Below the pieces are notes generated by a model that saw nothing but the letters and a program-made list of their open reading frames with translations, was not told where the DNA came from and did no database searches. The translations under genes were made by a program, and so were the position numbers. Below are positions 1 to 64,000 of a DNA stretch of 64,000 bases, one piece after another; position 1 is the stretch's first letter; the number at the start of each line of letters is the position of its first letter. This DNA comes from Taibaiella sp. (GTDB lineage: Bacteria > Bacteroidota > Bacteroidia > Chitinophagales > Chitinophagaceae). The stretch spans positions 14,495 through 78,494 of the forward strand of contig JAIOYR010000004.1 in NCBI GenBank assembly GCA_021740995.1, read 5' to 3'.

Positions 1-1
1 C

Positions 2-73
2 GAACCAAAAATCGAAGTTGACGAAGTACGCAACGAGCCTGCTGCCGGCGACGACAGCGACTTGTCTCTGTAA
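2..73 (+). CDS. 3' end of a gene entering from the left edge (…EPKIEVDEVRNEPAAGDDSDLSL*), product unknown
   Basis: Open frame from base 2 to TAA at 71-73, followed by a terminator hairpin. Confidence 0.6.
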   Translation, partial: EPKIEVDEVRNEPAAGDDSDLSL

Positions 74-100
74 TATTTAGTTTTTGATCCTTTTATTCGC

Positions 101-122
101 AACCCGCCTCTATTGGCGGGTT
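101..122 (+). terminator. Intrinsic terminator hairpin
   Basis: aacccgcc-tctatt-ggcgggtt inverted repeat downstream of the partial CDS. Confidence 0.65.
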
Positions 123-205
123 GCTTGTTATTAAGATATTTTATTATTTTAGGCATACGCCACCTATACGCCATCATTTATATATTTGTATTCGGGTACT
201 TTACC

Positions 206-213
206 TAATTTTG
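206..213 (+). promoter_or_regulatory. Bacteroidota sigma-A -7 element for thyA
   Basis: TAATTTTG matches TAnnTTTG, 7 bp before the ATG. Confidence 0.55.
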
Positions 214-220
214 CAACGCT

Positions 221-1015
221 ATGCAGGGATATTTAGATTTACTCCAACACATTATAGATACCGGTGCCACCAAGAGCGACCGCACTGGCACAGGTACTAT
301 TAGTTGTTTTGGTTACCAGCTTCGCTTCGACCTCAGCAAGGGTTTCCCAATGGTCACCACTAAGAAGCTGCACCTGAAGTCTATAATCTATGAGCTGTTG
401 TGGTTTCTGAAAGGCGATACCAATATAGCTTACCTGAAAGAGCACGGCGTAAGCATCTGGGACGAATGGGCCGACAAAGATGGCAACCTCGGCCCCATAT
501 ATGGCCAGCAGTGGCGCAGCTGGACGGGCGCCGACGGCAAAACCTATGACCAGATAAAAGATGTACTACACCAGCTGAAAACTAACCCCGATAGCCGCCG
601 CATGATAGTAAATGCCTGGAACGTAGCCGACCTGCCGCGTATGGGGCTTAGTCCTTGTCATGCATTGTTTCAGTTTTATGTAGCCAATGGCAAGCTGTCC
701 TGCCAGCTATACCAGCGCAGTGCCGATGTATTTTTGGGTGTGCCGTTCAACATTGCATCTTATGCGCTCCTCACACTGATGATAGCTCAGGTATGTGGTC
801 TGGAGCCCGGCGAGTTTGTACACACCTTTGGCGATGTGCATCTGTATAGCAACCATGTAGAACAGGCAAAGCTGCAACTGACCCGCACCCCATTCCCCCT
901 ACCCACCATGAAGCTAAACCCTGATGTGAAGGACCTCTTTGCGTTCACCTACGAAGATTTCACGCTCGAAAACTATCAGTCTCACCCGGCCATAAAAGCA
1001 CCGGTAGCAGTATAG
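221..1015 (+). CDS. thyA: Thymidylate synthase
   Basis: [18 protein letters not shown], catalytic [18 protein letters not shown]-terminal IKAPVAV. Confidence 0.98.
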
Positions 1016-1025
1016 CACTCTGAAT

Positions 1026-1093
1026 CACGCAAAAAGTTTCACGCGAAGGCACAAAGAATCATAGCCTGTAAAATGCACGCAAAGGTCGCAAAG
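1026..1093. repeat. Cluster of CACGCAAAG-nn-CGCAAAG-type intergenic repeats
   Basis: cacgcaaaaag, cacgcgaaggcacaaag and cacgcaaaggtcgcaaag; same family at 49612-49666 and, reversed, at 23945-24150. Confidence 0.7.
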
Positions 1094-1133
1094 CACCCAA
1101 TTTGCGAACCTGCTTGAGATTCCTTCCATACTA

Positions 1134-2609
1134 TTACTCAGGGCTGAGGGCTGCCAGGTTATTCTGTTCCAGTTGTGCCTGCTCATCCTTGCTTTTCTTG
1201 TCCAGAATAATGAGTAATGCCAGCGGGATATAAAACAAGGCTGCTACTTTATGGGTCTCTATAAGCTCTGAGAAGAAATTGTTGATAAAGCCTACCGCTA
1301 TGGCCATCGCCAGCCCCATGGTGCAGCAGCGGTAAAACTTGTCTTTGAACCTATGGTAAATTTTCTGAGCCTTGTGAAACACCATCACCATAAACACTGC
1401 ATAGAGTATCATAGCTGGCCAGCCCTGCTCTACCAGCATATACAGGAAGTAGTTGTGGGTGGTAGACTGCTCCGTATTGCGGCTCACATAGGTGCGGAAG
1501 GACGTAACCGTATGGGGCTTGTAGTAGTAGTAGAATGTGCGTGGGCCAAAGCCGGTAAGGGGTCTTTCCTTGCTCATGCGCACTGCCGCTATCCACCTAT
1601 ATAGCCGCTCCATAGACGACATGTCTGTGCCTCTGAATGTGGCTATGACATGGTCAGCAAAATCGCGGCGCATATAGGTATGCTCAAAGTCGGGGCGAAA
1701 GGAGATGAACTTATTGTTGGGCACCATATAGGCCATCATCAGTATGATGACTGCATAAAAGCCGGGCATCACCAGGTTCACCAGCTTTATTCTCATGGCT
1801 ATACCTATTACTATGCTGAATACAACCGCCACCACGGCGGCGCGGGCATAAGCAAAACCTATACCGGCAATAAATATCAAGATGACTATGGCAAGTGCAC
1901 TCTTTATGAGAATATTCCGCTTCTTTATCAGTGGCCAGCAGCTCACTATTAACAGCGGAAAGAACATGGAAATAACCGTAGAATAGTCTACGTGGTTGTA
2001 GTAAAGCCGGGTGATGGCTCTTTGTATCTTATGAAATGCAAAGCCATAAGTGGCATGGTGAATAAGGATGACGATAATAGTAGCCAGCATGGGCACCAGC
2101 AGCACAAAGAAGCCCCTTACAAAGTCTTTCTTTTCTGTAAACACCCATATAGGGAATACGAAAAAACAAACAAGCAGCCAGGTTTTTACCAGCAGAAACT
2201 TGAATGAAAAGAACAGCATTTTTGAGAATATCACTGCTACTATGGTCCAGAGAAACTGCAGTACCACTATCAGCACCAGCGGGTCGCGCCACCACCACTC
2301 CGGAATGATCTTAGGGTTGCGGGCTATCATGGCCAGAAACAAACCCAGAAACAGCCACATCATAGGCTGATCGGGCAGGGTAATGGACAATGTTTCTCCG
2401 GCTAAGCCAAGCTGTATGGAGGGCGGTATGGTGAACAGGAATATCCAGTAAGCGGTTTTCCAGTTGACCCCCATAAGCACTATATACAGGTATGCAAGCG
2501 GCACCGCCAGTATGTAGTAATTGCCGGTATAGGCAACCAACATAATAGTGAGGAACAACACCGAAAACGATGCTATGGAAAACCACTTGTTTTGTATGTC
2601 GGCAACCAT
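1134..2609 (-). CDS. O-antigen ligase/polymerase (WaaL/Wzy_C) family membrane protein
   Basis: About 12 TM segments, R-x-x-x-W...P-x-x-GFG, HNYFLYMLVEQG motif. Confidence 0.88.
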   Translation of the reverse strand: MVADIQNKWFSIASFSVLFLTIMLVAYTGNYYILAVPLAYLYIVLMGVNWKTAYWIFLFTIPPSIQLGLAGETLSITLPDQPMMWLFLGLFLAMIARNPKIIPEWWWRDPLVLIVVLQFLWTIVAVIFSKMLFFSFKFLLVKTWLLVCFFVFPIWVFTEKKDFVRGFFVLLVPMLATIIVILIHHATYGFAFHKIQRAITRLYYNHVDYSTVISMFFPLLIVSCWPLIKKRNILIKSALAIVILIFIAGIGFAYARAAVVAVVFSIVIGIAMRIKLVNLVMPGFYAVIILMMAYMVPNNKFISFRPDFEHTYMRRDFADHVIATFRGTDMSSMERLYRWIAAVRMSKERPLTGFGPRTFYYYYKPHTVTSFRTYVSRNTEQSTTHNYFLYMLVEQGWPAMILYAVFMVMVFHKAQKIYHRFKDKFYRCCTMGLAMAIAVGFINNFFSELIETHKVAALFYIPLALLIILDKKSKDEQAQLEQNNLAALSPE

Positions 2610-3578
2610 CTATCTTTCTACAGCATTTAACTTGCGGAAATAAGCCATCATCAGCACATAGAGCGTACTGAAGAAGAAGGATAACAATGCTGCTGCTACA
2701 AGGGTAAGCGTAGTGCCCAGCCCAGCAGGCTGCACCGGCGGCAATGCACGGGTTATCACCTTCAGGAAGTCCATAGCACTGTTTGTGGTAGCATGAAACT
2801 CATTGAGGGCAGATATATAGTGTGCCCTGTCGGCCACCAGTTGGTCTTTGATAGATTCTATATTCTGTATTTCCTCTATAGCTCTGCCATAACCCTTGCC
2901 ACCGCCTTTTACCTCACCTACTATTACGTTTTGGCGGGCAGGGCTTATGATAGAGTATATACCGTACTGATCGCGCATATTGGCCAGGGTATCCGTGAGA
3001 GAGTTGATAGAGCTATCCAGCTTTATCACCTGATCGTTGATAGAGGTGTAGATGCCATTCTTGATGTAGGTATAATACTGGCGGTAGGTTTCCTCCAGCA
3101 CCTTTACCGACATATTGGTAACATTGGCGGCAGTAACGGGGTCGTAGGCTACATAAGAAATCTCCACGTCTTTGTACTCAGTACGTTTGATGTTAAAGTT
3201 CTTTTTGAAGATAGACATCAGCTCGGCATAGCCCTTGGGGTCGTTGATGTCTTTTTTGTAGATGGTCTGAAACTGGCAGTTTCTGATTATGCGGTTTCTT
3301 ACGGTGTCTGAGCCGGCCAGTGCCAGTATCTTATCCACATCATCATCGCCGCCAAAATAGTCTACATAGCGGGTATCTACAGCCCTGAAGAGGGTATTGC
3401 GGTCGCCATAGAGGGGGTTATTTACAAAGAAGCGGGCTTCGGCTTTGAATTTCTTTTGTTTTATAGCCAAAAGTGCTCCTGCAAGCACCACACCTGCCAC
3501 TGTAATAATAAGAATGAAGCGTTTTTGTTTCTGGATTGTCCTGATGATGTCAACAAGGTCAAAAGAGATATTAGTCAT
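2610..3578 (-). CDS. Wzz-like polysaccharide chain-length determinant
   Basis: N- and C-terminal TM helices around a coiled-coil periplasmic region; directly upstream of the ligase-like gene. Confidence 0.75.
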   Translation of the reverse strand: MTNISFDLVDIIRTIQKQKRFILIITVAGVVLAGALLAIKQKKFKAEARFFVNNPLYGDRNTLFRAVDTRYVDYFGGDDDVDKILALAGSDTVRNRIIRNCQFQTIYKKDINDPKGYAELMSIFKKNFNIKRTEYKDVEISYVAYDPVTAANVTNMSVKVLEETYRQYYTYIKNGIYTSINDQVIKLDSSINSLTDTLANMRDQYGIYSIISPARQNVIVGEVKGGGKGYGRAIEEIQNIESIKDQLVADRAHYISALNEFHATTNSAMDFLKVITRALPPVQPAGLGTTLTLVAAALLSFFFSTLYVLMMAYFRKLNAVER

Positions 3579-3692
3579 TATAATAGTTATAACTGTTTAG
3601 ACCGCTTAAAGGTAAGTGTATTTTCAAAAAACGGACAAAACATTTTTTTGTTGTATGTTAGGGTGGGTTTGTTTTGGGGTAAATTCAGCTTC

Positions 3693-3735
3693 GTCACCCT
3701 GACTTGCCTGCGGTAGGCAGGTGTCGGCGAGTGCT
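3693..3735. repeat. Short palindrome (TTGCCTGCGGTAGGCAGG) embedded in a GTCACCCTGA-type REP-like sequence
   Basis: Reverse complement of cctgcctaccgcaggcagg at 24122-24140. Confidence 0.6.
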
Positions 3736-3774
3736 CTACAGAAAAAGCGTAGCGGCGTACCGAGGATTGGAATG

Positions 3775-3906
3775 TTTTTGCGCACTTTTTTGCAGAATTT
3801 TTATTTTTCGATTAACTAATTGATTATTAAGTAGTTGAATCTAAAACGGGGGCTGATTTTTGCGCAAAAGTTGCGCACTTTTACTCGCGTGATTTTTGTA
3901 ATATTT
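3775..3906 (-). repeat. Left copy of a ~130-bp repeat module (two AAAAGTGCGCAA motifs around an AT-rich imperfect palindrome)
   Basis: 3857-3906 is 48/50 identical to the reverse complement of 28795-28844. Confidence 0.85.
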
Positions 3907-4292
3907 GTTACCCCAGCCCTAAAGGGAGGTGTTGCGTGAGCGCAGTACTAATGCATAAATGATGTCAAACTGTTTTTTAAATTAAAATTGAGACATTTCA
4001 AACTGTAGCCATTATAGTATTTAGATTTATAATCATAGTTTTTGGCACAAAGGTGCGATATGGTAACGGTTTCGACAAGACGGGAATCTATGATACTACG
4101 CTTTTCGTACTATCATATACAGCTACGTGTATATCATAAAAATTTCTTGCAGCCATGGGCGTGGCTTTGGGCTGATTTTGACTGTGTTTTGAGATTGGTA
4201 ATATGAAATACCTCTCCAGCCACGTTTCGGGGGGGGGGCAACATTACAAGGTGATGAGTGCGCGCCGTAGAACCCCACCCGATAGCCAGCTC

Positions 4293-4540
4293 GTTGTTCC
4301 TGATGTTAGCGCAGCGCATCAGGAACTGCAAATATGGCCCCGTTCTCCGAACGTCTTCATATTGATGAAGCTAAAAGATAGCATTAGCCCCCTGCTTGGT
4401 GTAGCATAAAAACATTGTTTGGCTTATTATTCTCTTTACTATAGCTTTGGTACAACCACTCAGCAGCAGTGCATCAATTCCGTTCGGAGAACGGCTGCTT
4501 ATAGTTAGTTCCTGATGCCCTTCGGAACATCAGGAACAAC
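4293..4540. mobile_element. REPIN/MITE-like element: two ~60-bp inverted arms, each with two hairpins, around a ~127-bp core
   Basis: Left arm 4293-4353 (gttgttcctgatg..catcaggaac..ccgttctccgaacg) is an imperfect reverse complement of right arm 4481-4540. Confidence 0.75.
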
Positions 4541-4655
4541 AGGTGAATGGCGGTGGTAATGGTTTGAACAAAAGAAAAAGTATGACTGACCATCTTTTAA
4601 AAGTGTTTAATTCTAAATATTGTATAAACATGCAAGGTATGCCTAAACCATAAAA

Positions 4656-5222
4656 ATGTTATTCATGAAGCAAAATTCTATTATTCTCTTGTTTTTATTT
4701 TTTAATGGACTGGTTTCTGCACAAAGCGCAAAAAATATAAAAAAATATTTTGATACAGGCTTATACTCTTTGATCGATTCTGTATATTTAATGGACCAGC
4801 ATAGTCGTTTGTATATACTATATGACGAGATGGATGAGTCTATAATTATGCACAAAAAACATGATAGCTTTTTTACGTATGAAGGTTTCTTATCTTGCTA
4901 TACCTGCAAGGGCAGAGGTTCTAAAGGTTCTACATATTCTGGGTACATTAAGAAAGGGAGGTTTGTAGTATTTATTCAGGACTATTTTAGTGGACGAGAT
5001 TCAGTTTTTGTAGATTTCTCAAAATCAAAACCTTCTATTCAAAAAATAATAAGAAGAGCATATTTTAATGAAAAAGTGCAGGGACCGGATGATGCTGGGA
5101 ACTATATATTTTTAGCAAAAAAATATGCACCAATAACTAAATTTCACTTGCCTTTAGACCGGAAAGATCCGCTGGTATTGGAATACTTTAATATTAGGCG
5201 TATCAAATGGAGAAAAATGTAG
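4656..5222 (+). CDS. Hypothetical exported protein, possible orphan immunity protein
   Basis: 188-aa AT-rich ORF with a signal-peptide-like N-terminus and its own terminator, next to a toxin-like gene. Confidence 0.7.
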   Translation: MLFMKQNSIILLFLFFNGLVSAQSAKNIKKYFDTGLYSLIDSVYLMDQHSRLYILYDEMDESIIMHKKHDSFFTYEGFLSCYTCKGRGSKGSTYSGYIKKGRFVVFIQDYFSGRDSVFVDFSKSKPSIQKIIRRAYFNEKVQGPDDAGNYIFLAKKYAPITKFHLPLDRKDPLVLEYFNIRRIKWRKM

Positions 5223-5289
5223 TGTTTAGCGAACCGAATTAAACATTTCTTTAAATAAGATAGCCCCCCAACACCATAAGTACAATGAT

Positions 5290-5332
5290 AATACCCGCCT
5301 TCGCATACAGTGTGCGAGGGCGGGTTATTTTT
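5290..5332 (+). terminator. Intrinsic terminator
   Basis: acccgccttcgca-tacag-tgtgcgagggcgggt followed by tattttt. Confidence 0.75.
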
Positions 5333-5409
5333 ACTCATTCCCACATTACCCACATTACCACATTGACCCTTTACCCAATCACCCTCTTAACATTTTAACA
5401 CCAATAACT

Positions 5410-7185
5410 ATGCCTCGTTTCTCTGCCTTTTGGCTCACACACTACAAAGAGATAGGTAACTGCTGCATGACAGCACCCCTAAAAAAACTAAAAGTACGCA
5501 ACAATGTGAAGGTAGAAGTGCCCGACAAGTTTCAGTCTTTGCAGTTGGTAATAGACTATATAGATACGGGCTGGATGGACCAGAAACAACTAAAATGGAT
5601 AGGCTGGGATATACAGGGCTGGTATGCATGGACCGACCCCAACGGTATGCTGTACCGTATAAAAGACCTGCAGCGCAATGAGGATGGCAGGGAGTATGAA
5701 AAAGAAGTAGAAGAGATAGTAGCCAGCGGCGACCCACGTACCCACCAGGGCAACCCTACGGCAAAGGAGCTATACACCTTTGAGCGGGATATGCAGCGCA
5801 ACTGCGGCTTCTGCCCCGATGGCAGCGGCGGTGGCACCGATGCCGACCATGAAGGCGACAAAGGAAGCGACACTAAGAAAGAAAACATAGCAGATGATAT
5901 AGACCTGGATAAGCTGATGCAGGGCGATATAACAGACTTTATGCCCGGCGATGATGGTTTGAGCTATGTACCTGAAATGCGGGAGTATGCCCCTATAATA
6001 GACACTACCGAGATAACGGAGACGGGACATATCACAGGTAGTATGGATGATTATACGCCTACAGATGATGGGCAATACATTCCGCAAGGGATAGTGGAGG
6101 ACGTAAATGCAGAATATGGTGGTGGCAAAATAACGGAGACAATAACCCCTGTGCCCTACCTGCCACCTGTAGCCATACCGACAGCAGTACCCACACCACA
6201 GCCCACCCCACAAAGAACAACACCGGTGTGGAGAAGCCCGGTAACGGACACCACAACTGTGGCTACGCCAGCCCAAAGCCCTTTTCAGGAAATACTAAAG
6301 GCTCGTGTAAAATTAGTACCTGAATACGAATGGGGTGGCAGTAATTTACCTCGCCCATATAAGCCCGGGGCGGTGGGTGTTTACAATCCTACACCTACAT
6401 TTCCATCTTTACCAAAGCCGGATAAAGAGCCTATAGATTGTGCAACTTTAATACAATATGCAGAAATGGCAGATGACGTATATGGAGAAAAGCACTACCT
6501 ATCAAAAAAATGGAGCGATGCAGCGAATATGATTCCTGAAAGAGTACAAATTATTCTTAGTAAAAATGCTCATACTGGATTATCTGTTAACCTCTATTTT
6601 CGTACCCTCAGTAATGGAGTTAAGGAATTTGTTTTTGTATTTCGAGGCTCTGAACTTGAATTGAATGATTGGTTAAATAATATACAGCAACCATTTGGGA
6701 AAGCAGAACAGTATAGACTTGCCGCAGAAATAGCCCAGATAATGGAGAATAGAATAAAAATCGAAAACGCTCAACTTGTATTTGTAGGTCATTCCCTTGG
6801 AGGTGGCTTGGCCAGCCTTGCAGCCCTTGTTACTGGTAGACCAGCTACTACATTTAATGCTCCTGGATTATCTACCACTACAATAAGAAACAATGGTGCT
6901 TATGGGAAAACGGCGAGAATAGATGCATATGTAGTAGAAGATGAGATTCTAAACTACTATTTAGAGTCTGTTAACTTAGGAGCAACGGCTAACTTAGGAT
7001 CTGGAGTTAAAAAACATGTGTTGTCTCCGAAGAAACCTGATTTGTTTGATAAAATTCCGCCAGTGACCAGCAAGCTACCATCACACCCCGCCATGATAGC
7101 TTTTAAAGGTGCTGGTGGCTATTTGCGATACCGAAAACATAAAATGGAGGAGGTGTTAAAACTCATCAAAGAGAATTGTTTTTAA
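5410..7185 (+). CDS. Modular protein: unknown N-terminal domain, Pro/Thr-rich linker, C-terminal class-3-lipase-like alpha/beta hydrolase (candidate polymorphic toxin)
   Basis: FVFRGSE, GHSLGGGLA nucleophile elbow, TFNAPG, candidate catalytic Asp (VEDE) and His (KHKM); base composition drops near 6400. Confidence 0.8.
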   Translation: MPRFSAFWLTHYKEIGNCCMTAPLKKLKVRNNVKVEVPDKFQSLQLVIDYIDTGWMDQKQLKWIGWDIQGWYAWTDPNGMLYRIKDLQRNEDGREYEKEVEEIVASGDPRTHQGNPTAKELYTFERDMQRNCGFCPDGSGGGTDADHEGDKGSDTKKENIADDIDLDKLMQGDITDFMPGDDGLSYVPEMREYAPIIDTTEITETGHITGSMDDYTPTDDGQYIPQGIVEDVNAEYGGGKITETITPVPYLPPVAIPTAVPTPQPTPQRTTPVWRSPVTDTTTVATPAQSPFQEILKARVKLVPEYEWGGSNLPRPYKPGAVGVYNPTPTFPSLPKPDKEPIDCATLIQYAEMADDVYGEKHYLSKKWSDAANMIPERVQIILSKNAHTGLSVNLYFRTLSNGVKEFVFVFRGSELELNDWLNNIQQPFGKAEQYRLAAEIAQIMENRIKIENAQLVFVGHSLGGGLASLAALVTGRPATTFNAPGLSTTTIRNNGAYGKTARIDAYVVEDEILNYYLESVNLGATANLGSGVKKHVLSPKKPDLFDKIPPVTSKLPSHPAMIAFKGAGGYLRYRKHKMEEVLKLIKENCF

Positions 7186-7225
7186 TAAATAATTTTTAAT
7201 GCATAATTTTGTAAAAAATCAATGA

Positions 7226-8092
7226 ATGAATAGAAAAGCCCACAAATACATTAAGCTATTTTTTGTATTCAATTTACTTTGCTTTTTGATAAGTTGTAGT
7301 TCATACATCGAAGAGGAAAATCCGTCTTATAAAAATGGAGAAAAATATAAAAAATACAACTACACTTTTGCATTTGGAAGGCACAAAGACAAACTGTTAG
7401 GTTATGACATAGAGCTTTATAAAAATACTGATGCGTGGGGCTTGGCAAAAGCTGTTTTTGAACAAGATACAATAAAAATAAGTGATATCTGCAGGAAGAA
7501 AAGACACCTTTTATTTAATAAAGAGAATAAATGGGGAATGACCCTACTAGCTTGGTCGGTATTTAACAACAGATATTTTTCGGCAAAAATACTTTTGGAA
7601 AACGGAGCTGATCCAAATGCCAAAACAAATACAGGTGACACGCCATTTATTGATGCCGCTTCTAAAGAAACAACAAACTATTTGAAATTATTGTTGAAAC
7701 ACGGAGGCAAAGTCAATCATGTTATAATTATTGACACCATTTGCTGTACACCGTTAAAAATAGCAGCCAGCACTAGTTTTCAAAATTCAAAAATTCTTAT
7801 AGATGCCGGTGCGGATGTGAATTTCTCTTGCGATAGCATAAACACAGCTATTTCTTATGCTGCATTTTCAAATAAAATTGAAACCATAGAGTACTTAATC
7901 GAGAAAAATGCGAATTACAAAAATCCAATTTATAAATTCGACGACAAAGTATTCTATTTACTCGATTTTGTGAAAAACATGGAATTCGAAAACGGCAGCA
8001 GGGAGCAAGAAATAAAAAAGAGAGTACTGAAATTCCTGCGTGAGCATGGGGCTGATAGCAGCAACTATGGGGAGCCAATCTTACCGAAATAA
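7226..8092 (+). CDS. Ankyrin-repeat lipoprotein, candidate cognate immunity protein
   Basis: Lipobox LISC; ankyrin motifs GMTLLAWS..LLENGADPN, GDTPFIDAA, TPLKIAA..LIDAGADVN. Confidence 0.85.
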   Translation: MNRKAHKYIKLFFVFNLLCFLISCSSYIEEENPSYKNGEKYKKYNYTFAFGRHKDKLLGYDIELYKNTDAWGLAKAVFEQDTIKISDICRKKRHLLFNKENKWGMTLLAWSVFNNRYFSAKILLENGADPNAKTNTGDTPFIDAASKETTNYLKLLLKHGGKVNHVIIIDTICCTPLKIAASTSFQNSKILIDAGADVNFSCDSINTAISYAAFSNKIETIEYLIEKNANYKNPIYKFDDKVFYLLDFVKNMEFENGSREQEIKKRVLKFLREHGADSSNYGEPILPK

Positions 8093-8240
8093 AGAAATAG
8101 AATAAAGTATGAGTAAAGATCTTCTCTCGTAGCCGGATTTCCTTTTTCGAGGACATTTAGTTGCTAAACTTATTCAGCTTTCGTACCTTAATGTCGACAG
8201 GCACGGCAGAAAAAGCCGGAGACCCGGCTAGCTCGGATAT

Positions 8241-8978
8241 TCAAGTCAGGCAATTTTCATTGGCATCAAATATTCTTATTCGGTACCCTGACCCATAGAG
8301 GTTTTCTATTCCCAGTGATGGTTCATCTTTCAGTAGCTTACGGATACGGGTGATATACACATCCATACTCTTTGCCGAAAAATAATCATCGTTGCCCCAC
8401 ACTTGTTTTAGCATATCGCTCCTGCTCACATATTTTCCGGCATGGTGCATCAGTTTAGACAATACATCGGCTTCGCGCCGGCTCAGTTTTTTTTCCAAGC
8501 CATTGATGTACAATGTCCGGTTTTGGGTGTTCAACACAGTATTGCCCAGCATTATAGGGTCGGTTTCACTGGTTTGCACAAGGATGTTGCTGCGCTTGAG
8601 TATGACCATTATGCGATAATATAATTCCTTGAAGCTGAAGGGCTTGGTTACATAATCATCTGCGCCTGTTTCAAAACCTCCTATCCTGTCGGCTTCCTGC
8701 ATTCTGGCTGATAAATAAATAAACGGGGTGGCAGGATGCAGCGACTTCAATCTGGCGCCCAGCTTTAAACCATCGATTTCAGGCAGCATAATATCGAGGA
8801 TACAGAGGTCGAAGGTGCCGTTCTGTATTGCGTTCATACCTTCTTTGCCGGTTTTGGCCAGTGTTACTTCTACACCCTTTGCCTGCAGGTTTTCAACAAT
8901 CAGGTATCCCAGATTTACATCGTCTTCTACCAGCAGGATATGAATTTTTTCACGAACATTATTTTCCATAATTTCCAT
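8241..8978 (-). CDS. OmpR/PhoB-family response regulator
   Basis: ILLVEDD, LDIMLPEIDG, GADDYVTKPF, winged-helix C-terminus (SMDVYITRIRK, YGSGY). Start may be 8969. Confidence 0.95.
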   Translation of the reverse strand: MEIMENNVREKIHILLVEDDVNLGYLIVENLQAKGVEVTLAKTGKEGMNAIQNGTFDLCILDIMLPEIDGLKLGARLKSLHPATPFIYLSARMQEADRIGGFETGADDYVTKPFSFKELYYRIMVILKRSNILVQTSETDPIMLGNTVLNTQNRTLYINGLEKKLSRREADVLSKLMHHAGKYVSRSDMLKQVWGNDDYFSAKSMDVYITRIRKLLKDEPSLGIENLYGSGYRIRIFDANENCLT

Positions 8979-10482
8979 TTCTTAACGGTAATCTGATAAA
9001 AAATTTAGAGCCTATGCCCTTTTTGCTCCACACTTCTATGGTGCCCCCATGTGCGGTGATGATACCCTTTACATAACTCAGGCCCAGCCCAAACCCCTTG
9101 GTATTGTGGGTGTCGCCCTCATGAGCCCTGAAAAATTTATCAAAGATATGTTTTTGGGTTTCGCTGCTCATGCCTATACCACTGTCGGCAACGGTGAGCA
9201 ATAGTTCGTTGTTTTTTTCCTCAAGCCGGATAACTATTTCCGGTATGCCTTGCCTGTATTTGATGGCATTGTCCAGCAGATTCACGATGCTGTTGAGCAG
9301 GTGTGTTTCATCGGCATATACTATTGGGTTTGCCGTGCTTTCAAACATTATCTTACCGCCCAGCGAGTCGCACTGAAGCGTATAGGATGCCATTACTGTA
9401 TGAAGCAGCTGTGCCACATCCACCTCTTCCTTGTGCAACAAAAGGGCTCCCTCGTCCATTACTGCCACCTGCAACGAACGTTCTATGTTTTCCCTTAGCC
9501 TGACGGATTCTGCAGAGATGATATTGAATACATTGCTGGTTTTGGGGTCTAGTGATTTGTTGCTGTCCTCCAGGGTCTCCAGGGCAAGGCTTATATTGGC
9601 CATAGGGGTATTGAACTCGTGGGTAAGGTTGTGAATAAAATCAGACTTCATTTTGGATAGCTGATCCTGCCTGAGGTATAAGCGCACAAATCCGTAAAAG
9701 GAAAAGGTAAGCAGCAGCACTACGGCTATGGACAACAGCAACAGATAGTTTGTGAAATAGACAGCAGGTGTATCTGGAAAAACCAGGGCCAACTTGTAAG
9801 GGGACATAAACCGGTTGTCTGTAAACAGGGCTGTACTAAAGGGTGATGACAACAAAGCGCTGCTATCTGCGACCCGGGTGTGGCAGGCAATCTTGTTGTT
9901 TTCAAGGTTGATGATGCCAAAGCCAAAATGGGGGTCTATATGTTCTTTTTCAAGGCTTGTACGTATGAGGGAATCAACAAAAGCCATGTCTAACAATGAG
10001 TCGATTGGTTTTTTGTTCCTGATGACATCGTTTAATCTTGCCCCGTGCAGTGTTTCATAAAATGAGTTTTTTTCGCTTGCATATCCTGTGGTATCTCTTG
10101 AAATAATCGTTGCCCTCATGTGCACATCCAAAGTAAAGGGCATGGATAAGGTCATAGTGTTCATAAAACCAACCTTTTCTTTATCGCGGGTAAAGGCTTC
10201 GTCATAATATATCCCAACGGTATCTGATTTGCCATACCTATTTTCGTGCATCATAAAAAAACGATCGCCCAAATCCACAAAAACCTTTCCGTATAGCTCA
10301 AAACAAAAGCTGTGATTTACCAGTTGTACACTTACGTTATTAAGTGCATTTCCAACCCGGAGTTGTCTTTCCCGGTATTCCGCTTTCGAAGCCTCTAAGA
10401 GCCACATTACCTGTATAACTATCAGTGAAACCAGCATAGTACTGGTCACAGCCATCAACAAGTAAATCCACTTCTTTCGCAT
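8959..10482 (-). CDS. Membrane sensor histidine kinase
   Basis: Two TM helices, H-box THEFNTP, N-box NLLDNAIKY, DSGIG, GFGLGL. Confidence 0.95.
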   Translation of the reverse strand: MRKKWIYLLMAVTSTMLVSLIVIQVMWLLEASKAEYRERQLRVGNALNNVSVQLVNHSFCFELYGKVFVDLGDRFFMMHENRYGKSDTVGIYYDEAFTRDKEKVGFMNTMTLSMPFTLDVHMRATIISRDTTGYASEKNSFYETLHGARLNDVIRNKKPIDSLLDMAFVDSLIRTSLEKEHIDPHFGFGIINLENNKIACHTRVADSSALLSSPFSTALFTDNRFMSPYKLALVFPDTPAVYFTNYLLLLSIAVVLLLTFSFYGFVRLYLRQDQLSKMKSDFIHNLTHEFNTPMANISLALETLEDSNKSLDPKTSNVFNIISAESVRLRENIERSLQVAVMDEGALLLHKEEVDVAQLLHTVMASYTLQCDSLGGKIMFESTANPIVYADETHLLNSIVNLLDNAIKYRQGIPEIVIRLEEKNNELLLTVADSGIGMSSETQKHIFDKFFRAHEGDTHNTKGFGLGLSYVKGIITAHGGTIEVWSKKGIGSKFFIRLPLRNGNYGK

Positions 10483-10532
10483 ACATCAAATATCGAAAAA
10501 ATAGACAGCATTGCACACAGAAAGGTTGTCAA

Positions 10533-10600
10533 TTAAGTATGTTTTAAGTATTGCAACCGTTATTAACTATGTTTTAAGTATGACTTAAGTATAGTTAACC
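10533..10600. promoter_or_regulatory. Tandem TTAAGTAT direct repeats at 11-bp period, probable OmpR-family operator
   Basis: Copies at 10533, 10544, 10563 (ttaactat), 10574 and 10585, between the divergent TCS and Kelch genes. Confidence 0.7.
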
Positions 10601-10662
10601 AAAAGTCACAAACGCCTGTGTGAGCAGGTGCGTCTTAGATAGAAACTAAAAAAAGATTTTAC

Positions 10663-11946
10663 ATGAAAAGGACATTTTTACAAAAGCTATGGTTGCTTGC
10701 AGTTATGATTTATTTTCCGTTTACGAATGGAGGGATAGTATATGCTCAGGCAATAAAATGGACAGCAAAGGCGGATGTGCCCCTGACAAGCCCCAGTGTG
10801 ATAGGGGGGCGAAACGCTATGTGTTTTGCAATAAACGGCAAGATATACGTGGGTGGCGGCTACATTGCTTCTCTTACAAACTCGAGAGAATTTTACGAAT
10901 ACGATACAACAACAAATGTGTGGACACAAAAAGCTGACTTGCCAGGTGTTTTAAACCGGTCTGCAGGTGTAGGGTTTGCCATAAACGGCAAGGGGTATAT
11001 GGGGTTAGGGGCCGAGTTCTTTCTTGATATCAGTGGCGGGCAGATAGACCTTGCCGACATGTGGGAATACAACCCCGCAACGGATGTGTGGATAGCTAAG
11101 GCGCCGATGCCGGATAGCGGCAAAGTAGGAGCAGGCTGTTTTGTGGTAAACAACAAAGCATACATAGTGGGTGGTGGCAGTAATAAACTTTGGGAGTTCG
11201 ACCCGGCAGCAGATACATGGGCACCAAAAGCACCCTTCCCATTGGGGAAAATTGAAAGCCCTTTTGCATTTACACTGGGCACAGGTAGCAGCGCGAGGGG
11301 TTATGTGTCGTGCGGCATAGTAGCCGGGGCAAACAGCAAAAAAACATATGCCTATGACCCTGTAGCGAATAGCTGGGCAGCTAAAAGTGACTATCCGGGC
11401 TCGGCGGTGAGAGGGGGCGTAGCATTCACTATGAACAATAAGGCATATTGCGGCATGGCCGGTTTGTCTTACAATGTATATACCGATACATTCTATGCCT
11501 ATAATGCAGTATCGGGCAGTTGGGGCAGTGCCATCACCAACTTCCCGGCTCCAAAGCGTGGATATGGAATTGCGGCATCTTTTGGTAACAAAGCCTTTCT
11601 GGGTGCAGGCTGGACCTACACTACAGGCGCAGGTGAAACTTTCTACAGGGACTGGTACCGGGCTGTGGATACGTCTGTAACTGCAAGTATTGAAACGCAT
11701 ACCCAGGGCAACGGCATAAAAGTGTTTCCCAATCCGGCACAAAAGCAATTATATATAGACATTGAAAACAAAGCAATAATTACCGGGGAAATTGCCCTGT
11801 TCAATCTTGTAGGACGAGCAACTTACGCCACAAATTGGAACAAGGGCATCCCGGTAAATATTGGCAGCCTGCCAGCCGGGCAGTATGTGGTAAGGCTGGT
11901 AACGGAACAGGGGGTATTTTATGAAAAGATAATGGTAACAGAATAG
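10663..11946 (+). CDS. Kelch-repeat beta-propeller protein with T9SS type A C-terminal sorting domain
   Basis: Repeated INGKIYVGGG/FWEYNP..W..KA units; CTD IKVFPNPA...LPAGQYVVRL; signal peptide. Confidence 0.92.
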   Translation: MKRTFLQKLWLLAVMIYFPFTNGGIVYAQAIKWTAKADVPLTSPSVIGGRNAMCFAINGKIYVGGGYIASLTNSREFYEYDTTTNVWTQKADLPGVLNRSAGVGFAINGKGYMGLGAEFFLDISGGQIDLADMWEYNPATDVWIAKAPMPDSGKVGAGCFVVNNKAYIVGGGSNKLWEFDPAADTWAPKAPFPLGKIESPFAFTLGTGSSARGYVSCGIVAGANSKKTYAYDPVANSWAAKSDYPGSAVRGGVAFTMNNKAYCGMAGLSYNVYTDTFYAYNAVSGSWGSAITNFPAPKRGYGIAASFGNKAFLGAGWTYTTGAGETFYRDWYRAVDTSVTASIETHTQGNGIKVFPNPAQKQLYIDIENKAIITGEIALFNLVGRATYATNWNKGIPVNIGSLPAGQYVVRLVTEQGVFYEKIMVTE

Positions 11947-12523
11947 GGGTATAGGGTGAAAGGTGGGGGTTGTCCCGGAAGAGGCAGCCCCTGCTATTTT
12001 GGTGTTTGCCGTTTATAATGCGCATCTGACCACGAAAGTGGCAAAGTGCATTTCTATAGCTGACAGGGCCAGAATTAGCCATGCCTGGTATTTCCTTACC
12101 CGAGCACCGCACATCAGGAGCTGCGAGTAAGTAAGGCCCGTTATAGGATCGGCTTCAAACTGATGCTGCCTAAAGCAGGCTATCCCACTTCTGTCTTCTG
12201 CTCCGTTTTACCGCTTTGTCTGAGAAAGACCAGAAAACTTCCGGGTAATGCCGTCGGATAAATCGCCAAGCCATATATCCCTATGACTGCTGTCGCTTTC
12301 ACCCTGCGGGTCTCAGGCTTTCTCTTGTTTTTGCCGCGGCTGGCAGCACGCTTGCAAAATGCAGAATTTCGGTTTTTTCTGCTTAGGCGCATGAAGTACA
12401 CTTCGGCCTGTCAGAAAGAAGCAATGCTCCCACCTGCACAGTGTATACTTCCATCTTGCTTAAAAATGTTATGCGCTTTAAGACAAAAAAGAACTATTTT
12501 CATAGTACAATAAGCTATAGCGT

Positions 12524-14002
12524 ATGCCTTATTCCCCCAAACACAGCGGCGCAATGGCGCAGGGCACCAGCGGTCAATATGGCGATTTTGAGCTGGTTTT
12601 CCCCTGCTCAAAGGGTGGCTTCTGTTATTATACAGGCGATAATCAGCAAAGAGATACACGCTGGATGAACCAGCTTTGCGAGGGCAAAGGCAACATTACA
12701 GGTATAGCCATGATACAAGGCAACTATGGCACTATGGGCAATCTGGAGGTGGTGGCGGTAAAGGGCAAAGACCTGGTGCACTACTGGCGCGAAGACACAG
12801 GCGAAAGGAAATGGCATGGGCCTTTCCTGATAACCAGCGGTGTGCAGGGTGTACCCTCTATTGTGCAGGCAGGAGCGGGTGTCTTTGCCAATTTTGAGGT
12901 TGTGGTGCCCCGGCGCGGCGGCGGGCTGCTATATTTGCAGCGCGACAACAGCCGCAATGGCGGCTTTGCATGGTCGCAACCACAGCAGTTTGGTGTGGGC
13001 AATATAAGTGGTTGCTCATTGCTTCGGCCAAATGTGGGGAGCCTGAGGGGATCGCTGGAGGTGGTGGCCATACACAGTGGCCATCTGGTACATTACAAGC
13101 GCGAGGCTGGCAGTACGCTGTGGGAATATGCTACCACTTTCGGCAATGGCATCAGTGGTTCGCCTGCATTCATACAGGCATCTGTGGGCAGCAAAACAAT
13201 GTTTGAGATAGTGGCACCCCTCGCATCTGGCGGACTGGTGCACTTCAGGCGGCTACACAATAGCCGCAACTCGCTTTGGACACAGGTTGCCACTTTTGGC
13301 GAGGGAAAGTATTCGGCGGTATCGCTGGTGCAGCACAATGACAGGGAAGGGAAAATGGATGTGGTAGCGGTGAAGAAAAAAGGTGCTGACCACTATATAT
13401 GTGGCCCGGAGCCCGACTACGAGTGGACAGGCCCCTTTGAGTTGCCAAGTCTGGCACGGGTGCGTTTACATGTGAAAGTGTTGTGGACCAGTACACTTTA
13501 TGCTTTAAGTCCGGAAATAGCCGTTTTAATAGCAAGAGATATGTTTTTGAATATTGGCATACACATAGAAGTTCTTTCTATTGAGAACCTCAATTTGCCA
13601 GATCTGATGGTTCTGGACCTTATGACACCGTCGGGTAATTATTGCAAAGAATCCTACGTTTCGGAGGAGATGGAACAACTGTATGAACACCGAAACAATG
13701 TGGGCGACGACGAAATAGTAGCATACTTTGTTGACGCTACTATTCCTGCACTTGGCGGCTGCGCCACATACCCTCGAAACAAACCCGGTTTTGTAGTTTC
13801 AGGCAGCGATTCAGGTTCCGCAATCTCCTATATTATTCTACATGAATTGGGACACGTTTTGGGCCTGAATCACACAAAAAAAACTGATCGCCTGATGAAC
13901 GATGACCTAAATAACGTTAATCTCAATCAGGATGTTATGATATCGGGAATGGAATTGTCAAAAATGCTGAGAAGCCGCTATGTAACCAAACCTTGCTGTT
14001 AA
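12524..14002 (+). CDS. Six-repeat beta-propeller (lectin-like) fused to a metzincin (M10/matrixin-like) zinc protease
   Basis: Six ~46-aa repeats (GDFELVF, GNLEVVA, ANFEVVV, GSLEVVA, TMFEIVA, GKMDVVA); HELGHVLGLNH plus Met-turn RLMN. Confidence 0.82.
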   Translation: MPYSPKHSGAMAQGTSGQYGDFELVFPCSKGGFCYYTGDNQQRDTRWMNQLCEGKGNITGIAMIQGNYGTMGNLEVVAVKGKDLVHYWREDTGERKWHGPFLITSGVQGVPSIVQAGAGVFANFEVVVPRRGGGLLYLQRDNSRNGGFAWSQPQQFGVGNISGCSLLRPNVGSLRGSLEVVAIHSGHLVHYKREAGSTLWEYATTFGNGISGSPAFIQASVGSKTMFEIVAPLASGGLVHFRRLHNSRNSLWTQVATFGEGKYSAVSLVQHNDREGKMDVVAVKKKGADHYICGPEPDYEWTGPFELPSLARVRLHVKVLWTSTLYALSPEIAVLIARDMFLNIGIHIEVLSIENLNLPDLMVLDLMTPSGNYCKESYVSEEMEQLYEHRNNVGDDEIVAYFVDATIPALGGCATYPRNKPGFVVSGSDSGSAISYIILHELGHVLGLNHTKKTDRLMNDDLNNVNLNQDVMISGMELSKMLRSRYVTKPCC

Positions 14003-14021
14003 TTTTAATAAACTGCGAACT

Positions 14022-14456
14022 ATGAAAAACGAAATAATAAAAATACTATCAGCAGTAGAACCGCAATACCAGCAGGCACAGGAATATAACAAAACAGCTA
14101 TCCCCACACTGCTGCAGCTACTGAAAGGTGCTGACACGACTATGGCAGCTAAGGCGGTGTATTTTGCCGGCTATATGAACATTCCGGAGTCGCTGACAGT
14201 ACTGAAAGCTGCAGCCAAACACCCCGAAATAACAGTGAGAATAGCCTGTGCCGGTGCAGTGCAGTTTGCCACACAACTGAATGGTGCCTTGCTGCTGAAG
14301 CAGCTGCTGCAGGACACACAAGCCAATGTGCGCATGGTAACACTGAAAATGATACGTAAACTACCCGCAAATACACTGAAAGCGGATATTGATAAATTAA
14401 AGGCGGCTGAAAAAGATGAAAATGTAAAGGCATATATGGTCAGGAGTTTTCAATAG
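14022..14456 (+). CDS. HEAT-repeat protein
   Basis: AIPTLLQLLK, VRIACAGA, LLKQLLQD..ANVRMVTLK helical repeats; 19 bp after the protease gene. Confidence 0.78.
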   Translation: MKNEIIKILSAVEPQYQQAQEYNKTAIPTLLQLLKGADTTMAAKAVYFAGYMNIPESLTVLKAAAKHPEITVRIACAGAVQFATQLNGALLLKQLLQDTQANVRMVTLKMIRKLPANTLKADIDKLKAAEKDENVKAYMVRSFQ

Positions 14457-14640
14457 TAGTTTCCGTACTGCCGCACAGCATTCAATTGACACTGGTCTCA
14501 GTCTTGCAAAAACCAAATTTCAGTATTTTGTACCTGCTTGCGTTATACGCAAGCGATACGCTTCCATGTATCAGGAAGTAGCGATACTTCAACGGGTCGA
14601 CGAAAAACTAACTTATTTCCTGTGATTTGTCATCGTTCCC

Positions 14641-14648
14641 TATCTTTG
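14641..14648 (+). promoter_or_regulatory. Sigma-A -7 element
   Basis: TATCTTTG matches TAnnTTTG, 17 bp before the ATG. Confidence 0.6.
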
Positions 14649-14665
14649 CAAAATAAAAACAACGT

Positions 14666-15253
14666 ATGAAATACACACTTATGTCCACGGCAGTAGCCGC
14701 CCTTTTTTGTACCACCTCCGCCATAGCGCAGACTGGTCCACTCAAAAAAATAGTACCCGTAGTAACACTGGGTGTAAAAGCCGGCGTTAATTTGCAGCAG
14801 GCAAACGGCTCTGCTTTCAACAGCTCTTATGCTGCAGGCATATTGGGCGGAGCATTTGTGGGTGTATCCAAAAAGAAAATGGGTGTAAGGGTAGAAGGTC
14901 TGGTGAAATCTGCAAAGATAGATGTCTCGGCAGGTGCGGGTACTGCTACTATCAATACTGTAGGTATTGATATCCCTGTTTTATTCGAATATTCGCTAAT
15001 CAAAAGGCTTAAGCTGCATGTAGGTCCACAGTTCACCACCATCCTATCTGCCAAGAGTGGCGGCGCTGATGTAAAGAACACAATCGCATCGTCCGACATA
15101 TCTTTAGCTGCCGGTGCCGAAGTACACTTGCCGCTGAAACTCACTATAGGCGCCAGGTATATCAAGGGCCTTACCGACCAGGATAAGTTGAGTGTAGGCA
15201 AATGGACCACATCTACCATACAGCTTACTGTAGGTTACCGCTTTCTTAACTAA
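14666..15253 (+). CDS. Outer-membrane beta-barrel (porin family/PorT-like) protein
   Basis: Signal peptide, LGVKAGVN, IDIPVLFEY, HVGPQF, C-terminal LTVGYRF. Confidence 0.85.
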   Translation: MKYTLMSTAVAALFCTTSAIAQTGPLKKIVPVVTLGVKAGVNLQQANGSAFNSSYAAGILGGAFVGVSKKKMGVRVEGLVKSAKIDVSAGAGTATINTVGIDIPVLFEYSLIKRLKLHVGPQFTTILSAKSGGADVKNTIASSDISLAAGAEVHLPLKLTIGARYIKGLTDQDKLSVGKWTTSTIQLTVGYRFLN

Positions 15254-15277
15254 TGAATAGCCAATAGTCAAAATCCC

Positions 15278-15318
15278 AAAAACGACCGCTCCGGTAATAC
15301 CCGAGCGGTCATTTTTTT
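15278..15318 (+). terminator. Intrinsic terminator
   Basis: gaccgctc(c)gg-taata-cc(c)gagcggtc followed by attttttt. Confidence 0.8.
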
Positions 15319-15489
15319 GAGGGTGATATTTTTTGAAGATATCCCAATACTGGACTTAGAATCTTGCTTCATTCTTACCAGGCAAGTGCAACGTGTATCC
15401 GCTGTTTTTGAAATTGGCAGGCCAAACAATATTTTATATCCTCAATATAATTAATTTTGTTTAATTTTACGGTCAAAGTATTAAACAAA

Positions 15490-16686
15490 ATGACGAAAGT
15501 ATACGGACTCATCAGAAGCACACTTGTAGTGTTTTTTTGTGTATTGCAGGTATTTGCATCCCGTGCTCAGACCTATCAGGTAGGGCACATCACTGCTACA
15601 TTTACAGATGCCGACAGAAGCAACCGGTCTGTACCCACCGAAATATATTATCCCGCAGACATGGCCGGCGACAATGTACCATTTTCTACAGCGCTCACCG
15701 GCAATGCACCCTCTATCAGTTTTGGTCATGGCTTTGTGATGACGCAGGATGCCTATGCCAATATCAGAAATGCCGTTGTCTCAAAGGGATATATCATCGC
15801 CTTCCCTACCACCGAGGGCTCATTCTCGCCTTCGCATGCCGAGTTTGGCAAGGACCTCGCCTTTGTGCTGCGCAAAGTTAAAGAGCTGGGCACGCTCAGT
15901 TCATCTGTTCTATACAATCGGGTACATACGGCTACATGCGTCATGGGGCACAGCATGGGTGGCGGAGCCGCATTTCTGGCTATGTCCTCCGATACGTCTA
16001 TAACAGCCATAGTCACCTTTGCTGCTGCCGAGACCACACCCTCGGCCATAGGTGCCGCTGCCACAGTAGCCGCACCGGCGCTTGTGTATGCCGGCGAGAA
16101 CGATTGTGTTACCCCTCCCGCCACCAATCAGCAGCTCATGTATGCCGCACTTGTTTCGGCATGCAAGCACTATATTAGCATTAAGGGGGGCAGCCATTGC
16201 CAGATGGCCGGCACCAGCATCACCTGTAGCTTTGGCGAATCTACCTGCACACCTGCTCCCGGTATCACCCGTGCTGCCCAGCACACCAAAATAGACCAAT
16301 ACCTTATCCCCTGGCTCAATTATACCCTGAAGGGAAACTGCGCCGAGGGAACATCATTCGAAACTATGCTTGCCACCGATGCTGATGTTACCAGCACAAA
16401 AAATTGCACACTATGCAGCACCGCGGCACTGCCGCAAAGCTCTGGCAGCAGCGGTATAGGTGTGTACCCAAACCCAGCCGGAAGTACCATCACCTTCAGG
16501 CTACCAACATCACAGCCTGCAATCATAACCCTTTATTCATCCATTGGCAGCAAGGTATATGAAACCACTGCAACTGGTGGCACTACTATAATCAATACGG
16601 CAGGCTTACCTGGTGGTATGTATTCCTATTATATCAATGGCCTTCAGGCAATAGCTATTCGGGGCACTATACTTGTGCAGCGATGA
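15490..16686 (+). CDS. Secreted cutinase/chlorophyllase-like alpha/beta hydrolase with T9SS CTD
   Basis: GHGF, GHSMGGG, GENDC (Asp), GGSHC (His); CTD VYPNPA...LPGGMYSY. Start moved to the in-frame ATG at 15490. Confidence 0.88.
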   Translation: MTKVYGLIRSTLVVFFCVLQVFASRAQTYQVGHITATFTDADRSNRSVPTEIYYPADMAGDNVPFSTALTGNAPSISFGHGFVMTQDAYANIRNAVVSKGYIIAFPTTEGSFSPSHAEFGKDLAFVLRKVKELGTLSSSVLYNRVHTATCVMGHSMGGGAAFLAMSSDTSITAIVTFAAAETTPSAIGAAATVAAPALVYAGENDCVTPPATNQQLMYAALVSACKHYISIKGGSHCQMAGTSITCSFGESTCTPAPGITRAAQHTKIDQYLIPWLNYTLKGNCAEGTSFETMLATDADVTSTKNCTLCSTAALPQSSGSSGIGVYPNPAGSTITFRLPTSQPAIITLYSSIGSKVYETTATGGTTIINTAGLPGGMYSYYINGLQAIAIRGTILVQR

Positions 16687-17075
16687 CCGTTTATTGAGCC
16701 AATCATGATGCTGATAGAGTGCTGCCGAGGGGTACTTCACTGTAAAACTAAAAGTAAAGAAACAATCAATGGGATACTACCTGGTAGCATTACCTACTAT
16801 ATTGCAGAGGACAGCATCAGTAATAGGAATGTAACTTCAGGCACACTCAAGAGAGGATTGTCTGGCAATGTTTACGATTATACGTTCACTTGCAATACCC
16901 CATACTCAATCTTAAGCTGCTGTGTTGCCATACTACCCCAGCGATGGCGAGGACATCGTCACTCCCGCTCTCCGGGAGCCCCGATGACTATAGGGAGGGG
17001 AGATTCCGATATGCGAGGATATGAATTGCACCCCTCCCGTAATACGTGCATATCTATAGCCTATCCCCGTCGTCA

Positions 17076-17262
17076 GCGCTTTTCATAACGCACAAAGATG
17101 GATATTGAGATAGAGCGGGCCAGACGTTGTAGCAGCAGCAGGGCTATGAGCAGAGCTGCATTTACGCCCAGCCACCACCATACACGGTTGTCCCTAAATG
17201 ACATCCCTATTGTAAGCATCCACACTACAAAGATGAAGCCACTAAGCATCACAGACAACGAT
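17076..17262 (-). pseudogene. 5'-truncated, diverged copy of the 3' half of the DUF983 gene at 19392-19787
   Basis: SVMLSGFIFVVWMLTIGMSFRDNRVWWWLGVNAA versus SVMLSGFSFVMWMLTIGMSFRDNRVWWWLGANAA; the N-terminal zinc ribbon is missing. Confidence 0.85.
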
Positions 17263-17428
17263 CAGGCAGTACCACGGCGTATCATAGGCAGTTAGGTATG
17301 TGCATGACACCGCTACTCACGTCAATCCGTTGCCGATAACGATCGGCAGCCTACTTCTATGAAGTAGTCGGGAGACTACTTAAAGCAGGGCGCGCCCTGC
17401 TGCCTCGACAGAGCACCAGGTGCATAGC

Positions 17429-17463
17429 AAAAGCCGCTCCCAATAGGCATTGGAAGCGGCTTG
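17429..17463 (-). terminator. Terminator of the 348-aa lipoprotein gene
   Basis: aagccgct(c)ccaat-aggc-attgg(a)agcggctt hairpin with an A-run on the left. Confidence 0.65.
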
Positions 17464-17511
17464 TACTTTATAATGAAATTGCATTGTTCCGAACTTCATC
17501 GGCTAGTCATT

Positions 17512-18558
17512 CTACAGTCCGTAAACAAACCCGATAACGGTGCCGAAAGTTGTACTTGAATTGAACGCTGTTTTGCCATATACCTGTTCCCATGTTTGTG
17601 TACTTACAAAGCGTTGCACACCTTGCTGCGTATTGAAGTGGGTGGCTACAAATTTCATCACGGGCTGTTCCTTGCCCGAAACGGGTTCTGGCTTGTATGT
17701 CAGCGTTTTTACCATCATGGCAGGGTCGCCGCTGACCGTTACTACTACATAGCCATATTCGTCCTGAATCTTCACTTTTGATACCTTGGGTTCTTGCTTT
17801 ACTGTATGCCCTTTAGGCAAAATAAATATTGTGTTGCTCTCAACCACATCACATTTTTCAGATCCTTTTGTGCCATTATAAAACAGAGCAAAGTTCGTGT
17901 ACGTGTTAATTGACGCTTTTTCATGTCCCTCAACCTTTCCTTTAATGCTTGCAGCTCCGGTAATACCCTCAGCAATATCCCAACTGGTTCGGCTTACATC
18001 TATTGATGGATCCGAAAAGGTGAACAGAATTTGGCCAAATGAAAAACTTGACTTGCCAAATACCGTCACATTCGAAGGGGCAACGCTTATTGTAGAGCGT
18101 ACATCAATCATCTCATATGCCAGGTTGCCATTGTATTCAAAAACGGGGAAAGTAATGACTTTCTTGTCTGCCAGTTCTTTTACATCCTTTACTGTCAGCT
18201 CCACGGAAAGCGGTTTCTCTTTGCTGTCCTTCGTACCACTGAGCGACAGTGTAACAGCAGCAACACCCATTTTGTCTGCATCATCAGTTTTCTTGCCATT
18301 TAATTTCAGACCATGTATTTTGATACTAGCCTCATATTTGTTATCAGATATCTCTTTTATTATTAGGTCGTAATCAAACTCAATACCTTCTCCGGTTTTC
18401 TTATTCTGCCTGATAACCTGAGTGGCCTTGCTGCCATTAAAGTCCGCTTCTGTTATTACTTCGGAATGTACCACAGATGCAGGTGCCGGTGTGGGTTGTT
18501 TTTTGCAGGAGGTGATGCAAATCATAGCTGCTGCCAGTGTAATAATGATGTTTTTCAT
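17512..18558 (-). CDS. Hypothetical lipoprotein
   Basis: 348-aa ORF with lipobox ITSC followed by KK; no recognised domain. Confidence 0.8.
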   Translation of the reverse strand: MKNIIITLAAAMICITSCKKQPTPAPASVVHSEVITEADFNGSKATQVIRQNKKTGEGIEFDYDLIIKEISDNKYEASIKIHGLKLNGKKTDDADKMGVAAVTLSLSGTKDSKEKPLSVELTVKDVKELADKKVITFPVFEYNGNLAYEMIDVRSTISVAPSNVTVFGKSSFSFGQILFTFSDPSIDVSRTSWDIAEGITGAASIKGKVEGHEKASINTYTNFALFYNGTKGSEKCDVVESNTIFILPKGHTVKQEPKVSKVKIQDEYGYVVVTVSGDPAMMVKTLTYKPEPVSGKEQPVMKFVATHFNTQQGVQRFVSTQTWEQVYGKTAFNSSTTFGTVIGFVYGL

Positions 18559-18621
18559 AGAATGTTATTTTGATTTGTTTTTGTAAAAGTACATGGGCGC
18601 ATAGCAGGCACCTTTATACAT

Positions 18622-18651
18622 TTCATGAACGGTAGTTCTGAATTCATGAAC
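18622..18651. promoter_or_regulatory. Pair of 9-bp direct repeats (TTCATGAAC) at 21-bp period, LytTR-type site
   Basis: Copies at 18622 and 18643 with a 12-bp spacer, upstream of the lipoprotein gene. Confidence 0.55.
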
Positions 18652-18758
18652 CGAATGAAAAGTGGGAATTATCGCAAAATTGGCAAGTAAACCGTGACAT
18701 TAATCACCATCTTTTCTTTCCGAAAGAGTTAACTTTACAGTCGCAAACAGCTACAAAC

Positions 18759-19238
18759 ATGGGCAACAACAATAAAATAGGTCTGAACAGTAAGAAAGCA
18801 CAGCAACTTGCCAACAAACTAAATGCACTACTCGCAGACTATCAGATATTCTACATGAATGTGCGTGGGCTACATTGGAACATTGGTGGCAATATGTTCT
18901 TCGAGCTACACCTCAAATTTGAAGAGCTGTATACCAACCTGCTGCTGAAGGTAGACGAAGTGGCAGAGCGGGTGCTTACGCTGGGCAACACACCCATCCA
19001 TTCTTTTTCAGACTACATTAAGACAAGTGAACTGAAAGAGGCCAAGGACATACAAAATGGCGAAGAAGGTGTAACTCTTATTGTGGCTACTTTGCAAAAA
19101 CTAATAGTAAAGCAGAGAGAGCTGCTAAAGTTGGCTAACGACGCTGAGGACGAAGGCTCGAGCGCACTGATGAGCGACTATATCCGCGAGCAGGAAAAAC
19201 TCATCTGGATGTACTCTTCTTTCCTGAAGAAGATATAA
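18759..19238 (+). CDS. dps: DNA protection during starvation protein (Dps/ferritin-like)
   Basis: LHWNIGGNMFFELHLKFEELY, VDEVAERVLTLG, EQEKLIWM. Confidence 0.95.
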   Translation: MGNNNKIGLNSKKAQQLANKLNALLADYQIFYMNVRGLHWNIGGNMFFELHLKFEELYTNLLLKVDEVAERVLTLGNTPIHSFSDYIKTSELKEAKDIQNGEEGVTLIVATLQKLIVKQRELLKLANDAEDEGSSALMSDYIREQEKLIWMYSSFLKKI

Positions 19239-19391
19239 GCTAACCCGCTGCTATTGGCACGACCGGCTACAGAACAATGCTGCTGCATATACCACTGGCA
19301 TCAGCGTAAGCAGGTTATGTACAGCGTAGCAGTGAATATCCTGCTTTGTTTGGCTGAAGACACTACGCTGCTCGCAGATTACCATGCTATC

Positions 19392-19787
19392 TTAAGACCT
19401 TTCATAGCGCACAAAGATGGATATCCATATAGAGCGTGCCAAACGTTGTATCAGCGGCTGCAGCAGTATAAGCATAGCAGCATTTGCACCCAGCCACCAC
19501 CACACACGGTTATCCCGGAATGACATGCCTATCGTTAGCATCCACATTACAAAACTGAAGCCGCTGAGCATCACAGACAGGGCATAACTCACAAAGCCAG
19601 TGCCGAAATAAAAGCCTGTTTGCAGTTCATACTTCTGGTCGCATACCGGGCACTTGTCCGGCATTTGCATAGTAGATTTCAGATGGTACGGATTGGGGTC
19701 TATAAACAGATTGCCCTTCCTGCAATGAGGGCATTTATTGGTTACAATACTCCTGAAAAGTCCCGGGTTCGAATTATTAGTATTCAT
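19392..19787 (-). CDS. DUF983 family membrane protein with zinc ribbon
   Basis: KCPHCRKGNLF, CPVCDQKYELQTGFYFGTGFVSY, two TM helices. Confidence 0.88.
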   Translation of the reverse strand: MNTNNSNPGLFRSIVTNKCPHCRKGNLFIDPNPYHLKSTMQMPDKCPVCDQKYELQTGFYFGTGFVSYALSVMLSGFSFVMWMLTIGMSFRDNRVWWWLGANAAMLILLQPLIQRLARSIWISIFVRYERS

Positions 19788-19796
19788 ACAATTTCT

Positions 19797-20690
19797 TTAA
19801 ACAATGTTGCCGGAAGCCTTTCTGAATTCCTCCGGTGTAATACCTGTAGCCTTTTTAAAAAACTTGGTGAAATGAGAGTTGTCGGAGAAGTTGAGCTGCA
19901 ATGCCGTATCCGCTATACTTTGGTCGGCGTTTATCAGCAGCCGCTTTGCTTCCAGCAGTATTCTGTTGCGTATTATTTCGCCCGCTGGTTTGCCCAGCAG
20001 GTTGTTGCACAGTGCATTCAGGTGATTGGGGGTGATGCACAGTAGCGCTGCATATTCTTTGGGCAGCCTTTTTTCGGCATAGTGAATGTCTACCAGCTTT
20101 CTGAAATTGTAGTGTATCAACTGATGTTGCTGCTGCGCTTGCGCAGGCAGGCAGTCGGCAACATTGCGCTGCACCGTTACAAACAATTCTATAAGGCAGG
20201 CGCGAATATAATCGAGGGAGTATCCATCGCTTTTTTGCGCTTCGCTTATCATTTTTTCAAAGAGGCTTATTGCATTCGTATATGCAGTGCGTTGCAGCCT
20301 GTATACACTATCGTGTGCTACCCCTCTCAGAAAACAATACTTATCCAGATAATGGTCGTTAGATAAAAAGGAGCGAAACAGGGACTCTGAAAAATTGACG
20401 ACAAAGCCATCCACTCTGCCCTCAAAGTTCCAGCTATGCACCTGACCGGGAATCATAAAATAGATTTGCCCTGCCTTTACCGGAAACTTCTCGAAATCAA
20501 TAGTATGATAGCCGCCTCCTTCGGTAAAACATACTATATGGTAGAATGAATGACGGTGTGGCAAGTGCAGATTGGGGTGCACCTGCAGGTATGCGCCAAA
20601 TGGTGCTGCTATCAACTCATCCGGATTGTGGCTATGACCACTCAGGGAGCATATATCATATACCGGAATTGTACTTTTCACCTTTTGCAT
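19797..20690 (-). CDS. AraC-family transcriptional regulator
   Basis: Cupin HRHSFYHI; HTH region EAKRLL..IADTALQLNFSDNSHFTKFFKKATGITPEEFR. Confidence 0.95.
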   Translation of the reverse strand: MQKVKSTIPVYDICSLSGHSHNPDELIAAPFGAYLQVHPNLHLPHRHSFYHIVCFTEGGGYHTIDFEKFPVKAGQIYFMIPGQVHSWNFEGRVDGFVVNFSESLFRSFLSNDHYLDKYCFLRGVAHDSVYRLQRTAYTNAISLFEKMISEAQKSDGYSLDYIRACLIELFVTVQRNVADCLPAQAQQQHQLIHYNFRKLVDIHYAEKRLPKEYAALLCITPNHLNALCNNLLGKPAGEIIRNRILLEAKRLLINADQSIADTALQLNFSDNSHFTKFFKKATGITPEEFRKASGNIV

Positions 20691-20697
20691 TGCACAG

Positions 20698-20705
20698 CAA
20701 AGGTA
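20698..20705 (-). promoter_or_regulatory. Sigma-A -7 element for the AraC gene
   Basis: Reverse complement is TACCTTTG. Confidence 0.5.
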
Positions 20706-20742
20706 CTACTGCCACGGCTCTTAGCATTGTACAATCCTTAGT

Positions 20743-21900
20743 TTAATTTGTACTTTTTACTTTTTCAGTGTAATAATGGTTATATGCCTGGTCTATAAAT
20801 CCATTGCCCAGTTGGTTGAAGTTGAAGATGGTATACACCAGCACTACACAGTCTGCCTTGCCTATAGCACCTGTCCAGTCATACTCCCTGATGTAGGTAA
20901 ACTTATGGTCGTTGATATCATGCATCTCGTCGAAGTAGCGCCAGAATTCGCACTGGTCATTCATCTTGTACACTATCCCGAATTCTACCATTTTATGAGC
21001 ATAGCTATCGCCTATGTATATGGCGTTTATTTTCTTTTGCCCGCTATCCGGCACGTCCTGTATCACCGGGTAGGCAAGGGTCTCGGTAGCTACCGGGAAG
21101 ATCAGATTCAGCTCGCGTGCCACATCATCATCGCCTGCTCTCAGCTTGCTGGTATGCTCCATCTGCGTCCATACAGGGTGCTGCACTTTTATATTTGTCA
21201 GCCGCTCCATATACCGTATCAGGCTGTCGCCACCCAGTATGGCACCATAGTTGGTCCAGTGTATACCCTGCAACGAAAATAGTGGCTCTTTACTCTTCCC
21301 CTTCATAGCCACGAACCACGCATCCATGTCTACCTGATTGATGCCCAGCGAGTCGCAGATGTGCCTGTAGGTAGCATAGTTGGTGGTGCCCTGCTTCATG
21401 CGCCCCCAGCGGTCAGGGAAGTACTCGGGGTAAGAGGTAGCCTTGCTGGGTGCATACACCAGTATCAGCGACTTGCCCATATGGGCCAGCGTATCCTGTA
21501 TGGCTTTGAGCTTCACAGAGTTTTGCAGTATAGCCTCATAGCCTATATAGTCCAGCCCCACATACGCATCCAGGTAAGGCCGCTGAAACAAATACCGTTC
21601 TTTGCCCTTCACCGTCCATGCGGTGTGGCACTTATCCAGCAGCGAGTAGTCTAGCTGATTGTTTAGCCGCACCAGGTCTGCCCTGAAGCCCGTGGCATCA
21701 TTCAGGTATTTTTCTTTCTGCTGCTGGTAGCCCCCTTCTCTCCATCCCTCTATGCTAAATGTAGTATCGTCTGCTGCTTTGAACCCACCCTCCAGCGCAG
21801 CACTTTCTACAAAGCTGAAGCAATGCTGTGCCAGCGGCAGCAACATCACAATGAACATGCAGTAGAATAGCCCCTTCTTGATTGTAGTTTCCATCATCAT
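20743..21900 (-). CDS. AlgX/AlgJ-like SGNH O-acetyltransferase
   Basis: N-terminal TM anchor, LVYAPSK, GIHWTNYGA, IGDSY; start placed at the ATG overlapping the MBOAT stop (TGATG). Confidence 0.8.
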   Translation of the reverse strand: MMMETTIKKGLFYCMFIVMLLPLAQHCFSFVESAALEGGFKAADDTTFSIEGWREGGYQQQKEKYLNDATGFRADLVRLNNQLDYSLLDKCHTAWTVKGKERYLFQRPYLDAYVGLDYIGYEAILQNSVKLKAIQDTLAHMGKSLILVYAPSKATSYPEYFPDRWGRMKQGTTNYATYRHICDSLGINQVDMDAWFVAMKGKSKEPLFSLQGIHWTNYGAILGGDSLIRYMERLTNIKVQHPVWTQMEHTSKLRAGDDDVARELNLIFPVATETLAYPVIQDVPDSGQKKINAIYIGDSYAHKMVEFGIVYKMNDQCEFWRYFDEMHDINDHKFTYIREYDWTGAIGKADCVVLVYTIFNFNQLGNGFIDQAYNHYYTEKVKSTN

Positions 21901-23324
21901 CAGAACCTGAAATAAATAAACGGATTGAAAGTAGATACGGTAATGCGCCCTGCCGATATGATAAACAATGCAATGCCCAGGCACGCCATAGCCATATGCA
22001 TGGTCACCGTATAGTCTTTGTAAAACACCTTTTCCTGCAGCCTTTTGCCGGCCTCAGTCAGTGTGATAAACGAAAAGAAGATAGCTGCTGCCAGAAACAC
22101 CAGATATTCCTTGTCAGGCATCCATCCCCGGGTGTCTGCATGCCAGCTAAACATCCTTTTGAAATAGCCCAGCGCAGCATGAAAGTATTCTATCTTGAAA
22201 AATACCCACCCTATCATTATCACCGGGAAGGTATACAGGCATGCCGCCTTGCCCAGGCGCTGCAGCCACCTGCCCAGAAACAACCGCTCCACCACCAGAA
22301 AAAAACCATGATACAAGCCCCAAGCCACAAACCCCCATGCCGCACCATGCCACAGGCCCGACAGCAGGAACACCAGCCACAGGTTGAAGTATAGCCGCAG
22401 CTTATTGTTCACCTTGTTGCCACCCAGCGGAATGTATAGATAGTTGCGCATCCAGGTGCCCAGCGTTATGTGCCACCTGCGCCAGAAGTCCGTAACAGAC
22501 ACTGCGGTATAAGGGTTATTGAAGTTCTCCGGAAAGCGGAAACCCATCATCAGGCCCAGCCCTATAGCCATATCAGAGTAGCCCGAAAAATCGAAGTATA
22601 TCTGGAAGGTATAGCTCAGCGCACCCAGCCATGCGGTCATGGTTCCCAGCTCATGTTGTGGCATCGTGAAGATGGCATCCGCACTGGCACCCATTACATT
22701 GGCTATAAGCACTTTTTTTCCCAGCCCTATCAGGAAGCGATACAGCCCTCTCAGCTTGTTATCCGTGGTCTCAAACCCCGTATGGTCATATATCTGATTG
22801 GCAAAGTCGTGAAAGCGGATGATGGGGCCTGCTATCAGTTTGGGGAAGAGGATGATGTACAACTGATAGTCCCAAAAGTTGCGCAGCGGCTTGTGTACCT
22901 TTCTGTACACATCTACCACATACGTAATGGTCTCAAAGGTGTAGAACGATATACCTATGGGCAGTATCAGCCTTGCCCATGCTATCTCCTTTATACCCAT
23001 GCGCTGCAGCACATGGTTCATATTCTCTACAAAGAAGTTGCTGTACTTAAAGTAAAACAGCAGCCCCAGATTGATACTCAGCGACAGGCACAGCAGCAGT
23101 ACCCTTTGTACTTTTTGTACCTGCCTGTCCATCAGGCGCACCACATAAAAGTCTATGATAGTAGTAGCCAGCAGTATGAATATAAACTTAGGAGCACCCC
23201 ACGCATAAAAGAAGACACTGCCCGCAAGTATAATAGCATTTTTGTATCGCTTATCTGCCAGATAATAGATAAGAAAGAACACAGGCAGAAAGTAAAAAAG
23301 AAATACAATGCTGCTGAATACCAT
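21900..23324 (-). CDS. MBOAT family O-acyltransferase (AlgI/PatA/DltB-like)
   Basis: LPIGISFYTFE, FPKLIAGPI, YFDFSGYSDMAIG, FWRRWHITL, SGLWHGA. Confidence 0.95.
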   Translation of the reverse strand: MVFSSIVFLFYFLPVFFLIYYLADKRYKNAIILAGSVFFYAWGAPKFIFILLATTIIDFYVVRLMDRQVQKVQRVLLLCLSLSINLGLLFYFKYSNFFVENMNHVLQRMGIKEIAWARLILPIGISFYTFETITYVVDVYRKVHKPLRNFWDYQLYIILFPKLIAGPIIRFHDFANQIYDHTGFETTDNKLRGLYRFLIGLGKKVLIANVMGASADAIFTMPQHELGTMTAWLGALSYTFQIYFDFSGYSDMAIGLGLMMGFRFPENFNNPYTAVSVTDFWRRWHITLGTWMRNYLYIPLGGNKVNNKLRLYFNLWLVFLLSGLWHGAAWGFVAWGLYHGFFLVVERLFLGRWLQRLGKAACLYTFPVIMIGWVFFKIEYFHAALGYFKRMFSWHADTRGWMPDKEYLVFLAAAIFFSFITLTEAGKRLQEKVFYKDYTVTMHMAMACLGIALFIISAGRITVSTFNPFIYFRF

Positions 23325-23441
23325 AATAACAACGGTTGCTTACTGCGTGGCAAAAAATGAGAAACACGAAATGAAAATTTGAAATTAGTGTTTATTTTTT
23401 TATCAAACAATTAAGGGCAACTAGCCTGGGAGATGGTTTTT

Positions 23442-23475
23442 ACGAGAAAAAACGCCTGATGGCGTTTTTTCTCGT
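23442..23475 (-). terminator. Perfect 15-bp-stem hairpin, terminator of the small lipoprotein gene
   Basis: acgagaaaaaacgcc-tgat-ggcgttttttctcgt. Confidence 0.75.
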
Positions 23476-23497
23476 TATACATACTTCAGATTGAAAA

Positions 23498-23725
23498 TTA
23501 CAACCTGCAGGAAGTACCACCTGGCAAACTCTTATTGGCCTGATCTTCAAAATTGTTGCAGGATTGTTTTGCATCAGCATAATTCGAATTGTCTATATCA
23601 TGCTTTATGTCAGCCGACACTCCGCCCACTACCGTAGTACAAGTACATGTGTAGTCTTTTTTGCAAGAGGCAAATGAAGTCATTCCTAAAAGCGCTATCA
23701 TCGTAATAATTCGTGTTTTTGTCAT
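23498..23725 (-). CDS. Small cysteine-rich lipoprotein
   Basis: Lipobox FASC followed by KKDYTCTC; own promoter-like TACTTTTG and terminator. Confidence 0.8.
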   Translation of the reverse strand: MTKTRIITMIALLGMTSFASCKKDYTCTCTTVVGGVSADIKHDIDNSNYADAKQSCNNFEDQANKSLPGGTSCRL

Positions 23726-23944
23726 AGTATTATTGTTTAAAGGCGAAAAACTTTTTCACTGACACAAAAGTAGGCTGCCCCTATATGTAAACTGTTACAT
23801 AGCTGGAGTTATCTCTTACATCAATCACACATTCACACTCATAGAGTATGTCAGCAATTACCTTCCTCAGTATTTTTCATTTGCTTAACCTGCCTTCTCA
23901 ATGCAGTTGGCGAAACCTTCATTGCTACCTTAAAGCACTCCTCC

Positions 23945-24155
23945 CCTTTGCGTCCCTGTCTGCCGACCAGGTAGATTCGCATCACCGCAGTAAAACCCTC
24001 TTAGTGTCCCTCGTGCCCTTTGCCTGCCTGCGGTAAAAAATCCTTTGTGTCCTTTGTGCACTTTGTGGTGAACCCTACCCGCCCCTTTGTGTCCCTGTCT
24101 ACCGATTAGGTAGGTCCGCGCCCCTGCCTACCGCAGGCAGGTCCGCGGTGAAAAA
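23945..24155. repeat. Cluster of CTTTG(C/T)G repeats with inserted CCTGYCTRCCG..AGGYAGG palindromes
   Basis: Uninterrupted unit ctttgtgtcctttgtgcactttgtggtgaa lies beside units interrupted by cctgtctgccgaccaggtag, cctgtctaccgattaggtagg and cctgcctaccgcaggcagg. Confidence 0.75.
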
Positions 24156-24215
24156 CCAAACACGCCACTTTTCGCAAAACATTTTTAACTTTATGAAAAT
24201 CAAAAATTCAGACAC

Positions 24216-24560
24216 ATGAAATACTACTTCAGAGCCTGGCAGAAGTACATCACCTTCAAGGGTCGCGCCAGCCGCAAAGAGTATTGGTACTTTACCTTTA
24301 TCAATCTGGCTATTAGTTTGACACTGCACTTTGGCAGCCTCCATTTGCTGGGCCAGGAAGAGGTGATTCTAAACCAGACTATTGCCGACCTCTCCTATCT
24401 GGGTCTGGTGCTCATGCCACTGATATGTGTAGGTGTGCGCCGCATGCAGGACGTAGGCAAAACCGGCTGGCACCTGATGATACCCGTATACGGCATCTGG
24501 CTTGCCTGCCTCGACGGCCACGAAGAAGACAATAAAAACGGCCCCAAGGCTACGTATTAA
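24216..24560 (+). CDS. DUF805 family membrane protein
   Basis: KYITFKGRASRKEYWYF, VGVRRMQDVGKTGW. Confidence 0.9.
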   Translation: MKYYFRAWQKYITFKGRASRKEYWYFTFINLAISLTLHFGSLHLLGQEEVILNQTIADLSYLGLVLMPLICVGVRRMQDVGKTGWHLMIPVYGIWLACLDGHEEDNKNGPKATY

Positions 24561-24971
24561 AAATGAAGGATAACAGCAACTGCACCCTATTTGAATAAAA
24601 TTCTTTACCTGCCATTAATAACACATCAGGATTGATAATCAAGCAGTTGCACATAGATGCTACACCCTACATCACCCCATGGTGACCCCATAAATGAAAG
24701 CTATTGGCGCACACAAAGAATTTTGGTGTAAAAGCATGCTTGCCAGGCTTTAAATAGGCAGCAAAATGTGTGCCAGAATCAGGTGAAACTAAAAGAATTT
24801 TTGTGCGTGTGTGGCACACTGCCGGAAGTATTCCACACCTGTGTAGGTGGGTTATGTAACTATTCTTCAAACGTGACACGTATAGGATTGCAACGGGCAA
24901 TGTTTTTGTAGCTTTCAGAATGAATATTATAGAAATACCTTTTGACATATTCCTCATAAAACGACCAGCCA

Positions 24972-25097
24972 ATGACCTGCGGTTATTGCGGTTCTAGAAT
25001 AAATTTTGAGGATTATTCTTACAGTAGCGATCAATGCCAGATACATAAATGCCTAAATGCAACATGTGGTTATGTGTTTCTTGCGGCGGAAGATTAG
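24972..25097 (+). CDS. Small zinc-ribbon protein, 41 aa (below the ORF-track cutoff)
   Basis: MTCGYCGSRINFEDYSYSSDQCQIHKCLNATCGYVFLAAED: CxxC...CxxxxC, translated by hand. Confidence 0.55.
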   Translation: MTCGYCGSRINFEDYSYSSDQCQIHKCLNATCGYVFLAAED

Positions 25098-25165
25098 AAA
25101 TATAAAGAGATAAGAAAGGTATGTTTGATTATCCTGTTAGCGAATAAACATTTATATATTAGAGC

Positions 25166-25570
25166 ATGATCAATAAAGATGTGATAAATGTAGCATGTGC
25201 AATTATTTTTAAGCACGACAAAATTCTAGTTGCTCAGAGGAGTGAGAAAATGAAACTTCCTTTAAAGTGGGAATTCCCTGGCGGAAAAGTAGGTGATAAT
25301 GAAAGCGCAGAAGAATGTATTCACAGAGAACTGATTGAGGAACTAAACATTACAATAAGTATCAAAAAATCGGCAAATAGTTACGTGCATGATTATGGAA
25401 ACTTCAAAATCAATCTCATACCATTTATAGCAGAATATTTAAGTGGTGATATGATTTTAACAGAACATAAAAATGCTCAATGGTTATCCCTAAGTGAATT
25501 GTCAACTCTGGATTGGGCACCAGCAGACCTTCCAATACTTCACGATTTAATAAACTCTCCAAATGCTTAA
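25166..25570 (+). CDS. MutT/NudG-like (deoxy)nucleoside triphosphate pyrophosphohydrolase
   Basis: Nudix box WEFPGGKVGDNESAEECIHRELIEEL, DWAPADLP. Confidence 0.93.
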   Translation: MINKDVINVACAIIFKHDKILVAQRSEKMKLPLKWEFPGGKVGDNESAEECIHRELIEELNITISIKKSANSYVHDYGNFKINLIPFIAEYLSGDMILTEHKNAQWLSLSELSTLDWAPADLPILHDLINSPNA

Positions 25571-28500
25571 ACTAGGGCTTTATGAACAGCTGATAAATCG
25601 GCTTTTTCTGACTAAATTAAACAAGCTTGGTACATCAAATTTTTATGTCAAAGAATCAATTTTAGACAAAGAAGAAGCTTCCAAATACTTGAGCAAGTAT
25701 TTAGGAGAGGTAATCGGAGTAGCCTTATCAACAATTAAGGATGAAAATAATGTTGAAAAGCAAATCGAACTCTCAAATAAGATAATCAAATTATTAAACG
25801 AGGAACTAAAAACTACAGATTTTGAAGATGACATTATTGAAATTCAAGGGAGGATATTGACTGCAATTTTTTCACGCTTGGATATAGATTATGTAAAAAT
25901 AGACGACCATATAAAACACATTACGCCATATACAAGATTTACCCAGAGCGAACTATTTATTGGGGGAAACAACCTAAAAATATCTTTGGAAAGTGAACTG
26001 AAGAAAGAGATTTTATCTGCCAATGAGATTTGCTTTTTAGTCTCCTTTATAAAGTATGGAGGAATCAGAGTGTTCCAAAAAGAATTTGAAGAATTCACCA
26101 ATAACGGGGGTAAATTAAAGATAATAACGTCATCTTATATGGGAGCAACAGACGTGAAAGCTGTTGAGTACTTAGCCAATTTGAGAAATACCGAAGTAAA
26201 AGTTTCGTATAATACACAGAGTGAACGATTGCATGCTAAAGCGTATCTATTTCTTAGAGACAGTGGATTTCACACTGGATATATTGGATCATCAAATCTC
26301 TCAAGATCTGCAGTTACCAACGGATTGGAATGGAATTTGAAAGTCACAACGAAAGAAATTGGCCACATAATTAAGAAGTTTCACGACACGTTTGAGTCTT
26401 ATTGGGAAGATAAAAGCTTCGAAAGTTTTGATAAACACAAGGATAGAGAGAAACTACAAGACTCAATAAATAGACAAAAAGGCACCAGTAATTACACAAT
26501 TGCATATTTTGACTTATCTCCATTTACATACCAAAAAGAAATACTAGAAAGACTTGAAGCAGAAAGAGTATTACATAATAGGTATAGAAATTTAATTGTT
26601 GCTGCGACAGGGACTGGAAAAACTGTAATAGCGGCCTTTGACTATAAGAAATTTAAAGAGAGCAAAAGTCGGGCTCGATTATTATTTGTTGCTCACAGAA
26701 AAGAGATACTTGAGCAAGCTCAAGCAACATTTAGAGGGGTATTAAAAGACAATAATTTCGGCGAATTATGGGTAGATGGAATTTTGCCAACTAAAAATGA
26801 TGTGGTTTTCGCATCCGTTCAAACCTTAAATAATCAATTGCCCAATTCTAAGCTCACGCAAGATTACTATGACTATATTGTAATAGATGAAGTACATCAT
26901 ATTGCCGCAAAAAGCTATAGACCAGTTTTGGAAGCGTTCAAGCCTCAGGTTCTTTTGGGACTTACGGCTACTCCTGAAAGAATGGATAATGAAAATATTC
27001 TTGTTGACTTTTGTAATGTCATTGCCGCTGAAATAAGGTTACCGGAAGCGCTAAATAGAGAACTACTATGTCCATTCCAGTATTTTGGCATTTCGGACAG
27101 CGTTGATTTATCCAAAGTTAAGTGGGAAAAAGGAAGGTACATTCAAAGTGAATTAACGCAATTGTACATTAATAACCGCCAAAGACTGAGTGAAATACTA
27201 CTAAATTTAGACAAGTACTTGACTGACATAAATAATGTTAGAGCTTTAGGATTTTGTGTATCGCAAGAGCATGCAAAATACATGGCAGAGAATTTCAAGG
27301 AAGCGGGTTTAAAGGCAGAATACCTTACAAGTAACAATAGTGAATTAAGAACAGAGTTACGAACGAGGCTTTTATCAGGTGATATCAATTACCTTTTTGT
27401 TGTAGATATATTTAACGAAGGCGTCGATATACCTGAAGTAGATACGGTTCTATTCCTAAGACCTACAGAAAGCTTAACTGTATTTTTGCAACAATTAGGA
27501 AGAGGCTTAAGAAAGGCAAAAGGCAAAGAGTGTTTGACCGTGCTTGACTTTGTTGGCAATAGTAGGCCAGAATATGATTTTGAGAAGAAGTTCAGAGCAT
27601 TAATTGGAAAAACAAACACATCCACTTCCAAAGAAATTGAAGATGAATTCCCACATTTGCCTTTAAATTGTTCCATCGTACTTGAGAAGAAAGCAAAAGA
27701 ATATATATTAGAGAACATTAAGAGTGCAACGAGTATTAATAGAAAGCAACTTCTAGATAAAATACGCAGCTTCAAATACAATAGCAGCAAATCAATTACC
27801 CTGTATAACTTTATTAGCGAAAATAACATTTCACTTGAATTTATATACAAGAAAGGGAGCTGGAAGAGACTGTGTGTAGAAGCAGGAATAGAAAGAGAAT
27901 TTCCAACAAACTGTGAAAAAGAAATAACTCGAGCTATCAGTAAGAAATGGCTTCTGTGTAATTCTATTTCCTATTTACAATTCATATTAGATTTAGCTAA
28001 AATGAACTTCTGTGTTAACGTTGATTCATTAAGTGAAAACGAAATATTAATGTGTACTATGTTGCATTACGATGTGTGGCAGGAGGCTAGTAAAAACAAT
28101 GATTTGGGTAGTAGTATTGCCGCAATTGGCGCCAATAGAGATTTGGTGTCTGAAATAGTGGAAGTGCTCGAAATTCTAATTGACAAAATCGATTTTCTAG
28201 AGAAACCTATTGACTTGAACTATGCTATGCCACTAAAGGTATACAGTAGGTATACTCGAGATCAAATTTGTTCCGCCTTTGGATGTAATACTATTGATGA
28301 AAAATTACTATCGCAGGCAGGTGTGATAAACATTAAAGACAAAAACACAGAGCTGCTATTTGTGACGTTAGAAAAATCAGAAAAGGAATATTCGCCAACG
28401 ACTCTTTATGATGACTATGCAATAAGTGAAACATTATTTCATTGGCAGTCTCAAAATTCAGCTAAACCCGATCTCGGTGCAGGACTTAGCTACATTACTC

Positions 28501-28703
28501 AAAAGGAAACAGGTAAGAACATTTTACTTTTTGTAAGAGAGAAAAACAAAGACGATATGGGTAATACAATCGGGTATGTCTTCCTTGGAAATGTTAACTA
28601 TGTTAAGCATTACCATCAGAAACCGATGAGTATAACATGGGAATTGAACGAACCGATACCTGCATACATATGGAAAGACTCTGCAAAGATGTCTTCAAGC
28701 TAG
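25563..28703 (+). CDS. PLD nuclease + SF2 helicase + DUF3427-like domain; SauUSI-like type IV restriction enzyme
   Basis: RLHAKAYLF and GSSNLS (PLD), ATGTGKT, DEVHH, GLTATPER, QQLGRGLR, C-terminal YDDYAISETLFHWQSQN; overlaps the Nudix gene by 8 bp; AT-rich. Confidence 0.88.
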   Translation: MLKLGLYEQLINRLFLTKLNKLGTSNFYVKESILDKEEASKYLSKYLGEVIGVALSTIKDENNVEKQIELSNKIIKLLNEELKTTDFEDDIIEIQGRILTAIFSRLDIDYVKIDDHIKHITPYTRFTQSELFIGGNNLKISLESELKKEILSANEICFLVSFIKYGGIRVFQKEFEEFTNNGGKLKIITSSYMGATDVKAVEYLANLRNTEVKVSYNTQSERLHAKAYLFLRDSGFHTGYIGSSNLSRSAVTNGLEWNLKVTTKEIGHIIKKFHDTFESYWEDKSFESFDKHKDREKLQDSINRQKGTSNYTIAYFDLSPFTYQKEILERLEAERVLHNRYRNLIVAATGTGKTVIAAFDYKKFKESKSRARLLFVAHRKEILEQAQATFRGVLKDNNFGELWVDGILPTKNDVVFASVQTLNNQLPNSKLTQDYYDYIVIDEVHHIAAKSYRPVLEAFKPQVLLGLTATPERMDNENILVDFCNVIAAEIRLPEALNRELLCPFQYFGISDSVDLSKVKWEKGRYIQSELTQLYINNRQRLSEILLNLDKYLTDINNVRALGFCVSQEHAKYMAENFKEAGLKAEYLTSNNSELRTELRTRLLSGDINYLFVVDIFNEGVDIPEVDTVLFLRPTESLTVFLQQLGRGLRKAKGKECLTVLDFVGNSRPEYDFEKKFRALIGKTNTSTSKEIEDEFPHLPLNCSIVLEKKAKEYILENIKSATSINRKQLLDKIRSFKYNSSKSITLYNFISENNISLEFIYKKGSWKRLCVEAGIEREFPTNCEKEITRAISKKWLLCNSISYLQFILDLAKMNFCVNVDSLSENEILMCTMLHYDVWQEASKNNDLGSSIAAIGANRDLVSEIVEVLEILIDKIDFLEKPIDLNYAMPLKVYSRYTRDQICSAFGCNTIDEKLLSQAGVINIKDKNTELLFVTLEKSEKEYSPTTLYDDYAISETLFHWQSQNSAKPDLGAGLSYITQKETGKNILLFVREKNKDDMGNTIGYVFLGNVNYVKHYHQKPMSITWELNEPIPAYIWKDSAKMSSS

Positions 28704-28794
28704 TACAGGTGTCACCCTCCCCATTTTCTTGGCACACATTTTGTGGCATTATTGTACCTGTCAGATGCTAACAACTCTTCTTACCACCAGAATA

Positions 28795-28940
28795 AAATAT
28801 TACAAAAATCGCGCGAGTAAAAGTGCGCAATTTTTGCGCAAAAAGTAAGAGGTTCTAAAGTTCTAAATAATTGAAAATCAAGTATAAAACCCTAAAACCA
28901 TGCAAACAAAAAAAGTTCAGGAAAAGTGCGCAATTTTCAA
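28795..28940 (+). repeat. Right copy of the repeat module, inverted relative to 3775-3906
   Basis: 48/50 match over the first 50 bp; second AAAAGTGCGCAA at 28922. Confidence 0.85.
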
Positions 28941-29056
28941 AAATCGCCCGTCATCACTATCAGCTTGCCGCGCCTGTAGTATAGCCTTCAGGTAAGGCTG
29001 ATATATTATATAAGCTGTGGCACACTTCCAAAAGTGTGCCACACCGCTCTGTTTTC

Positions 29057-30616
29057 CTACTTACTTTCCATCCTCACCACCGGTATTATCATTTCCTCCA
29101 GCGATACACCGCCATGCTGAAAGGTGTTTTTGTAGTAGTTCACAAAATGGTTGTAGTTGTTGGGGTAGCAAAGGAAAATATCGCCCTTGCCAAAGATAAA
29201 GGTAGAGCTCACATTGGGTACGGGCAGCCCGGCCTGCTTGGGGTCGCGGAATGAAAGCACATCCTTCGCCTCGAACTGCAGATTGCGGCCATGCTTGTAG
29301 CGTAGATTGGCAGTAGTGGCACGGTCGCCCACACACTTGCTGGGGGTCTTTACCCGCACACTGCCATGGTCTGTGGTCAGCAGCACCTGTATCCCTTTCT
29401 CAGCTATTTTTTTGAGGGCACGGTACAGCGGCGAATGCTCAAACCAGCTTACGGCCAGCGAGCGGTAAGACACCTCATCGCCTGCCAGCTCTTTGAGCAC
29501 CTCCATCTCGGTGCGGGCGTGCGACAGCATATCCACAAAGTTGTACACGATAACGGTAAGGTCGTTATTGAGGCAGTTGTGAATATTGTCTTCCATGGTT
29601 TTGGCATGGTCGTTGTTGGTGATTTTGATGTACTGGGTTTTCAGGTGGTCCAGTTTCAGGTGTTTCAGCTGGTTGCGCAGAAAGGTCTCTTCATACAGGT
29701 TTTTACCACCTTCTTCGTCATCGTTTTTCCACTCCATAGGGAAGTGGCGCTCTATATCCACCGGCAGCATACCTGCAAATATCGCATTGCGGCAATACTG
29801 GGTAGCGGTGGGTAGTATACTATAATACAGGTCGTCCTCCATTACCCGGAAAGACTCTGACATGATGGGCTGAAACGCCTTCCAGTGGTCCAGACGCAGA
29901 TTGTCTATCACCACCAGAAAAGTAGGCTTGCCCTGCTGCAGGTGTGGGGCTATCTTTTTCTCAAACACCCGGTGCGATAATAGCGGGGCATTTTTGCCGC
30001 TGTCTTTTATCCAGTCGGCATAGTTTTTAGATATGTATTTGAAGAACTCTGTATTGGCTTCTGATTTTTGGGTTTGTAGCACCTCCATCATTTCCTCGCT
30101 GTCGCTTTTGCCCATTTCCAGCTCCCAGTACACCAGCTTTTTGTACAGTTCTTTCCACTCTTCGTGGTCGGGGTTGTTGCTCAGGGCCATAAACAGGTTG
30201 CGGAAATCCTGCTGATACGCTATGGTTGTTTTTTCAGACACCAGTCGCTTGCCGTCCATTATTTTTTTCAGGGATAGCAGCACCTGGTTGGGGTTTACCG
30301 GTTTTATCAGGTAGTCGGTTATCTGCCCGCCCAGCGCATCTTCCATTATATTCTCTGCTTCGTTTTTGGTTATCATCACCACGGGCAGCAGCGGGTATAG
30401 CTCTTTGATCTTTGCCAGGGTTTCCAGGCCGGTAAGCCCGGGCATACTCTCATCGAGCAGCACTACATCCAAGGTCTTCTCCTTCAGCAGCTCCAGCGCA
30501 TCGTAGCCATTGCTGAGGGGGGTTACCGTGTAGCCTTTGTTTGTCAGAAACAGTATCTGGGACTTGAGAGAGTCAATTTCGTCATCAACCCATAAAATTT
30601 CGCCCTGTGTATTCAT
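29057..30616 (-). CDS. porX: PorX, receiver + PglZ/alkaline-phosphatase-like T9SS regulator
   Basis: ILWVDDEID, LLDESMPG, SILPTATQYCRNAIFAG, LTTDHG, FQHGGVSLEEM. Confidence 0.93.
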   Translation of the reverse strand: MNTQGEILWVDDEIDSLKSQILFLTNKGYTVTPLSNGYDALELLKEKTLDVVLLDESMPGLTGLETLAKIKELYPLLPVVMITKNEAENIMEDALGGQITDYLIKPVNPNQVLLSLKKIMDGKRLVSEKTTIAYQQDFRNLFMALSNNPDHEEWKELYKKLVYWELEMGKSDSEEMMEVLQTQKSEANTEFFKYISKNYADWIKDSGKNAPLLSHRVFEKKIAPHLQQGKPTFLVVIDNLRLDHWKAFQPIMSESFRVMEDDLYYSILPTATQYCRNAIFAGMLPVDIERHFPMEWKNDDEEGGKNLYEETFLRNQLKHLKLDHLKTQYIKITNNDHAKTMEDNIHNCLNNDLTVIVYNFVDMLSHARTEMEVLKELAGDEVSYRSLAVSWFEHSPLYRALKKIAEKGIQVLLTTDHGSVRVKTPSKCVGDRATTANLRYKHGRNLQFEAKDVLSFRDPKQAGLPVPNVSSTFIFGKGDIFLCYPNNYNHFVNYYKNTFQHGGVSLEEMIIPVVRMESK

Positions 30617-30849
30617 CGTGTGTGTTTGTGTGTTTAACCATTGATCGCTAACCGGCCTGCATACAGAACCCGGCTATGAGCAATATGAATTCAAAAATAA
30701 ACTCTTTGCAAATGTATTCAATGGTATAATAGGCAGTATTAGTTTAACGCAACTTTGGGAGCAAATGTATTCTGGTGTGTCAATATAACTTCTGATTTGG
30801 AATAACGTGTTTTACCGATTAGTATTGCACAACAAAAAGTTAAACCACT

Positions 30850-31311
30850 ATGACCGGTACAAAACTAATACGCAGGGCTACAGCAGCAGACTGCCCCCGG
30901 ATGATGGAGCTGGTGCAGGAGCTGGCAGTATATGAGCGGGCACCTGAGGCGGTAACGGTAACGCTGGAGCACTTCAGGGAAAGCGGCTTTGGTGCCAACC
31001 CTGTGTGGTGGGCCTTTGTGGCAGAGGAGGATGGTGTGGTGCTGGGGTTTGCCCTCTATTATATACGCTACTCTACCTGGAAGGGGCAGCGCATGTATCT
31101 GGAAGATATACTGGTAACAGAGGCAGCACGCGGCAAGGGCCTGGGGGCTATGCTGATGAATGCACTGATATCAGAGGCTAAGGAACGAAAATTCAGCGGT
31201 ATCACCTGGCAGGTACTCACCTGGAATGAACCTGCGCTAAACTTCTATAGAAAGTTCAATACCCGCTTTGATGATGAGTGGGTGAATGGGATACTGGAAC
31301 TGGAGGGATAA
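30850..31311 (+). CDS. GNAT N-acetyltransferase (SSAT-like)
   Basis: YSTWKG, YLEDILV..ARGKGLG, WNEPALNFY. Confidence 0.92.
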   Translation: MTGTKLIRRATAADCPRMMELVQELAVYERAPEAVTVTLEHFRESGFGANPVWWAFVAEEDGVVLGFALYYIRYSTWKGQRMYLEDILVTEAARGKGLGAMLMNALISEAKERKFSGITWQVLTWNEPALNFYRKFNTRFDDEWVNGILELEG

Positions 31312-31328
31312 TCAGAATAAGACAGAAT

Positions 31329-32195
31329 CTAATAAGTGCTGATCATATCCTTGTCCATAAAGTTTGGGCATTTGTAGGTAACAAAGTGTATAGATACGCT
31401 TAGCATAGCCATTAGGTACTGGTCTTTGGTGGCGGAGTTGCCACGTTGTTTTCCTTTGCGCCCCAGCGGATTGTCGGGGTTTATTTCTATAGAGCGGTCT
31501 TGCAGCAGGTAAGCGGGTGTTTTGGCGCTTACGGGAAAGCGGTCCAGGCCTACATAGGTAGTACTTACATCGTCCAGATAGTCTGTAAAGGTGAGGCGGT
31601 CAGTAATTTCCAGTGTCAGGTTTACCCCACCTGATATCCAGTATTTGACGCCGGCACCTATAGGCACACAGGCGCTGATGTTGGTATACTTGCGCTCATC
31701 AAATCCGCCCAGATTTTGCCCTTCTGTACCCAGTGGGCGCAGCAGGTACTTGCTACCTGCATGGGTAGTATAGGGGTCGAACATAAACGCACCTATGCCG
31801 CCGGTAAGGTAGGGGGTAAAACGGTGGTAGTGATCGCCCGTAACAAAGCGGAAGAAATTAAATTCGGCCTGAAAAGAAGCCTCTGCAATATTGCTGCGAA
31901 AGTTGAGGTTGCGCTGCTGCTGAAAAAGATCTGTGTTCAGCTTGTCGTCATAGCTTACCCGCGTATAGTATGCACCTATCTTCAGCGATATATAGTTGTT
32001 GATGTGCTTGCGGCCATAAATACCATAAGCGGGATTGATGGTTTTGAACCCATAGCGGTCGTTGAGGTCGCCAAAATACTGGGAACCACCGGCTGAAAAA
32101 CCTACCTCGGTAGACGTGAAATAGGTCTGCGCCAGCGCACGAGCGCCGGGACAAACTATTCCAATAACAATAAACAAAGGAAGTAAACGACGCAT
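31329..32195 (-). CDS. DUF6089/PorG-like outer-membrane beta-barrel protein
   Basis: EVGFSAGGSQYFGDL, RNLNFRSNI, IPIG-like VPIGAGVKY, FTDYLDDVS. Confidence 0.78.
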   Translation of the reverse strand: MRRLLPLFIVIGIVCPGARALAQTYFTSTEVGFSAGGSQYFGDLNDRYGFKTINPAYGIYGRKHINNYISLKIGAYYTRVSYDDKLNTDLFQQQRNLNFRSNIAEASFQAEFNFFRFVTGDHYHRFTPYLTGGIGAFMFDPYTTHAGSKYLLRPLGTEGQNLGGFDERKYTNISACVPIGAGVKYWISGGVNLTLEITDRLTFTDYLDDVSTTYVGLDRFPVSAKTPAYLLQDRSIEINPDNPLGRKGKQRGNSATKDQYLMAMLSVSIHFVTYKCPNFMDKDMISTY

Positions 32196-32400
32196 TAGTA
32201 CACAAATTACCTGTTTTCTGCTGTTATTACAGAAGCAGTAACAGAGTATAACGACAAAAATAACTTTTTATTGCTTCGCCTATTCAAATTTAATTGATAC
32301 TTCTCATTTCGGGTATTTTGAATATGAACGAAGTGTGTGTTGGTGACTCACCCTTTTCATTTGTAGATAATAATGATTTAACCGGGCATGTGCAATTTGG

Positions 32401-32426
32401 TAATACCTCCGTAACATACCGTCAAT
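32401..32426 (+). promoter_or_regulatory. TAAT/TAAC/CAAT half-sites at 11-bp period upstream of the TonB receptor
   Basis: Half-sites at 32401, 32412 and 32423. Confidence 0.35.
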
Positions 32427-32456
32427 TTTGGCAATATAATTTCGCGAAAAAAAATA

Positions 32457-35303
32457 ATGCAAAGAATTTTTTACTCCTTAGTATTCGTTCTCTTTTTCCA
32501 CAGTGCATTTGCAGGTAGTATAAAGGGACTGGTAACAGACTCAAAAAACAACGCTCCACTCAGTGGTGTCGTAGTATCGCTCACCGGCACCGGCAAAGGA
32601 GCTGTCTCTGACATAGACGGGCGTTACGAATTGACCGACCTACCCGACGGAAGCTACGAGATAGTGTTCACCTATGCTACCTACAAAACCTACAAACAGA
32701 CAGTATCATTATCAGGAGGACAAGAACTAACGCTGGACATGAAACTGATGCCGGAGGTGACGGAGCTGAAGGATCAGGTGGTAAAATCGGCGCGTATCAC
32801 AAACACAGAAAATGCAGTAATAAACGAGATAAGACAAAGTAATGCAGTAGTGAGCGGCACCAGTGCAGCACAGATATCAAAAACCATGGACAGGAATGCC
32901 GCTGATGTTGTAAAACGCATACCCGGTGTGACCATACAGGACGACCGATTTGTGATAATAAGAGGACTGCCGGACAGATACAATACCGTATTCCTAAATG
33001 ATGCAGGCACACCGAGCAGTGAGTCTGACAAGAGAGCATTCTCTTTCGATATGATACCCGCCGGCCTCATAGACCGTGTACTTATCTTCAAAACTCCATC
33101 GCCGGAGTTGCCCGGTGATTTTGCAGGTGGCATGGTAAAGGTGTACACATCGTCGCTGCCTGATAAGAACAAAATAACGCTTAGCCTTCAAACCTGCAGC
33201 AGGGAGTTTACTACAGGTACTTCTTACAATTACAATGCTCCTTACAAAAATGACTGGATAGCAAAGGACGACGGACAAAGAGATATACCCGCCGGCATAC
33301 CTGATTTTATCACCACCAAAGACCCGCTCTATAAGGAGAACATTGAAAAGTGGTCTAAATCTTTCGGTAACGACTGGATAGTAAGTAACACCAAAGTGAA
33401 TCCCGACTTCAGAGGCTCTTTTGCTCTGTCTAATGTAGTGAAGCTGAGAAAAATAAAGATAGGTAACACTTTAGGTCTGTCCTATTCCAATACTTACACC
33501 AACTTCCATATACACAGGCAAGATTGGGATTCTATAGCAAAAGTATACAACTACGACGATCACCGCTCTGTAAACAATGTAGCTGTGGGTGCGCTGGAAA
33601 ACATAGGTGTGGCTATAGGTAATACGAAAATAGAATTCAAGAACCTCTACAATCAGGTAGGAACATCGTCGCTAACGATACGCAAAACGATACGGGATAC
33701 GGTGAACATAGCTGACAAAGATGAAAAGGCCTATGCTATGGGCTACGAAAACAGAACTACCTATGCAGGCCAACTTGCAGGATCACACAAAAACGATGCC
33801 GATACCCGCAAGTATAACTGGACTGTAGGGCATACCGACATAGTAAAAAACCAGCCAAACAGACGCATATTAAAGTATGTAAAAGACCCAACACAAACCG
33901 ATTCTTTCTACAAAGCACAGGTGTCCAATGCCGTGGATATACTGAATGGTGGCAGGTTTTATGCAAAGCTGACGGAGAAAACATATAGCTTCAACCACCA
34001 GTTTACACAAACTGTAAAAGTTACCGACAAGTTTGCATTTGATGTGAGTGCGGGTAACTATCTGGAATACAAGACCAGAAAATTCAAGATCAGACAGTTC
34101 GGTTATTCTATAAAATCGAATGCGGTGGGTAATGGCAAGAAGTACCTGCCAATCAACGAAATATTTGCCGACTCAAATGTAGATGGGGTTAATAAATTCA
34201 AGATAGGAGAGATCACCAATCTGTATGATGAGTATGATGGTGGCAACCAGCTGGTAACAGGGTTTGTTTCCTTGAAGGTGCCGGTAGGCAAGAAAATAAC
34301 GGTGCTGGGTGGTGCCAGGTATGAAAACAATATTCAGTCGATAGTAGCCGTGGTAAACACAGATACCATTTCGCCGGTAATAGAAACGAAATTTCTGTTG
34401 CCCTCTGTAAATGCTGCATACAATTTCTCTGAAAAAAGTCTGGTAAGAGCTGCCTATGGCAAAACACTGAACAGACCTGAATTCAGGGAGTGGGCACCCA
34501 TCTACTATTATGACTTTGACGAGCTGGCCGGCAATAAAGGATCTATGTTTCCAACCACTGCCAGCAGAAACAAGCTAAACAACCAGGGAGACACTCTAAA
34601 GGTGGCAGAGATACAGAACTATGATTTGCGGTATGAGTTGTACCCTTCTTCGGGAGAGATGATACAGGTGGGTGGATTTTATAAATCTTTCAAAAATCCT
34701 ATTCAGCGCGTGCTGGTTCCGGCGAGCAGTTTTGGTGACAACAGAACTTTCACATACATCAATGCAGATAAAGCATTTTGTTATGGCCTGGAGTTTGATT
34801 TTCGCAAAAACCTTTCCTGGTTTGATAAGCTAATGGGAACCAATGTAATGAAAGACTTTGCATTAGTAGGAAATCTTACGCTTGCCAAAAGTGAATTTGT
34901 AGTGGATACCAGTATTGTAAACGGTGCAGTAACGAAAGCGCCCCTGCAGGGACAATCGCCCTACATTATTAATGCCGGTGCATTTTATCAGAATGAAAAC
35001 AATGGGTTTCAGGGTTCGCTGCTCTACAACGTTTCGGGCCCCAGAATGTACGCCATCGGTACTAATGAGTCTGGCGGCGAAAGCCTTGGCGAAATGCAGT
35101 TTCAATCGCTGGATTTTACACTGTCAAAAGTGTTCTTCAGGCATTACATCTTAAACATTGGGGTACAGAATGCGCTAAACTCGAGAGTATGGTTTATGAA
35201 AGACAGCAACAGAGATAATGAGTTCAGCGGCAAGGACGACAAAGATTTCAGAAGTTATTATCCGGGAAGGTATTATACCGTAGGCGTTAAGATTAAGTTC
35301 TAA
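32457..35303 (+). CDS. TonB-dependent receptor with N-terminal carboxypeptidase-like domain
   Basis: IKGLVTD, SDIDGRY, plug motif KRIPGVT..RGL..RY, barrel ending YTVGVKIKF. Confidence 0.93.
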   Translation: MQRIFYSLVFVLFFHSAFAGSIKGLVTDSKNNAPLSGVVVSLTGTGKGAVSDIDGRYELTDLPDGSYEIVFTYATYKTYKQTVSLSGGQELTLDMKLMPEVTELKDQVVKSARITNTENAVINEIRQSNAVVSGTSAAQISKTMDRNAADVVKRIPGVTIQDDRFVIIRGLPDRYNTVFLNDAGTPSSESDKRAFSFDMIPAGLIDRVLIFKTPSPELPGDFAGGMVKVYTSSLPDKNKITLSLQTCSREFTTGTSYNYNAPYKNDWIAKDDGQRDIPAGIPDFITTKDPLYKENIEKWSKSFGNDWIVSNTKVNPDFRGSFALSNVVKLRKIKIGNTLGLSYSNTYTNFHIHRQDWDSIAKVYNYDDHRSVNNVAVGALENIGVAIGNTKIEFKNLYNQVGTSSLTIRKTIRDTVNIADKDEKAYAMGYENRTTYAGQLAGSHKNDADTRKYNWTVGHTDIVKNQPNRRILKYVKDPTQTDSFYKAQVSNAVDILNGGRFYAKLTEKTYSFNHQFTQTVKVTDKFAFDVSAGNYLEYKTRKFKIRQFGYSIKSNAVGNGKKYLPINEIFADSNVDGVNKFKIGEITNLYDEYDGGNQLVTGFVSLKVPVGKKITVLGGARYENNIQSIVAVVNTDTISPVIETKFLLPSVNAAYNFSEKSLVRAAYGKTLNRPEFREWAPIYYYDFDELAGNKGSMFPTTASRNKLNNQGDTLKVAEIQNYDLRYELYPSSGEMIQVGGFYKSFKNPIQRVLVPASSFGDNRTFTYINADKAFCYGLEFDFRKNLSWFDKLMGTNVMKDFALVGNLTLAKSEFVVDTSIVNGAVTKAPLQGQSPYIINAGAFYQNENNGFQGSLLYNVSGPRMYAIGTNESGGESLGEMQFQSLDFTLSKVFFRHYILNIGVQNALNSRVWFMKDSNRDNEFSGKDDKDFRSYYPGRYYTVGVKIKF

Positions 35304-35320
35304 ATAAGGTTACAGTCTGC

Positions 35321-35346
35321 TAACATGTGCGTAACCCTCTCATAAC
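35321..35346 (+). promoter_or_regulatory. Three TAAC half-sites at 11-bp period (OmpR/PhoB-type box)
   Basis: TAAC at 35321, 35332 and 35343, followed by TAATTTTG. Confidence 0.45.
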
Positions 35347-35387
35347 GCTGTGCTTATAATTTTGCCTAAACTTAAAAAAGAATAATT

Positions 35388-37256
35388 ATGAAAAGAATTC
35401 TCCTTTTATCATGTCTGATCCTTGCTGCACTCAGCAACGCATCGGCATATGTTACTGTCACTGTAAAAGACAGTATTTCTACCAACACCACATGGACCTG
35501 CGATAAGCAGTACCTGCTGGAGGGATATGTGTACGTGACCGCAGGTGCTACACTGACTATCAACCCGGGCACTATCATCAGGGGCGACAAAGACACCAAG
35601 GGTGCATTGATAATAGAGCGCGGTGCTAAAATAATGGCGATGGGTACTTTGGGCAATCCCATAGTATTTACATCAAATCAGGAAGCAGGCAGCCGTGACT
35701 ATGGCGATTGGGGTGGTGTAGTGATTTGTGGAAAGGCACCTACAAACTGGAATGCAGGTCAGGGTCAGGTAGAAGGTGGTCCACGTTCATTCTACGGTGG
35801 TACCGATGCAGCAGATAACAGCGGTGAAATGCACTATGTACGTATAGAATATGGTGGTATCGCATTCTCCCCAAACAATGAAGTTAACGCACTTACACTG
35901 TGCGGTGTAGGAAGCGGCACACAGATAGACCACATACAGGTGTCTTATGGCGGCGATGATGGTTTTGAGTTTTTTGGTGGCACTGTGAATGCAAAGCACC
36001 TTGTATCTGTAGGTATGTGGGATGATGATTTTGATAATGACAATGGATACAGCGGAAAACTCCAGTTTCTGGTAGCAGTAAGAGACCCATTTTCTGCTGA
36101 CAACAGCGGCTCAAAGGCAGTAGAAAGCGACAGCTATCTTTCAGGTACTTACAGCGGTATACCAGTAGATCTGGCTAAAATGACCACTTCAATAGTGTCA
36201 AATGCTACATTGGTAGGTCCATTAGTTGCTCCTACTTCTACAGCATTTAACGACCAATACACAGCTGGTGTTCATTTGCGTCGTGGCAGCAGCATGAGCA
36301 TACTGAACAGCGTAATCATGGGCTTCCCCTGCGGATTGCTGATTGACGAGTCTTCTTCATCCTACGGCTCTACAACAGCCAACATCGCCAGCAACGAACT
36401 TCAGTTTCGTAATAATATAATTGCCGGTTCTCCTAACTTCACATCGGGTAGCACACCAAGAGTAGCCGTGTATGTAAAGGATGGCGCACGTAGCCTTACA
36501 CCCGTGAACACAAACGCAGATTCTACAACAGGAAGTCCGTTTACTCCGTTCGCTGGTCCGCTTTCTTTCTTTTATAACGCTGCATTTGGCAACAGGTATT
36601 ATTCAACATCATCTAATGTGCGTCTTACTAACCCATTCAATCTGCTGAATCCAAACCCAATACCAACAAGCACATCACCTATATCTTACAACATATCTGC
36701 ACCACACAGTGCATCTAATCCTTTCGACCCGGCCGATCCGATCAACTACGATACAACAGGTGGTGGTGTAAACTACAATGTACCTACCGTTCCTCCACAG
36801 TACGGAACGAGCAAAGCAAGTGATCCATTTTTCACTAGCGTTAACTATATAGGAGCATTCGCAGGTACTACTACTTCTGCTACAAACTGGATGAACAACT
36901 GGTGTGAGTTCGACCCAAACAACGCTGATTACGATACTATTTGTTATGTAGCTCCACCACCTCCTCCAACAGGAGTAACTGACCTTACTAAAATAATACC
37001 AAGTGGTATAAATGTATACCCTAACCCTACAAGTGGCAATGCTACAGTAGCAATAGAAGTAAGGAAAACATGTGTTGCAAAGATAACTGTAATGGACGTT
37101 ACCGGTAAAATGGTAAAGACAATAGCTAATACAGAAGTTACAAAAGGCACTCAGACATTCGACTTTAACACTAGTGATCTTGCCTCTGGTATGTACATCA
37201 TGTCTGTGAACATGAATGGCAAGACGAGAGCAGTAAGATTCAATGTAGTTAAGTAA
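35388..37256 (+). CDS. Secreted beta-helix-like protein with T9SS CTD
   Basis: NTTWT..YLL.GYVYV..GATLTINPGT, DDGFEFFGG, DDDFDND; Pro linker; CTD VYPNP...LASGMYIM. Confidence 0.85.
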   Translation: MKRILLLSCLILAALSNASAYVTVTVKDSISTNTTWTCDKQYLLEGYVYVTAGATLTINPGTIIRGDKDTKGALIIERGAKIMAMGTLGNPIVFTSNQEAGSRDYGDWGGVVICGKAPTNWNAGQGQVEGGPRSFYGGTDAADNSGEMHYVRIEYGGIAFSPNNEVNALTLCGVGSGTQIDHIQVSYGGDDGFEFFGGTVNAKHLVSVGMWDDDFDNDNGYSGKLQFLVAVRDPFSADNSGSKAVESDSYLSGTYSGIPVDLAKMTTSIVSNATLVGPLVAPTSTAFNDQYTAGVHLRRGSSMSILNSVIMGFPCGLLIDESSSSYGSTTANIASNELQFRNNIIAGSPNFTSGSTPRVAVYVKDGARSLTPVNTNADSTTGSPFTPFAGPLSFFYNAAFGNRYYSTSSNVRLTNPFNLLNPNPIPTSTSPISYNISAPHSASNPFDPADPINYDTTGGGVNYNVPTVPPQYGTSKASDPFFTSVNYIGAFAGTTTSATNWMNNWCEFDPNNADYDTICYVAPPPPPTGVTDLTKIIPSGINVYPNPTSGNATVAIEVRKTCVAKITVMDVTGKMVKTIANTEVTKGTQTFDFNTSDLASGMYIMSVNMNGKTRAVRFNVVK

Positions 37257-37276
37257 ACGATTTCATGTTGATAAAG

Positions 37277-37309
37277 GGCCGGTCTGGAGTAACATCCAGC
37301 CGGCTTTTT
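37277..37309 (+). terminator. Intrinsic terminator (probably bidirectional)
   Basis: gccgg(t)ctgga-gtaaca-tccagccggc followed by ttttt. Confidence 0.75.
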
Positions 37310-37314
37310 GTTTT

Positions 37315-40300
37315 TTACTTTAGGTATTTTGCTATTAATTCATTGACCACTTGTATTTCTGAAATAATTTTACGCAATAGAATCTGTAGTGTTTTTTCAT
37401 CACCTCCCGGCATTGTCTCCATTTCGCTTGCAAGCCTTGACAGTATTGAGAATCCGGCAGACGATGCTGTGCCGTATAATTTATGTCCCATAGTATTCCA
37501 AGCTTCTATACTCTTTGTTTCTTTTGGATTGCTAATTTCTTCTTGAAGTTTCAGTAATTGTTCGGCAGCTATAACCAGAATTTCGGTGATCGTTGAATCG
37601 TTCGTATCATTTCCACCCAAGTACATTTTTAGTTTGTCAATATTGAAATGTGCAGCCGGGTCCTCTGAATCATCCTGAGTTCCATTTTTTGGAGTTTGTG
37701 GCGTGTACCACTTTTCGATTATTTGCACCATTGTTTCTTCAACAAATGGCTTTGCAATAAAGTCATCCATGCCTGCCAGTATACACTTTTCTTTTTCGCC
37801 CTTTACATTACCGGCGGTTAGTGCAATGATAGGCACCTGCTTACCTGCTTTCATTTCCCTGATAAGCCTTGTGGCATCATAGCCATTCATCACCGGCATC
37901 TGGATGTCCATGAAGATAATGTCCGGTCTAAACGCTTCGAATTGCGCCACAGCATCCTTTCCGGTTTCCACTTCCAGTATCACAACATCATTCGCAAACC
38001 TCCGTATAATTGTTCTTGCCAGCAACAGATTGACTTTGTTATCATCAGCGAGCAACACTTTCAGATTGGACCCATGAGCAGTTGGTGCTGCTGCAACAGA
38101 TGCCGGCTCGGTTTTCTTTTTGTGCAGGTGCGAGAGTGTATCAAACATGTCCTGCATCTTAATAGGCTTCAACAATCTGTAATCTATGTTCAGCTCTTTT
38201 GATGCTTTTATAAGTCCTGTATCGTCTGATGAGCTGTGAAAAAGGAATATCGGTTGCTTTTCTTTTGTCAGCTGAAAATTGTCTCTGATTCTTCTTATGG
38301 TATCCAGCCCATCCATGTAAGGCATATGGTAGTCCATCATTATCACATCATAGCGTTCGCCGGCAGCCAGCTTTTGCAATGCATCAAAGCCATTGGTAGC
38401 CTCGTCTGTTGCGATATTTTTCAGTGCCAGCATTTCTTTGAGTATGGTGCGGTTATTGTCGTTATCGTCTACCACCAATACTCTTTTTATCAGGTCGAGG
38501 TTCTCCCAATGTTCCGGTTCGCCCTCTTCAGCCCTGACGTTCAGGTCGAAATAAAATGTTGTTCCTAATCCGGGTTCACTTTCCAGTTTCAGTGAGGAGC
38601 CTACAAGTTTCAGCAAGTTGTTTGAAATAGTAAGACCAAGCCCGGTACCACCGTATCTTTTGGTAGTAGAAACATCCTCCTGAGAGAATGCCTCAAATAC
38701 CTTTGCCTGTTTTTCCTTTTTTATACCTATTCCTGTATCCCTTACTTCGAAGCGGATCGTCTTAGTCCCTTTTTCACTACTTTTCAATACCCGCACCTTC
38801 AATTCCACCTCTCCACTTTCGGTGAACTTAACTGCGTTTCCAAGCAGATTCACGAGTATCTGCTTTAGTCTCACGCTGTCTACCCAGATAAACCGGGGTA
38901 GCTCTGAAGAAATGTTTAGCAACATTTCCAGTTTTTTGCTGTGTGCCTGATAGGTGATAATATCGCTTGCCTGATTAGCAAGTTCGAAGAGGTCGCATTT
39001 GTCTATATCCAGTTCCAGTTTTCCGGCTTCTATTTTTGAGAAGTCGAGTATGTCGTTGATAACACTATACAGTGCATTTGCCGACTGATTGACAATGGAG
39101 AGGTACTGATGCTGAGTCTCGGTAAGTGTGGTTTTGAGTAGCAAGTCTGTAAACCCTATAACGCCATTTAGGGGAGTGCGTATCTCGTGGCTCATGTTTG
39201 CCAGAAATTCTGATTTAGCAAGGCTGGCATGCTCGGCGAGATACTTTGCTTTTGTCAGTTCTTCTCTTTGCAGGCAGGTTTCTGTAATATCTTGTGTGAA
39301 CATCATGATGCCGCCAATAGCGCCATCTATAAGATACCAGGGTCTTACCTCCCACCGCAAATACTGGTCATGATCCCAGCCTTCAGGCCGCCACACTTCT
39401 TCATCTGTTTTGATCACTTCGCCTGCCAGACAGCGTTGATGTATTTCTTTCCACTCTGCTGATATATTAGGGAATACATCGTAATGACTAACGCCATCGA
39501 TCAATCGGGCCTGCAGCTGATACTCTTCTATCCAGCGGTTGCTGTATGCGATATACCGCACTTCTCTATCAAACATTGCCACTGCGGCAGGCGCATGAGT
39601 GACAAAAGAACTCAATATCGCCTTCTGATTTATCAGTTCTATTTCCGCCTTCTTCTTTTCGTCAATATCCTGAAATGTGCCATACAGCCTTTTGCAGCTA
39701 CCTTTTTCAAACTCTGCATTACCCAATATTCTGATCCATTTTTCCCTTCCCTTTGCAGTAATTATTTTAAGTTCTATATCCCAGGGTTTTCCGGATTGTG
39801 CGGCTTCTTTTTCGGATATTGTTATTTGCTCCAGGCTAAGGGAGTCTTTGTAAAACTGCGAGCCTGCTGTAAAATCCGGCTGATAACCGGCCTGCACTTC
39901 AAAAATATCTTTAGCTGTAGCGGACCAGAAAACCGTGTTTTTTATCATATCTACCTCCCAGCCACCTATGCGTGCTACCTTGTTGGTTTGCTCCAGCATT
40001 TCTTTTGTTTTACTGAGCTGTGCTTCCAGATTGTGGCGGTCTGTAATGTCCAGTGCATTGCCTATTACCATGTAGTTACCCAACCTGTCTGTAGACACTA
40101 CATTGTTGAAGAGCCATATCCTGATACTCCCATCTTTATGCTGCGTCCGCATGAGGCCGTTAAAGGCGCCTTCTGACTTTATATATTCAAGATATAGTTC
40201 CAGCTTATCGTGCAGCGAGGAAGGTACAATATCATACAGCGTTTTATCGTGCAGCTCATCTTTGGTAAAGCCCAATGCCTTGGCACTTGCCGTGTTTGTT

Positions 40301-41232
40301 GACAGTATTTTCCCCTGAAGGTCATGCGTGCACATAAGGCCCTCAGAATTCTCAAAGAACTCTCGGAAATGCCGTTCGCTATAGGCCAGTTCTGCCTCTC
40401 TTGCCTTTTCCTGAGAAATGTCGCGACCTATACAAAACAGGCTACCCGTTTCGATCTCGGGCGCCACTGTCCATTCCAGGTGGAGGTATGTGTCGTCTTT
40501 CTTTCGGAATCTGTTTACAAAATTGATTGTAGCGATACCGGATGCGAGTTTTGTAACCTCATTCTTGGTTATTTCAATATCATCGGGATGTATCAGCTCA
40601 AAAAATTCTCTTTCCAAAATGTAGCTGGTATCATAGCCCAACAAATCAGTGAAAGCTGGGTTTATCTTTTTAAAATAACCATCTGTACTCGCAAGGCAAA
40701 TTAAGTCATTGGTGAGATTGAAGAGTTTTTCGAAATACTTCAGTTCATCTTTTTGCCGTCTGATGCTTATGAGGTCTGTGACCTCTGCCGCAAGGAGCGA
40801 CAAGGCCTTATTTTGTTTTTCATCGAGCTTTTTTGAAACTGTATCTATGACACACAACGTGCCCAGTGCAAAGCCATTGCTATCTATGAGCGGACAGCCT
40901 GAGTAAAAGCGAATATTGGGGTCGCCTGTTACCAGCGGATTGTCTTTGAAGCGGTTATCTGTAGTGGCATTTTCTACTTCAAATATTGCAGTGCCTTTTA
41001 TAGCGTGATGACAGAAGGCAATATCGCGCGGGGTTTCCCTTGCATCCAATCCATGGTTCGATTTGAACCACTGTCTTCGCTCATCTACCAGCGACACCAG
41101 CGAAATAGGTGTATTGCAAATAATGGATGCCAGCTCAGTAATTCTATCGAATTCGTGTTCCGGCTTAGTGTCGAGTATGTGATATGCTTTCAGCGCATTA
41201 ATCCGCTGTGCCTCATTGCTGTCTCCTGACAT
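37315..41232 (-). CDS. Cytoplasmic hybrid sensor kinase: GAF, multiple PAS/PAC, HisKA, HATPase, two REC, HPt
   Basis: GAF TPRDIAFC, NMSHEIRTPLNG, NLLGNAVKFT, GGTGLGL, two receivers (MDYHMP, MDIQMP), HKLYGTA. Start moved to MSGDS. Confidence 0.95.
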   Translation of the reverse strand: MSGDSNEAQRINALKAYHILDTKPEHEFDRITELASIICNTPISLVSLVDERRQWFKSNHGLDARETPRDIAFCHHAIKGTAIFEVENATTDNRFKDNPLVTGDPNIRFYSGCPLIDSNGFALGTLCVIDTVSKKLDEKQNKALSLLAAEVTDLISIRRQKDELKYFEKLFNLTNDLICLASTDGYFKKINPAFTDLLGYDTSYILEREFFELIHPDDIEITKNEVTKLASGIATINFVNRFRKKDDTYLHLEWTVAPEIETGSLFCIGRDISQEKAREAELAYSERHFREFFENSEGLMCTHDLQGKILSTNTASAKALGFTKDELHDKTLYDIVPSSLHDKLELYLEYIKSEGAFNGLMRTQHKDGSIRIWLFNNVVSTDRLGNYMVIGNALDITDRHNLEAQLSKTKEMLEQTNKVARIGGWEVDMIKNTVFWSATAKDIFEVQAGYQPDFTAGSQFYKDSLSLEQITISEKEAAQSGKPWDIELKIITAKGREKWIRILGNAEFEKGSCKRLYGTFQDIDEKKKAEIELINQKAILSSFVTHAPAAVAMFDREVRYIAYSNRWIEEYQLQARLIDGVSHYDVFPNISAEWKEIHQRCLAGEVIKTDEEVWRPEGWDHDQYLRWEVRPWYLIDGAIGGIMMFTQDITETCLQREELTKAKYLAEHASLAKSEFLANMSHEIRTPLNGVIGFTDLLLKTTLTETQHQYLSIVNQSANALYSVINDILDFSKIEAGKLELDIDKCDLFELANQASDIITYQAHSKKLEMLLNISSELPRFIWVDSVRLKQILVNLLGNAVKFTESGEVELKVRVLKSSEKGTKTIRFEVRDTGIGIKKEKQAKVFEAFSQEDVSTTKRYGGTGLGLTISNNLLKLVGSSLKLESEPGLGTTFYFDLNVRAEEGEPEHWENLDLIKRVLVVDDNDNNRTILKEMLALKNIATDEATNGFDALQKLAAGERYDVIMMDYHMPYMDGLDTIRRIRDNFQLTKEKQPIFLFHSSSDDTGLIKASKELNIDYRLLKPIKMQDMFDTLSHLHKKKTEPASVAAAPTAHGSNLKVLLADDNKVNLLLARTIIRRFANDVVILEVETGKDAVAQFEAFRPDIIFMDIQMPVMNGYDATRLIREMKAGKQVPIIALTAGNVKGEKEKCILAGMDDFIAKPFVEETMVQIIEKWYTPQTPKNGTQDDSEDPAAHFNIDKLKMYLGGNDTNDSTITEILVIAAEQLLKLQEEISNPKETKSIEAWNTMGHKLYGTASSAGFSILSRLASEMETMPGGDEKTLQILLRKIISEIQVVNELIAKYLK

Positions 41233-41362
41233 GAAGTTAGTTTTATGGAAAACGTGATACTTACCAAACCAACATGGTTTAGCTGTAAACACAACAAGGG
41301 GCTTGCTAAAGTAAGTTACAGAATAAAAACAAAATTAAAAAATACTGTTGTTACAAATAGTG

Positions 41363-41800
41363 CTATCGCAACCTGTCTGTAGAGCGCACCAGTTTTTCAT
41401 CGCTGCGTATACCTGCCATTGCCAAAACAAGTAATACTAACGAAAACACCGGCAAAACAGCGCCTACCCAATAGTTACCACCCGTAACCGGCGGCACCTC
41501 GCGGGTAAGACCAGTGACCCTCCATAGCATCATAGACATAAATCCTGCTGTAGAAATCAAAGCGATGGCAGTCATGCGCAATTGACGCTTGCGGTTGGTG
41601 AACATGAAAATAGTAATCAGTGGCAGCAATACCATAACCAACGCTATGAGCAGCGATGGGTAGTGATCTGCAACACGCAGCATTCTGCTTTCTACAATGT
41701 CGCCTGTAAGTATTTCGCCGCGGTAGAGGTCGAAATAGAATACACCTGCCGCGAACAGAGCTGCGAGTAATAGCCAGAGTGATTGCTTGCGTTGTATCAT
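41363..41800 (-). CDS. DUF4293 family membrane protein
   Basis: MIQRKQSLWLLLA N-terminus; C-terminal GIRSDEKLVRSTDRLR. Confidence 0.9.
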   Translation of the reverse strand: MIQRKQSLWLLLAALFAAGVFYFDLYRGEILTGDIVESRMLRVADHYPSLLIALVMVLLPLITIFMFTNRKRQLRMTAIALISTAGFMSMMLWRVTGLTREVPPVTGGNYWVGAVLPVFSLVLLVLAMAGIRSDEKLVRSTDRLR

Positions 41801-41810
41801 GATTTTTTAT

Positions 41811-41902
41811 TTAGTCGAAAGTATTTTAGTCGAAAGTAGAAAGTTGTTAGTCTAAAGCTAGGTTGACGGATGGTTTTTAGTAGATAGTTATTAGTCGAAA
41901 GT
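41811..41902. repeat. Intergenic TTAGTCGAAAGT repeats
   Basis: Copies at 41811, 41826, 41847 (variant) and 41891. Confidence 0.7.
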
Positions 41903-41917
41903 TGTGGTGGTTTTCGT

Positions 41918-43189
41918 TTATGCTATTGAGTTGCTGCCAAAATATGGTTGTAGTGCTGCGGGTATTTTTATGCCAGCGGCAGACTGGTTGTTTTCGAGCA
42001 GGCAGGCTATGATACGGGGCAATGCCAGCGAACTGCCATTGAGGGTATGCACCAGTTGTGTTTTTCCGTTTTCGTCTCTATGCCTTATCTTCATCCTGTT
42101 TGCCTGAAAAGTTTCGAAGTTAGATACGGAGCTCACTTCGAGCCAGCGTTCCTGCGCTGCGCTGTATACCTCAAAGTCATAAGTGATGGCCGATGTAAAG
42201 CCCATATCGCCACCACAGAGGCGCAGTATGCGGTAAGGCAGCTCCAGTGATTGCAGCAATTTTTCTACATGCGCTACCATTCCATCGAGTGCTTCATAGC
42301 TCTTTGCAGGGTCTGTCAGTTGCACAATCTCTACTTTATCGAACTGGTGAACCCTGTTTAGCCCGCGCACATCCTTGCCATAAGAGCCGGCCTCACGGCG
42401 GAAGCAGGGTGAGTAAGCGGTCATCTTTACCGGCAGTTCATTTTCCTGCAGTATCACATCCCGGTAAATATTGGTAAGCGGTACCTCAGAGGTAGGTATC
42501 AGATATAAGCCATCGGTGGTAACATGATACATCTGCCCTTCTTTGTCGGGCAACTGACCTGTACCATAGGCAGATTCTTCGTTGACCATAAATGGCGGAC
42601 AGTATTCTGTGTAGCCCGCATCAGTATTAAAAGTAAGGAAATACTGTATGAGCGCACGTTGTAGTTTGGCGCCACGCCCCATAAACACCGGGAAGCCACT
42701 GCCGGTGATCTTGTTGCCCAAGGCAAGGTCCATAAGCTGGTATTTTTCCAGCAGGTCCCAATGGGGGAGTTTCTGTTCTGTAAGTTCGGGTATTACACCG
42801 CCCTGACGCACCACTACATTGTCCTCAGGCGTTTTGCCGGCGGGTACGCTGCTGTGCGGCAAATTGGGCAGGCGCACCATATCGGCATGCAGCCCGGCCT
42901 CCAGTGTGGTCAATGCCAGTGTTACTTCTTTTATTTTTTCTTTGTGCTCTGCTACCTGTACTTTCAGCACCTCTGCCTGCTCTTTATCGCCCTTTGCCAT
43001 TAGCTGGCCTATCTGCTTAGACGCATTGTTTACCGATGCAGCAAGCTGCTCCTGTTCTACCAACATCTTGCGGCGATGCTCATCGGCAGCAATAATTTTA
43101 TCTACAAGTTCTGTTTCTTTAAAATTCCTTTTGGCAAGCCCCTGCAATACCAATTCCTTGTTTTGCCTGAAAATATGTATAGGTAACAT
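41918..43189 (-). CDS. serS: Serine--tRNA ligase
   Basis: GTGQLP, LIPTSEVP, FRREAG..RGLNRVHQF.KVE, EVSSVSN, HTLNGS.LA.PR. Confidence 0.98.
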   Translation of the reverse strand: MLPIHIFRQNKELVLQGLAKRNFKETELVDKIIAADEHRRKMLVEQEQLAASVNNASKQIGQLMAKGDKEQAEVLKVQVAEHKEKIKEVTLALTTLEAGLHADMVRLPNLPHSSVPAGKTPEDNVVVRQGGVIPELTEQKLPHWDLLEKYQLMDLALGNKITGSGFPVFMGRGAKLQRALIQYFLTFNTDAGYTEYCPPFMVNEESAYGTGQLPDKEGQMYHVTTDGLYLIPTSEVPLTNIYRDVILQENELPVKMTAYSPCFRREAGSYGKDVRGLNRVHQFDKVEIVQLTDPAKSYEALDGMVAHVEKLLQSLELPYRILRLCGGDMGFTSAITYDFEVYSAAQERWLEVSSVSNFETFQANRMKIRHRDENGKTQLVHTLNGSSLALPRIIACLLENNQSAAGIKIPAALQPYFGSNSIA

Positions 43190-43212
43190 AAAATAATAAA
43201 TATAATTGGCGG

Positions 43213-43220
43213 CAAAGATA
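43213..43220 (-). promoter_or_regulatory. Sigma-A -7 element for serS
   Basis: Reverse complement is TATCTTTG. Confidence 0.6.
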
Positions 43221-43279
43221 AACTTAATCCCTCAACTAAATAATGATGAAAAACAGGACAATGATATGTTCTCCACCAC

Positions 43280-44674
43280 CTACCTAATCTCCGGAATAGT
43301 TATCCCTGTGATCTTTCTATATAGGTCTATGGCATATAGGTCAGTCATGCCGGAGATATAGTCTACTAAAGATTGTATGTTTTTATATACATCTCCATCG
43401 TTTCTGGTGATGGGGAACTGACCCGGTATTACTTTCAGTATTTTGCCCGACTTGGTAAGGTGGGGGTGCAATGCTGCGTGAACAAACTCCCTAAGCAGGC
43501 CACCTATTACATTGTAGCCGGCTATCTCTATCTCTGCTACTGCTCTGTAGTTGTAGATATGGTCTACCGAATACTTGTTGATGCGCTCTATCAGTGCGTA
43601 GTCTGCCGGAGGCAGGCATTTTAGCAGGTCTTTTTCCAGCGTGCCCGCCAGCAGTTCTGCTTCGTGTGTCATAAACACCCGAGCTATTTTTTCTGTCATC
43701 AGGCCTATCCAGCGAGCACGTATATACTGTACCTTCTGATTATCGTCGTTTATGGCTGCAAGCTTACTTTCAATATAGCCCCGGGTGGCATACTCATTAG
43801 TTTCATTGTCGAAAAAGGGCAGGAACAGCTCCATGAAGGTATCTATAGTGGTGATGTGCAGCCTGTGGGCATCTTCGAGGTCTATGACCCTATAGCAAAT
43901 ATCATCTGCAGCCTCTGTAAGGTATACAAAAGGGTGACGGGCATACACATGGTTGTAGCCGTCCTTTAGGGGTATTTCAAGTGCAGCAGCTATCAGCTTG
44001 TAGGTACCTATTTCACTATCAAAGAATCCCGACTTCTTCGTTGCTATCAGTCCGGTCTTTTTATTAAATCCTTCTGCCGAGCTGCACGGATACTTTACCA
44101 GCGATGCCAGTGTGGTAAAGGTGAGCTTGTAGCCGCCGGGCTCCTGCTCGTTGAAGCTGTGTGTGAGGGTGCGCAAGGCATTGGAGTTGCCCTCGAAATA
44201 TTCAAAGTCTTTGAGTTGGTTTTCTGATAGTGCGCTATGTACTATTTTGCGGTCTTCCCCTTCCAGCTCGTTGAAAAAGGAGCGTATGGCATCCTCTCCG
44301 GAGTGTCCAAAGGGGGGATTGCCAATATCGTGCGCCAGACAAGCCGATGCGATAACCGATGCCAGCTCGTGCCGGTAAAATTCCCTGAATCCTTCGCTTT
44401 CTGTAGTATGGTTTGCGGCTATCATCTCGCCGACTGCCTTGCCCAGAGAACGGCCCACCGAGGCTACCTCCAGACTATGTGTGAGCCTGTTGTGTACAAA
44501 TATGGCACCCGGCAGCGGGAATACCTGCGTCTTGTTTTGCAACCTGCGAAAAGCCGATGAAAAAATAATACGGTCATAGTCGCGCAGAAAGGAATTGCGC
44601 ACCGGGTCGGGGTTGGTGCCCTTGCGTTCCTTGTCTCCTGTGCGTTGTGTAGTATATAGCCCCTGCCAGTTCAT
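43280..44674 (-). CDS. dgt: Deoxyguanosinetriphosphate triphosphohydrolase (HD domain)
   Basis: RRLQNKTQVF, HNRLTHSLEV, AHDIGNPPFGHSGE, FEGN, EAADDICY. Confidence 0.95.
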   Translation of the reverse strand: MNWQGLYTTQRTGDKERKGTNPDPVRNSFLRDYDRIIFSSAFRRLQNKTQVFPLPGAIFVHNRLTHSLEVASVGRSLGKAVGEMIAANHTTESEGFREFYRHELASVIASACLAHDIGNPPFGHSGEDAIRSFFNELEGEDRKIVHSALSENQLKDFEYFEGNSNALRTLTHSFNEQEPGGYKLTFTTLASLVKYPCSSAEGFNKKTGLIATKKSGFFDSEIGTYKLIAAALEIPLKDGYNHVYARHPFVYLTEAADDICYRVIDLEDAHRLHITTIDTFMELFLPFFDNETNEYATRGYIESKLAAINDDNQKVQYIRARWIGLMTEKIARVFMTHEAELLAGTLEKDLLKCLPPADYALIERINKYSVDHIYNYRAVAEIEIAGYNVIGGLLREFVHAALHPHLTKSGKILKVIPGQFPITRNDGDVYKNIQSLVDYISGMTDLYAIDLYRKITGITIPEIR

Positions 44675-44703
44675 TTTGTAAATATAGTGGCATTTTGACC
44701 CAC

Positions 44704-44737
44704 AAAAAAAGGGTATAGCCGCAGCTATACCCTTTTT
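44704..44737. terminator. Bidirectional intrinsic terminator
   Basis: aaaaagggtatagc-cgca-gctatacccttttt. Confidence 0.85.
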
Positions 44738-44794
44738 AACTAATTACCCATTTACTCAACTACATTAACTTAACGTGTTTTGATGTTACGTGCC

Positions 44795-44885
44795 CTCATT
44801 CAACCCAATTCAGGGTTGGTGTTTTCTATCGGTATTCCGCCGGTTGCACCGGCGGCTATTCATATTCGAGCCCTTCGGGCTTGCT
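44795..44885. repeat. REP-like hairpin cluster
   Basis: aaccc-aattca-gggtt, ccgccgg-ttgca-ccggcgg and agccc-ttc-gggct. Confidence 0.5.
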
Positions 44886-44914
44886 ACAGTTATTGCTGTT
44901 GCCAATTTACCCAA

Positions 44915-45565
44915 CTACTCCTTATCCTCTACTTTGCAGAGCCCTATGAAGTATTCTGTTTTGTCTTTGCCCCAGTGAGGCTGGCTTATGTCTTTGCCCT
45001 GATCTTTGGCAAAGAGTCCGTTTGCTTTTTCAAAGTAAGGTAGCGCTGCTTTTTTGCCACCACCAAACTGCTTTGGGGTAAACATAGTGCTGGTACCCTT
45101 GAGGTAATACATACGCGGATTGTCGGGGTTTATTGCCTTTGCGCTTTCCAGCTCATCGCTGAAAATCTTTCCGTACTTCTGCCAGCGGTTCATACCGTCT
45201 ACTGCCATACGGGCATTGGCTATCATTGCCTTGAGCACATGCGTCTCATCATTGTCTTTCTTGAGTATGCTCACAGCATCTTCGGTTTCCTTGTCGGCCT
45301 CATCGAGGTAGGCGTCGCGTTTAGCCGCATCTTTTTCGAAGTAAGAAAGCTGCGCCTTGCTATATGCCAGATAGTAGTGTGTAGACCATTCGCCATCCCA
45401 CTTCTTGGCTATCAGTGCCAGCTTATTGCTCTGCTCTACCATCTTGGTCATGTCCATAGTGGTATCGAAGGCGAGGAATGTTTTTTCGAGCGGTGCTTTG
45501 AAATCCTGTGCTGTGGCACTCAGTACTGTAAATGCCATTGCAGCGAATAAAATTGGTTTTTTCAT
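44915..45565 (-). CDS. Exported alpha-helical (TPR-like) hypothetical protein
   Basis: Signal peptide; NPDNPRMYYLKG...FGGGKKAALPYFEKA; follows the TonB receptor. Confidence 0.8.
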   Translation of the reverse strand: MKKPILFAAMAFTVLSATAQDFKAPLEKTFLAFDTTMDMTKMVEQSNKLALIAKKWDGEWSTHYYLAYSKAQLSYFEKDAAKRDAYLDEADKETEDAVSILKKDNDETHVLKAMIANARMAVDGMNRWQKYGKIFSDELESAKAINPDNPRMYYLKGTSTMFTPKQFGGGKKAALPYFEKANGLFAKDQGKDISQPHWGKDKTEYFIGLCKVEDKE

Positions 45566-45604
45566 TGTTTTTGTGTTTTATGATTATGATTGTTTTTGTG
45601 ATTG

Positions 45605-47830
45605 TTATAATTCATCCTTACTAAACTCTGACAGCGACATATTGACCCCAAAGAATATAGTGCGATACAATGCAGGTACAATGGGTCCGGCATTTACAAA
45701 AGTGCCATTGGGAAGCTGATTGTACCTGTAACCAAAAACATTCTTTTGGTTGGTTACGTTTTCTACACTTATATAAAACACCGTGAACCACTTGCCGAAA
45801 CTACGAAGGTAAGCTGCTGTAACAGACAAGCTGTGATACTCAGGTGTGAGGTCGGTAAGGAATTTGGTGTTGTCTGCGGTGTAGGCAATAGGGTTGTAAA
45901 ATGGTCTGCCACTTGCATAGCTGTAAGTTGCGCTCAGGTTGGTTTTTATTTTGTCTATCCAGTATTTGCCTACGAGATTCAGGTTGTGATTGGCTATAAA
46001 TGCAGGAGTAGCAGACACCGGGTAATTGCCAAACTTCCTTTTGGTGTCTATGAAGCTGTAAGATATCCAGTAGTCTGTATTCTTAAATGTTTTTTTGTCG
46101 CGCCAAAAGAGTTCCAATCCCTGTGCATAACCATTGCCATTGTTGGTGACGCTAAAGGTGGAATCGGCAAAGCGATAAGGGTTTGGGTTGTAGGTCATGC
46201 CTGCTACCGGCACTTCCAGTACCAGATTGTCATACTGCTTGCGGTAGCCCTCCAGACGCAGGGTGCGGTTTTGGTGACTCCACTGCCAGTTGGCTATGTA
46301 GTGGGTAGCCATTTGCATGTTGGGTCTGTGGCCGGCTATGAGGTAGAAGTTAGATGCCTCCTGATAAAAGAGCCCACTAGCCACCGATGCCTGGCTGTGC
46401 ACTCCTGTCTTGAGTGCCATAGAAAGCCTTGGTGCCACCAGATTTGAATTGAGCAATGTGCTGTGCTCGTATCGTAGTCCGGGCTTTATTGCAAAGCGGT
46501 TGATGGGGGTCCACTCCAGCTCGGTGTATGCACCGGCAAGCACTTCATTAAAATTCTGCTGCCAGGTGAAGTTGACGGGGTTCAAGAACTGGGTAGTCCT
46601 GTCCTGCCCGAAGTTCTGCACATCTGCTCCTACCAGCAGATTAATCCTGCTATTAAAATAGTCCTTGCCCTCTATGCGAAACTGTCTGCGGTACTCGCCC
46701 TGCTTGCTGTTGAACAGGCTTACTGAATTGTCTGTATTGTTCTGACTTACTGATGCCGCAGTGTATAGCAGGTACTTGTGCCTGAACATCTGGCGATAGG
46801 ATACATTTCCATAATAGTTCTGATCCTTTGTAAGGAAGCCAACAGAGTCTGCGCCAAACGGATTGGGGATTTTCACGCCGGTAGTATTGTGTTGTGTGTT
46901 CAGGGTTACTTTCAGTATGCCGTCTTTGTTGGGCTGCCACATATACCGGATGTTGCCGCTGCCGCCCTGTGGTACTTTGTAAAAGTCGAAGTTGCTCTTT
47001 ACTATGCCATAAAACGGCGTGAGGTTGGTGTAGCCGCCACCTGCCTCTATGCTGCTTTTCTTCCATTTTTTCACGCCCGAGGCGTTTGCACCTGAGAGGT
47101 TTGCACCTAGATTTATATTGCTTTTGTCAGGCATGTCGGTGGTGCTGAGCTCCAGCACGCCTGATAGTGCCTGTCCGTAACGGGCGCTATAACCACCGCT
47201 GCTGAATGCCACACCCTTGTACTGAAACGCACCAAACCTGCTACGGGTAGCCACGCCGGGCGCACCGCTAAAGAAGGCATTCTGTACAATCATCTCGTCT
47301 ACTATTACAGCCGCTTCGCTGGCATCGCCCCCTCTTACAAAGAGACCATTGTCCGGTCCGGTCTGTTGGGTGCCGGGCAGCATTTGCATGGCTTTTACCA
47401 CATCGGCACCAGAGCCTGCGGTTGTTACAATGTCCAATGGGTTTAGTACTGTTTTCCCTTTGTCGTTATTTGCATCAAACGAGCCCGCAGTTATCACTAC
47501 CACATCCAGGTCTCTTACTGCATTGGCTTTCAGGGTTATTACTATTCCACTAATATCTCCGTTGATGGTTATGGGCTGCCCGCCTGTAGCGTGGCTGAGC
47601 TCAGATGCTACTATTGTTTGCAATCCTTTTTCCTCGGTAGTGAAGCGAAACACCCCGTTACTGTCTGTGGTGCCGCCGTCGATGGTATTATCCAGATAGA
47701 CGTTTGCACCCTTTACCGGTTTGTTTTTGTCATTCATTACGGTGCCGCTTATTTTGTATTGTGCGGTAGCAGTTATACAATGCAGTAAGGGTAATAACAG
47801 TAAAAGCGATAAGTAAAACTTTGATTTCAT
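45605..47830 (-). CDS. TonB-dependent receptor
   Basis: ISGTVM..GANVYL, LQMLPG-like plug region, GLFVRGG, FSSGGYSARYGQALSGVL, barrel strands. Confidence 0.92.
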   Translation of the reverse strand: MKSKFYLSLLLLLPLLHCITATAQYKISGTVMNDKNKPVKGANVYLDNTIDGGTTDSNGVFRFTTEEKGLQTIVASELSHATGGQPITINGDISGIVITLKANAVRDLDVVVITAGSFDANNDKGKTVLNPLDIVTTAGSGADVVKAMQMLPGTQQTGPDNGLFVRGGDASEAAVIVDEMIVQNAFFSGAPGVATRSRFGAFQYKGVAFSSGGYSARYGQALSGVLELSTTDMPDKSNINLGANLSGANASGVKKWKKSSIEAGGGYTNLTPFYGIVKSNFDFYKVPQGGSGNIRYMWQPNKDGILKVTLNTQHNTTGVKIPNPFGADSVGFLTKDQNYYGNVSYRQMFRHKYLLYTAASVSQNNTDNSVSLFNSKQGEYRRQFRIEGKDYFNSRINLLVGADVQNFGQDRTTQFLNPVNFTWQQNFNEVLAGAYTELEWTPINRFAIKPGLRYEHSTLLNSNLVAPRLSMALKTGVHSQASVASGLFYQEASNFYLIAGHRPNMQMATHYIANWQWSHQNRTLRLEGYRKQYDNLVLEVPVAGMTYNPNPYRFADSTFSVTNNGNGYAQGLELFWRDKKTFKNTDYWISYSFIDTKRKFGNYPVSATPAFIANHNLNLVGKYWIDKIKTNLSATYSYASGRPFYNPIAYTADNTKFLTDLTPEYHSLSVTAAYLRSFGKWFTVFYISVENVTNQKNVFGYRYNQLPNGTFVNAGPIVPALYRTIFFGVNMSLSEFSKDEL

Positions 47831-47886
47831 TCTGTCTTCAATTATGGCACAAAACTATACTCAGCATAGAGTTTATGAAAATTCAA

Positions 47887-47937
47887 TTCGGCAAACCTTG
47901 ATGGGTTGTCGGTAAAAGGTTGGATACAGGCGGTGAA
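47887..47937 (-). promoter_or_regulatory. Three CGG(C/T)(A/G)AA repeats at 21-bp period, LytTR-type operator
   Basis: ttcggcaaa (47887), gtcggtaaa (47908), ggcggtgaa (47929). Confidence 0.55.
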
Positions 47938-48043
47938 AGTTGAATTGGCATCAGACGCAACCAAAGTCGGGAACGCTTCGATAAAACGCAACAAAGCCAC
48001 ACCTTTGCAGGTATGGCTTTGGAATAAATGATCAGAGTATCTA

Positions 48044-49048
48044 CTATGGCACTTCCACCACATTCAGTATATCATTGAGTATCTGTTCGCTGGTAATGTT
48101 TTCGGCTTCTGCCTCGTAAGTAAGCCCTATACGGTGGCGCATTACATCGTGGCACACAGCACGCACATCTTCCGGTATCACATAACCTCTGCGCTTGATG
48201 AAGGCATACGCCTTGGATGCCAGTGCCAGATTGATGCTGGCACGGGGTGAGCCTCCATAGCTGATGTATGGTTTTAGTTTGCCCAGTTTGTATTCTTCCG
48301 GAAAACGGGTAGCAAATACAATATCCAGTATGTATTGCTCTATCTTCTCGTCCATGTATACCTCACGCACCAGACCGCGTGCTTTTATTATTTCTTCTGT
48401 GCTTACTACCGGGTTTATTTTTACAGACCCGGCAGGGTTGAGGTTGGTACGTATTATCTGTCGTTCTTCATCTTTTTTGGGATAGGTGATTACTATCTTC
48501 AGCATAAAACGGTCTACCTGTGCTTCGGGCAGCTCGTAGGTGCCCTCCTGCTCTATGGGGTTTTGGGTAGCCAGTACCAGGAAAGGCTCATCCAGCTTAT
48601 AAGTGCTGTCGCCAATGGTTACCTGGCGTTCCTGCATGGCCTCCAGCAGGGCACTCTGCACCTTGGCGGGGGCACGGTTTATTTCATCTGCCAGAATAAA
48701 GTTGGCAAAGATAGGCCCCTTGCGCACTGCAAATACGTGCTCCTGAGGGTTGTAGACCATAGTACCCAGCACATCGGCAGGGAGCAGGTCGGGGGTAAAC
48801 TGTATGCGCGCAAAACGGGCGTGTATAGCAGATGCCAGCGACTTGATGGCGAGTGTTTTGGCAAGACCGGGCACACCCTCCAGCAGCACATGACCATTAG
48901 CCAGCATACCTATCATCAGGCGCTCTACCATGTGTTTCTGTCCCACAACAGCCTTGTTGAGCTCCATTGCCAGCAAGTCTATGAATGCACTTTGCTGGTG
49001 GATACGTTCGTTCAGTTCACGGATGTCGAAAGAAGAAGATATTTCCAT
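48044..49048 (-). CDS. MoxR-family AAA+ ATPase
   Basis: LLEGVPGLAKT, RIQFTPDLLPAD, ADEINRAPAKVQSALLEAM, ATQNPIEQEGTY. Confidence 0.96.
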   Translation of the reverse strand: MEISSSFDIRELNERIHQQSAFIDLLAMELNKAVVGQKHMVERLMIGMLANGHVLLEGVPGLAKTLAIKSLASAIHARFARIQFTPDLLPADVLGTMVYNPQEHVFAVRKGPIFANFILADEINRAPAKVQSALLEAMQERQVTIGDSTYKLDEPFLVLATQNPIEQEGTYELPEAQVDRFMLKIVITYPKKDEERQIIRTNLNPAGSVKINPVVSTEEIIKARGLVREVYMDEKIEQYILDIVFATRFPEEYKLGKLKPYISYGGSPRASINLALASKAYAFIKRRGYVIPEDVRAVCHDVMRHRIGLTYEAEAENITSEQILNDILNVVEVP

Positions 49049-49249
49049 ATTGTATTGATGCGATTTTATTTCAATGATTTATAAAGAACCAAAAATATAA
49101 CGGTAATCCCAAAAACAAGTACATTAGTTTTAGTTTTAACTTTTTTTAAAAATATGACCTTGAGTGCCAGCATGTCTTCCTTACAGGCAGATGTAATACC
49201 TTTGTAGTCAATTCCTTTAAAACCCGGGACGAATTTATATTTTTTATTT

Positions 49250-49576
49250 ATGGATAATTTTGAACAGCGCTGGTTAGATACGCAGAATATGCTCCGGGAG
49301 CGGTTTGGCAAGTTGCCGGATATGGAGGGTATATTGTTTCTGATAGGAGTAAATGAGTTGGGTAAAATGCCCAGAAAGAAGTTCTCTAAGGAGCAAAAGC
49401 AAGACCTGATGCATGTGGCAGTGTGCACCTTGCTAAGTCAGTATGGGTATTATGAGTTTGTGGGCAGAGATGAGGAGGGTTGGCCCCACTTCACCAAGCT
49501 GGAGAGTATACCGATGGTAGGGATGGCCGAGCAGGAGCTCATTCTGAAAGAATGTGTGATTAAGTATTTTGAGTAA
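49250..49576 (+). CDS. Conserved hypothetical protein
   Basis: ILFLIGVNELG, KEQKQDLMHVAVCTLLS..GYY...GWPHF pattern typical of a Bacteroidota family. Confidence 0.8.
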   Translation: MDNFEQRWLDTQNMLRERFGKLPDMEGILFLIGVNELGKMPRKKFSKEQKQDLMHVAVCTLLSQYGYYEFVGRDEEGWPHFTKLESIPMVGMAEQELILKECVIKYFE

Positions 49577-49611
49577 TGTCGAATTGGACACCTCCATCGC
49601 GTAAAAGATTT

Positions 49612-49666
49612 CACGCAAAGTTCGCAGAGACAATTTTGATGTGATATACACGCAAAGCGCGCAAAG
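49612..49666. repeat. CACGCAAAG-nn-CGCAAAG repeats
   Basis: cacgcaaagttcgcagag and cacgcaaagcgcgcaaag. Confidence 0.7.
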
Positions 49667-49757
49667 ACTCCATCTTTGTATACCTATTTTTTATGCCTAA
49701 TTGTTATAAAAACGAGAATAGAGGCGCCTACCTGCAGCATATCGCTGCTTTGTCCGG

Positions 49758-51320
49758 TCAGTCTTTCACCACTTTACCTGCATAGATGCCATTCACCTTT
49801 ATGTTGTACATGCCTGGTGGCAGGCTGTCCATATCTACAGTTACTTTAGGGGCATTGTATTGTTTGCTGAGTATCTCTTTGCCAGCATTGTTTACAAAGG
49901 TAACCTGTTCTATCAGCGTGTTTTTTCCGTTTGCACCTGCCATAGCTATCACCAGTGTATTGTTGGCTGAGCCCGCGGTTATCTTTACAGCACTTGCAGG
50001 AGTATTGTAATTCGTGCTTATTTCACGTGGTGCGGGCGCTACACTTTTAGATTCACTGATCACTACTGCCGGTACATCCTTTTTGCCCGATGCCAGGCAC
50101 AGCACATTATTCAGGATGAGGCGGTAGCCGGGCGAGTTGGGGAATTTGTCGAGGTCTGTAGGCGGCTCCCCTACTATGTGCTGATAGTCTTCTGGGTCGT
50201 GCCCGCCATAAAATGTCCATGTGCCATCCAGATACTTACCATGTATATAACGCGCCTCATATACATCTTTGCGCTCTCCCAATATCACCACGTCCGGTTT
50301 TAGTGCCTCTTTGCGAAAAGAGGTGGTTTGTCCCATAAAACCCTTAATACGTTTAGTATGGTTTTGGCACAACATAGTCGGTACCGGGTCAAATTTGGCC
50401 GGGAAAGGCATGAGGGAGAAGTAGTCAGTGCTTTCGGGCAGGAAACGAAAAGAAGTATTGTCTATAGTAGAATATTCATACTCAAAGCGGTTGGTGGATA
50501 TTGTAAAGTTTGTGAAGGCAAAACAGTTGTTAAAGTTGAGCTTAGCCTGAGCGGCGGGGTCTATTGCATCACCATCAAACGGGGTATCGCAGATATCCAC
50601 ACCATTTGCTGCCAGGGCAATATCGTAGGTATCTGTAGCAGAGCACATGGCAAACAGATTGCCTCCGGCAGCTACAAAGTCCCGTATTTTTTTTACCACT
50701 GCAAGTTGCATCTGGCTTACTTTCCTAAATTTGTTTTTGGCAGCCAGTTGTTGTGTTTCCCTGCAATCGGTCAGGTACCAGGGGGCGTCCTTATACTGTG
50801 CCCAAAACTTGCCATACTGCCCTGTGAAATCCTCGTGATGCAGATGCAGCCAGTCATATTTATTGAGTTTGCCTTCCAGCACCTCAGTCACATATAGCTT
50901 GTCGAAGGGGATACCTGCATTTGTAAGGGCAAGGGTTACAGCATCGTCCCAGGGTTTTTTGCCTGATGGTGTATAGACGGCAATTTTAGGCACCTTATCA
51001 AGCGTTATTGCATCGCCGTTGAAGCTTGAAGCCGATACTTTTTTTATGGCTGTCATATATTCCGAATTGCTCATTCGTGTGAAGGACACTCCTTTTTGTT
51101 TGCAGGTGGCATCGTAGGTAGCACTATACTCCATCACAAAGCTACCGCCCTTATAGTTGAGCAGCCATTCCACCCTGTTACCATTAGATATAGCTGCATA
51201 GACAACGCCGTAGGCCCGCAGATGATTGGTCTGGCGGTCGTCCATAGGAATGAACAGCTTTGCGCCATAAGTGGTTATGCATACGAGTAATGATAATAAA
51301 GCAGTTAAACCGGTTTTCAT
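49758..51320 (-). CDS. Bacteroidota conserved exported protein (family often labelled 'asparagine synthetase B') with a C-terminal CTD-like extension
   Basis: LFIPMD..QTNHLRAYG, YDWLHLHHEDFTGQYGKF, GGHDPEDYQH, SPGYRLILNN; tail LPPGMYNIKV. Start moved to MKTG. Confidence 0.8.
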   Translation of the reverse strand: MKTGLTALLSLLVCITTYGAKLFIPMDDRQTNHLRAYGVVYAAISNGNRVEWLLNYKGGSFVMEYSATYDATCKQKGVSFTRMSNSEYMTAIKKVSASSFNGDAITLDKVPKIAVYTPSGKKPWDDAVTLALTNAGIPFDKLYVTEVLEGKLNKYDWLHLHHEDFTGQYGKFWAQYKDAPWYLTDCRETQQLAAKNKFRKVSQMQLAVVKKIRDFVAAGGNLFAMCSATDTYDIALAANGVDICDTPFDGDAIDPAAQAKLNFNNCFAFTNFTISTNRFEYEYSTIDNTSFRFLPESTDYFSLMPFPAKFDPVPTMLCQNHTKRIKGFMGQTTSFRKEALKPDVVILGERKDVYEARYIHGKYLDGTWTFYGGHDPEDYQHIVGEPPTDLDKFPNSPGYRLILNNVLCLASGKKDVPAVVISESKSVAPAPREISTNYNTPASAVKITAGSANNTLVIAMAGANGKNTLIEQVTFVNNAGKEILSKQYNAPKVTVDMDSLPPGMYNIKVNGIYAGKVVKD

Positions 51321-51592
51321 CAAAATCCTGAAAGTACTTATGAGTTGAATATACCTCCGAATATACACAATTTTATAAAGAGCACTTTTTCAGGGTGTTT
51401 ATGTCCACGAAATGTGCCAAGATAGTGTGACTGCTGATTGCTGCAAAATGAAGGCCGATAACGGCAATTATTCTGGAGTTCGTTTTAGAGTACTACACTT
51501 TGCTCAAATATATTATTAAAAGTATGTATATATAATACCGAAACGGCCTATATTACAGACAATTGCAATTGTTTTATGATAAATTATTGTGC

Positions 51593-51600
51593 TACCTTTG
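51593..51600 (+). promoter_or_regulatory. Sigma-A -7 element for the epimerase operon
   Basis: TACCTTTG. Confidence 0.6.
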
Positions 51601-51620
51601 CATCCCAAATCACTTATCAA

Positions 51621-52694
51621 TTGAACAATATATCCATCCTTGTTACAGGCGGTTGTGGCTTTGTAGGCAGCAATCTGTCGCTGATGCTGAAGCAGAAGTA
51701 CCCCACATACGATATTGTAACACTTGACAACCTGAAACGCCGAGGCTCTGAGCTGAACCTGCCCAAACTAAAGGCTGCAGGTATAGAATTTATACATGGC
51801 GACATACGCAACCGGGAAGATCTGGAGCTCAACCGAAAATTTGACTATATAATAGATGCTGCCGCAGAACCATCGGTGATGGCGGGAATGGGCGCTGAGC
51901 TGAGCTATGTAATTAACACCAATCTGAGCGGCACCATAAATACGCTGGAGCTGGCAGCACGCAGCGGCGCCAAGTTTATATTCCTGTCTACAAGCAGGGT
52001 ATACCCTATAGCCTATCTGGAACAAATACAATATACAGAAGGTGCTACAAGGTTCGATATATCTGAACAACAGACCATTGCAGGGGTAAGCAGCAAGGGT
52101 ATTGCAGAAAATTTTCCGCTCAATAAAGCACGTTCTGTCTACGGAACTACAAAATTGGCATCAGAATTGCTGTTAGAAGAATTCCGGGAGTTCTTTGGGG
52201 TAAACTATGTGATAAACCGATGTGGGGTAATAGCGGGTCCGCACCAGATGGGCAAGGTAGACCAGGGTGTAATAACCCTGTGGGTAGCGCGCCACTACTG
52301 GGGTAGGGATGTAGCCTACTTTGGATATGGAGGTACGGGCAAGCAAGTGAGGGATGCTATGCACATCTATGACTTGTTTGACCTGGTAGATTATGAGATT
52401 CATAATTTCGATGTGGTGAATGGTCATACACTCAATGCTGGTGGAGGAGTGGCTTCGAGTGTATCACTGCAGGAGCTTACGGCTATATGTGCTGAAGTGA
52501 CAGGCAATAAAGTAGGTGCATCGTCGGTAATGGAAAACCGCAAAGGTGACATTCCGCTTTATATCACTGACAACACCCGCATAACTGAACTGACAGGATG
52601 GGCACCTAAAAGAAACGTAAAGGATATAATAACCGATACGTATAACTGGATACACAGAAACGAGGAACAACTTAAACCGATATTAAACGCATAA
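51621..52694 (+). CDS. NAD-dependent epimerase/dehydratase (CDP-paratose/tyvelose epimerase-like)
   Basis: TGGCGFVG, YGTTK, GTGKQVRD; probable TTG start at 51621. Confidence 0.9.
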   Translation: MNNISILVTGGCGFVGSNLSLMLKQKYPTYDIVTLDNLKRRGSELNLPKLKAAGIEFIHGDIRNREDLELNRKFDYIIDAAAEPSVMAGMGAELSYVINTNLSGTINTLELAARSGAKFIFLSTSRVYPIAYLEQIQYTEGATRFDISEQQTIAGVSSKGIAENFPLNKARSVYGTTKLASELLLEEFREFFGVNYVINRCGVIAGPHQMGKVDQGVITLWVARHYWGRDVAYFGYGGTGKQVRDAMHIYDLFDLVDYEIHNFDVVNGHTLNAGGGVASSVSLQELTAICAEVTGNKVGASSVMENRKGDIPLYITDNTRITELTGWAPKRNVKDIITDTYNWIHRNEEQLKPILNA

Positions 52695-52697
52695 GAA

Positions 52698-53762
52698 ATG
52701 AATATTGCAATAGTCAGTGGCTCGAATGGCCTTATAGGTAGCGAAAGTGTAAGTTTTCTTGCCGATAAAATGGACCTTGTCATAGGTATAGACAATGACC
52801 AGAGGGCGTATTTCTTTGGCCCTTCTGCATCTACAAAGTGGAATAAGGAAGTGCTGGAAGGCAAGTATAGCAACTACAAGGCCTACAACCACGATATACG
52901 TGATTATGCAAGCCTGGAGCCTATATTCAAAGAATATGGCAACGATATAAAAATAGTAGTGCATACCGCAGCGCAGCCCAGCCACGACTGGGCAGCTAAG
53001 GAGCCTATTACCGACTTCACCATCAATGCCAACGGTACGCTCAACTTTCTGGAGCTGACACGCCAGCATTGCCCCAAGGCAGTATTTATCTTCACCAGTA
53101 CCAACAAGGTGTATGGCGATACGCCTAACTTTCTGCCACTGGTAGAGCTGGATAAGCGGTGGGAGATAGCAGAAACGCATCCTTACTTTAAGGAAGGTAT
53201 TGACGAAAACATGAGCATAGACAACTCAAAGCACTCTGTATTCGGTGCATCGAAGGTTGCGGCTGATGTGATGGTGCAGGAGTATGGCAAATATTTCGAC
53301 ATGAACACAGCTGTGTTTCGTGGTGGCTGCCTTACGGGTCCGCAGCACTCAGGTGCACAGTTGCACGGCTTCCTGTCTTACCTGATGAAGTGTGCTATCA
53401 CCAAAGACCATTACACCATATTTGGCTACAAGGGCAAGCAGGTGCGTGACAATATACACGCATGGGATCTGGTAAATATGTTCTGGCACTTCTACCAGAA
53501 CCCACAACCGGGCGGACAGGTATATAATGCAGGTGGCGGCAGGTTCTCCAACTGCTCTATGCTGGAGGCAATAGAAATATGTGAGCAGATAACCGGCAAC
53601 AAAATGAACTTCAGCTACACCAACGACAACCGCAGCGGAGATCATATCTGGTACATATCAGACCTTACCAAGTTTAAAACACACTACCCGGGCTGGGAGT
53701 ACAAATACTCGCTGGAGGTAACCATGCAGCAGATATTTGAGAACATGAAGGCAAGGGTGTAG
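52698..53762 (+). CDS. NAD-dependent epimerase/dehydratase (CDP-paratose/tyvelose epimerase-like)
   Basis: [42 protein letters not shown]. Confidence 0.9.
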
Positions 53763-53766
53763 TTCT

Positions 53767-53798
53767 AAATTCCAATATTCAAATCCCAAAATCCAAAG
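53767..53798. repeat. AAAT(T/C)CCAA-type intergenic repeats
   Basis: aaattccaa..aaatcccaaaatccaaa; same family at 55787-55835. Confidence 0.5.
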
Positions 53799-53799
53799 A

Positions 53800-54543
53800 T
53801 TGAAACTGAGTGTAGTAATACCGGCATATAACGAGGCTGAAAACCTGCCTGATACGCTCAATGCGTTTCATGATGAGCTGCGTGCGCAAAATATAGACCA
53901 TGAGCTGCTGGTGATAAATGACAACTCAAAAGATAATACGATAGAGGTAATAACAGAACTGCAGAAAAAAATGCCTAGCCTGCGCACTATCTTCAATCCG
54001 CCACCACACAATGGCTTTGGGTTTGCGATACGCAGAGGGCTCGAAAATTTCAGTGGCGATTGTGTAGCCATTGTTATGGCAGATCTATCTGACGACCCCA
54101 AAGATCTGGTGAAGTTTTATAACACCATGATAGAGCAGAAGGTGGATTGTGTATTTGGTGACCGCTGGGGCAAGGGTGGGGAAGTAATAGACTACCCTAA
54201 GAACAAACTGTACCTGAACCGCTTTGTAAACCGTATGATAAGCATCGTATTCAGGATGCGCTACCGCGATACCACCAATGCCTTCAAGCTATATAGCCGG
54301 AGGGCTATGGAGGGGCTGAAGCCCTATATGTCGCCCCATTTTAACCTTACAGTAGAGCTCCCCCTGAAAGCGGTGGTGCGTGGCTACTCATTTGCAGTGG
54401 TGCCCAACTCGTGGCGCAACCGCAAACATGGCACATCTAACCTCAAAATAAAAGAAATGGGCAGCCGCTACTTCTTTATAGTGCTCTACTGCCTTATAGA
54501 GAAGTTCTTCAGCCGAGGGGATTTTAAGAAGAAGTGGGATTGA
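53800..54543 (+). CDS. Family 2 glycosyltransferase (DPM1-like)
   Basis: LSVVIPAYNE, INDNSKD, MADLSD, DTTNAFKLY. Confidence 0.93.
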   Translation: MKLSVVIPAYNEAENLPDTLNAFHDELRAQNIDHELLVINDNSKDNTIEVITELQKKMPSLRTIFNPPPHNGFGFAIRRGLENFSGDCVAIVMADLSDDPKDLVKFYNTMIEQKVDCVFGDRWGKGGEVIDYPKNKLYLNRFVNRMISIVFRMRYRDTTNAFKLYSRRAMEGLKPYMSPHFNLTVELPLKAVVRGYSFAVVPNSWRNRKHGTSNLKIKEMGSRYFFIVLYCLIEKFFSRGDFKKKWD

Positions 54544-54641
54544 TTATCAATTTGCCACATAGCCACATAACCATTTCCTACCTGCCTTTTTCCTTTCCTG
54601 CTGTTTATTTCGCTAATTTTACAATCTCAAATCTGATACTG

Positions 54642-55766
54642 ATGGTGGAGTTGCAAAGTTTGTATGAGCGCGCTATGCGCTTCGAGTTTCTGAGTGCAGA
54701 GGAGGGTGTATTTTTATTTGAGCATGCGCCCCTTGCCGATCTTACCTATATAGCCAATGAGCTGCGCAAGATACAGGTGCCGCATGGCAAGGTGACCTGG
54801 ATAATAGACCGCAATGTAAATACTACCAATGTATGTGTAGCCAATTGTAAATTCTGCAATTTTTACCGCATTCCCGGTCATGCCGAGGCCTATATAACAG
54901 ATATAGATACCTACAAACAGAAGATAGACGAGACTTTCCGCTATGGCGGGGAGCAGCTGCTATTGCAGGGCGGGCATCATCCTGATCTGGGTCTGGCGTA
55001 TTACGTAGACTTATTCAAACAACTTAAGGGTCTCTACCCAAACCTGAAGTTACACGCACTGGGACCACCGGAAGTGGCCCATATAACCAAGCTGGAAAAA
55101 AGCACACATCACGCAGTGCTGCTGGCGCTAAAGGAGGCCGGGCTGGACAGCCTGCCCGGTGCAGGTGCCGAAATACTGAATGACCGTGTGCGCAGACTGG
55201 TATCTAACGGTAAGTGTGGCGCACAAGAGTGGCTGGATGTGATGCACGAAGCCCACAAGCTGGACCTAACCACCAGTGCTACCATGATGTTTGGGCATGT
55301 GGAGACGCTTTATGAGCGTTTTGAGCATCTGGTTAAGCTACGCGAAGTGCAGGCCAAAAAACCGGAGAGCGCCAAGGGCTTTCTGGCATTTATACCCTGG
55401 ACTTTTCAGGATGTGGATACACTACTGCAGCGCATACGTGGCACCCGAAACCTCACTACGCCCGAGGAATACATACGCATGATAGCCCTGAGCCGCATAA
55501 TGCTGCCCAATGTGAAGAACATACAGGCATCATGGCTGACAGTAGGCAAAGAGATAGCTCAGATATGCCTGCACAGCGGCGCCAACGACTTTGGTTCTAT
55601 AATGATTGAGGAAAATGTGGTGAGTGCTGCCGGTGCCCCGCACAGGTTCACCGCTGCCAGCATACAGGAGAGCATAAGAGCAGCAGGCTTTGAGCCACAG
55701 CTACGCAACCAGCAATATGAGTTCCGGGAGATGCCGGTACTGGAAGAGCAGGTGATAACCTACTAA
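54642..55766 (+). CDS. mqnC: Cyclic dehypoxanthinyl futalosine synthase (radical SAM)
   Basis: CVANCKFC, LLQGGHHP, SLPGAGAEIL, ATMMFGHVET, NIQASW, GANDFGSIMIEENVV. Start moved to MVELQ. Confidence 0.9.
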   Translation: MVELQSLYERAMRFEFLSAEEGVFLFEHAPLADLTYIANELRKIQVPHGKVTWIIDRNVNTTNVCVANCKFCNFYRIPGHAEAYITDIDTYKQKIDETFRYGGEQLLLQGGHHPDLGLAYYVDLFKQLKGLYPNLKLHALGPPEVAHITKLEKSTHHAVLLALKEAGLDSLPGAGAEILNDRVRRLVSNGKCGAQEWLDVMHEAHKLDLTTSATMMFGHVETLYERFEHLVKLREVQAKKPESAKGFLAFIPWTFQDVDTLLQRIRGTRNLTTPEEYIRMIALSRIMLPNVKNIQASWLTVGKEIAQICLHSGANDFGSIMIEENVVSAAGAPHRFTAASIQESIRAAGFEPQLRNQQYEFREMPVLEEQVITY

Positions 55767-55786
55767 ATGCAAATTTCAAAAAGAGG

Positions 55787-55835
55787 AAATTCCAAATCCC
55801 AAAGAAGCAAAATGATGATGCTCTTTGGGATTTGG
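55787..55835. repeat. Inverted AAATCCCAAAG repeat forming a hairpin
   Basis: ccaaatcccaaag...ctttgggatttgg followed by a T-run; may act as the mqnC terminator. Confidence 0.6.
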
Positions 55836-56004
55836 TTTTTTTTTGAATGGCTCTTATTGCCCAATAACCCCCACATTTCCCTTCAACAAATTTCCCCCAG
55901 AGTTAATACTACGCATTTCATTTTTTTGTGTAGGTTTGTAATGTGCTGCTACAGAGCAGTTTTAGCCGAAGGGTGTGTACCTTCGCGAGGTAATAATTCC
56001 GGCA

Positions 56005-57381
56005 ATGGCCAATCAACATAATATATTTCTTGCTAAGAGTGAAGTGAAAACGAATGACCTTGAGCATAAGCGTAAGGTGGCGTTTAATATTCAGAAGTAC
56101 AATGACAGCGTAGTAAAAGGCAAAAAACAATACAGCAATCTGGAACTGGCCAGGCAGAAGGCAAAAAACATAAAGTGGAAGACAATAGAAAATCTGGATA
56201 CCTATCTGGAGCAGTTTGAGAAAAACTTTACTGCCAATGGCGGCAAGCTGATATGGGCCGAAAATGCAGAAGAGGCACAACAGGCTATATTACAGATATG
56301 CCTCGAGAAAAACACCAAGCAGGTGGTGAAAGCAAAGTCGATGGTGACGGAAGAGATACACCTGAATGCTTTTCTTTCGGACCATGGCATAGAATCGGTA
56401 GAGACAGACCTGGGAGAATATATACAACAGCTGGACGGAGAGCCACCCTACCATATAGTAACACCCGCCATGCACAAAAGCAAGGAGGATGTGGCAAAAC
56501 TATTTCATGATAAACTGGGTACAGAGCCAAACCTGAGCCCATCTGAAATAACAATGATAGCCCGTCGCAACCTGCGGCGTAAGTATGCCACGGCTGAAAT
56601 AGGAGTTACCGGGGGTAATTTTCTTCTGGCAGATATTGGTGCAGTATGTGTAACCGAAAACGAAGGCAATGGCAGGCTTTCTACCACCCTGCCCAAAACA
56701 CACATAGCCATAGTGGGTATAGAAAAACTACTGCCTTCGGTGAACGACTTGCCACTGTTCTGGCCGCTGCTGGGAACTTACGGTACCGGACAGCAGCTAA
56801 CGGTTTACAACACTATATTCTCAGGGCCACGAAAGGCCAACGAGACCGATGGACCCGAAGAAATGTATGTGATACTGCTGGACAACGGACGTACTAACCT
56901 GATGCGCAAAGAGGTCCGTGAAAGCATGTATTGCATTCGCTGCGGCTCTTGCCTCAATGCCTGCCCTGTGTATAAAAACATAGGAGGTCATGCATATGGT
57001 GCTACCTATAGCGGCCCTATAGGCGCTGTGATTACCCCCCACCTGGAAGGGATGAATGAATACAAACACCTCAGCTATGCATCGAGCCTGTGTGGCAACT
57101 GCACAGAGGTGTGCCCGGTGAAAATAAACATTCACGAGATGCTGCTGGAGAACAGGAAAATAGCGGTAGAGGATAATCTGAATGGATTTAAAGAACATGC
57201 TGTATGGGCTATGTGGGAGCGCGCTATGCTGAGCCGAAACCTGATGAATGCCGCAGGAGCGGGAATAAAGAACAAGATAGTGAACGGCATGTTTAAAGAC
57301 AGCTGGGTGCGGCACCGCACGCAACTGCACTTTGCCGAAAAACCATTCAACAAAATGTGGAAGGAACGAAATAAGAAATAG
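56005..57381 (+). CDS. lutB: Lactate utilization protein B (LutB/LldF), iron-sulfur
   Basis: KSMVTEEI, ETDLGEYI, HIVTPAMH, TENEGNG, CIRCGSCLNACP, SSLCGNCTEVCP. Confidence 0.92.
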   Translation: MANQHNIFLAKSEVKTNDLEHKRKVAFNIQKYNDSVVKGKKQYSNLELARQKAKNIKWKTIENLDTYLEQFEKNFTANGGKLIWAENAEEAQQAILQICLEKNTKQVVKAKSMVTEEIHLNAFLSDHGIESVETDLGEYIQQLDGEPPYHIVTPAMHKSKEDVAKLFHDKLGTEPNLSPSEITMIARRNLRRKYATAEIGVTGGNFLLADIGAVCVTENEGNGRLSTTLPKTHIAIVGIEKLLPSVNDLPLFWPLLGTYGTGQQLTVYNTIFSGPRKANETDGPEEMYVILLDNGRTNLMRKEVRESMYCIRCGSCLNACPVYKNIGGHAYGATYSGPIGAVITPHLEGMNEYKHLSYASSLCGNCTEVCPVKINIHEMLLENRKIAVEDNLNGFKEHAVWAMWERAMLSRNLMNAAGAGIKNKIVNGMFKDSWVRHRTQLHFAEKPFNKMWKERNKK

Positions 57382-57389
57382 CAGCCCAT

Positions 57390-58718
57390 ATGGAAACTAT
57401 AGTTGTATACACCCCCAATAAAAGCGCCCGTCTTACTTATGTACTGGACTGGCTGCTAAAGGAGCGGTTGCGACTGGACTATAAAGTAGTACGTGAAAAA
57501 CGTGAAATACCAACGTCATCAATGGTTATTGCTTTTGGTCAGCAACTGACCGATAGCTACTCAATACCCTCGTGGGGGCTGTTGACGGAGCAAGGCATAC
57601 AAGTAGCAGCACCACCAAAAGGCACATGGAATGGACTGCCGGTTTTTTATACCTCCGCCGATAAAAACTATACGATTCCATTTGATATTTTCTCGGCAAT
57701 TTTTTTTCTGCTTTCGCGCTACGAAGAATACTATCACTACACACCCGACAAACATGGCAGGTACCCTGCCGCTAGCAGCATACTACAAAAAAACGGCTGG
57801 CTGCAACGCCCGCTGATAGATGAGTGGGTAATGGAATTCAAGGCGTCGCTGGAGCAGCATTTCAATATAAAGATTGCTTTACCACAATTTTCGTTTCGCC
57901 CGACTTACGATATAGATATGGCCTACTCGCACCTGCACAAGGGGGTGGGAAGGATAGCAGGAGCCTATCTGCGCGCACTAATGCGGGCAGACATGAAACA
58001 GATAAACCAGCGCACTCAGGTGCTGCAGAAAAAGCAGAAAGACCCCTACGATTCTTTCAGGTGGATGCGGCAACAGCACAAGGCTTACGGTTATGTGCCA
58101 TTGTATTTTGTTTTGTCTGCCGCCCGCACCACCCAGTTCGATAAAAATATACACCCGCAACACCCCGCAATGGTAAGGGTGATAAAAAACCTGGTCAAAG
58201 AAGGCAGCACTGGTATTCACCCTTCCTACTACTCAGACAATGGCAACACCATGCAGCAGGAGAAAGCAACGCTTGAAAAAATAGCCGGCCGTGTTATTAC
58301 ACAGTCGAGGCAACATTACATAAGGGCAATAATGCCCTATACCTACCAGCAATTGCTGCGCAACAAGATTACCGAAGACTATTCTATGGGCTATGGCACT
58401 CATCTGGGGTTCAGAGCGGGTACCGGCAGTTCTTTTTTATGGTACGATATAGAGCATGAAAAAACAACCACACTGCGCATATACCCGTTTTGCTTTATGG
58501 ACACAACGGCTCATTATGAAATGAATCTATCTACACACGAGGCATTTGAGCGGCTGGAAGCAATGACAAAACTACTGGAACAAACAGGCAGCACGCTCAT
58601 CACCATATTTCACAACTTCTCACTGGGAACCGATGAGGAATGGCGTGGATGGCGACAGGCCTATGAGTTGTTTCTGCAAGATAAGGCGACAAGGGGAGCA
58701 GGAGAAATCATTCTATAA
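57390..58718 (+). CDS. Polysaccharide deacetylase-like protein
   Basis: DIFSAIFFLLSRYEEY, TYDID, GIHPSY, RQHY, GFRAGT. Confidence 0.85.
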   Translation: METIVVYTPNKSARLTYVLDWLLKERLRLDYKVVREKREIPTSSMVIAFGQQLTDSYSIPSWGLLTEQGIQVAAPPKGTWNGLPVFYTSADKNYTIPFDIFSAIFFLLSRYEEYYHYTPDKHGRYPAASSILQKNGWLQRPLIDEWVMEFKASLEQHFNIKIALPQFSFRPTYDIDMAYSHLHKGVGRIAGAYLRALMRADMKQINQRTQVLQKKQKDPYDSFRWMRQQHKAYGYVPLYFVLSAARTTQFDKNIHPQHPAMVRVIKNLVKEGSTGIHPSYYSDNGNTMQQEKATLEKIAGRVITQSRQHYIRAIMPYTYQQLLRNKITEDYSMGYGTHLGFRAGTGSSFLWYDIEHEKTTTLRIYPFCFMDTTAHYEMNLSTHEAFERLEAMTKLLEQTGSTLITIFHNFSLGTDEEWRGWRQAYELFLQDKATRGAGEIIL

Positions 58719-58814
58719 TCGATTGAACAAACTAACTGCCGTTCTCAAATTGCTTGACTCTTGTTTCACGCCGGCCGTTTGAAAAATAATTTCCAACATC
58801 AAATTGTGCATTTT

Positions 58815-59180
58815 TCAGGAGTAGTATAAAGCACTATCCCTCTGCTCACTTATTGGTTTTGATAAACGGGCAGGGGCCACAGTGCAGTAAGCGGTAGTGA
58901 GTGCATCTTCCAGCATCTCTCTTTTTACTTTGCTGAGCATTATAAAAGTCCAGCCCTGCTTGCCCCATTTATTGGGGACGGGGTAAATGACAGTGGGGTC
59001 GAAAGAGCAAAAGGAAGACTGGTCTATCTCTGAGAATTTCAAACAAGCCCGTTTGTCTTTTTCTGATAGTGTAGCAAATATCTTCTTATTGACCCGGTAG
59101 GATGGTTTTTCGAAATGTGGCTCTTCTGAGGCTTCGGGGAACGATAGCGCAATTTCTTTGAATGTCTTAATTGTTACCAT
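58815..59180 (-). CDS. MmcQ/YjbR family DNA-binding protein
   Basis: ALSFPEASEEPHFEKPSYRVNKKIFATL, PNKWGKQGWT; this is the last 121 aa of the track's 357-aa ORF. Confidence 0.88.
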   Translation of the reverse strand: MVTIKTFKEIALSFPEASEEPHFEKPSYRVNKKIFATLSEKDKRACLKFSEIDQSSFCSFDPTVIYPVPNKWGKQGWTFIMLSKVKREMLEDALTTAYCTVAPARLSKPISEQRDSALYYS

Positions 59181-59261
59181 ATGCAAAGTGAAGATAATGG
59201 TGAATGCCAAAATATACTTCACCTCAATAAAAATTGTACATTTACTACTCAATTTCATGAT

Positions 59262-60260
59262 GTGAAAGCGATAATCCCCGTTGCCGGAGCAGGTACCAAG
59301 TTGCGGCCACTTACATACACACAACCCAAGGCCCTGATACCCATAGCTGGTAAAACTATTCTCGGGGTCATAGTAGACCAGCTCATTGAGGCCGGTGTTA
59401 CAGAATATGTTTTTGTGATAGGTTATCTGGGCGAGAAGATTCAACGCTACATAGATAAGACCTACCCGCAGCTCTCTTGTACTTTTGTAACTCAGAGCGA
59501 TAGGCGTGGTACCGGGCATGCTATATGGCTCACCCGCGATGCTGTGCAGGACGATGAAGTAATGATAGTGCTCGGCGATACCGTATGCGACTACAATGTG
59601 AAGGAGATAATATCCAGCGCGGCATCTCAGATAGGCGTACGCAAGGTAGATGATCCTCGTAGTTTTGGGGTGGCAGAGCTTAATGATAAAGACATAGTAA
59701 CGAGGATGGTAGAGAAGCCGCTGATTCCAAAGTCCAATATGGCGATGGTGGGTATCTACTATATCAAAGAAGCTGCTGCGATGTATGCAGCGCTTGAAAA
59801 AAACCTTGCAGGCCCTGCAGACGATAATGGTGAATATCACCTCACCAATGCGCTGCAACTGATGATAGAAAGTGGTATTAGCATACACGCATTCCGGGTA
59901 AATAACTGGTTTGATTGTGGTAAGAAAGAAACCTTGTTATCTACCAATGCTATATTGCTTAAACAGATGGACGACCAGCCTCCTACTGCCTGCGACCATG
60001 ATTATGACACTACCGTTATCATTCATCCGGTTAACATAGCTGAGGGTTGCATCATCAGGCACAGTATCATCGGGCCTAATGTAAGCATAGGCGAGCACAC
60101 CAAGATTGAATCATCTATCGTGCGCGATTCCATTATTGGTTCTTATGCCGAGCTGCAGCAGGTAGTACTCAATTCATCAATAATAGGCAACGATGCTTAT
60201 GTGCGCGGCCTCAGTCAGAGCCTGAACATAGGTGATAATACGGAAATTGATTTGGGGTAA
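59262..60260 (+). CDS. Sugar-phosphate nucleotidyltransferase (glucose-1-phosphate thymidylyltransferase-like, with left-handed beta-helix tail)
   Basis: IIPVAGAGTKLRPLT..PKALIP, GTGHA, VEKP; probable GTG start at 59262. Confidence 0.92.
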   Translation: MKAIIPVAGAGTKLRPLTYTQPKALIPIAGKTILGVIVDQLIEAGVTEYVFVIGYLGEKIQRYIDKTYPQLSCTFVTQSDRRGTGHAIWLTRDAVQDDEVMIVLGDTVCDYNVKEIISSAASQIGVRKVDDPRSFGVAELNDKDIVTRMVEKPLIPKSNMAMVGIYYIKEAAAMYAALEKNLAGPADDNGEYHLTNALQLMIESGISIHAFRVNNWFDCGKKETLLSTNAILLKQMDDQPPTACDHDYDTTVIIHPVNIAEGCIIRHSIIGPNVSIGEHTKIESSIVRDSIIGSYAELQQVVLNSSIIGNDAYVRGLSQSLNIGDNTEIDLG

Positions 60261-60282
60261 GTGAGCTTGACAGAATGCTGAT

Positions 60283-62391
60283 TTATTTCTTTTTCTCGGT
60301 TTCTTCCGCATCCTCTGCTTCTTTGCCACCTATATTGAACAACCTGTAAGCAAGTTCTTTGCCGGTTTCGTCTGCCTTCTGCCAGGCAAAAGACTGCTTC
60401 TCTACTATGTAGTTGCCGGTGCGGTCCAGCACATAGTAGGTGATTCCTTTTTTCTTACCGGTGCCGGTGAATATCACATAGGCTTCGGGGGCATGAGTGC
60501 CGGTGCCATTTACCCAGTTTATATTACACTTGCGCAGCCGCTCTTCTACCCCTTTGTCTACATCGCCGCTTACGTGCAGTATCATGTTTGGCTTCATGCC
60601 GGTGAATGGTAACAACTGCGGATACAGCACATACATTTTGTATAGCCACTCATCGCGCATTCTGTCGTTTTTCAGTGTATGAGCGCACTCAGCCTGTGCC
60701 TGATAAATGCGAGCAGTAAAAAGCTTCTCAAAGTCTGCGTCGGTGTTAGGGTCGCGCAGCAACTTGTCCAGAATGGGTTTTGCTTCCTTGTGTTTGCCCT
60801 GTTCCACCAGCAGCCTGGCGGTAAAAAACTCAAAGTATTTGCGAATATATTGCCGCTTGTCGGTCTCTGCCTCTTTGCGAAAACGGGAAAGGAAATACCT
60901 GGTGCTGAAGTCGCGCACCAGATACCATATCTCATCCCACGAGACTACATTCTCTGTCGAGAAGAGTTTGTATATCACCCGTTCCCGCTCAGGGTTCTGC
61001 GAAAACTGATTGATGATAAGAAACTGTTGCAGATACTTGTCTGTGAGCTTACAGGCCATACTCCACAGCACCTTCGGGTTGTACCACCAGTTGCTGTTCT
61101 CAAACCTGTCCATCTGCCATGACTGCTCCTTGTTCACCAGCTTCACCAGCTGCAGGCTGAAGTCGTAATGGCTCTGCCCAAGAGTTGTGCCTATATGCAG
61201 CTCTTTAAAGTCTGCCGCTCTGCCGCCATATCGCTCTGCCTGTGCCACCTGACCATCGTAGGTGAGGCTGCGTGCCAGCGCTATATTGTACCAGCCGTAA
61301 CCAGGCGTGGAGCCGCCTGCCTTTATCATATTGCGCGACAGGGATATGGCTGTCTTCGGATTGGCTTTGTATATCTCCAGTATGGTAGTGAAGTATGCCC
61401 ACTCCTGCAGCCGCTTATCACCTGCATCCTGCTCAGAGGCTATTTTGTATTCAGCCTGTGCGGTGCGGAAGTCGCCGATTATGCTCTTGAAGTTGGCATA
61501 GTTGTTGTGCGGCAGCCTGCCGTTTTTCCGCATTAGCTCAAAGTAATGTTCTGCGGAGTCTATACGGAAGTTGTAGGCGTGCAAAATGTTTTTGTAGTGA
61601 TACACTCCGTTCTTCTCAGCATCTATGTATCCGGGAGGAAACAGCGTAGTGTTGAGGTACTTGTTTTTCTCTATGGCGCGCATTCCGCTATCCAGATAGC
61701 GGTTTGCCAGTTGCTCGTTTTCATCAATAGTGTTTTTCAGAAACCAGTATTTTTCACTGGTATAAAAGCGGTTTCTGTGCACCGTCCATGCCAGCATGTT
61801 GTAAGGGTCCAGGTAGTACTCCCGCTGCATATTGTACTTTATAGCTCTTCGTAATAGCGGCACTATTTTTTCGGGCTCGTCTGTGTTGCCATATACATGC
61901 ACCAGCGCAGCGGCTATGATGGTAAAATCTATCTGGAAATTGTATGCCGGCAGCAGTACCAATATGTTGTCTGACCGTACAGAGAGGTTTCGTTTATAGT
62001 CCCGCTCCAGCAGTGCCAGTGATTTCTCGAGCGCAGCAGCAGCGTTTTTGAAACCTATATAATCGGCAGCATGTGTGTACTTGTATATCCCTTCAAACAT
62101 CCACCCTACGTAGTAAGTGCTGTCTGTGCGTTTGAACTCACGTGAGCGGGGCAACGCGTCATCGCTATACATGTTTTCTATAGCGCGCTTTGCATCTATG
62201 TTTGCCCGCTGGCTTTCTTTTCCGGCAGGGTGCTTTGGCATCAGCTCCGGTGGCAGCTCGCGCCGCACACCGCCACTTTGCCCGTATGCCGGCACGGCAA
62301 TCAGCAGGCACAAAACACCTGCAAGCAATTTAGCCTGCTTATGCACCCGACACCATGCTACAGAAAAATACTTTGTCATTCTAGTCCACAA
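60283..62391 (-). CDS. Exported alpha-helical (TPR-like) hypothetical protein downstream of MoxR
   Basis: 702-aa ORF with a signal-peptide-like segment and helical repeats. Confidence 0.8.
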   Translation of the reverse strand: MWTRMTKYFSVAWCRVHKQAKLLAGVLCLLIAVPAYGQSGGVRRELPPELMPKHPAGKESQRANIDAKRAIENMYSDDALPRSREFKRTDSTYYVGWMFEGIYKYTHAADYIGFKNAAAALEKSLALLERDYKRNLSVRSDNILVLLPAYNFQIDFTIIAAALVHVYGNTDEPEKIVPLLRRAIKYNMQREYYLDPYNMLAWTVHRNRFYTSEKYWFLKNTIDENEQLANRYLDSGMRAIEKNKYLNTTLFPPGYIDAEKNGVYHYKNILHAYNFRIDSAEHYFELMRKNGRLPHNNYANFKSIIGDFRTAQAEYKIASEQDAGDKRLQEWAYFTTILEIYKANPKTAISLSRNMIKAGGSTPGYGWYNIALARSLTYDGQVAQAERYGGRAADFKELHIGTTLGQSHYDFSLQLVKLVNKEQSWQMDRFENSNWWYNPKVLWSMACKLTDKYLQQFLIINQFSQNPERERVIYKLFSTENVVSWDEIWYLVRDFSTRYFLSRFRKEAETDKRQYIRKYFEFFTARLLVEQGKHKEAKPILDKLLRDPNTDADFEKLFTARIYQAQAECAHTLKNDRMRDEWLYKMYVLYPQLLPFTGMKPNMILHVSGDVDKGVEERLRKCNINWVNGTGTHAPEAYVIFTGTGKKKGITYYVLDRTGNYIVEKQSFAWQKADETGKELAYRLFNIGGKEAEDAEETEKKK

Positions 62392-62471
62392 TAAATTAGC
62401 CGAAGTTCGTCGCTATGAGATTTTTGCTCTTTCGGGGGAGATTGCAAATGCACTAAACCATACAATCAACG

Positions 62472-63497
62472 TTAGCTGTGCAGTTTCAGTTTTGCCAGGC
62501 GTTCACTTTCTTTTATTATTATTCCTTCCAGTGCTTTTTGTTTTCCTTCTTTGTTTCTGTATACAAGGCGGTGCTCCAGCACTGCACGTGCTATGTCACG
62601 CACATCGTCCTCTATTACAAAGGTTCTGCCCTTCACCAGTGCATAAGCTCTCAGGCATTTGAGAAAGGCAATGCCGCTACGGGTAGATGCACCCAGAGAT
62701 ATGTCCTGATGCGCCCTTGTTTGTCGCACTATGTTGCTTACGGCTTTTATTATCTCCTCGTGCACATGCACATTGCCTGCCTGTGCCTGCAGGTTCAGTA
62801 TGTCTTGCATGGTGAGTACCTGCTGCAGGTCTGTAAGATTGCGGGCTATGTTCAGGTATTGGCGGTATATATTCAGCTCTGTTTCCTCGTCTACATAGCC
62901 GAAGTTGATTTTCATAAAGAACCTGTCGAGCTGTGCTGCCGGTAGCGGGTAGGTACCCTCCATCTCTATAGGGTTCTGTGTGGCTATTGTGAAGAACATC
63001 TGCTCCAGCATGAGTGTTGCATCTCCGGCGGTTACCTGATGCTCTGCCATAGCCTCCAGCAATGCGCTCTGCACCTTGGGCGATGCACGGTTTATTTCGT
63101 CTGCCAGCAGCACATTGCAGAAAAGCGGTCCTTTTTTGAACACAAACTCCTTGGTTCTGTCGTCGAATATATGTGAGCCTATCAGATCCATTGGCAGCAG
63201 ATCGGGGGTAAACTGTATACGCTTGAACAATACATGCTCCTCGCCGGCACCACCACTGATGCACTGTGCCAGTGTGCGTGCCAGTACTGTTTTTCCGGTG
63301 CCGGGATTGTCTTCCATAAGAATATGTCCACCCGCCAGCAGGCAGGTAACCACCATTTCTATCTGCCCCCGCTTACCTCGTATAACCTGTTCTACCTGCG
63401 CTACCAGCTTGTTTATGGCTTCAGTTGCGTCTATCTGAGTGGTTCCCGGAGTATATGCTTCGTTCGGTATGGGTGTTTCTGCTGCAGCCTCTGTCAT
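62472..63497 (-). CDS. MoxR-family AAA+ ATPase
   Basis: MEDNPGTGKT, RIQFTPDLLPMD, ADEINRASPKVQSALLEAM, ATQNPIEMEGTY. Confidence 0.95.
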   Translation of the reverse strand: MTEAAAETPIPNEAYTPGTTQIDATEAINKLVAQVEQVIRGKRGQIEMVVTCLLAGGHILMEDNPGTGKTVLARTLAQCISGGAGEEHVLFKRIQFTPDLLPMDLIGSHIFDDRTKEFVFKKGPLFCNVLLADEINRASPKVQSALLEAMAEHQVTAGDATLMLEQMFFTIATQNPIEMEGTYPLPAAQLDRFFMKINFGYVDEETELNIYRQYLNIARNLTDLQQVLTMQDILNLQAQAGNVHVHEEIIKAVSNIVRQTRAHQDISLGASTRSGIAFLKCLRAYALVKGRTFVIEDDVRDIARAVLEHRLVYRNKEGKQKALEGIIIKESERLAKLKLHS

Positions 63498-63747
63498 GTG
63501 TTTTATTCTTTATACAATTTTACAGCATAATACGTTAGTAAAATAATGGCGGCTTGTAATTTTTTGTGAAAACAACCCACATTGCCATTACCACAGATTT
63601 AGTGTGCGTTATAGATGTTGTTTTATTTTAAGTGTCGCTGAGTCTATATTTCCAAATGCAGCTTTTTCTATGCGCATCAATTGTAGTTGCGCTGCACTTC
63701 GGTACTTTATGTCCTTGATGCAATATCCTAACATTACTATGATCATT

Positions 63748-63927
63748 TTCGATTGTAATCGAAGATTATTATTGTTTTCTTCGTATAAAACCGAAAATAA
63801 TTATGGTTTTCTTCGGTTAGAATCGAATATTGTTATGGTATTCTTCGATTATAATCGAATATTATTATAGTTTTCTTCGGTTGTAATCGAATATTATTAT
63901 GTAATTTAGCGGTTCAAACCGAATATA
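63748..63927. repeat. Six tandem 32-bp repeats, each with a 16-bp palindrome (TTCGATTATAATCGAA consensus)
   Basis: Units start at 63748, 63780, 63812, 63844, 63876 and 63908. Confidence 0.92.
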
Positions 63928-64000
63928 ATGATACATAGAGCGTTGCAGGATCTATTGCAAAAGGCGCTGTTTAAGGGAAAAGCAATACTATTGTATGGAC
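63928..64000 (+). CDS. 5' end of a probable AAA_14/DUF4143-type ATP-binding protein, truncated by the window edge
   Basis: MIHRALQDLLQKALFKGKAILLYG, the usual lead-in to the Walker A (G-x-RQ-x-GKT) of this family. Confidence 0.7.
   Translation, partial: MIHRALQDLLQKALFKGKAILLYG

What the first reader, a model, noticed from the sequence alone, without database searches (positions are those of the whole stretch)
3775..28940. A 25-kb accessory region bracketed by a 48/50-identical inverted repeat with att-like architecture and no recombinase
Seen: 3857-3906 is the reverse complement of 28795-28844 with 2 mismatches (aaatattacaaaaatcRcgcgagtaaaagtgcgcaaYttttgcgcaaaaa). Each copy continues outward through an AT-rich imperfect dyad (aactaattgattattaagtagtt / taattgaaaatcaagta) to a second AAAAGTGCGCAA about 93-103 bp away. 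The copies sit where conserved genes (wzz/thyA on the left, porX on the right) give way to toxin, defence and other variable genes. Inference: arm-site + core-site modules of a tyrosine-recombinase-type element. They could be the ends of a non-autonomous island or invertible segment, or independent solo scars marking an insertion hotspot.
Basis: partly seen in the sequence, partly recalled or inferred. Interest (0 to 1): 0.62.

Follow-up and report, generated by a model that had tools for sequence, protein, structure and literature searches.

The report
Dispersed oriented repeat, not island ends
The two inverted 50-base repeats are real, but they are just two of about 24 copies of a small oriented repeat scattered between genes; they do not bound a 25-kb mobile island, although foreign, AT-rich defence and toxin genes do tend to sit on one fixed side of this repeat.

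Summary
The 48/50 inverted repeat (3857-3906 / 28795-28844) is confirmed, as are the second AAAAGTGCGCAA boxes 93 and 103 bp away and the AT-rich dyads.

It is the best-conserved part of a roughly 150-nt oriented intergenic module. The module reads: A-part, double box GTGCGCAAnTTTTGCGCAA, dyad TTGATnATCAA, A-tract, third box. This 3.9-Mb genome holds about 24 copies on 20 contigs. One is a third copy 3 kb left of the window.

Overall the two window copies are only 64% identical. No recombinase lies nearby. In relatives the interior genes are scattered, and no wzz-porX empty site exists. The 25 kb is not one unit.

The module is a DNA-level, protein-binding-type element. Its boxes are conserved while its spacers are not, and box spacing is quantised at 73/82/93/103 bp. 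It has no conserved RNA fold. It is restricted to a few freshwater Bacteroidota genomes and is present or absent at orthologous sites.

The module is also polar. Its B end faces core genes. Its A end abuts AT-rich islets of 3-9 kb, including Nudix+SauUSI-like, lipase toxin, DarTG and a PLD-helicase system. This GC bias recurs in three genomes. The mechanism is not shown.

The parts
3778..3906 (-). Left module copy (subfamily II). On the + strand it reads: B box TTGCGCACTTTT 3778-3789, T-tract 3798-3809, dyad region 3814-3836 (core TTGATTATTAA 3820-3830), double box TTGCGCAAAAGTTGCGCAC 3860-3878, A-part 3879-3906. The B end faces wzz and the A end faces the interior.
   Evidence: (nhmmer E 1e-36)
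28795..28933 (+). Right module copy (subfamily I). It reads: A-part 28795-28818, double box GTGCGCAATTTTTGCGCAA 28823-28841, dyad ATTGAAAATCAA 28870-28881, A-tract 28904-28915, B box AAAAGTGCGCAA 28922-28933. It lies between convergent genes. The A end faces the SauUSI-like gene and the B end faces the 3' end of porX.
   Evidence: E 1e-26
28729..28748 (+). TTGGCACACATTTTGTGGCA motif, found 60-110 nt upstream of the A-part in subfamily-I copies. It looks like a sigma-54 promoter, but most copies have GT where GC is required.
   Evidence: six exact 14-mers in the genome, five of them next to modules
24580..24775 (-). Degenerate, inverted partner of the right unit. It has a perfect 14-nt inverted copy of TGGCACACATTTTG (24762-24775) and a dyad TTGATAATCAA (24632-24642). 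With 28730-28743 it brackets the 3,954-nt Nudix/SauUSI-like islet.
   Evidence: (I23, 100% complementary)
25166..28703 (+). AT-rich islet (GC 0.35-0.39) on the A side of the right copy. It holds a NUDIX gene and a 1046-aa protein with PLD, ResIII/helicase and DUF3427 domains, which looks like a SauUSI-like type IV restriction enzyme.
4656..8092 (+). Mosaic, largely AT-rich stretch on the A side of the left copy. It holds a 188-aa unknown, a 591-aa lipase-domain protein (candidate toxin) and an ankyrin-repeat protein.
2610..3578 (-). wzz-like gene, followed by a Wzy_C gene at 1134-2609. This is the core operon faced by the B end of the left copy, and the pair is conserved in all 20 relatives searched.
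29057..30616 (-). porX (receiver + PglZ domains), the core gene whose 3' end faces the B end of the right copy.
29013..29044 (.). REP-like hairpin GTGGCACACTTCCAAAAGTGTGCCAC just after porX. A related copy lies at 24809-24840. This is a separate repeat family, also seen in a relative.
   Evidence: (I4)
4292..4545 (.). Two inverted copies of a hairpin element 'E' (4292-4348 and 4481-4545) in the 750-nt non-coding gap on the A side of the left copy. On contig C76 the same element forms 71-nt direct repeats around a DarTG islet.
   Evidence: (I2)

Best explanation
The inverted repeat is the most conserved 50 nt of an oriented intergenic module of about 150 nt, or about 330 nt with its upstream TTGGCAC motif. 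The module exists in about 24 copies in this genome. A congener holds about 30, and two other freshwater Bacteroidota MAGs hold fewer. The two window copies are independent members of this family that happen to face each other, so the 25 kb between them is not a unit. The module is a DNA-level cassette. It has two TGCGCAA boxes 11 bp apart, a TTGATnATCAA dyad and a third TGCGCAA box, all held in helical register, which is the layout expected of a multi-protein DNA complex. Its pattern across genomes is that of a lineage-specific insertion, present or absent at orthologous sites. It is also polar. The B end lies next to core genes, often their 5' ends. The A end is where foreign AT-rich islets of 3-9 kb carrying defence, toxin or regulator genes are found, including both islets in the window. 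My inference is that the module is a duplicative repeat in the style of MITE, NIME or BIME elements, and that it marks and probably promotes a one-sided hotspot for uptake of foreign DNA. This could work by recombination anchored on the shared repeat or through a factor acting in trans. What is shown: copy number, anatomy, phasing, lineage restriction, presence/absence and polarity. What is inferred: protein binding, mobility and any causal role in islet capture.
For: Boxes are conserved while spacers are not (information profile). At the orthologous ychF site, G000 and G014 keep the boxes while the spacers have diverged. Distances from box A1 to box B cluster at 73/81-82/93/103 bp in G000 and at 72/81/93-94/102-103 bp in relatives. 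The only consensus fold is the 7-bp double-box hairpin, and there is no Rfam hit. On lineage restriction, a scan of 185,579 species genomes for the double box gave multi-copy hits only in Loclat_bin-10221, HRSG-E12-bin-86 and Bacteroidia 3_bin.39. Of 18 same-genus genomes, 17 have 0-1 weak hits. On presence/absence, rplM and ychF carry a module in G000 and G014 only, while hemL and ligA carry one in G000 only; acnA carries a full module in G000 and a partial one in G009. On polarity, A-side 3-kb GC averages 0.419 against 0.457 on the B side. Seven of 23 A sides fall below the genome's 5th percentile, against 0 of 24 B sides (Fisher p=0.004). The bias recurs in G014 (16/21, p=0.004) and in HRSG-E12-bin-86 (7/7). 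Islet content is given. For empty sites, between the same two anchors at rplM, G008 has 244 nt, G014 has 655 nt with a module, and G000 has 7,566 nt with module plus islet. At the C76 and C150 sites the flanking core genes are directly adjacent in G014/G002 and in G002 respectively.
Against: No terminal inverted repeat or target-site duplication could be defined, and no transposase or recombinase is linked to the family, so mobility is inferred only from distribution. Fifteen of 24 copies have no AT-rich flank, and only 7 of the 83 AT-rich segments in the genome adjoin a module. The module is therefore neither necessary nor sufficient for islets. Part of the mean A-versus-B GC difference may only reflect longer non-coding DNA on the A side. 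At C76 the islet has its own 71-nt direct repeats about 280 nt away from the module, so the module is not the junction itself. Intergenic DNA is too diverged between species to map exact insertion points.
Confidence: 0.62

Rival explanations
1. Regulated promoter/operator cassette. The double box carries a Bacteroidota -7-type promoter element (AAnTTTTGC) flanked by 7-4-7 direct repeats, which would be bound by a winged-helix regulator of the OmpR/PhoB type. The dyad and distal box would help by looping. The module would drive or control the B-side gene, and the link to islets would be secondary.
For: The native promoters of rplM, acnA and ychF read TAnnTTTGC, and ychF reads TACCTTTGCGCAAA. 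The double box CAAnTTTTGCGCAA matches this apart from the first T. The B end faces a gene's 5' end in 16 of 23 copies, and in tandem spacers the module is co-directional in 8 of 10. Boxes are 11 bp apart and phased with the distal box. Boxes are conserved at orthologous sites.
Against: Six of 23 copies lie between convergent genes, including the right window copy, so they have no gene to drive. The downstream genes are functionally unrelated: rpsO, rplM, ligA, hemL, acnA, katA, wzz and a TonB receptor. These genes keep their own conserved promoters downstream of the module. Close relatives manage without the module. The orientation bias in tandem spacers is not significant (p=0.055).
Confidence: 0.22
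2. The module is one terminal part of the islets themselves, for example the surviving end of transposon-like or integrative defence islets. Copies without an islet would be solo scars left after cargo loss.
For: At C76 and C150, module and islet are absent together from relatives, which a single event would explain. The Nudix/SauUSI-like islet is flanked by two inverted motif-plus-module units, one of them decayed. Phased multiple binding boxes plus a bend site resemble transposon ends.
Against: At rplM, G014 has the module without an islet. At C76 the islet's own 71-nt direct repeats lie inside, away from the module. Seven of eight islets show no module-like sequence at the far end. No transposase was found in any islet examined. 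Fifteen of 24 copies have no islet.
Confidence: 0.1
3. One reading: the two copies are att-type ends of a 25-kb non-autonomous island or invertible segment moved by a tyrosine recombinase in trans.
For: The repeat is real and inverted, with the A ends inward, and the architecture of boxes plus dyad is compatible with an intasome-like site. Both copies sit at synteny breaks relative to G008.
Against: There are about 24 copies, and a closer third copy lies next door. The two copies are only 64% identical outside the 50-mer. None of the six tyrosine-recombinase hits in the genome is near a module. Interior genes are a mix of conserved and foreign blocks scattered in relatives. Synteny blocks between G000 and G008 are only about 3 kb, so breaks at both sites are expected by chance. 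The partner breakpoints carry no module.
Confidence: 0.04

Closest known systems
Neisserial intergenic mosaic elements (NIME: dRS3 + RS repeats) and Correia repeat-enclosed elements
   Same: Both are short multi-copy intergenic repeats that sit next to variable loci. dRS3 is an integration target, and the repeat arrays are proposed to promote recombination with incoming DNA (PMC3898611). Correia elements can create promoters and bind IHF (PMC2649163 abstract). Here too there is a central dyad, a promoter-like box and adjacency to foreign DNA.
   Different: This module is oriented rather than palindromic. It has three copies of one 7-nt box in helical register. It has no clear terminal inverted repeats or TA duplication. 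It has far fewer copies (about 24 against hundreds). The foreign DNA lies on one fixed side.
E. coli BIME / RIB-RIP elements (REP units flanking an IHF site)
   Same: Both are intergenic and modular, with repeated protein-binding units on either side of a central bend-protein-type site (from my own knowledge of the family).
   Different: REP units are imperfect palindromes linked to RAYT transposases. Here the boxes are direct repeats, no RAYT was sought or found, and binding is untested.
Lambda-type att sites / integron attC sites
   Same: Both have several short binding boxes plus a bend site within 100-150 bp, and variable cargo next to the site.
   Different: There is no integrase nearby, no cassette array and no direct-repeat attL/attR pair. 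There are many solo copies, and the islet at C76 uses a different repeat as its junction.
Pho-box-type operators (7-nt direct repeats with a 4-nt A/T spacer, bound by OmpR/PhoB-family regulators)
   Same: TGCGCAA-CTTT-TGCGCAA has exactly the 7-4-7, 11-bp layout, and it overlaps a promoter-like element.
   Different: No regulator has been identified. The flanking genes form no coherent regulon, and copies also sit between convergent genes.

Membership tests
Genomic island bounded by tyrosine-recombinase att sites | A recombinase gene inside or next to the element | tested here: not met
   There is no integrase domain in the 27 main ORFs of 221-35303. Of the six PF00589 hits in the genome, none lies next to a module. 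The nearest is a pseudogene at C19:2736-3095, 8.4 kb from the third copy.
Genomic island bounded by tyrosine-recombinase att sites | Repeats are specific to the two ends and direct for excision | tested here: not met
   There are about 24 copies on 20 contigs. The pair is inverted and only 64% identical overall.
Genomic island bounded by tyrosine-recombinase att sites | Relatives show an empty site with the flanks joined, and the interior moves as one block | tested here: not met
   wzy and porX are 224 kb apart in G002 and on different contigs in G008 and G009. Interior blocks map to four or more separate places.
Invertible segment | Both orientations are detectable in reads or assemblies | not testable with these tools
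MITE (non-autonomous transposon) | Multi-copy, with presence/absence at orthologous sites | tested here: met
MITE (non-autonomous transposon) | Terminal inverted repeats and target-site duplication | tested here: inconclusive
   The TGCGCA core is itself palindromic. In G014 the ends read GTGCGCAATTTTT...AAAAATTGCGCAC, but in G000 the end boxes are direct. No duplication is visible, and the flanks are too diverged to map junctions.
MITE (non-autonomous transposon) | A parent insertion sequence with the same ends | not tested
   Clustering of ORFs within 4 kb of 71 module sites showed no recurrent transposase. No genome-wide transposase scan was done.
Structured small RNA family | A conserved secondary structure with covariation, or an Rfam match | tested here: not met
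   The only consensus pairing is the 7-bp double-box hairpin. No Rfam family matched.
Sigma-54 promoter (for the TTGGCAC...TTTTGTGGCA motif) | GG-N10-GC with TGGCAC-N5-TTGC | tested here: not met
   Most module-linked copies read TTGT rather than TTGC. Only C48 fits.
Integron attC / cassette array | An IntI gene, tandem cassettes and RYYYAAC/GTTRRRY cores | tested here: not met
   Copies are dispersed. No integrase is adjacent. The boxes do not fit the core consensus, by direct reading.

The most novel reading that the evidence does not exclude
The module is a polar 'landing pad'. A factor that binds the phased TGCGCAA boxes and the dyad would direct or stabilise capture of foreign AT-rich defence and toxin islets on the A side only, while shielding the core gene on the B side. 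That would be a system for siting islets without a cis-encoded recombinase, in a group of uncultured freshwater Bacteroidota.
Probability: 0.15. Interest if true: 0.75.

Novelty: new variant of a known kind. Interest (0 to 1): 0.42.

Why it matters
As a claim about a 25-kb island, the finding does not hold. What remains is an undescribed, oriented repeat family in uncultured freshwater Bacteroidota. It has the signature of a multi-protein DNA complex, and foreign defence and toxin genes cluster on one fixed side of it, a GC pattern that recurs in three genomes. If the link is causal, it would give a concrete and testable handle on why defence islets land where they do in genomes that show no integrase at the site. 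If it is not causal, the family is still useful. It marks variable spots, and it is a caution for MAG assembly and for island-calling by flanking repeats.

Tried and rejected
- **RNA genes.** No tRNA or tmRNA and no Rfam family were found in the window or at relaxed thresholds around both copies. An alifold run on 23 copies, both strands, gave only the double-box hairpin. An RNA gene is rejected.
- **Small ORF.** An ORF spanning the B box (MKIKKSQQKCAIL...) loses its frame in C30 and C151, read directly. It is rejected.
- **Sigma-54 promoter.** The TTGGCAC motif mostly lacks the -12 GC. This reading is rejected.
- **Repeat-mediated inversion.** Breakpoints relative to G008 coincide with both window copies. 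However, the partner breakpoints (C19 57683/57777 and about 91.9 kb) carry no module, and synteny blocks are only about 3 kb, so this is rejected as evidence.
- **A linked gene.** Clustering ORFs around 71 module sites gave only T9SS-cargo-like proteins and a Terminase_5-type HTH gene at 3-4 sites. Neither makes a convincing partner.
- **Far-end partners.** Modules or direct repeats were sought at the far ends of eight islets. Only C76 (71-nt direct repeat of another element) and the window's right islet (14-nt inverted repeat) gave anything.
- **Nearby integrase remnant.** The AT-rich stretch with an integrase remnant at C19:1-3100 is separated from the third copy by 8 kb of GC-normal genes, so it is unrelated.
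- **Literature.** A search for TTGCGCAA in Bacteroidetes returned nothing relevant.
Full report
**1.

The window contains a 50-nt inverted repeat, 3857-3906 against 28795-28844, at 48/50. AAAAGTGCGCAA occurs exactly four times: at 3778, 3871, 28819 and 28922. Only 0.57 matches are expected by chance. This is homology, not chance.

**2. It is one family of about 24 copies**

- A fuzzy search of the whole assembly found the 50-mer, with at most 10 mismatches, at 13 sites. The assembly is 3.9 Mb in 151 contigs, and the window is C19:14495-78494.
- The 23-nt double box, with at most 4 mismatches, occurs at 23 sites.
- A profile built from these copies finds 24 full copies on 20 contigs, plus fragments.
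- One copy lies only 3 kb left of the window (C19:11496-11637). It is 95% identical to the left copy over 133 nt.

In the orientation I call A to B, the module reads as follows:

- A-part: AAATATTACAAAAATCRCGCGAGT
- double box: AAAAGTGCGCAAnTTTTGCGCAAGAA
- a spacer of 12-24 nt
- dyad: TTGATnATCAA
- A-tract: GAAAAATAAAAA
- B box: AAAAGTGCGCAA

There are three length classes. Long subfamily-I copies are preceded, 60-110 nt upstream, by TTGGCACACATTTTGTGGCA.

**3. The two window copies are not a matched pair**

The left copy belongs to subfamily II and the right copy to subfamily I. Across 149 aligned columns they are 64% identical, which ranks 65th of 253 pairs. The 50-mer is simply the most conserved stretch of the family. 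The right copy's 50-mer differs by 2, 3, 3 and 4 bases from four different copies.

**4. It is a DNA-level element**

- Information content is high in the boxes and dyad and low in the spacers.
- At the orthologous ychF site, G000 and G014 keep the boxes, the dyad and the upstream motif while the spacers have diverged.
- The distance from the first box to the B box falls into classes of 73, 81-82, 93 and 103 bp in this genome, and 72, 81, 93-94 and 102-103 bp in relatives. The dyad sits at +36 or +47.
- These steps are about one helical turn, so the three elements stay on one face of the helix. With only a few length classes this is suggestive rather than proven.
- No RNA family matches. The only consensus fold is the 7-bp hairpin of the double box. 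A short ORF across the B box is not kept in frame.

**5. The 25 kb is not a unit**

The interior holds:

- a 188-aa unknown, a lipase-domain protein and an ankyrin protein
- an OmpR-type regulator with its kinase
- a kelch T9SS protein, a metalloprotease and a PETase-like T9SS protein
- Dps, AraC, AlgX/MBOAT and DUF805
- a NUDIX gene with a protein carrying PLD, helicase and DUF3427 domains

No recombinase is present. Only 6-8 kb and 24-28 kb are AT-rich. In relatives the conserved blocks lie in separate places. In G002, for example, the regulator/kinase pair is at C1:1.02 Mb, MBOAT is on C7 and the PETase-like gene is on C6. wzy and porX are 224 kb apart in G002 and on different contigs in G008 and G009.

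In the closest relative found, G008 (PorX 93% identical), the gene upstream of wzz is one that lies at C19:90.6 kb here. The 3' neighbour of porX there lies at C19:57.8 kb here. Both module sites are thus synteny breaks. However, blocks between these two genomes are only about 3 kb long, and the partner breakpoints carry no module. I give this no weight.

The genome has six tyrosine-recombinase hits, none next to a module.

**6. Distribution across genomes**

Of 18 same-genus genomes searched, only G014 has many matches, with 31. An exact scan for the double box over one genome for each of 185,579 species gave multi-copy hits in only three assemblies:

- Loclat_bin-10221, which is G014
- a MAG labelled 'Bordetella parapertussis' HRSG-E12-bin-86
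- Bacteroidia 3_bin.39

All three show the same composite layout. An earlier first-reader note from another genome describes what seems to be the same element.

At orthologous sites the pattern is as follows:

- rplM and ychF carry a module in G000 and G014 but not in G008, G009 or G002.
- hemL and ligA carry a module only in G000.
- acnA carries a full module in G000 and a partial one in G009, but none in G014, G008 or G002.
- These genes keep their own conserved promoters (TAnnTTTGC) downstream of the module.

**7. The module is polar**

- The B end faces the 5' end of a gene in 16 of 23 copies. These genes include rpsO, rplM, ligA, hemL, acnA, ychF, katA and wzz.
- Spacer types are divergent 6, convergent 6 and tandem 10, which is about what random placement gives. 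Within tandem spacers 8 of 10 copies are co-directional (p=0.055).
- Three-kb flanks average GC 0.419 on the A side and 0.457 on the B side. The genome mean is 0.437 with sd 0.030.
- Seven of 23 A sides, and 0 of 24 B sides, fall below the genome's 5th percentile. The paired test gives p=0.004.
- The bias recurs in G014 (A below B in 16 of 21, p=0.004) and in HRSG-E12-bin-86 (7 of 7).

The AT-rich blocks start at the A end and stop sharply after 3-9 kb. Their cargo is as follows:

| Site | Cargo on the A side |
|---|---|
| C76 | DarT + macro-domain protein (DarTG) and an 818-aa unknown |
| C150 | PLD-SNF2 helicase + a 1180-aa protein not scanned against Pfam + AAA ATPase |
| C3 | HNH-HIT protein |
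| C48 | three unknowns |
| rplM site (C50) | 7.5-kb AT-rich cluster; from reading the sequences it looks like two-component regulators and kinases (not scanned against Pfam) |
| C14 | three proteins that look like an AraC-type regulator and two short-chain dehydrogenases (read from sequence, not scanned) |
| Window, right copy | NUDIX + SauUSI-like protein |
| Window, left copy | 188-aa unknown + lipase-domain protein + ankyrin protein |

**8. Empty sites in relatives**

- **rplM.** Between the same two conserved anchors (C50:59726 and 67297), G008 has 244 nt, G014 has 655 nt containing a module but no islet, and G000 has 7,566 nt with module plus islet.
- **C76.** The two flanking core genes abut in G014 and G002.
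- **C150.** The two flanking core genes abut in G002.

These islets rejoin syntenic genes at their far ends, so they are real insertions and not assembly chimeras.

**9. Fine structure of two islets**

The NUDIX/SauUSI-like islet is bracketed by a perfect 14-nt inverted repeat of TGGCACACATTTTG (24762-24775 / 28730-28743). A dyad at 24632 beyond the left arm marks a decayed, inverted module unit. Only six exact copies of that 14-mer exist in the genome, and the other five adjoin modules.

At C76 the DarTG islet is flanked by 71-nt direct repeats of a different hairpin element, about 280 nt from the module. Copies of that element also lie on the A side of the left window copy (4292-4348, 4481-4545) and of the third copy. 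The module itself is therefore not the junction.

**10. How it most likely works**

Shown: a lineage-restricted, oriented, phased box-dyad-box repeat, present or absent at orthologous sites, with foreign DNA on one fixed side.

Inferred: the module binds proteins, spreads by duplication or transposition, and makes its A side a preferred place for foreign DNA. This could happen by recombination anchored on the shared repeat, since donors from module-bearing relatives would carry the same anchor. It could also happen through a trans-acting recombinase.

The main rival is a regulated promoter cassette. The double box CAAnTTTTGCGCAA resembles the local -7 element, and its 7-4-7 repeats resemble a Pho-box-type operator. 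Against this stand the convergent sites, the unrelated downstream genes, the intact native promoters and the module-free relatives.

**11. Comparison with known systems**

The nearest parallels are neisserial NIME/dRS3 arrays and Correia elements. dRS3 is an integration target, and the arrays are proposed to promote exchange with incoming DNA at adjacent loci (PMC3898611). Correia elements can create promoters and bind IHF (PMC2649163 abstract). E. coli BIME/RIB elements are another parallel, from my own knowledge. This family differs in four ways: it is oriented rather than palindromic, it is built from three phased direct boxes, it has few copies, and it is one-sided with respect to foreign DNA.

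**12. Limits**

- Gene calls near modules are my own longest-ORF heuristic.
- Intergenic DNA is too diverged between species to map insertion points to the base.
- Part of the mean GC contrast may come from non-coding length.

Noticed in passing
window 4292-4348 and 4481-4545; also G000 C76:37120-37190 and 42212-42282: A hairpin element (…GTTCCGGATG-loop-CATCCGGGAAC…) has six copies in the genome. On C76 two direct 71-nt copies (90% identical) flank a 5-kb AT-rich DarT/macro-domain islet like attL/attR. Other copies lie on the A side of two modules.
   Followed up: partly
window 3907-3945; G000 C93:21.1-21.7 kb, C45:12.7-13.0 kb, C1:2.46-2.68 kb: A repeat of about 40 nt, AACCCCGACCCTAAAGGGAGGTGT..GTGAGCGCAGTAG, forms long tandem arrays. 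Two of the arrays lie directly beside paralogues of a Terminase_5-type HTH gene. One unit follows the left module.
   Followed up: partly
window 29013-29044 and 24809-24840: A REP-like hairpin GTGGCACACTTCCAAAAGTGTGCCAC is also present, duplicated together with modules in 212-bp tandem units, in relative G014 (L013).
   Followed up: no
G000 C50:59696 and the orthologous rplM upstream regions in G014, G008, G009 and G002: The dyad ATTGATwATCAA sits about 40 nt upstream of the rplM -33 element in all five genomes, including those without modules. Genome-wide there are 35 copies against about 7 expected. Many are paired with other 11-bp-phased box types (TCCCACTTTTCTCCCAC; GTGCCA...). It may be a general regulator or bend-protein site.
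   Followed up: partly
G000 C19:1-3100 (outside the window, 11 kb to its left): A stretch with GC 0.29-0.31 ends in a tyrosine-recombinase pseudogene (C19:2736-3095, one in-frame TGA). This looks like a separate decayed integrative element at the contig start.
   Followed up: partly
G000 C76:37277-42245 and C150:11909-20316: Two candidate defence islets were seen. One holds an 818-aa unknown plus DarT and a macro-domain protein (DarTG). The other holds a PLD-SNF2 helicase, a 1180-aa protein not scanned against Pfam, and a 528-aa SMC/AAA ATPase.
   Followed up: partly
locus L031 and nine others (CALQJX02...): A MAG deposited as 'Bordetella parapertussis isolate HRSG-E12-bin-86' carries at least 10 copies of this Bacteroidota module with the same composite layout. 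The organism label looks wrong.
   Followed up: no
window about 29-43 kb (C19:43.5-57.7 kb) and C19:18.2-91.9 kb: Relative to G008, the gene order implies two nested inversions on this contig: about 14 kb from the 3' end of porX, and about 74 kb from the wzz upstream region.
   Followed up: partly

Follow-up and report, generated by a model that had tools for sequence, protein, structure and literature searches.

To our knowledge, the toxins that Gram-negative bacteria direct against one another have nearly always been assigned to a known machine, namely the T6SS, CDI/T5SS, T4SS, T1SS or tailocins. In the framework reportedly laid out by Zhang et al. in 2012, polymorphic toxins carry N-terminal trafficking domains such as PAAR, MIX, FIX, LXG, Rhs, CdiA and MuF. 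The closest described relative of the locus analysed here is the Tle6/Tli6 family, whose Enterobacter cloacae pair, Tle-Tli, is said to have been described by Jensen et al. in J Bacteriol in 2023 and also in Nat Commun in 2024. Immunity by an ankyrin protein is the rule in this family; the Tle catalytic triad consists of Ser341, Glu393 and His448, and an activating methylglyoxal (glycation) crosslink joins Arg180 to Lys461 (PMC11470151).

The window, a stretch of 64,000 nucleotides from Taibaiella sp., harbours a forward-strand toxin gene (5410–7185) with an intact frame of 591 codons. The protein is composed of an N-terminal domain (NTD; 5410–5817, aa 1–136), a disordered linker (5818–6432, aa 137–341) and a Tle6-type phospholipase domain (6433–7185, aa 342–591), which was delimited by PDB match, PF26363 and residue mapping. 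A forward-strand gene encoding a 288-aa ankyrin-repeat lipoprotein of the Tli6 immunity type (7226–8092) starts 40 bp after the toxin stop codon. The original prediction had read much of this from the letters alone, and its readings were borne out: the GHSLGG motif lies at aa 460–465 within a Lipase_3 match (E=3e-7), the downstream ORF combines a lipobox, LISC (Cys24), with ankyrin repeats (Ank_2, E=3e-17), the N-terminus contains Trp and Cys without a hydrophobic signal segment, the linker is acidic and rich in Pro and Thr, and Pfam and NCBIfam scans confirmed the absence of VgrG, PAAR, RHS and a T9SS CTD. It had also drawn the locus as 4656–8092; the toxin/immunity pair within these limits stands, whereas the ORF at 4656–5222, on which the prediction was silent, is the separate orphan of a deleted GH19 effector.

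The N-terminal part of the toxin belongs to no described family. No Pfam or NCBIfam family matched aa 1–390 at E≤1, and Hcp and MIX signatures were likewise missing from the scans of the 591-aa protein. The Pfam scan detected no Por_Secre_tail (CTD), and the N-terminus lacks the hydrophobic stretch of the Sec signal peptide that a T9SS substrate would carry; the first 20 residues fold within the NTD with pLDDT >90. The NTD holds six Trp and four Cys residues (C18, C19, C132 and C135), and its consensus reads MPxFSxFWxxHYxxIGNCCMTxPL ... WMxxKxLKWIGWDxxGxxAWxDPxGMxYRxxDLKRNE ... CGFCP. The AF2 model is well defined (pLDDT 91, pTM 0.84) and matched neither PDB folds (best E=3.2) nor BFVD viral folds; the partial hits were to SH3-like β-meanders and very weak. 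Of the earlier proposal that this region is an undescribed trafficking domain, the first half stands, with no match in Pfam, NCBIfam, PDB or BFVD, while its role in trafficking, as a delivery module, is one that we infer.

The original prediction had proposed a candidate polymorphic toxin locus with an exchanged tip, and the distribution of the NTD agrees with this. Among 1.84 billion proteins, 35 representatives of the NTD family were found, each time with the domain starting at residue 1, and those with a named source all belong to the Flavipsychrobacter/Taibaiella group; the carriers are a few soil and freshwater Chitinophagaceae only. A search with residues 1–145 alone recovered homologues with different tips, each followed by its own small exported or lipoprotein gene. 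Rather than always carrying the same lipase, the ~40 family members display at least 12 C-terminal types, comprising the Tle6 lipase, GH24 lysozyme, SLT, CHAP/Amidase_5, M23, DUF6973 and at least six of unknown type. Every recognizable tip acts on the envelope. The NTDs are 44–97% identical between members, while the C-termini and the downstream genes differ, and the latter change with the tip: an ankyrin gene accompanies the lipase (in the window and at locus L040), a MORN-like lipoprotein gene accompanies the tip at locus L002, and a gene for a 175-aa lipoprotein accompanies M23. Orphan modules also occur, in the form of a 188-aa gene and of 3′ fragments of a partner gene described below. 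The family thus joins one conserved N-terminal region to many unrelated C-terminal toxin domains.

The linker appears to be the site of exchange. Over aa 137–345, its 209 residues include 28 Pro, 25 Thr, 22 Asp and 20 Gly, with 35 acidic (D+E) against 15 basic (K+R) residues. A short motif, PVTDTTTVATPAQSPF, lies at aa 277–292 (nt 6238–6285) and recurs both in other NTD family members and in further effectors encoded beside the partner protein. The turn in composition that had been placed by eye near 6400 is also seen in a sliding window: G+C is 0.49–0.51 over 5410–6290 (GC3 0.52), falls at ~6300–6400 and stays low, at 0.39 over 6291–7185 (GC3 0.28) and 0.34 in the ankyrin gene, as compared with a window mean of 0.449 (sd 0.043, 900-bp windows). 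Just upstream of this drop, similarity to L002 is lost. This locus is syntenic with the window (thyA-Wzy-Wzz ... response regulator) and bears, at the same chromosomal site, an NTD that is 97% identical, with three non-synonymous and ~16 synonymous changes, but its tip is unrelated and is followed by a gene for a 268-aa MORN-like lipoprotein in place of the ankyrin gene. In the pairwise DNA alignment, block identity is ~95% before 5956, patchy across a recombination zone on the forward strand (5957–6290), absent after 6290 and back at about 8120–8200. The syntenic relative thus directly displays the swap of tip and immunity gene.

Judged by homology, the tip is a member of the Tle6 phospholipase family. 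It matches the 'T6SS lipase effector' in PDB (7UBZ_B/9CYS) with E=8e-13 as a single sequence and E=8e-19 with a profile, and the precomputed annotation assigns it to PF26363, 'Phospholipase-like', a domain also present on Rhs, DUF4157 and enterobacterial Tle proteins and shared with E. cloacae Tle (7UBZ, 9CYS) and Serratia marcescens Slp. Ser462, the GHSLGG nucleophile, and Glu512 align with Tle Ser341 and the catalytic Glu393. The alignment with Tle ends short of His577, the putative catalytic His near the C-terminus, which is invariant in three full-length siblings. Unlike in the enterobacterial Tle, the N-terminal part is the NTD and not PF26362. A further difference concerns the activating crosslink: the residue 13 positions past His577, where Tle has the crosslink residue Lys461, is Cys590, and a second Cys, Cys344, stands at the start of the domain, so that two conserved cysteines mark the two ends of the lipase domain. 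The N-terminal helix gave no alignment with Tle. Because of this second conserved Cys, a natural N-to-C disulfide may replace the glycation crosslink of Tle in this lipase.

The ankyrin lipoprotein completes the likeness to Tle6/Tli6, where the adjacent ankyrin-repeat lipoprotein serves as the immunity protein. The pairing of lipase and ankyrin is repeated at L040, and the ankyrin protein encoded after the sibling NTD-lipase (P0004) is 38% identical to that of the window over its full length. By analogy, the lipase would be toxic and the ankyrin lipoprotein would confer immunity to it. The toxin/immunity pair therefore belongs to a known kind, the published Tle6/Tli6 family, whereas the delivery module appears to be new.

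The region upstream of the toxin gene carries the traces of a deletion. In a three-way DNA alignment with L002, a window-specific junction segment of 340 bp (4201–4540) stands in for ~3.6 kb with genes for a small GerE regulator and a partner protein of 723 aa, together with the greater part of a GH19 effector gene. Within the segment lies a MITE-like palindromic element (4293–4540) with perfect 15-bp terminal inverted repeats (GTTGTTCCTGATGTT), placed at the deletion junction; the repeat sequence is found nowhere else in the window, and four contigs of the genome carry partial copies at 76–86% identity. Immediately after it, a forward-strand remnant of the 3′ end of the deleted GH19 gene (4541–4652), ending in ...MTDHLLKVFNSKYCINMQGMPKP and the stop codon, matches the final ~110 nt of the L002 gene for a GH19 protein of 399 aa. 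The next forward-strand gene (4656–5222), an AT-rich orphan (G+C 0.32), encodes a 188-aa product with a signal peptide and no Pfam family. Judged by eye, it shares ~94% identity with a gene of equal length (188 aa) that succeeds the GH19 effector in L002, and it is 49% identical to the 191-aa gene behind the GH19 effector at L028, which points to an orphan immunity gene cognate to the deleted lysozyme/chitinase-type effector. Relative to L002, the GerE regulator, the partner and the GH19 effector are thus lost from the window by deletion. Between the orphan gene and the toxin gene, an intrinsic-terminator-like hairpin on the forward strand (5293–5335), with a 15-bp stem and a T-run, is also kept in L002, and the ~90-bp leader before the toxin gene is conserved. 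This terminator and leader suggest that the toxin gene forms its own transcription unit.

The partner is a conserved, unannotated protein of 600–720 aa whose gene precedes roughly every second NTD gene by ~105 bp. The two genes are direct neighbours, partner first, at L012, L011, L010, L008/L003 (as a 3′ fragment), L044, L046 and L050; at L002, one gene pair stands between them. In L002, L021, L027, L028/29 and L030, the order is small GerE regulator, partner, effector/immunity. The partner gene is present in four of seven NTD genomes, as compared to four of 151 background genomes, and the protein is ~70% identical across genomes whose NTDs share only 41–51% identity. Other effector modules, too, have an extra 3′ fragment of the gene in front of them, as expected of recombination cassettes. 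No partner gene was found near the NTD gene in about half of the assessable loci (the window, L009, L005, L041, L042 and L045), and three metagenome-assembled NTD genomes (G000, G401 and G403) have no homologue anywhere; the window's own genome is among those without one. Since three NTD genomes hold no partner gene, the NTD may work without it, or the partner-less copies may be relics. Conversely, the NTD core is missing from some of the effectors that partner operons encode (L022), and the NTD is thus not the universal recognition element. The partner lacks a signal peptide, and its sequence matches nothing in Pfam or PDB. Its AF2 model has a pLDDT of 66 (66.5), and the top Foldseek hits (Cry35, Tpp80, Cry78, BinAB, CPE and monalysin) are weak (E=0.03–9, TM 0.07–0.21). 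The protein also has a Ser/Thr-rich loop with a Gly-rich hydrophobic centre; aerolysin-type toxins are marked by an elongated β-sheet fold and an amphipathic hairpin for insertion. From these weak hits, the partner may be an aerolysin-like pore former.

The locus has much in common with polymorphic toxin systems: the N-terminal module is conserved while the C-terminal toxin varies, cognate immunity genes are exchanged along with the tip, immunity genes also occur as orphans and cassettes as fragments, and base composition shifts where the two parts join. Unlike in the PAAR, MIX, FIX, LXG, Rhs, CdiA and MuF systems, the NTD matches no known family by sequence or fold, and the NTD genomes lack the secretion systems that those domains serve. 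The arrangement also recalls auxiliary T6SS modules, in which vgrG, hcp or PAAR genes precede effector-immunity pairs: one conserved structural gene is directly followed by exchangeable pairs, and truncated 3′ copies of it stand ahead of spare cassettes. Here, however, the conserved gene encodes a protein without similarity to VgrG, Hcp or PAAR, whose weak fold hits are aerolysin-type pore formers, and sheath and baseplate genes are absent.

On this evidence, we consider it probable that the locus encodes a T6SS-independent, envelope-targeting polymorphic toxin with ankyrin immunity, a cassette-borne tip and an NTD delivery module, dependent on a partner. The 591-aa protein would act against other bacteria, with the Tle6-type tip (Ser462-Glu512-His577) attacking membrane phospholipids from the periplasmic side and the ankyrin lipoprotein serving as its periplasmic immunity protein. 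Tip and immunity gene would have come jointly as an AT-rich cassette, by recombination in the disordered linker (5957–6290). The well-folded NTD of 136 residues and the short conserved linker motif may constitute the delivery module of a system that, we infer, depends on the partner usually encoded ~105 bp upstream. The deletion at the MITE-like element has removed the regulator, the partner and the first (GH19) effector from this genome; an orphaned immunity gene survives, along with a lipase/immunity pair that is stranded yet intact.

An ordinary cargo effector of a T6SS(iii), with the secretion genes missed in incomplete MAGs, would account for the tips, as the classical T6SS effectors include Tle6 lipases along with most of the remaining tip types, namely amidases and lysozymes (PMC11470151), and the window's genome, a MAG like the other NTD genomes, is 97% complete in 151 contigs. 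The suggested co-occurrence with T6SSiii is refuted: TssC (PF05943) and gp25/TssE (PF04965) were found in 0/7 NTD genomes, the window's own included, and one of these has a 1.3-Mb contig. TssC was likewise found in 0/151 genomes of the same family, while the same search detected it strongly in 10/401 Bacteroidota genomes (E 1e-95 to 1e-126). Seven absences in seven genomes are more than incompleteness is likely to account for; with the working TssC control, and given a toxin lacking PAAR, VgrG, Hcp, Rhs and MIX signatures and an NTD whose fold matches none of these, T6SS delivery is very unlikely. A phage origin, with the NTD anchoring lytic domains to a phage particle or tailocin, is more improbable still. 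GH24, SLT, CHAP, M23 and GH19 tips are typical of endolysins, but lipoprotein immunity genes and a lipase tip are not, the neighbours are housekeeping rather than phage genes, PHROGs gave no hits and BFVD no fold match, and neither NTD nor partner has relatives among 2.9 million IMG/VR contigs.

A diffusible bacteriocin akin to pesticin, colicin M or lysostaphin is an unlikely but more serious candidate. The NTD would then be a receptor-binding or uptake domain for a target surface structure or a TonB-dependent transporter, release would occur by lysis or vesicles with unaided outer-membrane crossing, and the 700-aa protein would be an independent toxin sharing the island. Such toxins likewise have no signal peptide, combine a targeting domain with an envelope-degrading enzyme and have exported immunity proteins. 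The lack of a secretion machine, tips that, where recognizable, all act in the periplasm like pesticin and colicin M, a partner gene that is missing at half of the NTD loci and throughout three NTD genomes, a Trp-rich NTD whose sole partial fold hits are the β-meanders, and paired Cys residues (CC...CxxC; Cys344/Cys590) that suggest disulfides fitting an extracellular life all point this way. Yet neither a receptor nor a TonB box (or anything like one) nor a lysis gene came to light, the tip range is far wider, and the repeated partner, ~105 bp, NTD gene order and cassette-borne partner 3′ fragments are hard to square with unrelated genes. Perhaps, too, the locus is a decaying relic, in which the lipase is no longer deployed after loss of partner and regulator and only the immunity genes are selected, against attacking neighbours. 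We regard this as possible, though short of probable: the deletion is documented, the partner gene exists nowhere else in the genome, and the 188-aa gene is already an orphan. The intact frame, a synonymous:non-synonymous ratio of ~5:1 in the NTD relative to L002, and the apparent transcription unit speak against it. This reading concerns the present state of the locus and not its identity, and is compatible with the envelope-targeting polymorphic toxin that we favour.

Beyond this locus, and tentatively, the GerE/partner/effector-immunity operons of Bacteroidota (Chitinophagaceae, Saprospiraceae and some Flavobacteriia) might form a new, self-contained toxin-delivery system without a T6SS, T9SS signal or phage-tail machine. 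The partner might serve as a pore-forming translocator or release factor for signal-less envelope-degrading enzymes, recognized through the NTD core WMxxKxL...GxxxWxDxxGxxY and the acidic linker motif 'VLDTxKV...NPF'; no export route was identified for either toxin or partner. If this were so, the Tle6 tip would be armed by a Cys344-Cys590 disulfide, formable only outside the reducing cytoplasm, a naturally occurring equivalent of the Enterobacter Tle glycation crosslink. With two conserved cysteines at the place of the crosslink, the lipase tip lends itself to testing whether Tle6 enzymes need an N-to-C covalent tether. The full polymorphic-toxin signature (tips that act in the periplasm and can be exchanged, lipoprotein immunity genes to match, orphan cassettes, and a documented swap of tip at one fixed site of the chromosome) is here found only in genomes without contractile injection systems and is repeatedly coupled to a protein that the databases do not name. 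For annotation, a new N-terminal domain and a family of >100 'hypothetical' proteins can now be named and delimited. If the coupling to the partner is functional, it would represent a new route by which enzymes, folded or unfolded, leave one diderm cell and enter another through its outer membrane, and one with a tractable entry, as the operon is present in two culturable carriers, Flavipsychrobacter stenotrophus and the Chitinophagaceae strain MMS25-I14.

The locus at 4656–8092 of the window is occupied by three ORFs, all in the same direction. The first (4656–5222, plus strand) encodes a 188-aa protein that carries a signal peptide and could be assigned to no family, the second (5410–7185, plus strand) encodes the 591-aa toxin, composed of an N-terminal domain (NTD), a linker and a lipase domain, and the third (7226–8092, plus strand) encodes an ankyrin lipoprotein of 288 aa, with the lipobox LISC and ankyrin repeats (Ank_2, E = 3e-17). 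In the 591-aa protein, the sole recognised region surrounds the GHSLGG motif at residues 460–465 (Lipase_3, E = 3e-7), and residues 1–390 gave no Pfam or NCBIfam match at E ≤ 1. The linker, residues 137–345, is acidic (35 D+E versus 15 K+R) and rich in Pro, Thr and Gly. Over 5410–6290 the G+C content is 0.49–0.51 and GC3 is 0.52, while in the toxin gene beyond 6290 these values are 0.39 and 0.28; the ankyrin gene has a G+C content of 0.34 and the 188-aa gene one of 0.32, against a window mean of 0.449. The original prediction had described the ORFs, the linker, the GHSLGG motif and the drop in G+C, and the ORF, domain and composition data bear out this description in every point. The toxin is a three-part protein, with a new NTD, a disordered linker and a Tle6 lipase, and is adjoined by an ankyrin lipoprotein. 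A defence system was rejected, since PADLOC matched only the generic ankyrin repeats.

The NTD is rare. An exhaustive phmmer search with residues 1–145 retrieved only 35 proteins among 1.84 billion representatives, nearly all of them 370–590 aa long, and the match starts within about the first 20 residues in all but the two weakest. The named carriers are Flavipsychrobacter, Taibaiella or unclassified Chitinophagaceae; in even samplings, one of 401 genomes of the phylum and one of 151 of the family carried the NTD, that one being the genome of the window. The domain extends over residues 1–136, from MPxFSxFWxxHYxxIGNCC through CGFCP, and its AlphaFold2 model, built on a 23-sequence alignment, is of high confidence (pLDDT 91, pTM 0.84), with the first residues lying within the fold. 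Pfam, NCBIfam, PHROGs and PADLOC searches with the NTD were all without a match, and a Foldseek search with the model returned nothing below E = 1 (best PDB match, E = 3.2; best BFVD match, a predicted viral protein, E = 1.7). The first 19 residues are modelled as a strand plus a helix (pLDDT 92–97) and have no hydrophobic core. A cleavable leader of the double-glycine or lipobox type in this segment was rejected, because the residues are conserved as part of the fold. The CC pair (residues 18–19) and the CxxC motif (residues 132–135) are conserved across the family alignment, and divergent members (e.g. P0036 and P0033) retain one Cys per motif. This pattern of conservation appears to favour a disulfide linking the CC pair to the CxxC motif over a zinc site with four Cys ligands.

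It had been predicted that homologues of the NTD would carry different C-terminal toxin domains (tips), each with its own downstream gene, and the search with residues 1–145 had a favourable outcome. The tips of the family comprise the Tle6 lipase (four members), GH24 lysozyme, SLT, CHAP/Amidase_5, M23 peptidase and DUF6973, and at least six further recurrent types have no known family, one of which bears an HExxH motif. The genes following the NTD effectors vary with the tip and encode small lipoproteins or exported proteins. The toxin belongs to a polymorphic family, in which all of the recognisable tips are envelope-acting. In one Taibaiella locus (L009), an NTD-M23 effector and its 175-aa lipoprotein are followed, at 12285–14173, by three more lipoprotein or signal-peptide genes (165, 250 and 214 aa), and these small genes may be an array of orphan immunity genes.

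A syntenic metagenomic relative, L002, allowed a direct comparison. It is flanked like the window locus, by thyA, Wzy and Wzz at one end and by the response regulator at the other, and its NTD is 97% identical. Within residues 1–136, three codon changes are non-synonymous and about 16 are synonymous, a ratio that indicates purifying selection. The DNA identity of about 95% continues through 5956 and becomes patchy across the linker to 6290, where the conserved motif PVTDTTTVATPAQSPF is the best-matching patch; no identity is left from 6290 to about 8120, after which it is regained. In this interval, L002 carries an unrelated C-terminus and a 268-aa MORN-like lipoprotein in place of the lipase and the ankyrin gene. 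The break in similarity sits just upstream of the fall in G+C at about 6300–6400. Recombination took place within the linker. An empty-site comparison with G443, a genome of the same genus, was uninformative, as it is not syntenic on this side of Wzz.

The lipase domain matched the 'T6SS lipase effector' of PDB entries 7UBZ_B/9CYS, the Enterobacter cloacae Tle, with E = 8e-13 as a single sequence and E = 8e-19 as a profile of four family members. The group name Tle6 was proposed in the Tle structure paper, which also described the catalytic triad Ser341-Glu393-His448 (PMC11470151). Ser462 and Glu512 of the window protein align with Ser341 and Glu393 of Tle, and His577, the only conserved His further downstream, is the putative catalytic one. 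When the tip alone was searched, the same domain (PF26363, 'Phospholipase-like', precomputed) was also found on Rhs proteins, on one DUF4157 protein and on enterobacterial 'phospholipase' proteins with a different N-domain, PF26362, and is therefore a typical exchangeable toxin tip. Its closest relatives (40–44% identity) are two further proteins that share the NTD, and in the sibling NTD-lipase P0004 the next gene encodes an ankyrin protein that is 38% identical over the full length to that of the window. The tip and the immunity protein are both ordinary Tle6/Tli6 members. As in the known Tle6/Tli6 pairs, a lipase is combined with ankyrin immunity, but the head here is the NTD rather than the enterobacterial PF26362. 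By analogy with Tle/Tli, the lipase would act on the phospholipids of a competitor from the periplasmic side, and in kin it would be blocked by the ankyrin lipoprotein.

The activity of E. cloacae Tle requires an Arg180-Lys461 glycation crosslink between its first and last helices, a link that an engineered disulfide can replace in vitro (PMC11470151). In the window protein, Cys344 opens the lipase domain and Cys590 lies 13 residues past the putative catalytic His, a spacing that matches His448 to Lys461; by this spacing, Cys590 would stand where Tle has the crosslinked Lys461. Both Cys residues are kept in the sibling lipases. An alignment to Tle of the domain ends (Cys344/Cys590 versus Arg180/Lys461) was attempted and none was obtained. 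We hypothesize, by analogy, that the enzyme would be armed once exported by a Cys344-Cys590 disulfide, which the reducing cytoplasm would keep from forming earlier.

As to the route of export, the suggested co-occurrence with T6SSiii failed to materialize. Both TssC (PF05943) and gp25/TssE (PF04965) were missing from the genome of the window (97% complete) and from the six other NTD genomes of the species collection, except that G406 gave one sub-threshold gp25 match (E = 0.009, below the family cut-off), and TssC was found in none of the 151 sampled genomes of the same family. The same search detected TssC in 10 of 401 Bacteroidota genomes (E = 1e-95 to 1e-126), which makes its absence meaningful. 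Delivery by a T6SS was rejected on the absence of TssC and gp25 from all seven NTD genomes and of TssC from 151 of 151 family genomes, and since gp25 is also missing, an eCIS is unlikely too. The 591-aa protein lacks both a signal peptide and a C-terminal domain of the T9SS type. A phage origin was likewise rejected, on the lack of a PHROGs match and of a BFVD fold match and on the absence of both the NTD and the partner described below from IMG/VR viral contigs.

Upstream of its NTD gene, L002 encodes a 58-aa GerE-type HTH protein, a 723-aa protein of no family (5710–7881), a 399-aa GH19 protein and a 188-aa exported protein. Homologues of the 723-aa protein, hereafter the partner, are about 70% identical where the respective NTDs are only 41–51% identical. 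In several loci the partner gene immediately precedes the NTD gene, from which about 105 bp separate it, as in L012 (partner 7818–9890, NTD gene from 10001) and L011 (partner 1880–3955, NTD gene from 4059); in the same position, the gene is split in L010, and only its 3' third is present in L008/L003. In three metagenomic loci (L044, L046 and L050), a degenerate pattern for the C-terminal DCFNQNA of the partner matches about 450 bp ahead of the NTD start, and in L028 it marks additional downstream fragments. Altogether, the partner or a 3' piece of it adjoins the NTD gene in 8 of about 15 assessable loci, a tally from locus inspection and the degenerate DNA pattern that may miss divergent partner genes. 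It is present in four of the seven NTD genomes, as compared to 4 of 151 background genomes of the family. NTD genes are frequently and tightly linked to this conserved gene.

The partner family exceeds the NTD family, with at least 114 clusters from Chitinophagaceae, Saprospiraceae and Galbibacter, all annotated as hypothetical. Where the surroundings are known, the partner gene usually follows a small GerE gene and precedes at least one pair of an effector-like gene and a gene for a small exported protein (L021, from Flavipsychrobacter stenotrophus, L027, L028/29 and L030); L022, from Chitinophagaceae strain MMS25-I14, has an AraC-type gene in the regulator position, and the Galbibacter locus L023 a lone partner gene. 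The GerE-type HTH genes preceding most partner genes encode 57–73 aa. Several effectors of these operons bear a shorter N-terminal motif, EWxxAMxxKGxxxxxDxKGxYYxDxLGFxH, which resembles the NTD core WMxxKxLKWIGWDxxGxxAWxDPxGMxYR, and an acidic linker with 'VLDTxKV' repeats is common to many of them.

Pfam, NCBIfam, PHROGs, PADLOC and PDB profile searches for the identity of the partner were all without a match. It contains a Ser/Thr-rich loop with a Gly-rich hydrophobic centre, a 70-residue helix and a Cys-rich C-terminal tail (YKKVFGxCCDxPQ...); an N-terminal motif, SCxxKxPF, is also conserved in the family. Its AlphaFold2 model is moderate (pLDDT 66.5), and the best Foldseek matches are all aerolysin-type pore formers (Cry35, Tpp80, Cry78, BinAB, CPE and monalysin), at non-significant E values of 0.03–9. 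An aerolysin-like pore former is, from this model, a lead only. At 16547 and 18729 of L028 and at about 7321 of L003 (G402:C2:99854–100597), 3' fragments of the partner gene stand ahead of further effector modules. Such fragments are reminiscent of orphan cassettes in CDI and Rhs loci, and the arrangement suggests that effectors may be exchanged when the 3' ends of partner genes recombine.

The genome of the window has lost its partner gene. As compared to L002, a 340-bp sequence (4201–4540) replaces a segment of about 3.6 kb spanning the GerE and partner genes and most of the GH19 gene, whose last ~110 nt remain at 4541–4652. Exactly at the deletion junction lies a MITE-like palindromic element of 248 bp (4293–4540) with perfect 15-bp terminal inverted repeats, and contigs C19, C53, C63 and C75 of this genome carry diverged partial copies of it (76–86% identity). 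A search throughout this genome revealed no other copy of the partner gene, and no RNA genes or tRNAs were found in the gene-free stretch 3580–4650. The counterpart of the 188-aa gene follows GH19 effectors in L002 and, at 49% identity, in L028, so that the gene at 4656–5222 is an orphan, its GH19 effector gene having been deleted. The lipase gene is intact and is preceded by a predicted strong terminator (5293–5335) and a conserved leader. A G10 run is located at 4222–4231 within the window-specific junction, and a G14 run elsewhere in the corresponding region of L002 (~5430); homopolymers of this kind might favour slippage or recombination. Between terminator and toxin gene, L002 has a 130-bp insertion (~9790–9920) that is lacking in the window (5333/5334), contains hairpins of high GC content and resembles a further small repeat element. 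The response regulator/histidine kinase pair that follows the toxin locus is intact in the window (8241–10482), while in L002 (12446–12703) it is reduced to an 85-aa C-terminal regulator fragment. Each lineage therefore has its own island-flanking deletion.

Loci with and without the partner also meet at one chromosomal site. L042 and L027 share CinA, 4HBT, DUF5723 and VF530 on one side and the SpoU methylase on the other, with different contents: one genome has GerE, partner, effector and immunity genes, and another an NTD-amidase with its immunity gene and no partner. A single integration hot spot therefore hosts both forms. As the main alternative for delivery, the toxin would be a diffusible bacteriocin resembling pesticin, with the NTD as its receptor-binding part, and the many NTD loci that lack the partner keep this reading alive. 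In the favoured reading, which is based on the partner, the NTD and the linker motif would couple the toxin to a T6SS-independent delivery route involving the partner.

Searches of the literature turned up no account of either the NTD or the partner system; the NTD, the lack of a contractile machine and the recurrent GerE-partner-effector operon are undescribed in the databases and literature covered. The finding is a polymorphic toxin system, and there is a substantial chance that its delivery module represents a new system.

Follow-up and report, generated by a model that had tools for sequence, protein, structure and literature searches.

A phased 32-bp palindrome array in front of a DUF4143/PDC-S01 ATPase-nuclease gene of Taibaiella sp., a probable operator of its own gene product

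Proteins of the DUF4143/PDC-S01 family, in which an ATPase is fused to a PD-(D/E)XK domain (PMC12988326, PMC3424549), were classed as members of the PD-(D/E)XK group in 2012 (PMC3424549). PDC-S01 is reported to rank fourth by frequency among the defence candidates of prokaryotes, its copies in bacteria and archaea numbering tens of thousands, and anti-phage validation is pending for most such candidates (PMC12988326). The publications that we searched treat DUF4143/PDC-S01 as a protein family only, mentioning no upstream array, operator or DNA specificity, and our literature search found no published description of arrays upstream of its genes. This is in keeping with the suggestion, made in a preliminary description of the locus analysed here, that its pairing of repeat DNA and ATPase is undescribed. 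Other systems that invite comparison are the iteron plasmids with their Rep initiators (P1 RepA, F RepE, RK2 TrfA and R6K pi), archaeal Orc1/Cdc6 with its origin recognition boxes, and autoregulated wHTH/HTH repressors with arrayed operators.

The locus lies at the end of a 64,000-nucleotide stretch of Taibaiella sp. DNA (the window, by which we mean the whole stretch analysed). An array of five full 32-bp units and a sixth dyad occupies window positions 63748-63923 without indels, the units starting at 63748, 63780, 63812, 63844, 63876 and 63908, a period of exactly 32 bp. Each unit begins with a 16-bp dyad, which in units 1-5 is followed by a 16-bp AT-rich half; the sixth is a dyad alone, and 4 nt separate its end from the ATG of the gene (63928-63930). 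The features, in window coordinates, are as follows.

63748..63779, + strand: unit 1, dyad TTCGATTGTAATCGAA (63748-63763) and AT-rich linker GATTATTATTGTTTTC; weight matrix score 26.4 bits
63780..63811, + strand: unit 2, degenerate dyad TTCGTATAAAACCGAA and linker AATAATTATGGTTTTC; weight matrix score 24.6 bits
63812..63843, + strand: unit 3, dyad TTCGGTTAGAATCGAA and linker TATTGTTATGGTATTC; weight matrix score 26.1 bits
63844..63875, + strand: unit 4, perfect palindrome TTCGATTATAATCGAA and linker TATTATTATAGTTTTC; weight matrix score 29.2 bits
63876..63907, + strand: unit 5, the promoter-proximal full unit, dyad TTCGGTTGTAATCGAA and linker TATTATTATGTAATTT; 32.5 bits; starts at -52 from the ATG
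63902..63909, + strand: -7-like promoter box TAATTTAG, one mismatch to TAnnTTTG, starting within unit 5 and reaching 2 nt into the terminal dyad
63908..63923, + strand: terminal sixth dyad AGCGGTTCAAACCGAA, without linker, lying between the -7-like box and the ATG where transcription is expected to start
63928..64000, + strand: start of the AAA_14/DUF4143 (PDC-S01) gene for a predicted ATPase-wHTH-nuclease, which continues past the window to the equivalent of 65055

Tandem Repeats Finder described the array as having period 32, 4.8 copies, 80% matches, 0% indels and a score of 182, and a separate repeat finder gave start-to-start spacings of 32, 32, 32 and 32. The units thus differ from one another by about 20%, and yet phase was never lost. 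The preliminary description had reported six units at an exact 32-bp period, with unit 4 as a perfect palindrome and the last dyad ending 4 nt before the ATG; the unit starts and the repeat finder agree on the period, all six of its dyad sequences match ours, and the coordinates (63908-63923 and 63928) give the same distance.

The sequence TTCGNTTNNAANCGAA has a single location in the 3.9-Mb genome, namely the array, and a genome scan with a 32-nt weight matrix gave 24.6-32.5 bits in the five full units as against at most 18.3 bits elsewhere. A dispersed intergenic repeat of the REP/MITE kind was rejected because the unit is confined to the array locus, and a CRISPR array was rejected because the 16-nt 'spacers' are themselves conserved, both within the array and among orthologues. 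Restriction-like site avoidance was also considered and set aside: the dyad takes the form CG(G/A)TTnnAA(T/C)CG in this genome, and its core CGRTTNNAAYCG occurs nine times, five of them in the array, with the other four inside the range of 60 permuted control patterns (1-56).

The full open reading frame, completed from the genome past the window edge (C19:78422-79549), encodes 375 amino acids and opens with MIHRALQDLLQKALFKGKAILLYG. Judged against the Pfam gathering scores, its product carries AAA_14 (E 2.4e-27, 95.9 bits, cut-off 27) and DUF4143 (E 7.6e-43, 146.5 bits, cut-off 28.1). It matches the PADLOC PDC-S01 model PDLC04789 with 533 bits (E 6.6e-161), residues 1-373 falling on profile positions 1-373 of 375, and is a full-length AAA_14/DUF4143 member (COG1373; PADLOC PDC-S01). 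Residues G24, G29, K30 and T32 (Walker A) and E81 (Walker B) are invariant in 61 orthologues, as are D267, D324, E337 and K339, which fit a PD-(D/E)XK site. An AlphaFold2 model made from the orthologue alignment (pLDDT 90, pTM 0.90) predicts an AAA+ core and lid, then a wHTH, then an alpha/beta nuclease-type domain, and it places these residues on the strands expected of what would be a P-loop and a PD-(D/E)XK motif. The predicted wHTH spans residues 196-265, with helices at 196-208, 216-223 and 227-239 and wing strands at 243-248 and 261-265, and its basic wing residues (R251, N252, R254, N255, K258, K259 and K261) are nearly invariant in the same 61 orthologues. Among solved structures, the nearest folds belong to AAA+ proteins that carry a winged helix, namely SSO1545 (2fna, TM 0.52), RuvB and Orc1/Cdc6 (2qby). 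A PDB sequence search with the protein returned generic AAA+ core matches only, with no Orc1/Cdc6 sequence match among the PDB chains. The gene had been taken, from the part of it that lies in the window, for an AAA_14/DUF4143 ATPase with winged-helix and PD-(D/E)XK-like regions, and Pfam, PADLOC, the conserved motifs and the AlphaFold2 model all point the same way.

Upstream of the array, a divergent gene on the minus strand (62472-63497) encodes a MoxR-type AAA_3 ATPase. The neighbours of the array locus are this MoxR gene and chromosomal housekeeping genes, not an obvious defence island, and no replication or mobilisation genes were found near the locus. Synteny with six same-genus genomes covers MoxR and its TPR neighbour and stops at MoxR; none of the downstream genes lies close to MoxR in those six genomes, so that empty-site comparison gave no clean insertion boundaries. 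The location of the gene differs between species of one genus, it is also found on plasmids, and there are up to 14 DUF4143 gene copies per genome.

It could be argued that the array serves as a replication origin of the iteron type, or else as a mobile-element end recognised by the ATPase-nuclease. Tandem directional repeats do adjoin a gene for an AAA+ and winged-helix protein of Orc1/Cdc6-like architecture, and the gene does sit at differing positions in congeneric genomes and on plasmids. However, the absence of replication and mobilisation genes nearby speaks against this, as do the up to 14 copies in single genomes, the fixed placement of the array relative to the promoter and start codon, and the finding that no second or inverted array follows the gene or lies in the 2.5-kb flanks. 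We consider an origin or mobile end highly improbable here. Outright identity with a plasmid iteron/Rep initiator system was rejected, given a product that is AAA_14/DUF4143 and not Rep, housekeeping neighbours and the number of copies per genome (up to 14); identity with an Orc1/Cdc6 and ORB origin was rejected because the similarity is architectural alone, with no sequence match, and the array abuts the start codon.

Arrays of this kind are widespread upstream of related genes. Our main set comprised 80 orthologue loci of 55-80% identity, from one-per-species genomes of the Chitinophagales, Sphingobacteriales, Cytophagales, Flavobacteriales and Bacteroidales. In same-genus orthologues, and in a paralogue group of 42% identity, upstream arrays are visible by eye and their sequences are different. 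When the 192 nt before the start codon were autocorrelated, lag 32 was best in 54 of 76 loci (mean match 0.45 vs about 0.30), and it was never best in control regions taken 400 bp further upstream or within the gene. An iteratively refined 32-nt matrix, with the consensus TGCGATTnnAATCGAAAATTATTATRTTTTTT, found 179 upstream units and none in controls; 77 of the 80 genome loci have at least one unit, 59 have at least two, and the spacing between units is exactly 32 bp in 97 of 104 cases. The metagenomic set had a unit in 63 of 71 usable loci and a spacing of 32 bp in 50 of 54 cases, so that 147 of the 158 pooled spacings are exactly 32 bp. Phased palindrome arrays, which the preliminary description had proposed to look for upstream of homologues, do occur there.

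Units occur at a density of 6.5 per kb and are confined to the 300 bp upstream of the start codon, with none in the roughly 255 kb covered within and downstream of the genes. Their number reaches eight per locus; many orthologues have one or two, at least five were seen in 3 of the 80 loci, and close relatives (about 80% identity) have three or four as against the five full units of the Taibaiella sp. locus, which with its terminal dyad ranks among the longest arrays. Two like units (32.7 and 23.9 bits) accompany a homologue of 45% identity on a plasmid of Treponema saccharophilum, a member of another phylum, and a copy of 53% identity on a faecal scaffold carries the 32-bp unit too; an exact search for the Taibaiella sp. 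array in metagenomes gave no match. In the orthologue unit matrix degeneracy is greater in the left half-site than in the right one, which suggests that binding may not be strictly symmetric. The A-tract that follows the dyad roughly mirrors the T-tract that precedes it (matrix positions 15-18 and 31-32/1-2), and the linker contains a strongly conserved, asymmetric 12-bp core, TTATTATRTTTT, for which the dyad model does not account.

The Taibaiella sp. genome has three DUF4143 genes, each with its own, different upstream repeats: the paralogue on C53 is preceded by a 32-bp array of TAAATTGCGTCAG...TGACC units, and that on C64 by AAATTTAAAG motifs spaced about 21-22 bp apart. A strong palindrome was present within 90 nt of the ATG in 16 of 27 diverse Bacteroidota DUF4143 genes and in 0 of 54 control regions (p = 4.5e-9), and those 16 palindromes end 0-43 nt before the ATG. 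A significant tandem period was seen in just one of the 27 sampled genes, most having one long palindrome instead. Therefore, the 32-bp phased array appears to be specific to the subfamily of the Taibaiella sp. gene, whereas a private dyad operator at the promoter seems to be general in the DUF4143 family.

The centre of the dyad (TT/AA) is nearly invariant and its outer positions vary among orthologues. Covariation over 277 variable protein columns was strongest between dyad position 14 and residue 228 (z 26), followed by residue 227 (z 16), and dyad positions 12 and 13 covaried most strongly with residue 226 (z 17 and 14). In the AlphaFold2 model, residues 226-228 form the N-terminal end of the predicted recognition helix. 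In a consensus-unit run, E228 was the partner of positions 3 and 14, and D226 that of positions 4/13 and 5/12, with D226 and E228 ranking second at positions 12 and 14; mirror positions of the dyad thus lead to the same residues, which is the pattern that a symmetric dimer predicts. The residue classes at 226-228 and their half-sites are these.

D-x-K: half-sites GGATT / AATCC (23/23)
D-K-E (Taibaiella sp. protein: D226-K227-E228): half-sites CG(G/A)TT / AA(T/C)CG
D-K-G: half-sites nGATT / AATCG
D-K-Q: half-sites AGATT / AATCT
N-K-Q: half-sites TGTT / AACGG
D-K-(T/I/N): half-sites mostly TGATT / AATCA

There are exceptions to the rule, loci L072 and L176 being DKG with AATCA and L065 and L081 being DKN with AATCG. 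In a first hold-out, all seven of seven loci belonging to covered residue classes fitted the residue-to-base rule. In a metagenomic hold-out of proteins less than 90% identical to any training sequence, from clades shared with the training classes, dyad position 14 was correct in 50 of 51 cases, and always guessing the commonest base would score well under 50/51. These hold-outs, together with the top ranking of residues 226-228, bear out the earlier suggestion that the dyad sequence should covary with the wHTH. Two units of one locus fall in the same specificity class in 73% of pairs, as against 30% between loci. When the helix columns were left out of the tree, a minimum of 16 changes had to be placed on it for residue 228 and a minimum of 10 for position 14. 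Tree-based independent contrasts yielded one to three well-supported pairs per residue class, too few for a sign test, and part of the covariation could therefore reflect shared ancestry. Contacts of the wing or nuclease domain with the linker were also considered, from covariation of positions 23-30 with N255, K261, C268 and Q319; this signal was rejected as shared ancestry, coming mainly from one Algoriphagus clade and, for K261, from a small basal group.

The same comparisons bear on the idea that the array is a neutral minisatellite produced by slippage during replication, or that its sites belong to an unrelated host regulator. Slippage can produce tandem AT-rich repeats, and unit number does vary in close relatives (five full units vs three or four at about 80% identity). 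Yet units that are about 80% alike have kept their phase without an indel, and unit, phase and position are constant across classes and even in the spirochaete plasmid. Moreover, the dyad tracks the helix of the adjacent protein, and no conserved neighbouring regulator was seen to which the sites might belong. On these sequence comparisons, we regard both a neutral minisatellite and foreign-regulator sites as effectively excluded.

Promoters of Bacteroidota, as in Bacteroides and Flavobacterium, have the consensus TTTG near -33 and TAnnTTTG near -7. The exact TAnnTTTG is found in 34 of 76 last (promoter-proximal) units vs 5 of 100 inner units, and a relaxed -7 pattern in 62 of 76 vs 20 of 100. 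The commonest geometry places the start of the last full unit at -52 (30 of the 77 unit-bearing loci, Taibaiella sp. included); in this class the box lies at about -26, the consensus has a further dyad between box and ATG, and TAATTTAG is the most frequent 8-mer at the box position. The Flavobacteriales have their last unit starting at -36 or -37, with about 5 nt from the box to the ATG. Where a terminal dyad could be compared with the last full unit, the two were of the same specificity class in 22 of 39 loci. At the Taibaiella sp. locus, TAATTTAG would be the -7 box of the gene, with one mismatch to the consensus, and a possible -33 element is the TTG at 63881-63883, which falls within the left dyad half of unit 5, 18 nt before this box. 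Given a -7 box in the last unit and geometries that recur, transcription most likely starts after the array, with the terminal dyad over the start site.

If the promoter lay upstream of the array instead, the palindromes might act as RNA, as hairpins of a long 5' leader through which translation or stability is controlled. A stem of 6 bp and a loop of 4 nt can form from each dyad, and at pairs 3-14 and 5-12 the coding strand has G·T about three times as often as A·C. However, no strand bias is left when all pairs are summed (82 G·T vs 75 A·C), and the nearly invariant central TT/AA is not required by a stem. The -7 box sits inside the last unit and not upstream of the array, and in the Flavobacteriales the ATG follows about 5 nt after the last unit. 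No Rfam family was matched, the only hits being sub-threshold miRNA ones on AT-rich palindromes, and the partner in covariation is the predicted DNA-reading helix. We give a role as RNA very little credence.

We suggest that the array is probably a private operator, bound cooperatively by dimers of the product of its own gene and repressing its own promoter. In the mechanism that we infer, which takes in the binding itself, dimer stoichiometry, cooperativity, the direction of regulation, the transcription start and the role of ATPase and nuclease, the binder would be one 375-aa chain combining AAA+ ATPase, lid, wHTH and PD-(D/E)XK nuclease. Each 16-bp dyad would be bound by two copies of the protein, D226-K227-E228 reading the outer bases of each half-site and the nearly invariant basic wing residues probably touching the conserved A/T tracts that flank the dyads. 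Because the dyads recur every 32 bp, or about three helical turns, bound dimers should lie on one face of the DNA, where neighbouring dimers could be in contact and assemble cooperatively, possibly under the control of ATP. With a -7-like box in the last full unit and a dyad over the expected start, occupancy of these sites should silence the gene's own promoter, and negative autoregulation would result. The preliminary description had proposed an autoregulatory or iteron-like platform; the autoregulatory part is supported by the -7 box in the last unit and the dyad before the ATG, whereas the iteron-like part fits less well, there being no replication context and up to 14 such genes in some genomes.

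Simple repression does not explain the 12-bp linker core, the ATPase or the intact nuclease, and we therefore retain an alternative in which the array serves above all as a platform for assembling or holding the nuclease. The ATPase-nuclease would polymerise on it in a fixed 32-bp register, and the array would store, license or time the nuclease, for example by releasing or activating it when a phage infects, with autoregulation being secondary. The family is a candidate defence system (PDC-S01; PMC12988326), the ATPase and nuclease residues are invariant, and conservation across classes extends to the entire 32-bp unit with its linker, beyond the needs of a simple operator. There are also up to eight units per locus, and the architecture resembles that of DNA-loading AAA+ proteins of the Orc1/Cdc6 and RuvB types. 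Against this, many orthologues make do with one or two units and other subfamilies with a single palindrome, the position of the array is tied to the promoter, the family is without an experimental defence phenotype (PMC12988326), and the locus is not in an obvious defence island. On balance, we hold that a platform of this kind is rather unlikely to be the main role of the array.

A bolder synthesis would make DUF4143/PDC-S01 proteins sequence-programmable AAA+ nucleases, whose specificity would depend on two or three residues where one helix begins, in this protein residues 226-228, reading dyad positions 3-5 and 12-14. The array might then be a nucleation strip for an ATP-driven filament or ring of the nuclease at a fixed 32-bp register, at once a self-repressing switch and the place where a defence or conflict nuclease is licensed or held. 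This we offer as speculation and think quite unlikely; if it were true, the array would act as a cis-encoded 'home base', for which there is no described counterpart in any defence system.

No mechanism is known for PDC-S01 (PMC12988326), and the operator that we favour makes this locus, with its roughly 150 relatives, a concrete and cheap entry point. It offers a DNA ligand with six sites in phase, residues 226-228 as the predicted reading head, a simple specificity rule and a promoter geometry that predicts autorepression. Were ATP-dependent assembly on the array to prove true, an AAA+ motor, a nuclease and a private DNA address would be joined in a single gene, which would bear on how hosts keep single-gene defence candidates silent and safe. 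The specificity rule could also supply a set of orthogonal DNA-binding modules.

Among the described systems, the Taibaiella sp. protein belongs with PDC-S01, being a full-length member with both Pfam domains. The resemblance to iteron plasmids is that phased direct repeats adjoin the gene of their presumed binder, with presumed autorepression and a handcuffing-like cooperativity. In contrast to iterons, which are asymmetric, the Taibaiella sp. unit holds a palindrome, and its locus, which is chromosomal and multi-copy, has no Rep fold, origin context or plasmid functions. Archaeal Orc1/Cdc6 with origin recognition boxes (2qby) shares the order of AAA+, lid and winged helix (Foldseek E 1.1e-6), and in both cases repeated dyad-containing boxes stand beside the protein's own gene. 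However, whole-chain similarity is low (2qby_B, TM 0.31), the Taibaiella sp. protein has an extra C-terminal nuclease domain, and its boxes lie at a promoter rather than around an unwinding element, with many copies per genome.

The likeness to autoregulated wHTH/HTH repressors with arrayed operators lies in dyads that overlap a putative -7 box and the expected start, in phasing by whole turns and in bases that track the recognition helix. Autoregulation through dyads that overlap a promoter is an ordinary design. A simple repressor requires neither an ATPase nor an intact nuclease. By comparison with such repressors, the putative binder in Taibaiella sp. has an AAA+ ATPase and an apparently intact nuclease, the whole 32-bp unit is conserved including its directional AT-rich linker, and up to eight units occur. 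What is unusual, as judged from the sequences, is thus the combination of an AAA+ ATPase-nuclease as putative binder, a strictly phased and wholly conserved 32-bp unit, and a residue-to-base rule that is predictive.

The DUF4143 gene that follows the array has a neighbour on either side, and an additional reading frame crosses the array itself:

Window 62472-63497, minus strand: MoxR-type AAA_3 ATPase gene, the divergent neighbour of the DUF4143 gene.
Window 63604-63870, plus strand: 88-aa ORF with a GTG start, crossing the array.
L002 (the locus extending beyond the window) 3661-8253, minus strand: 1530-aa repeat-rich secreted-type protein, the downstream neighbour.

The translated 88-aa ORF merely reflects the underlying array repeats, and it is almost certainly not a real gene. 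Six same-genus genomes share the MoxR gene and a TPR-like gene upstream of it in conserved order, and in these six synteny stops at the MoxR start; the DUF4143 gene therefore sits at a synteny breakpoint.

Two DUF4143 paralogues and one isolated unit-like site lie elsewhere in the source genome:

G000:C53 ~18840-19036: 32-bp-period array upstream of a DUF4143 gene starting at 19037.
G000:C64, domain 7268-7753, minus strand: third DUF4143 paralogue, 419 aa.
G000:C32:18176-18207, minus strand: isolated unit-like site TTAAGCTAAAATCGCAAATAATTATGTAAATC, 18.3 bits.

The C53 protein is 44% identical to that of the window, and its array has the same 32-bp period but its own, different unit (TAAATTGCGTCAG...TGACC...). 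In other genomes, units of this type also precede the orthologues of the C53 gene (loci L019, L025 and L029). Upstream of the C64 gene, three clusters of (T/G)AAATTTAAAG / TTTAAATTTGCAA motifs are spaced ~21-22 bp apart, an architecture that differs from the 32-bp type. The C32 site is the top weight-matrix match in the genome outside the window array, and no DUF4143-like ORF follows it.

A homologue also occurs outside Bacteroidota:

Treponema saccharophilum plasmid pTS1, 333325-334473: DUF4143 homologue (L149), 45% identical.

Two 32-bp units of Bacteroidota type precede this spirochaete megaplasmid gene, whose helix motif, D-S-L, is a new one. These sequence features suggest that gene and array moved together across phyla. 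A 69%-identical orthologue with Bacteroidota-type units upstream (L079, CAJCIQ010000069.1, labelled Beijerinckiaceae) comes from a contig that was binned as alphaproteobacterial, a placement that likely reflects mis-binning or recent transfer.

Two Bacteroidota genomes (G053 and G064) hold 14 DUF4143 genes each, some adjoining one another (e.g. G064:C41:24857-26699), and they offer a natural test bed for cross-talk among putative private operators.
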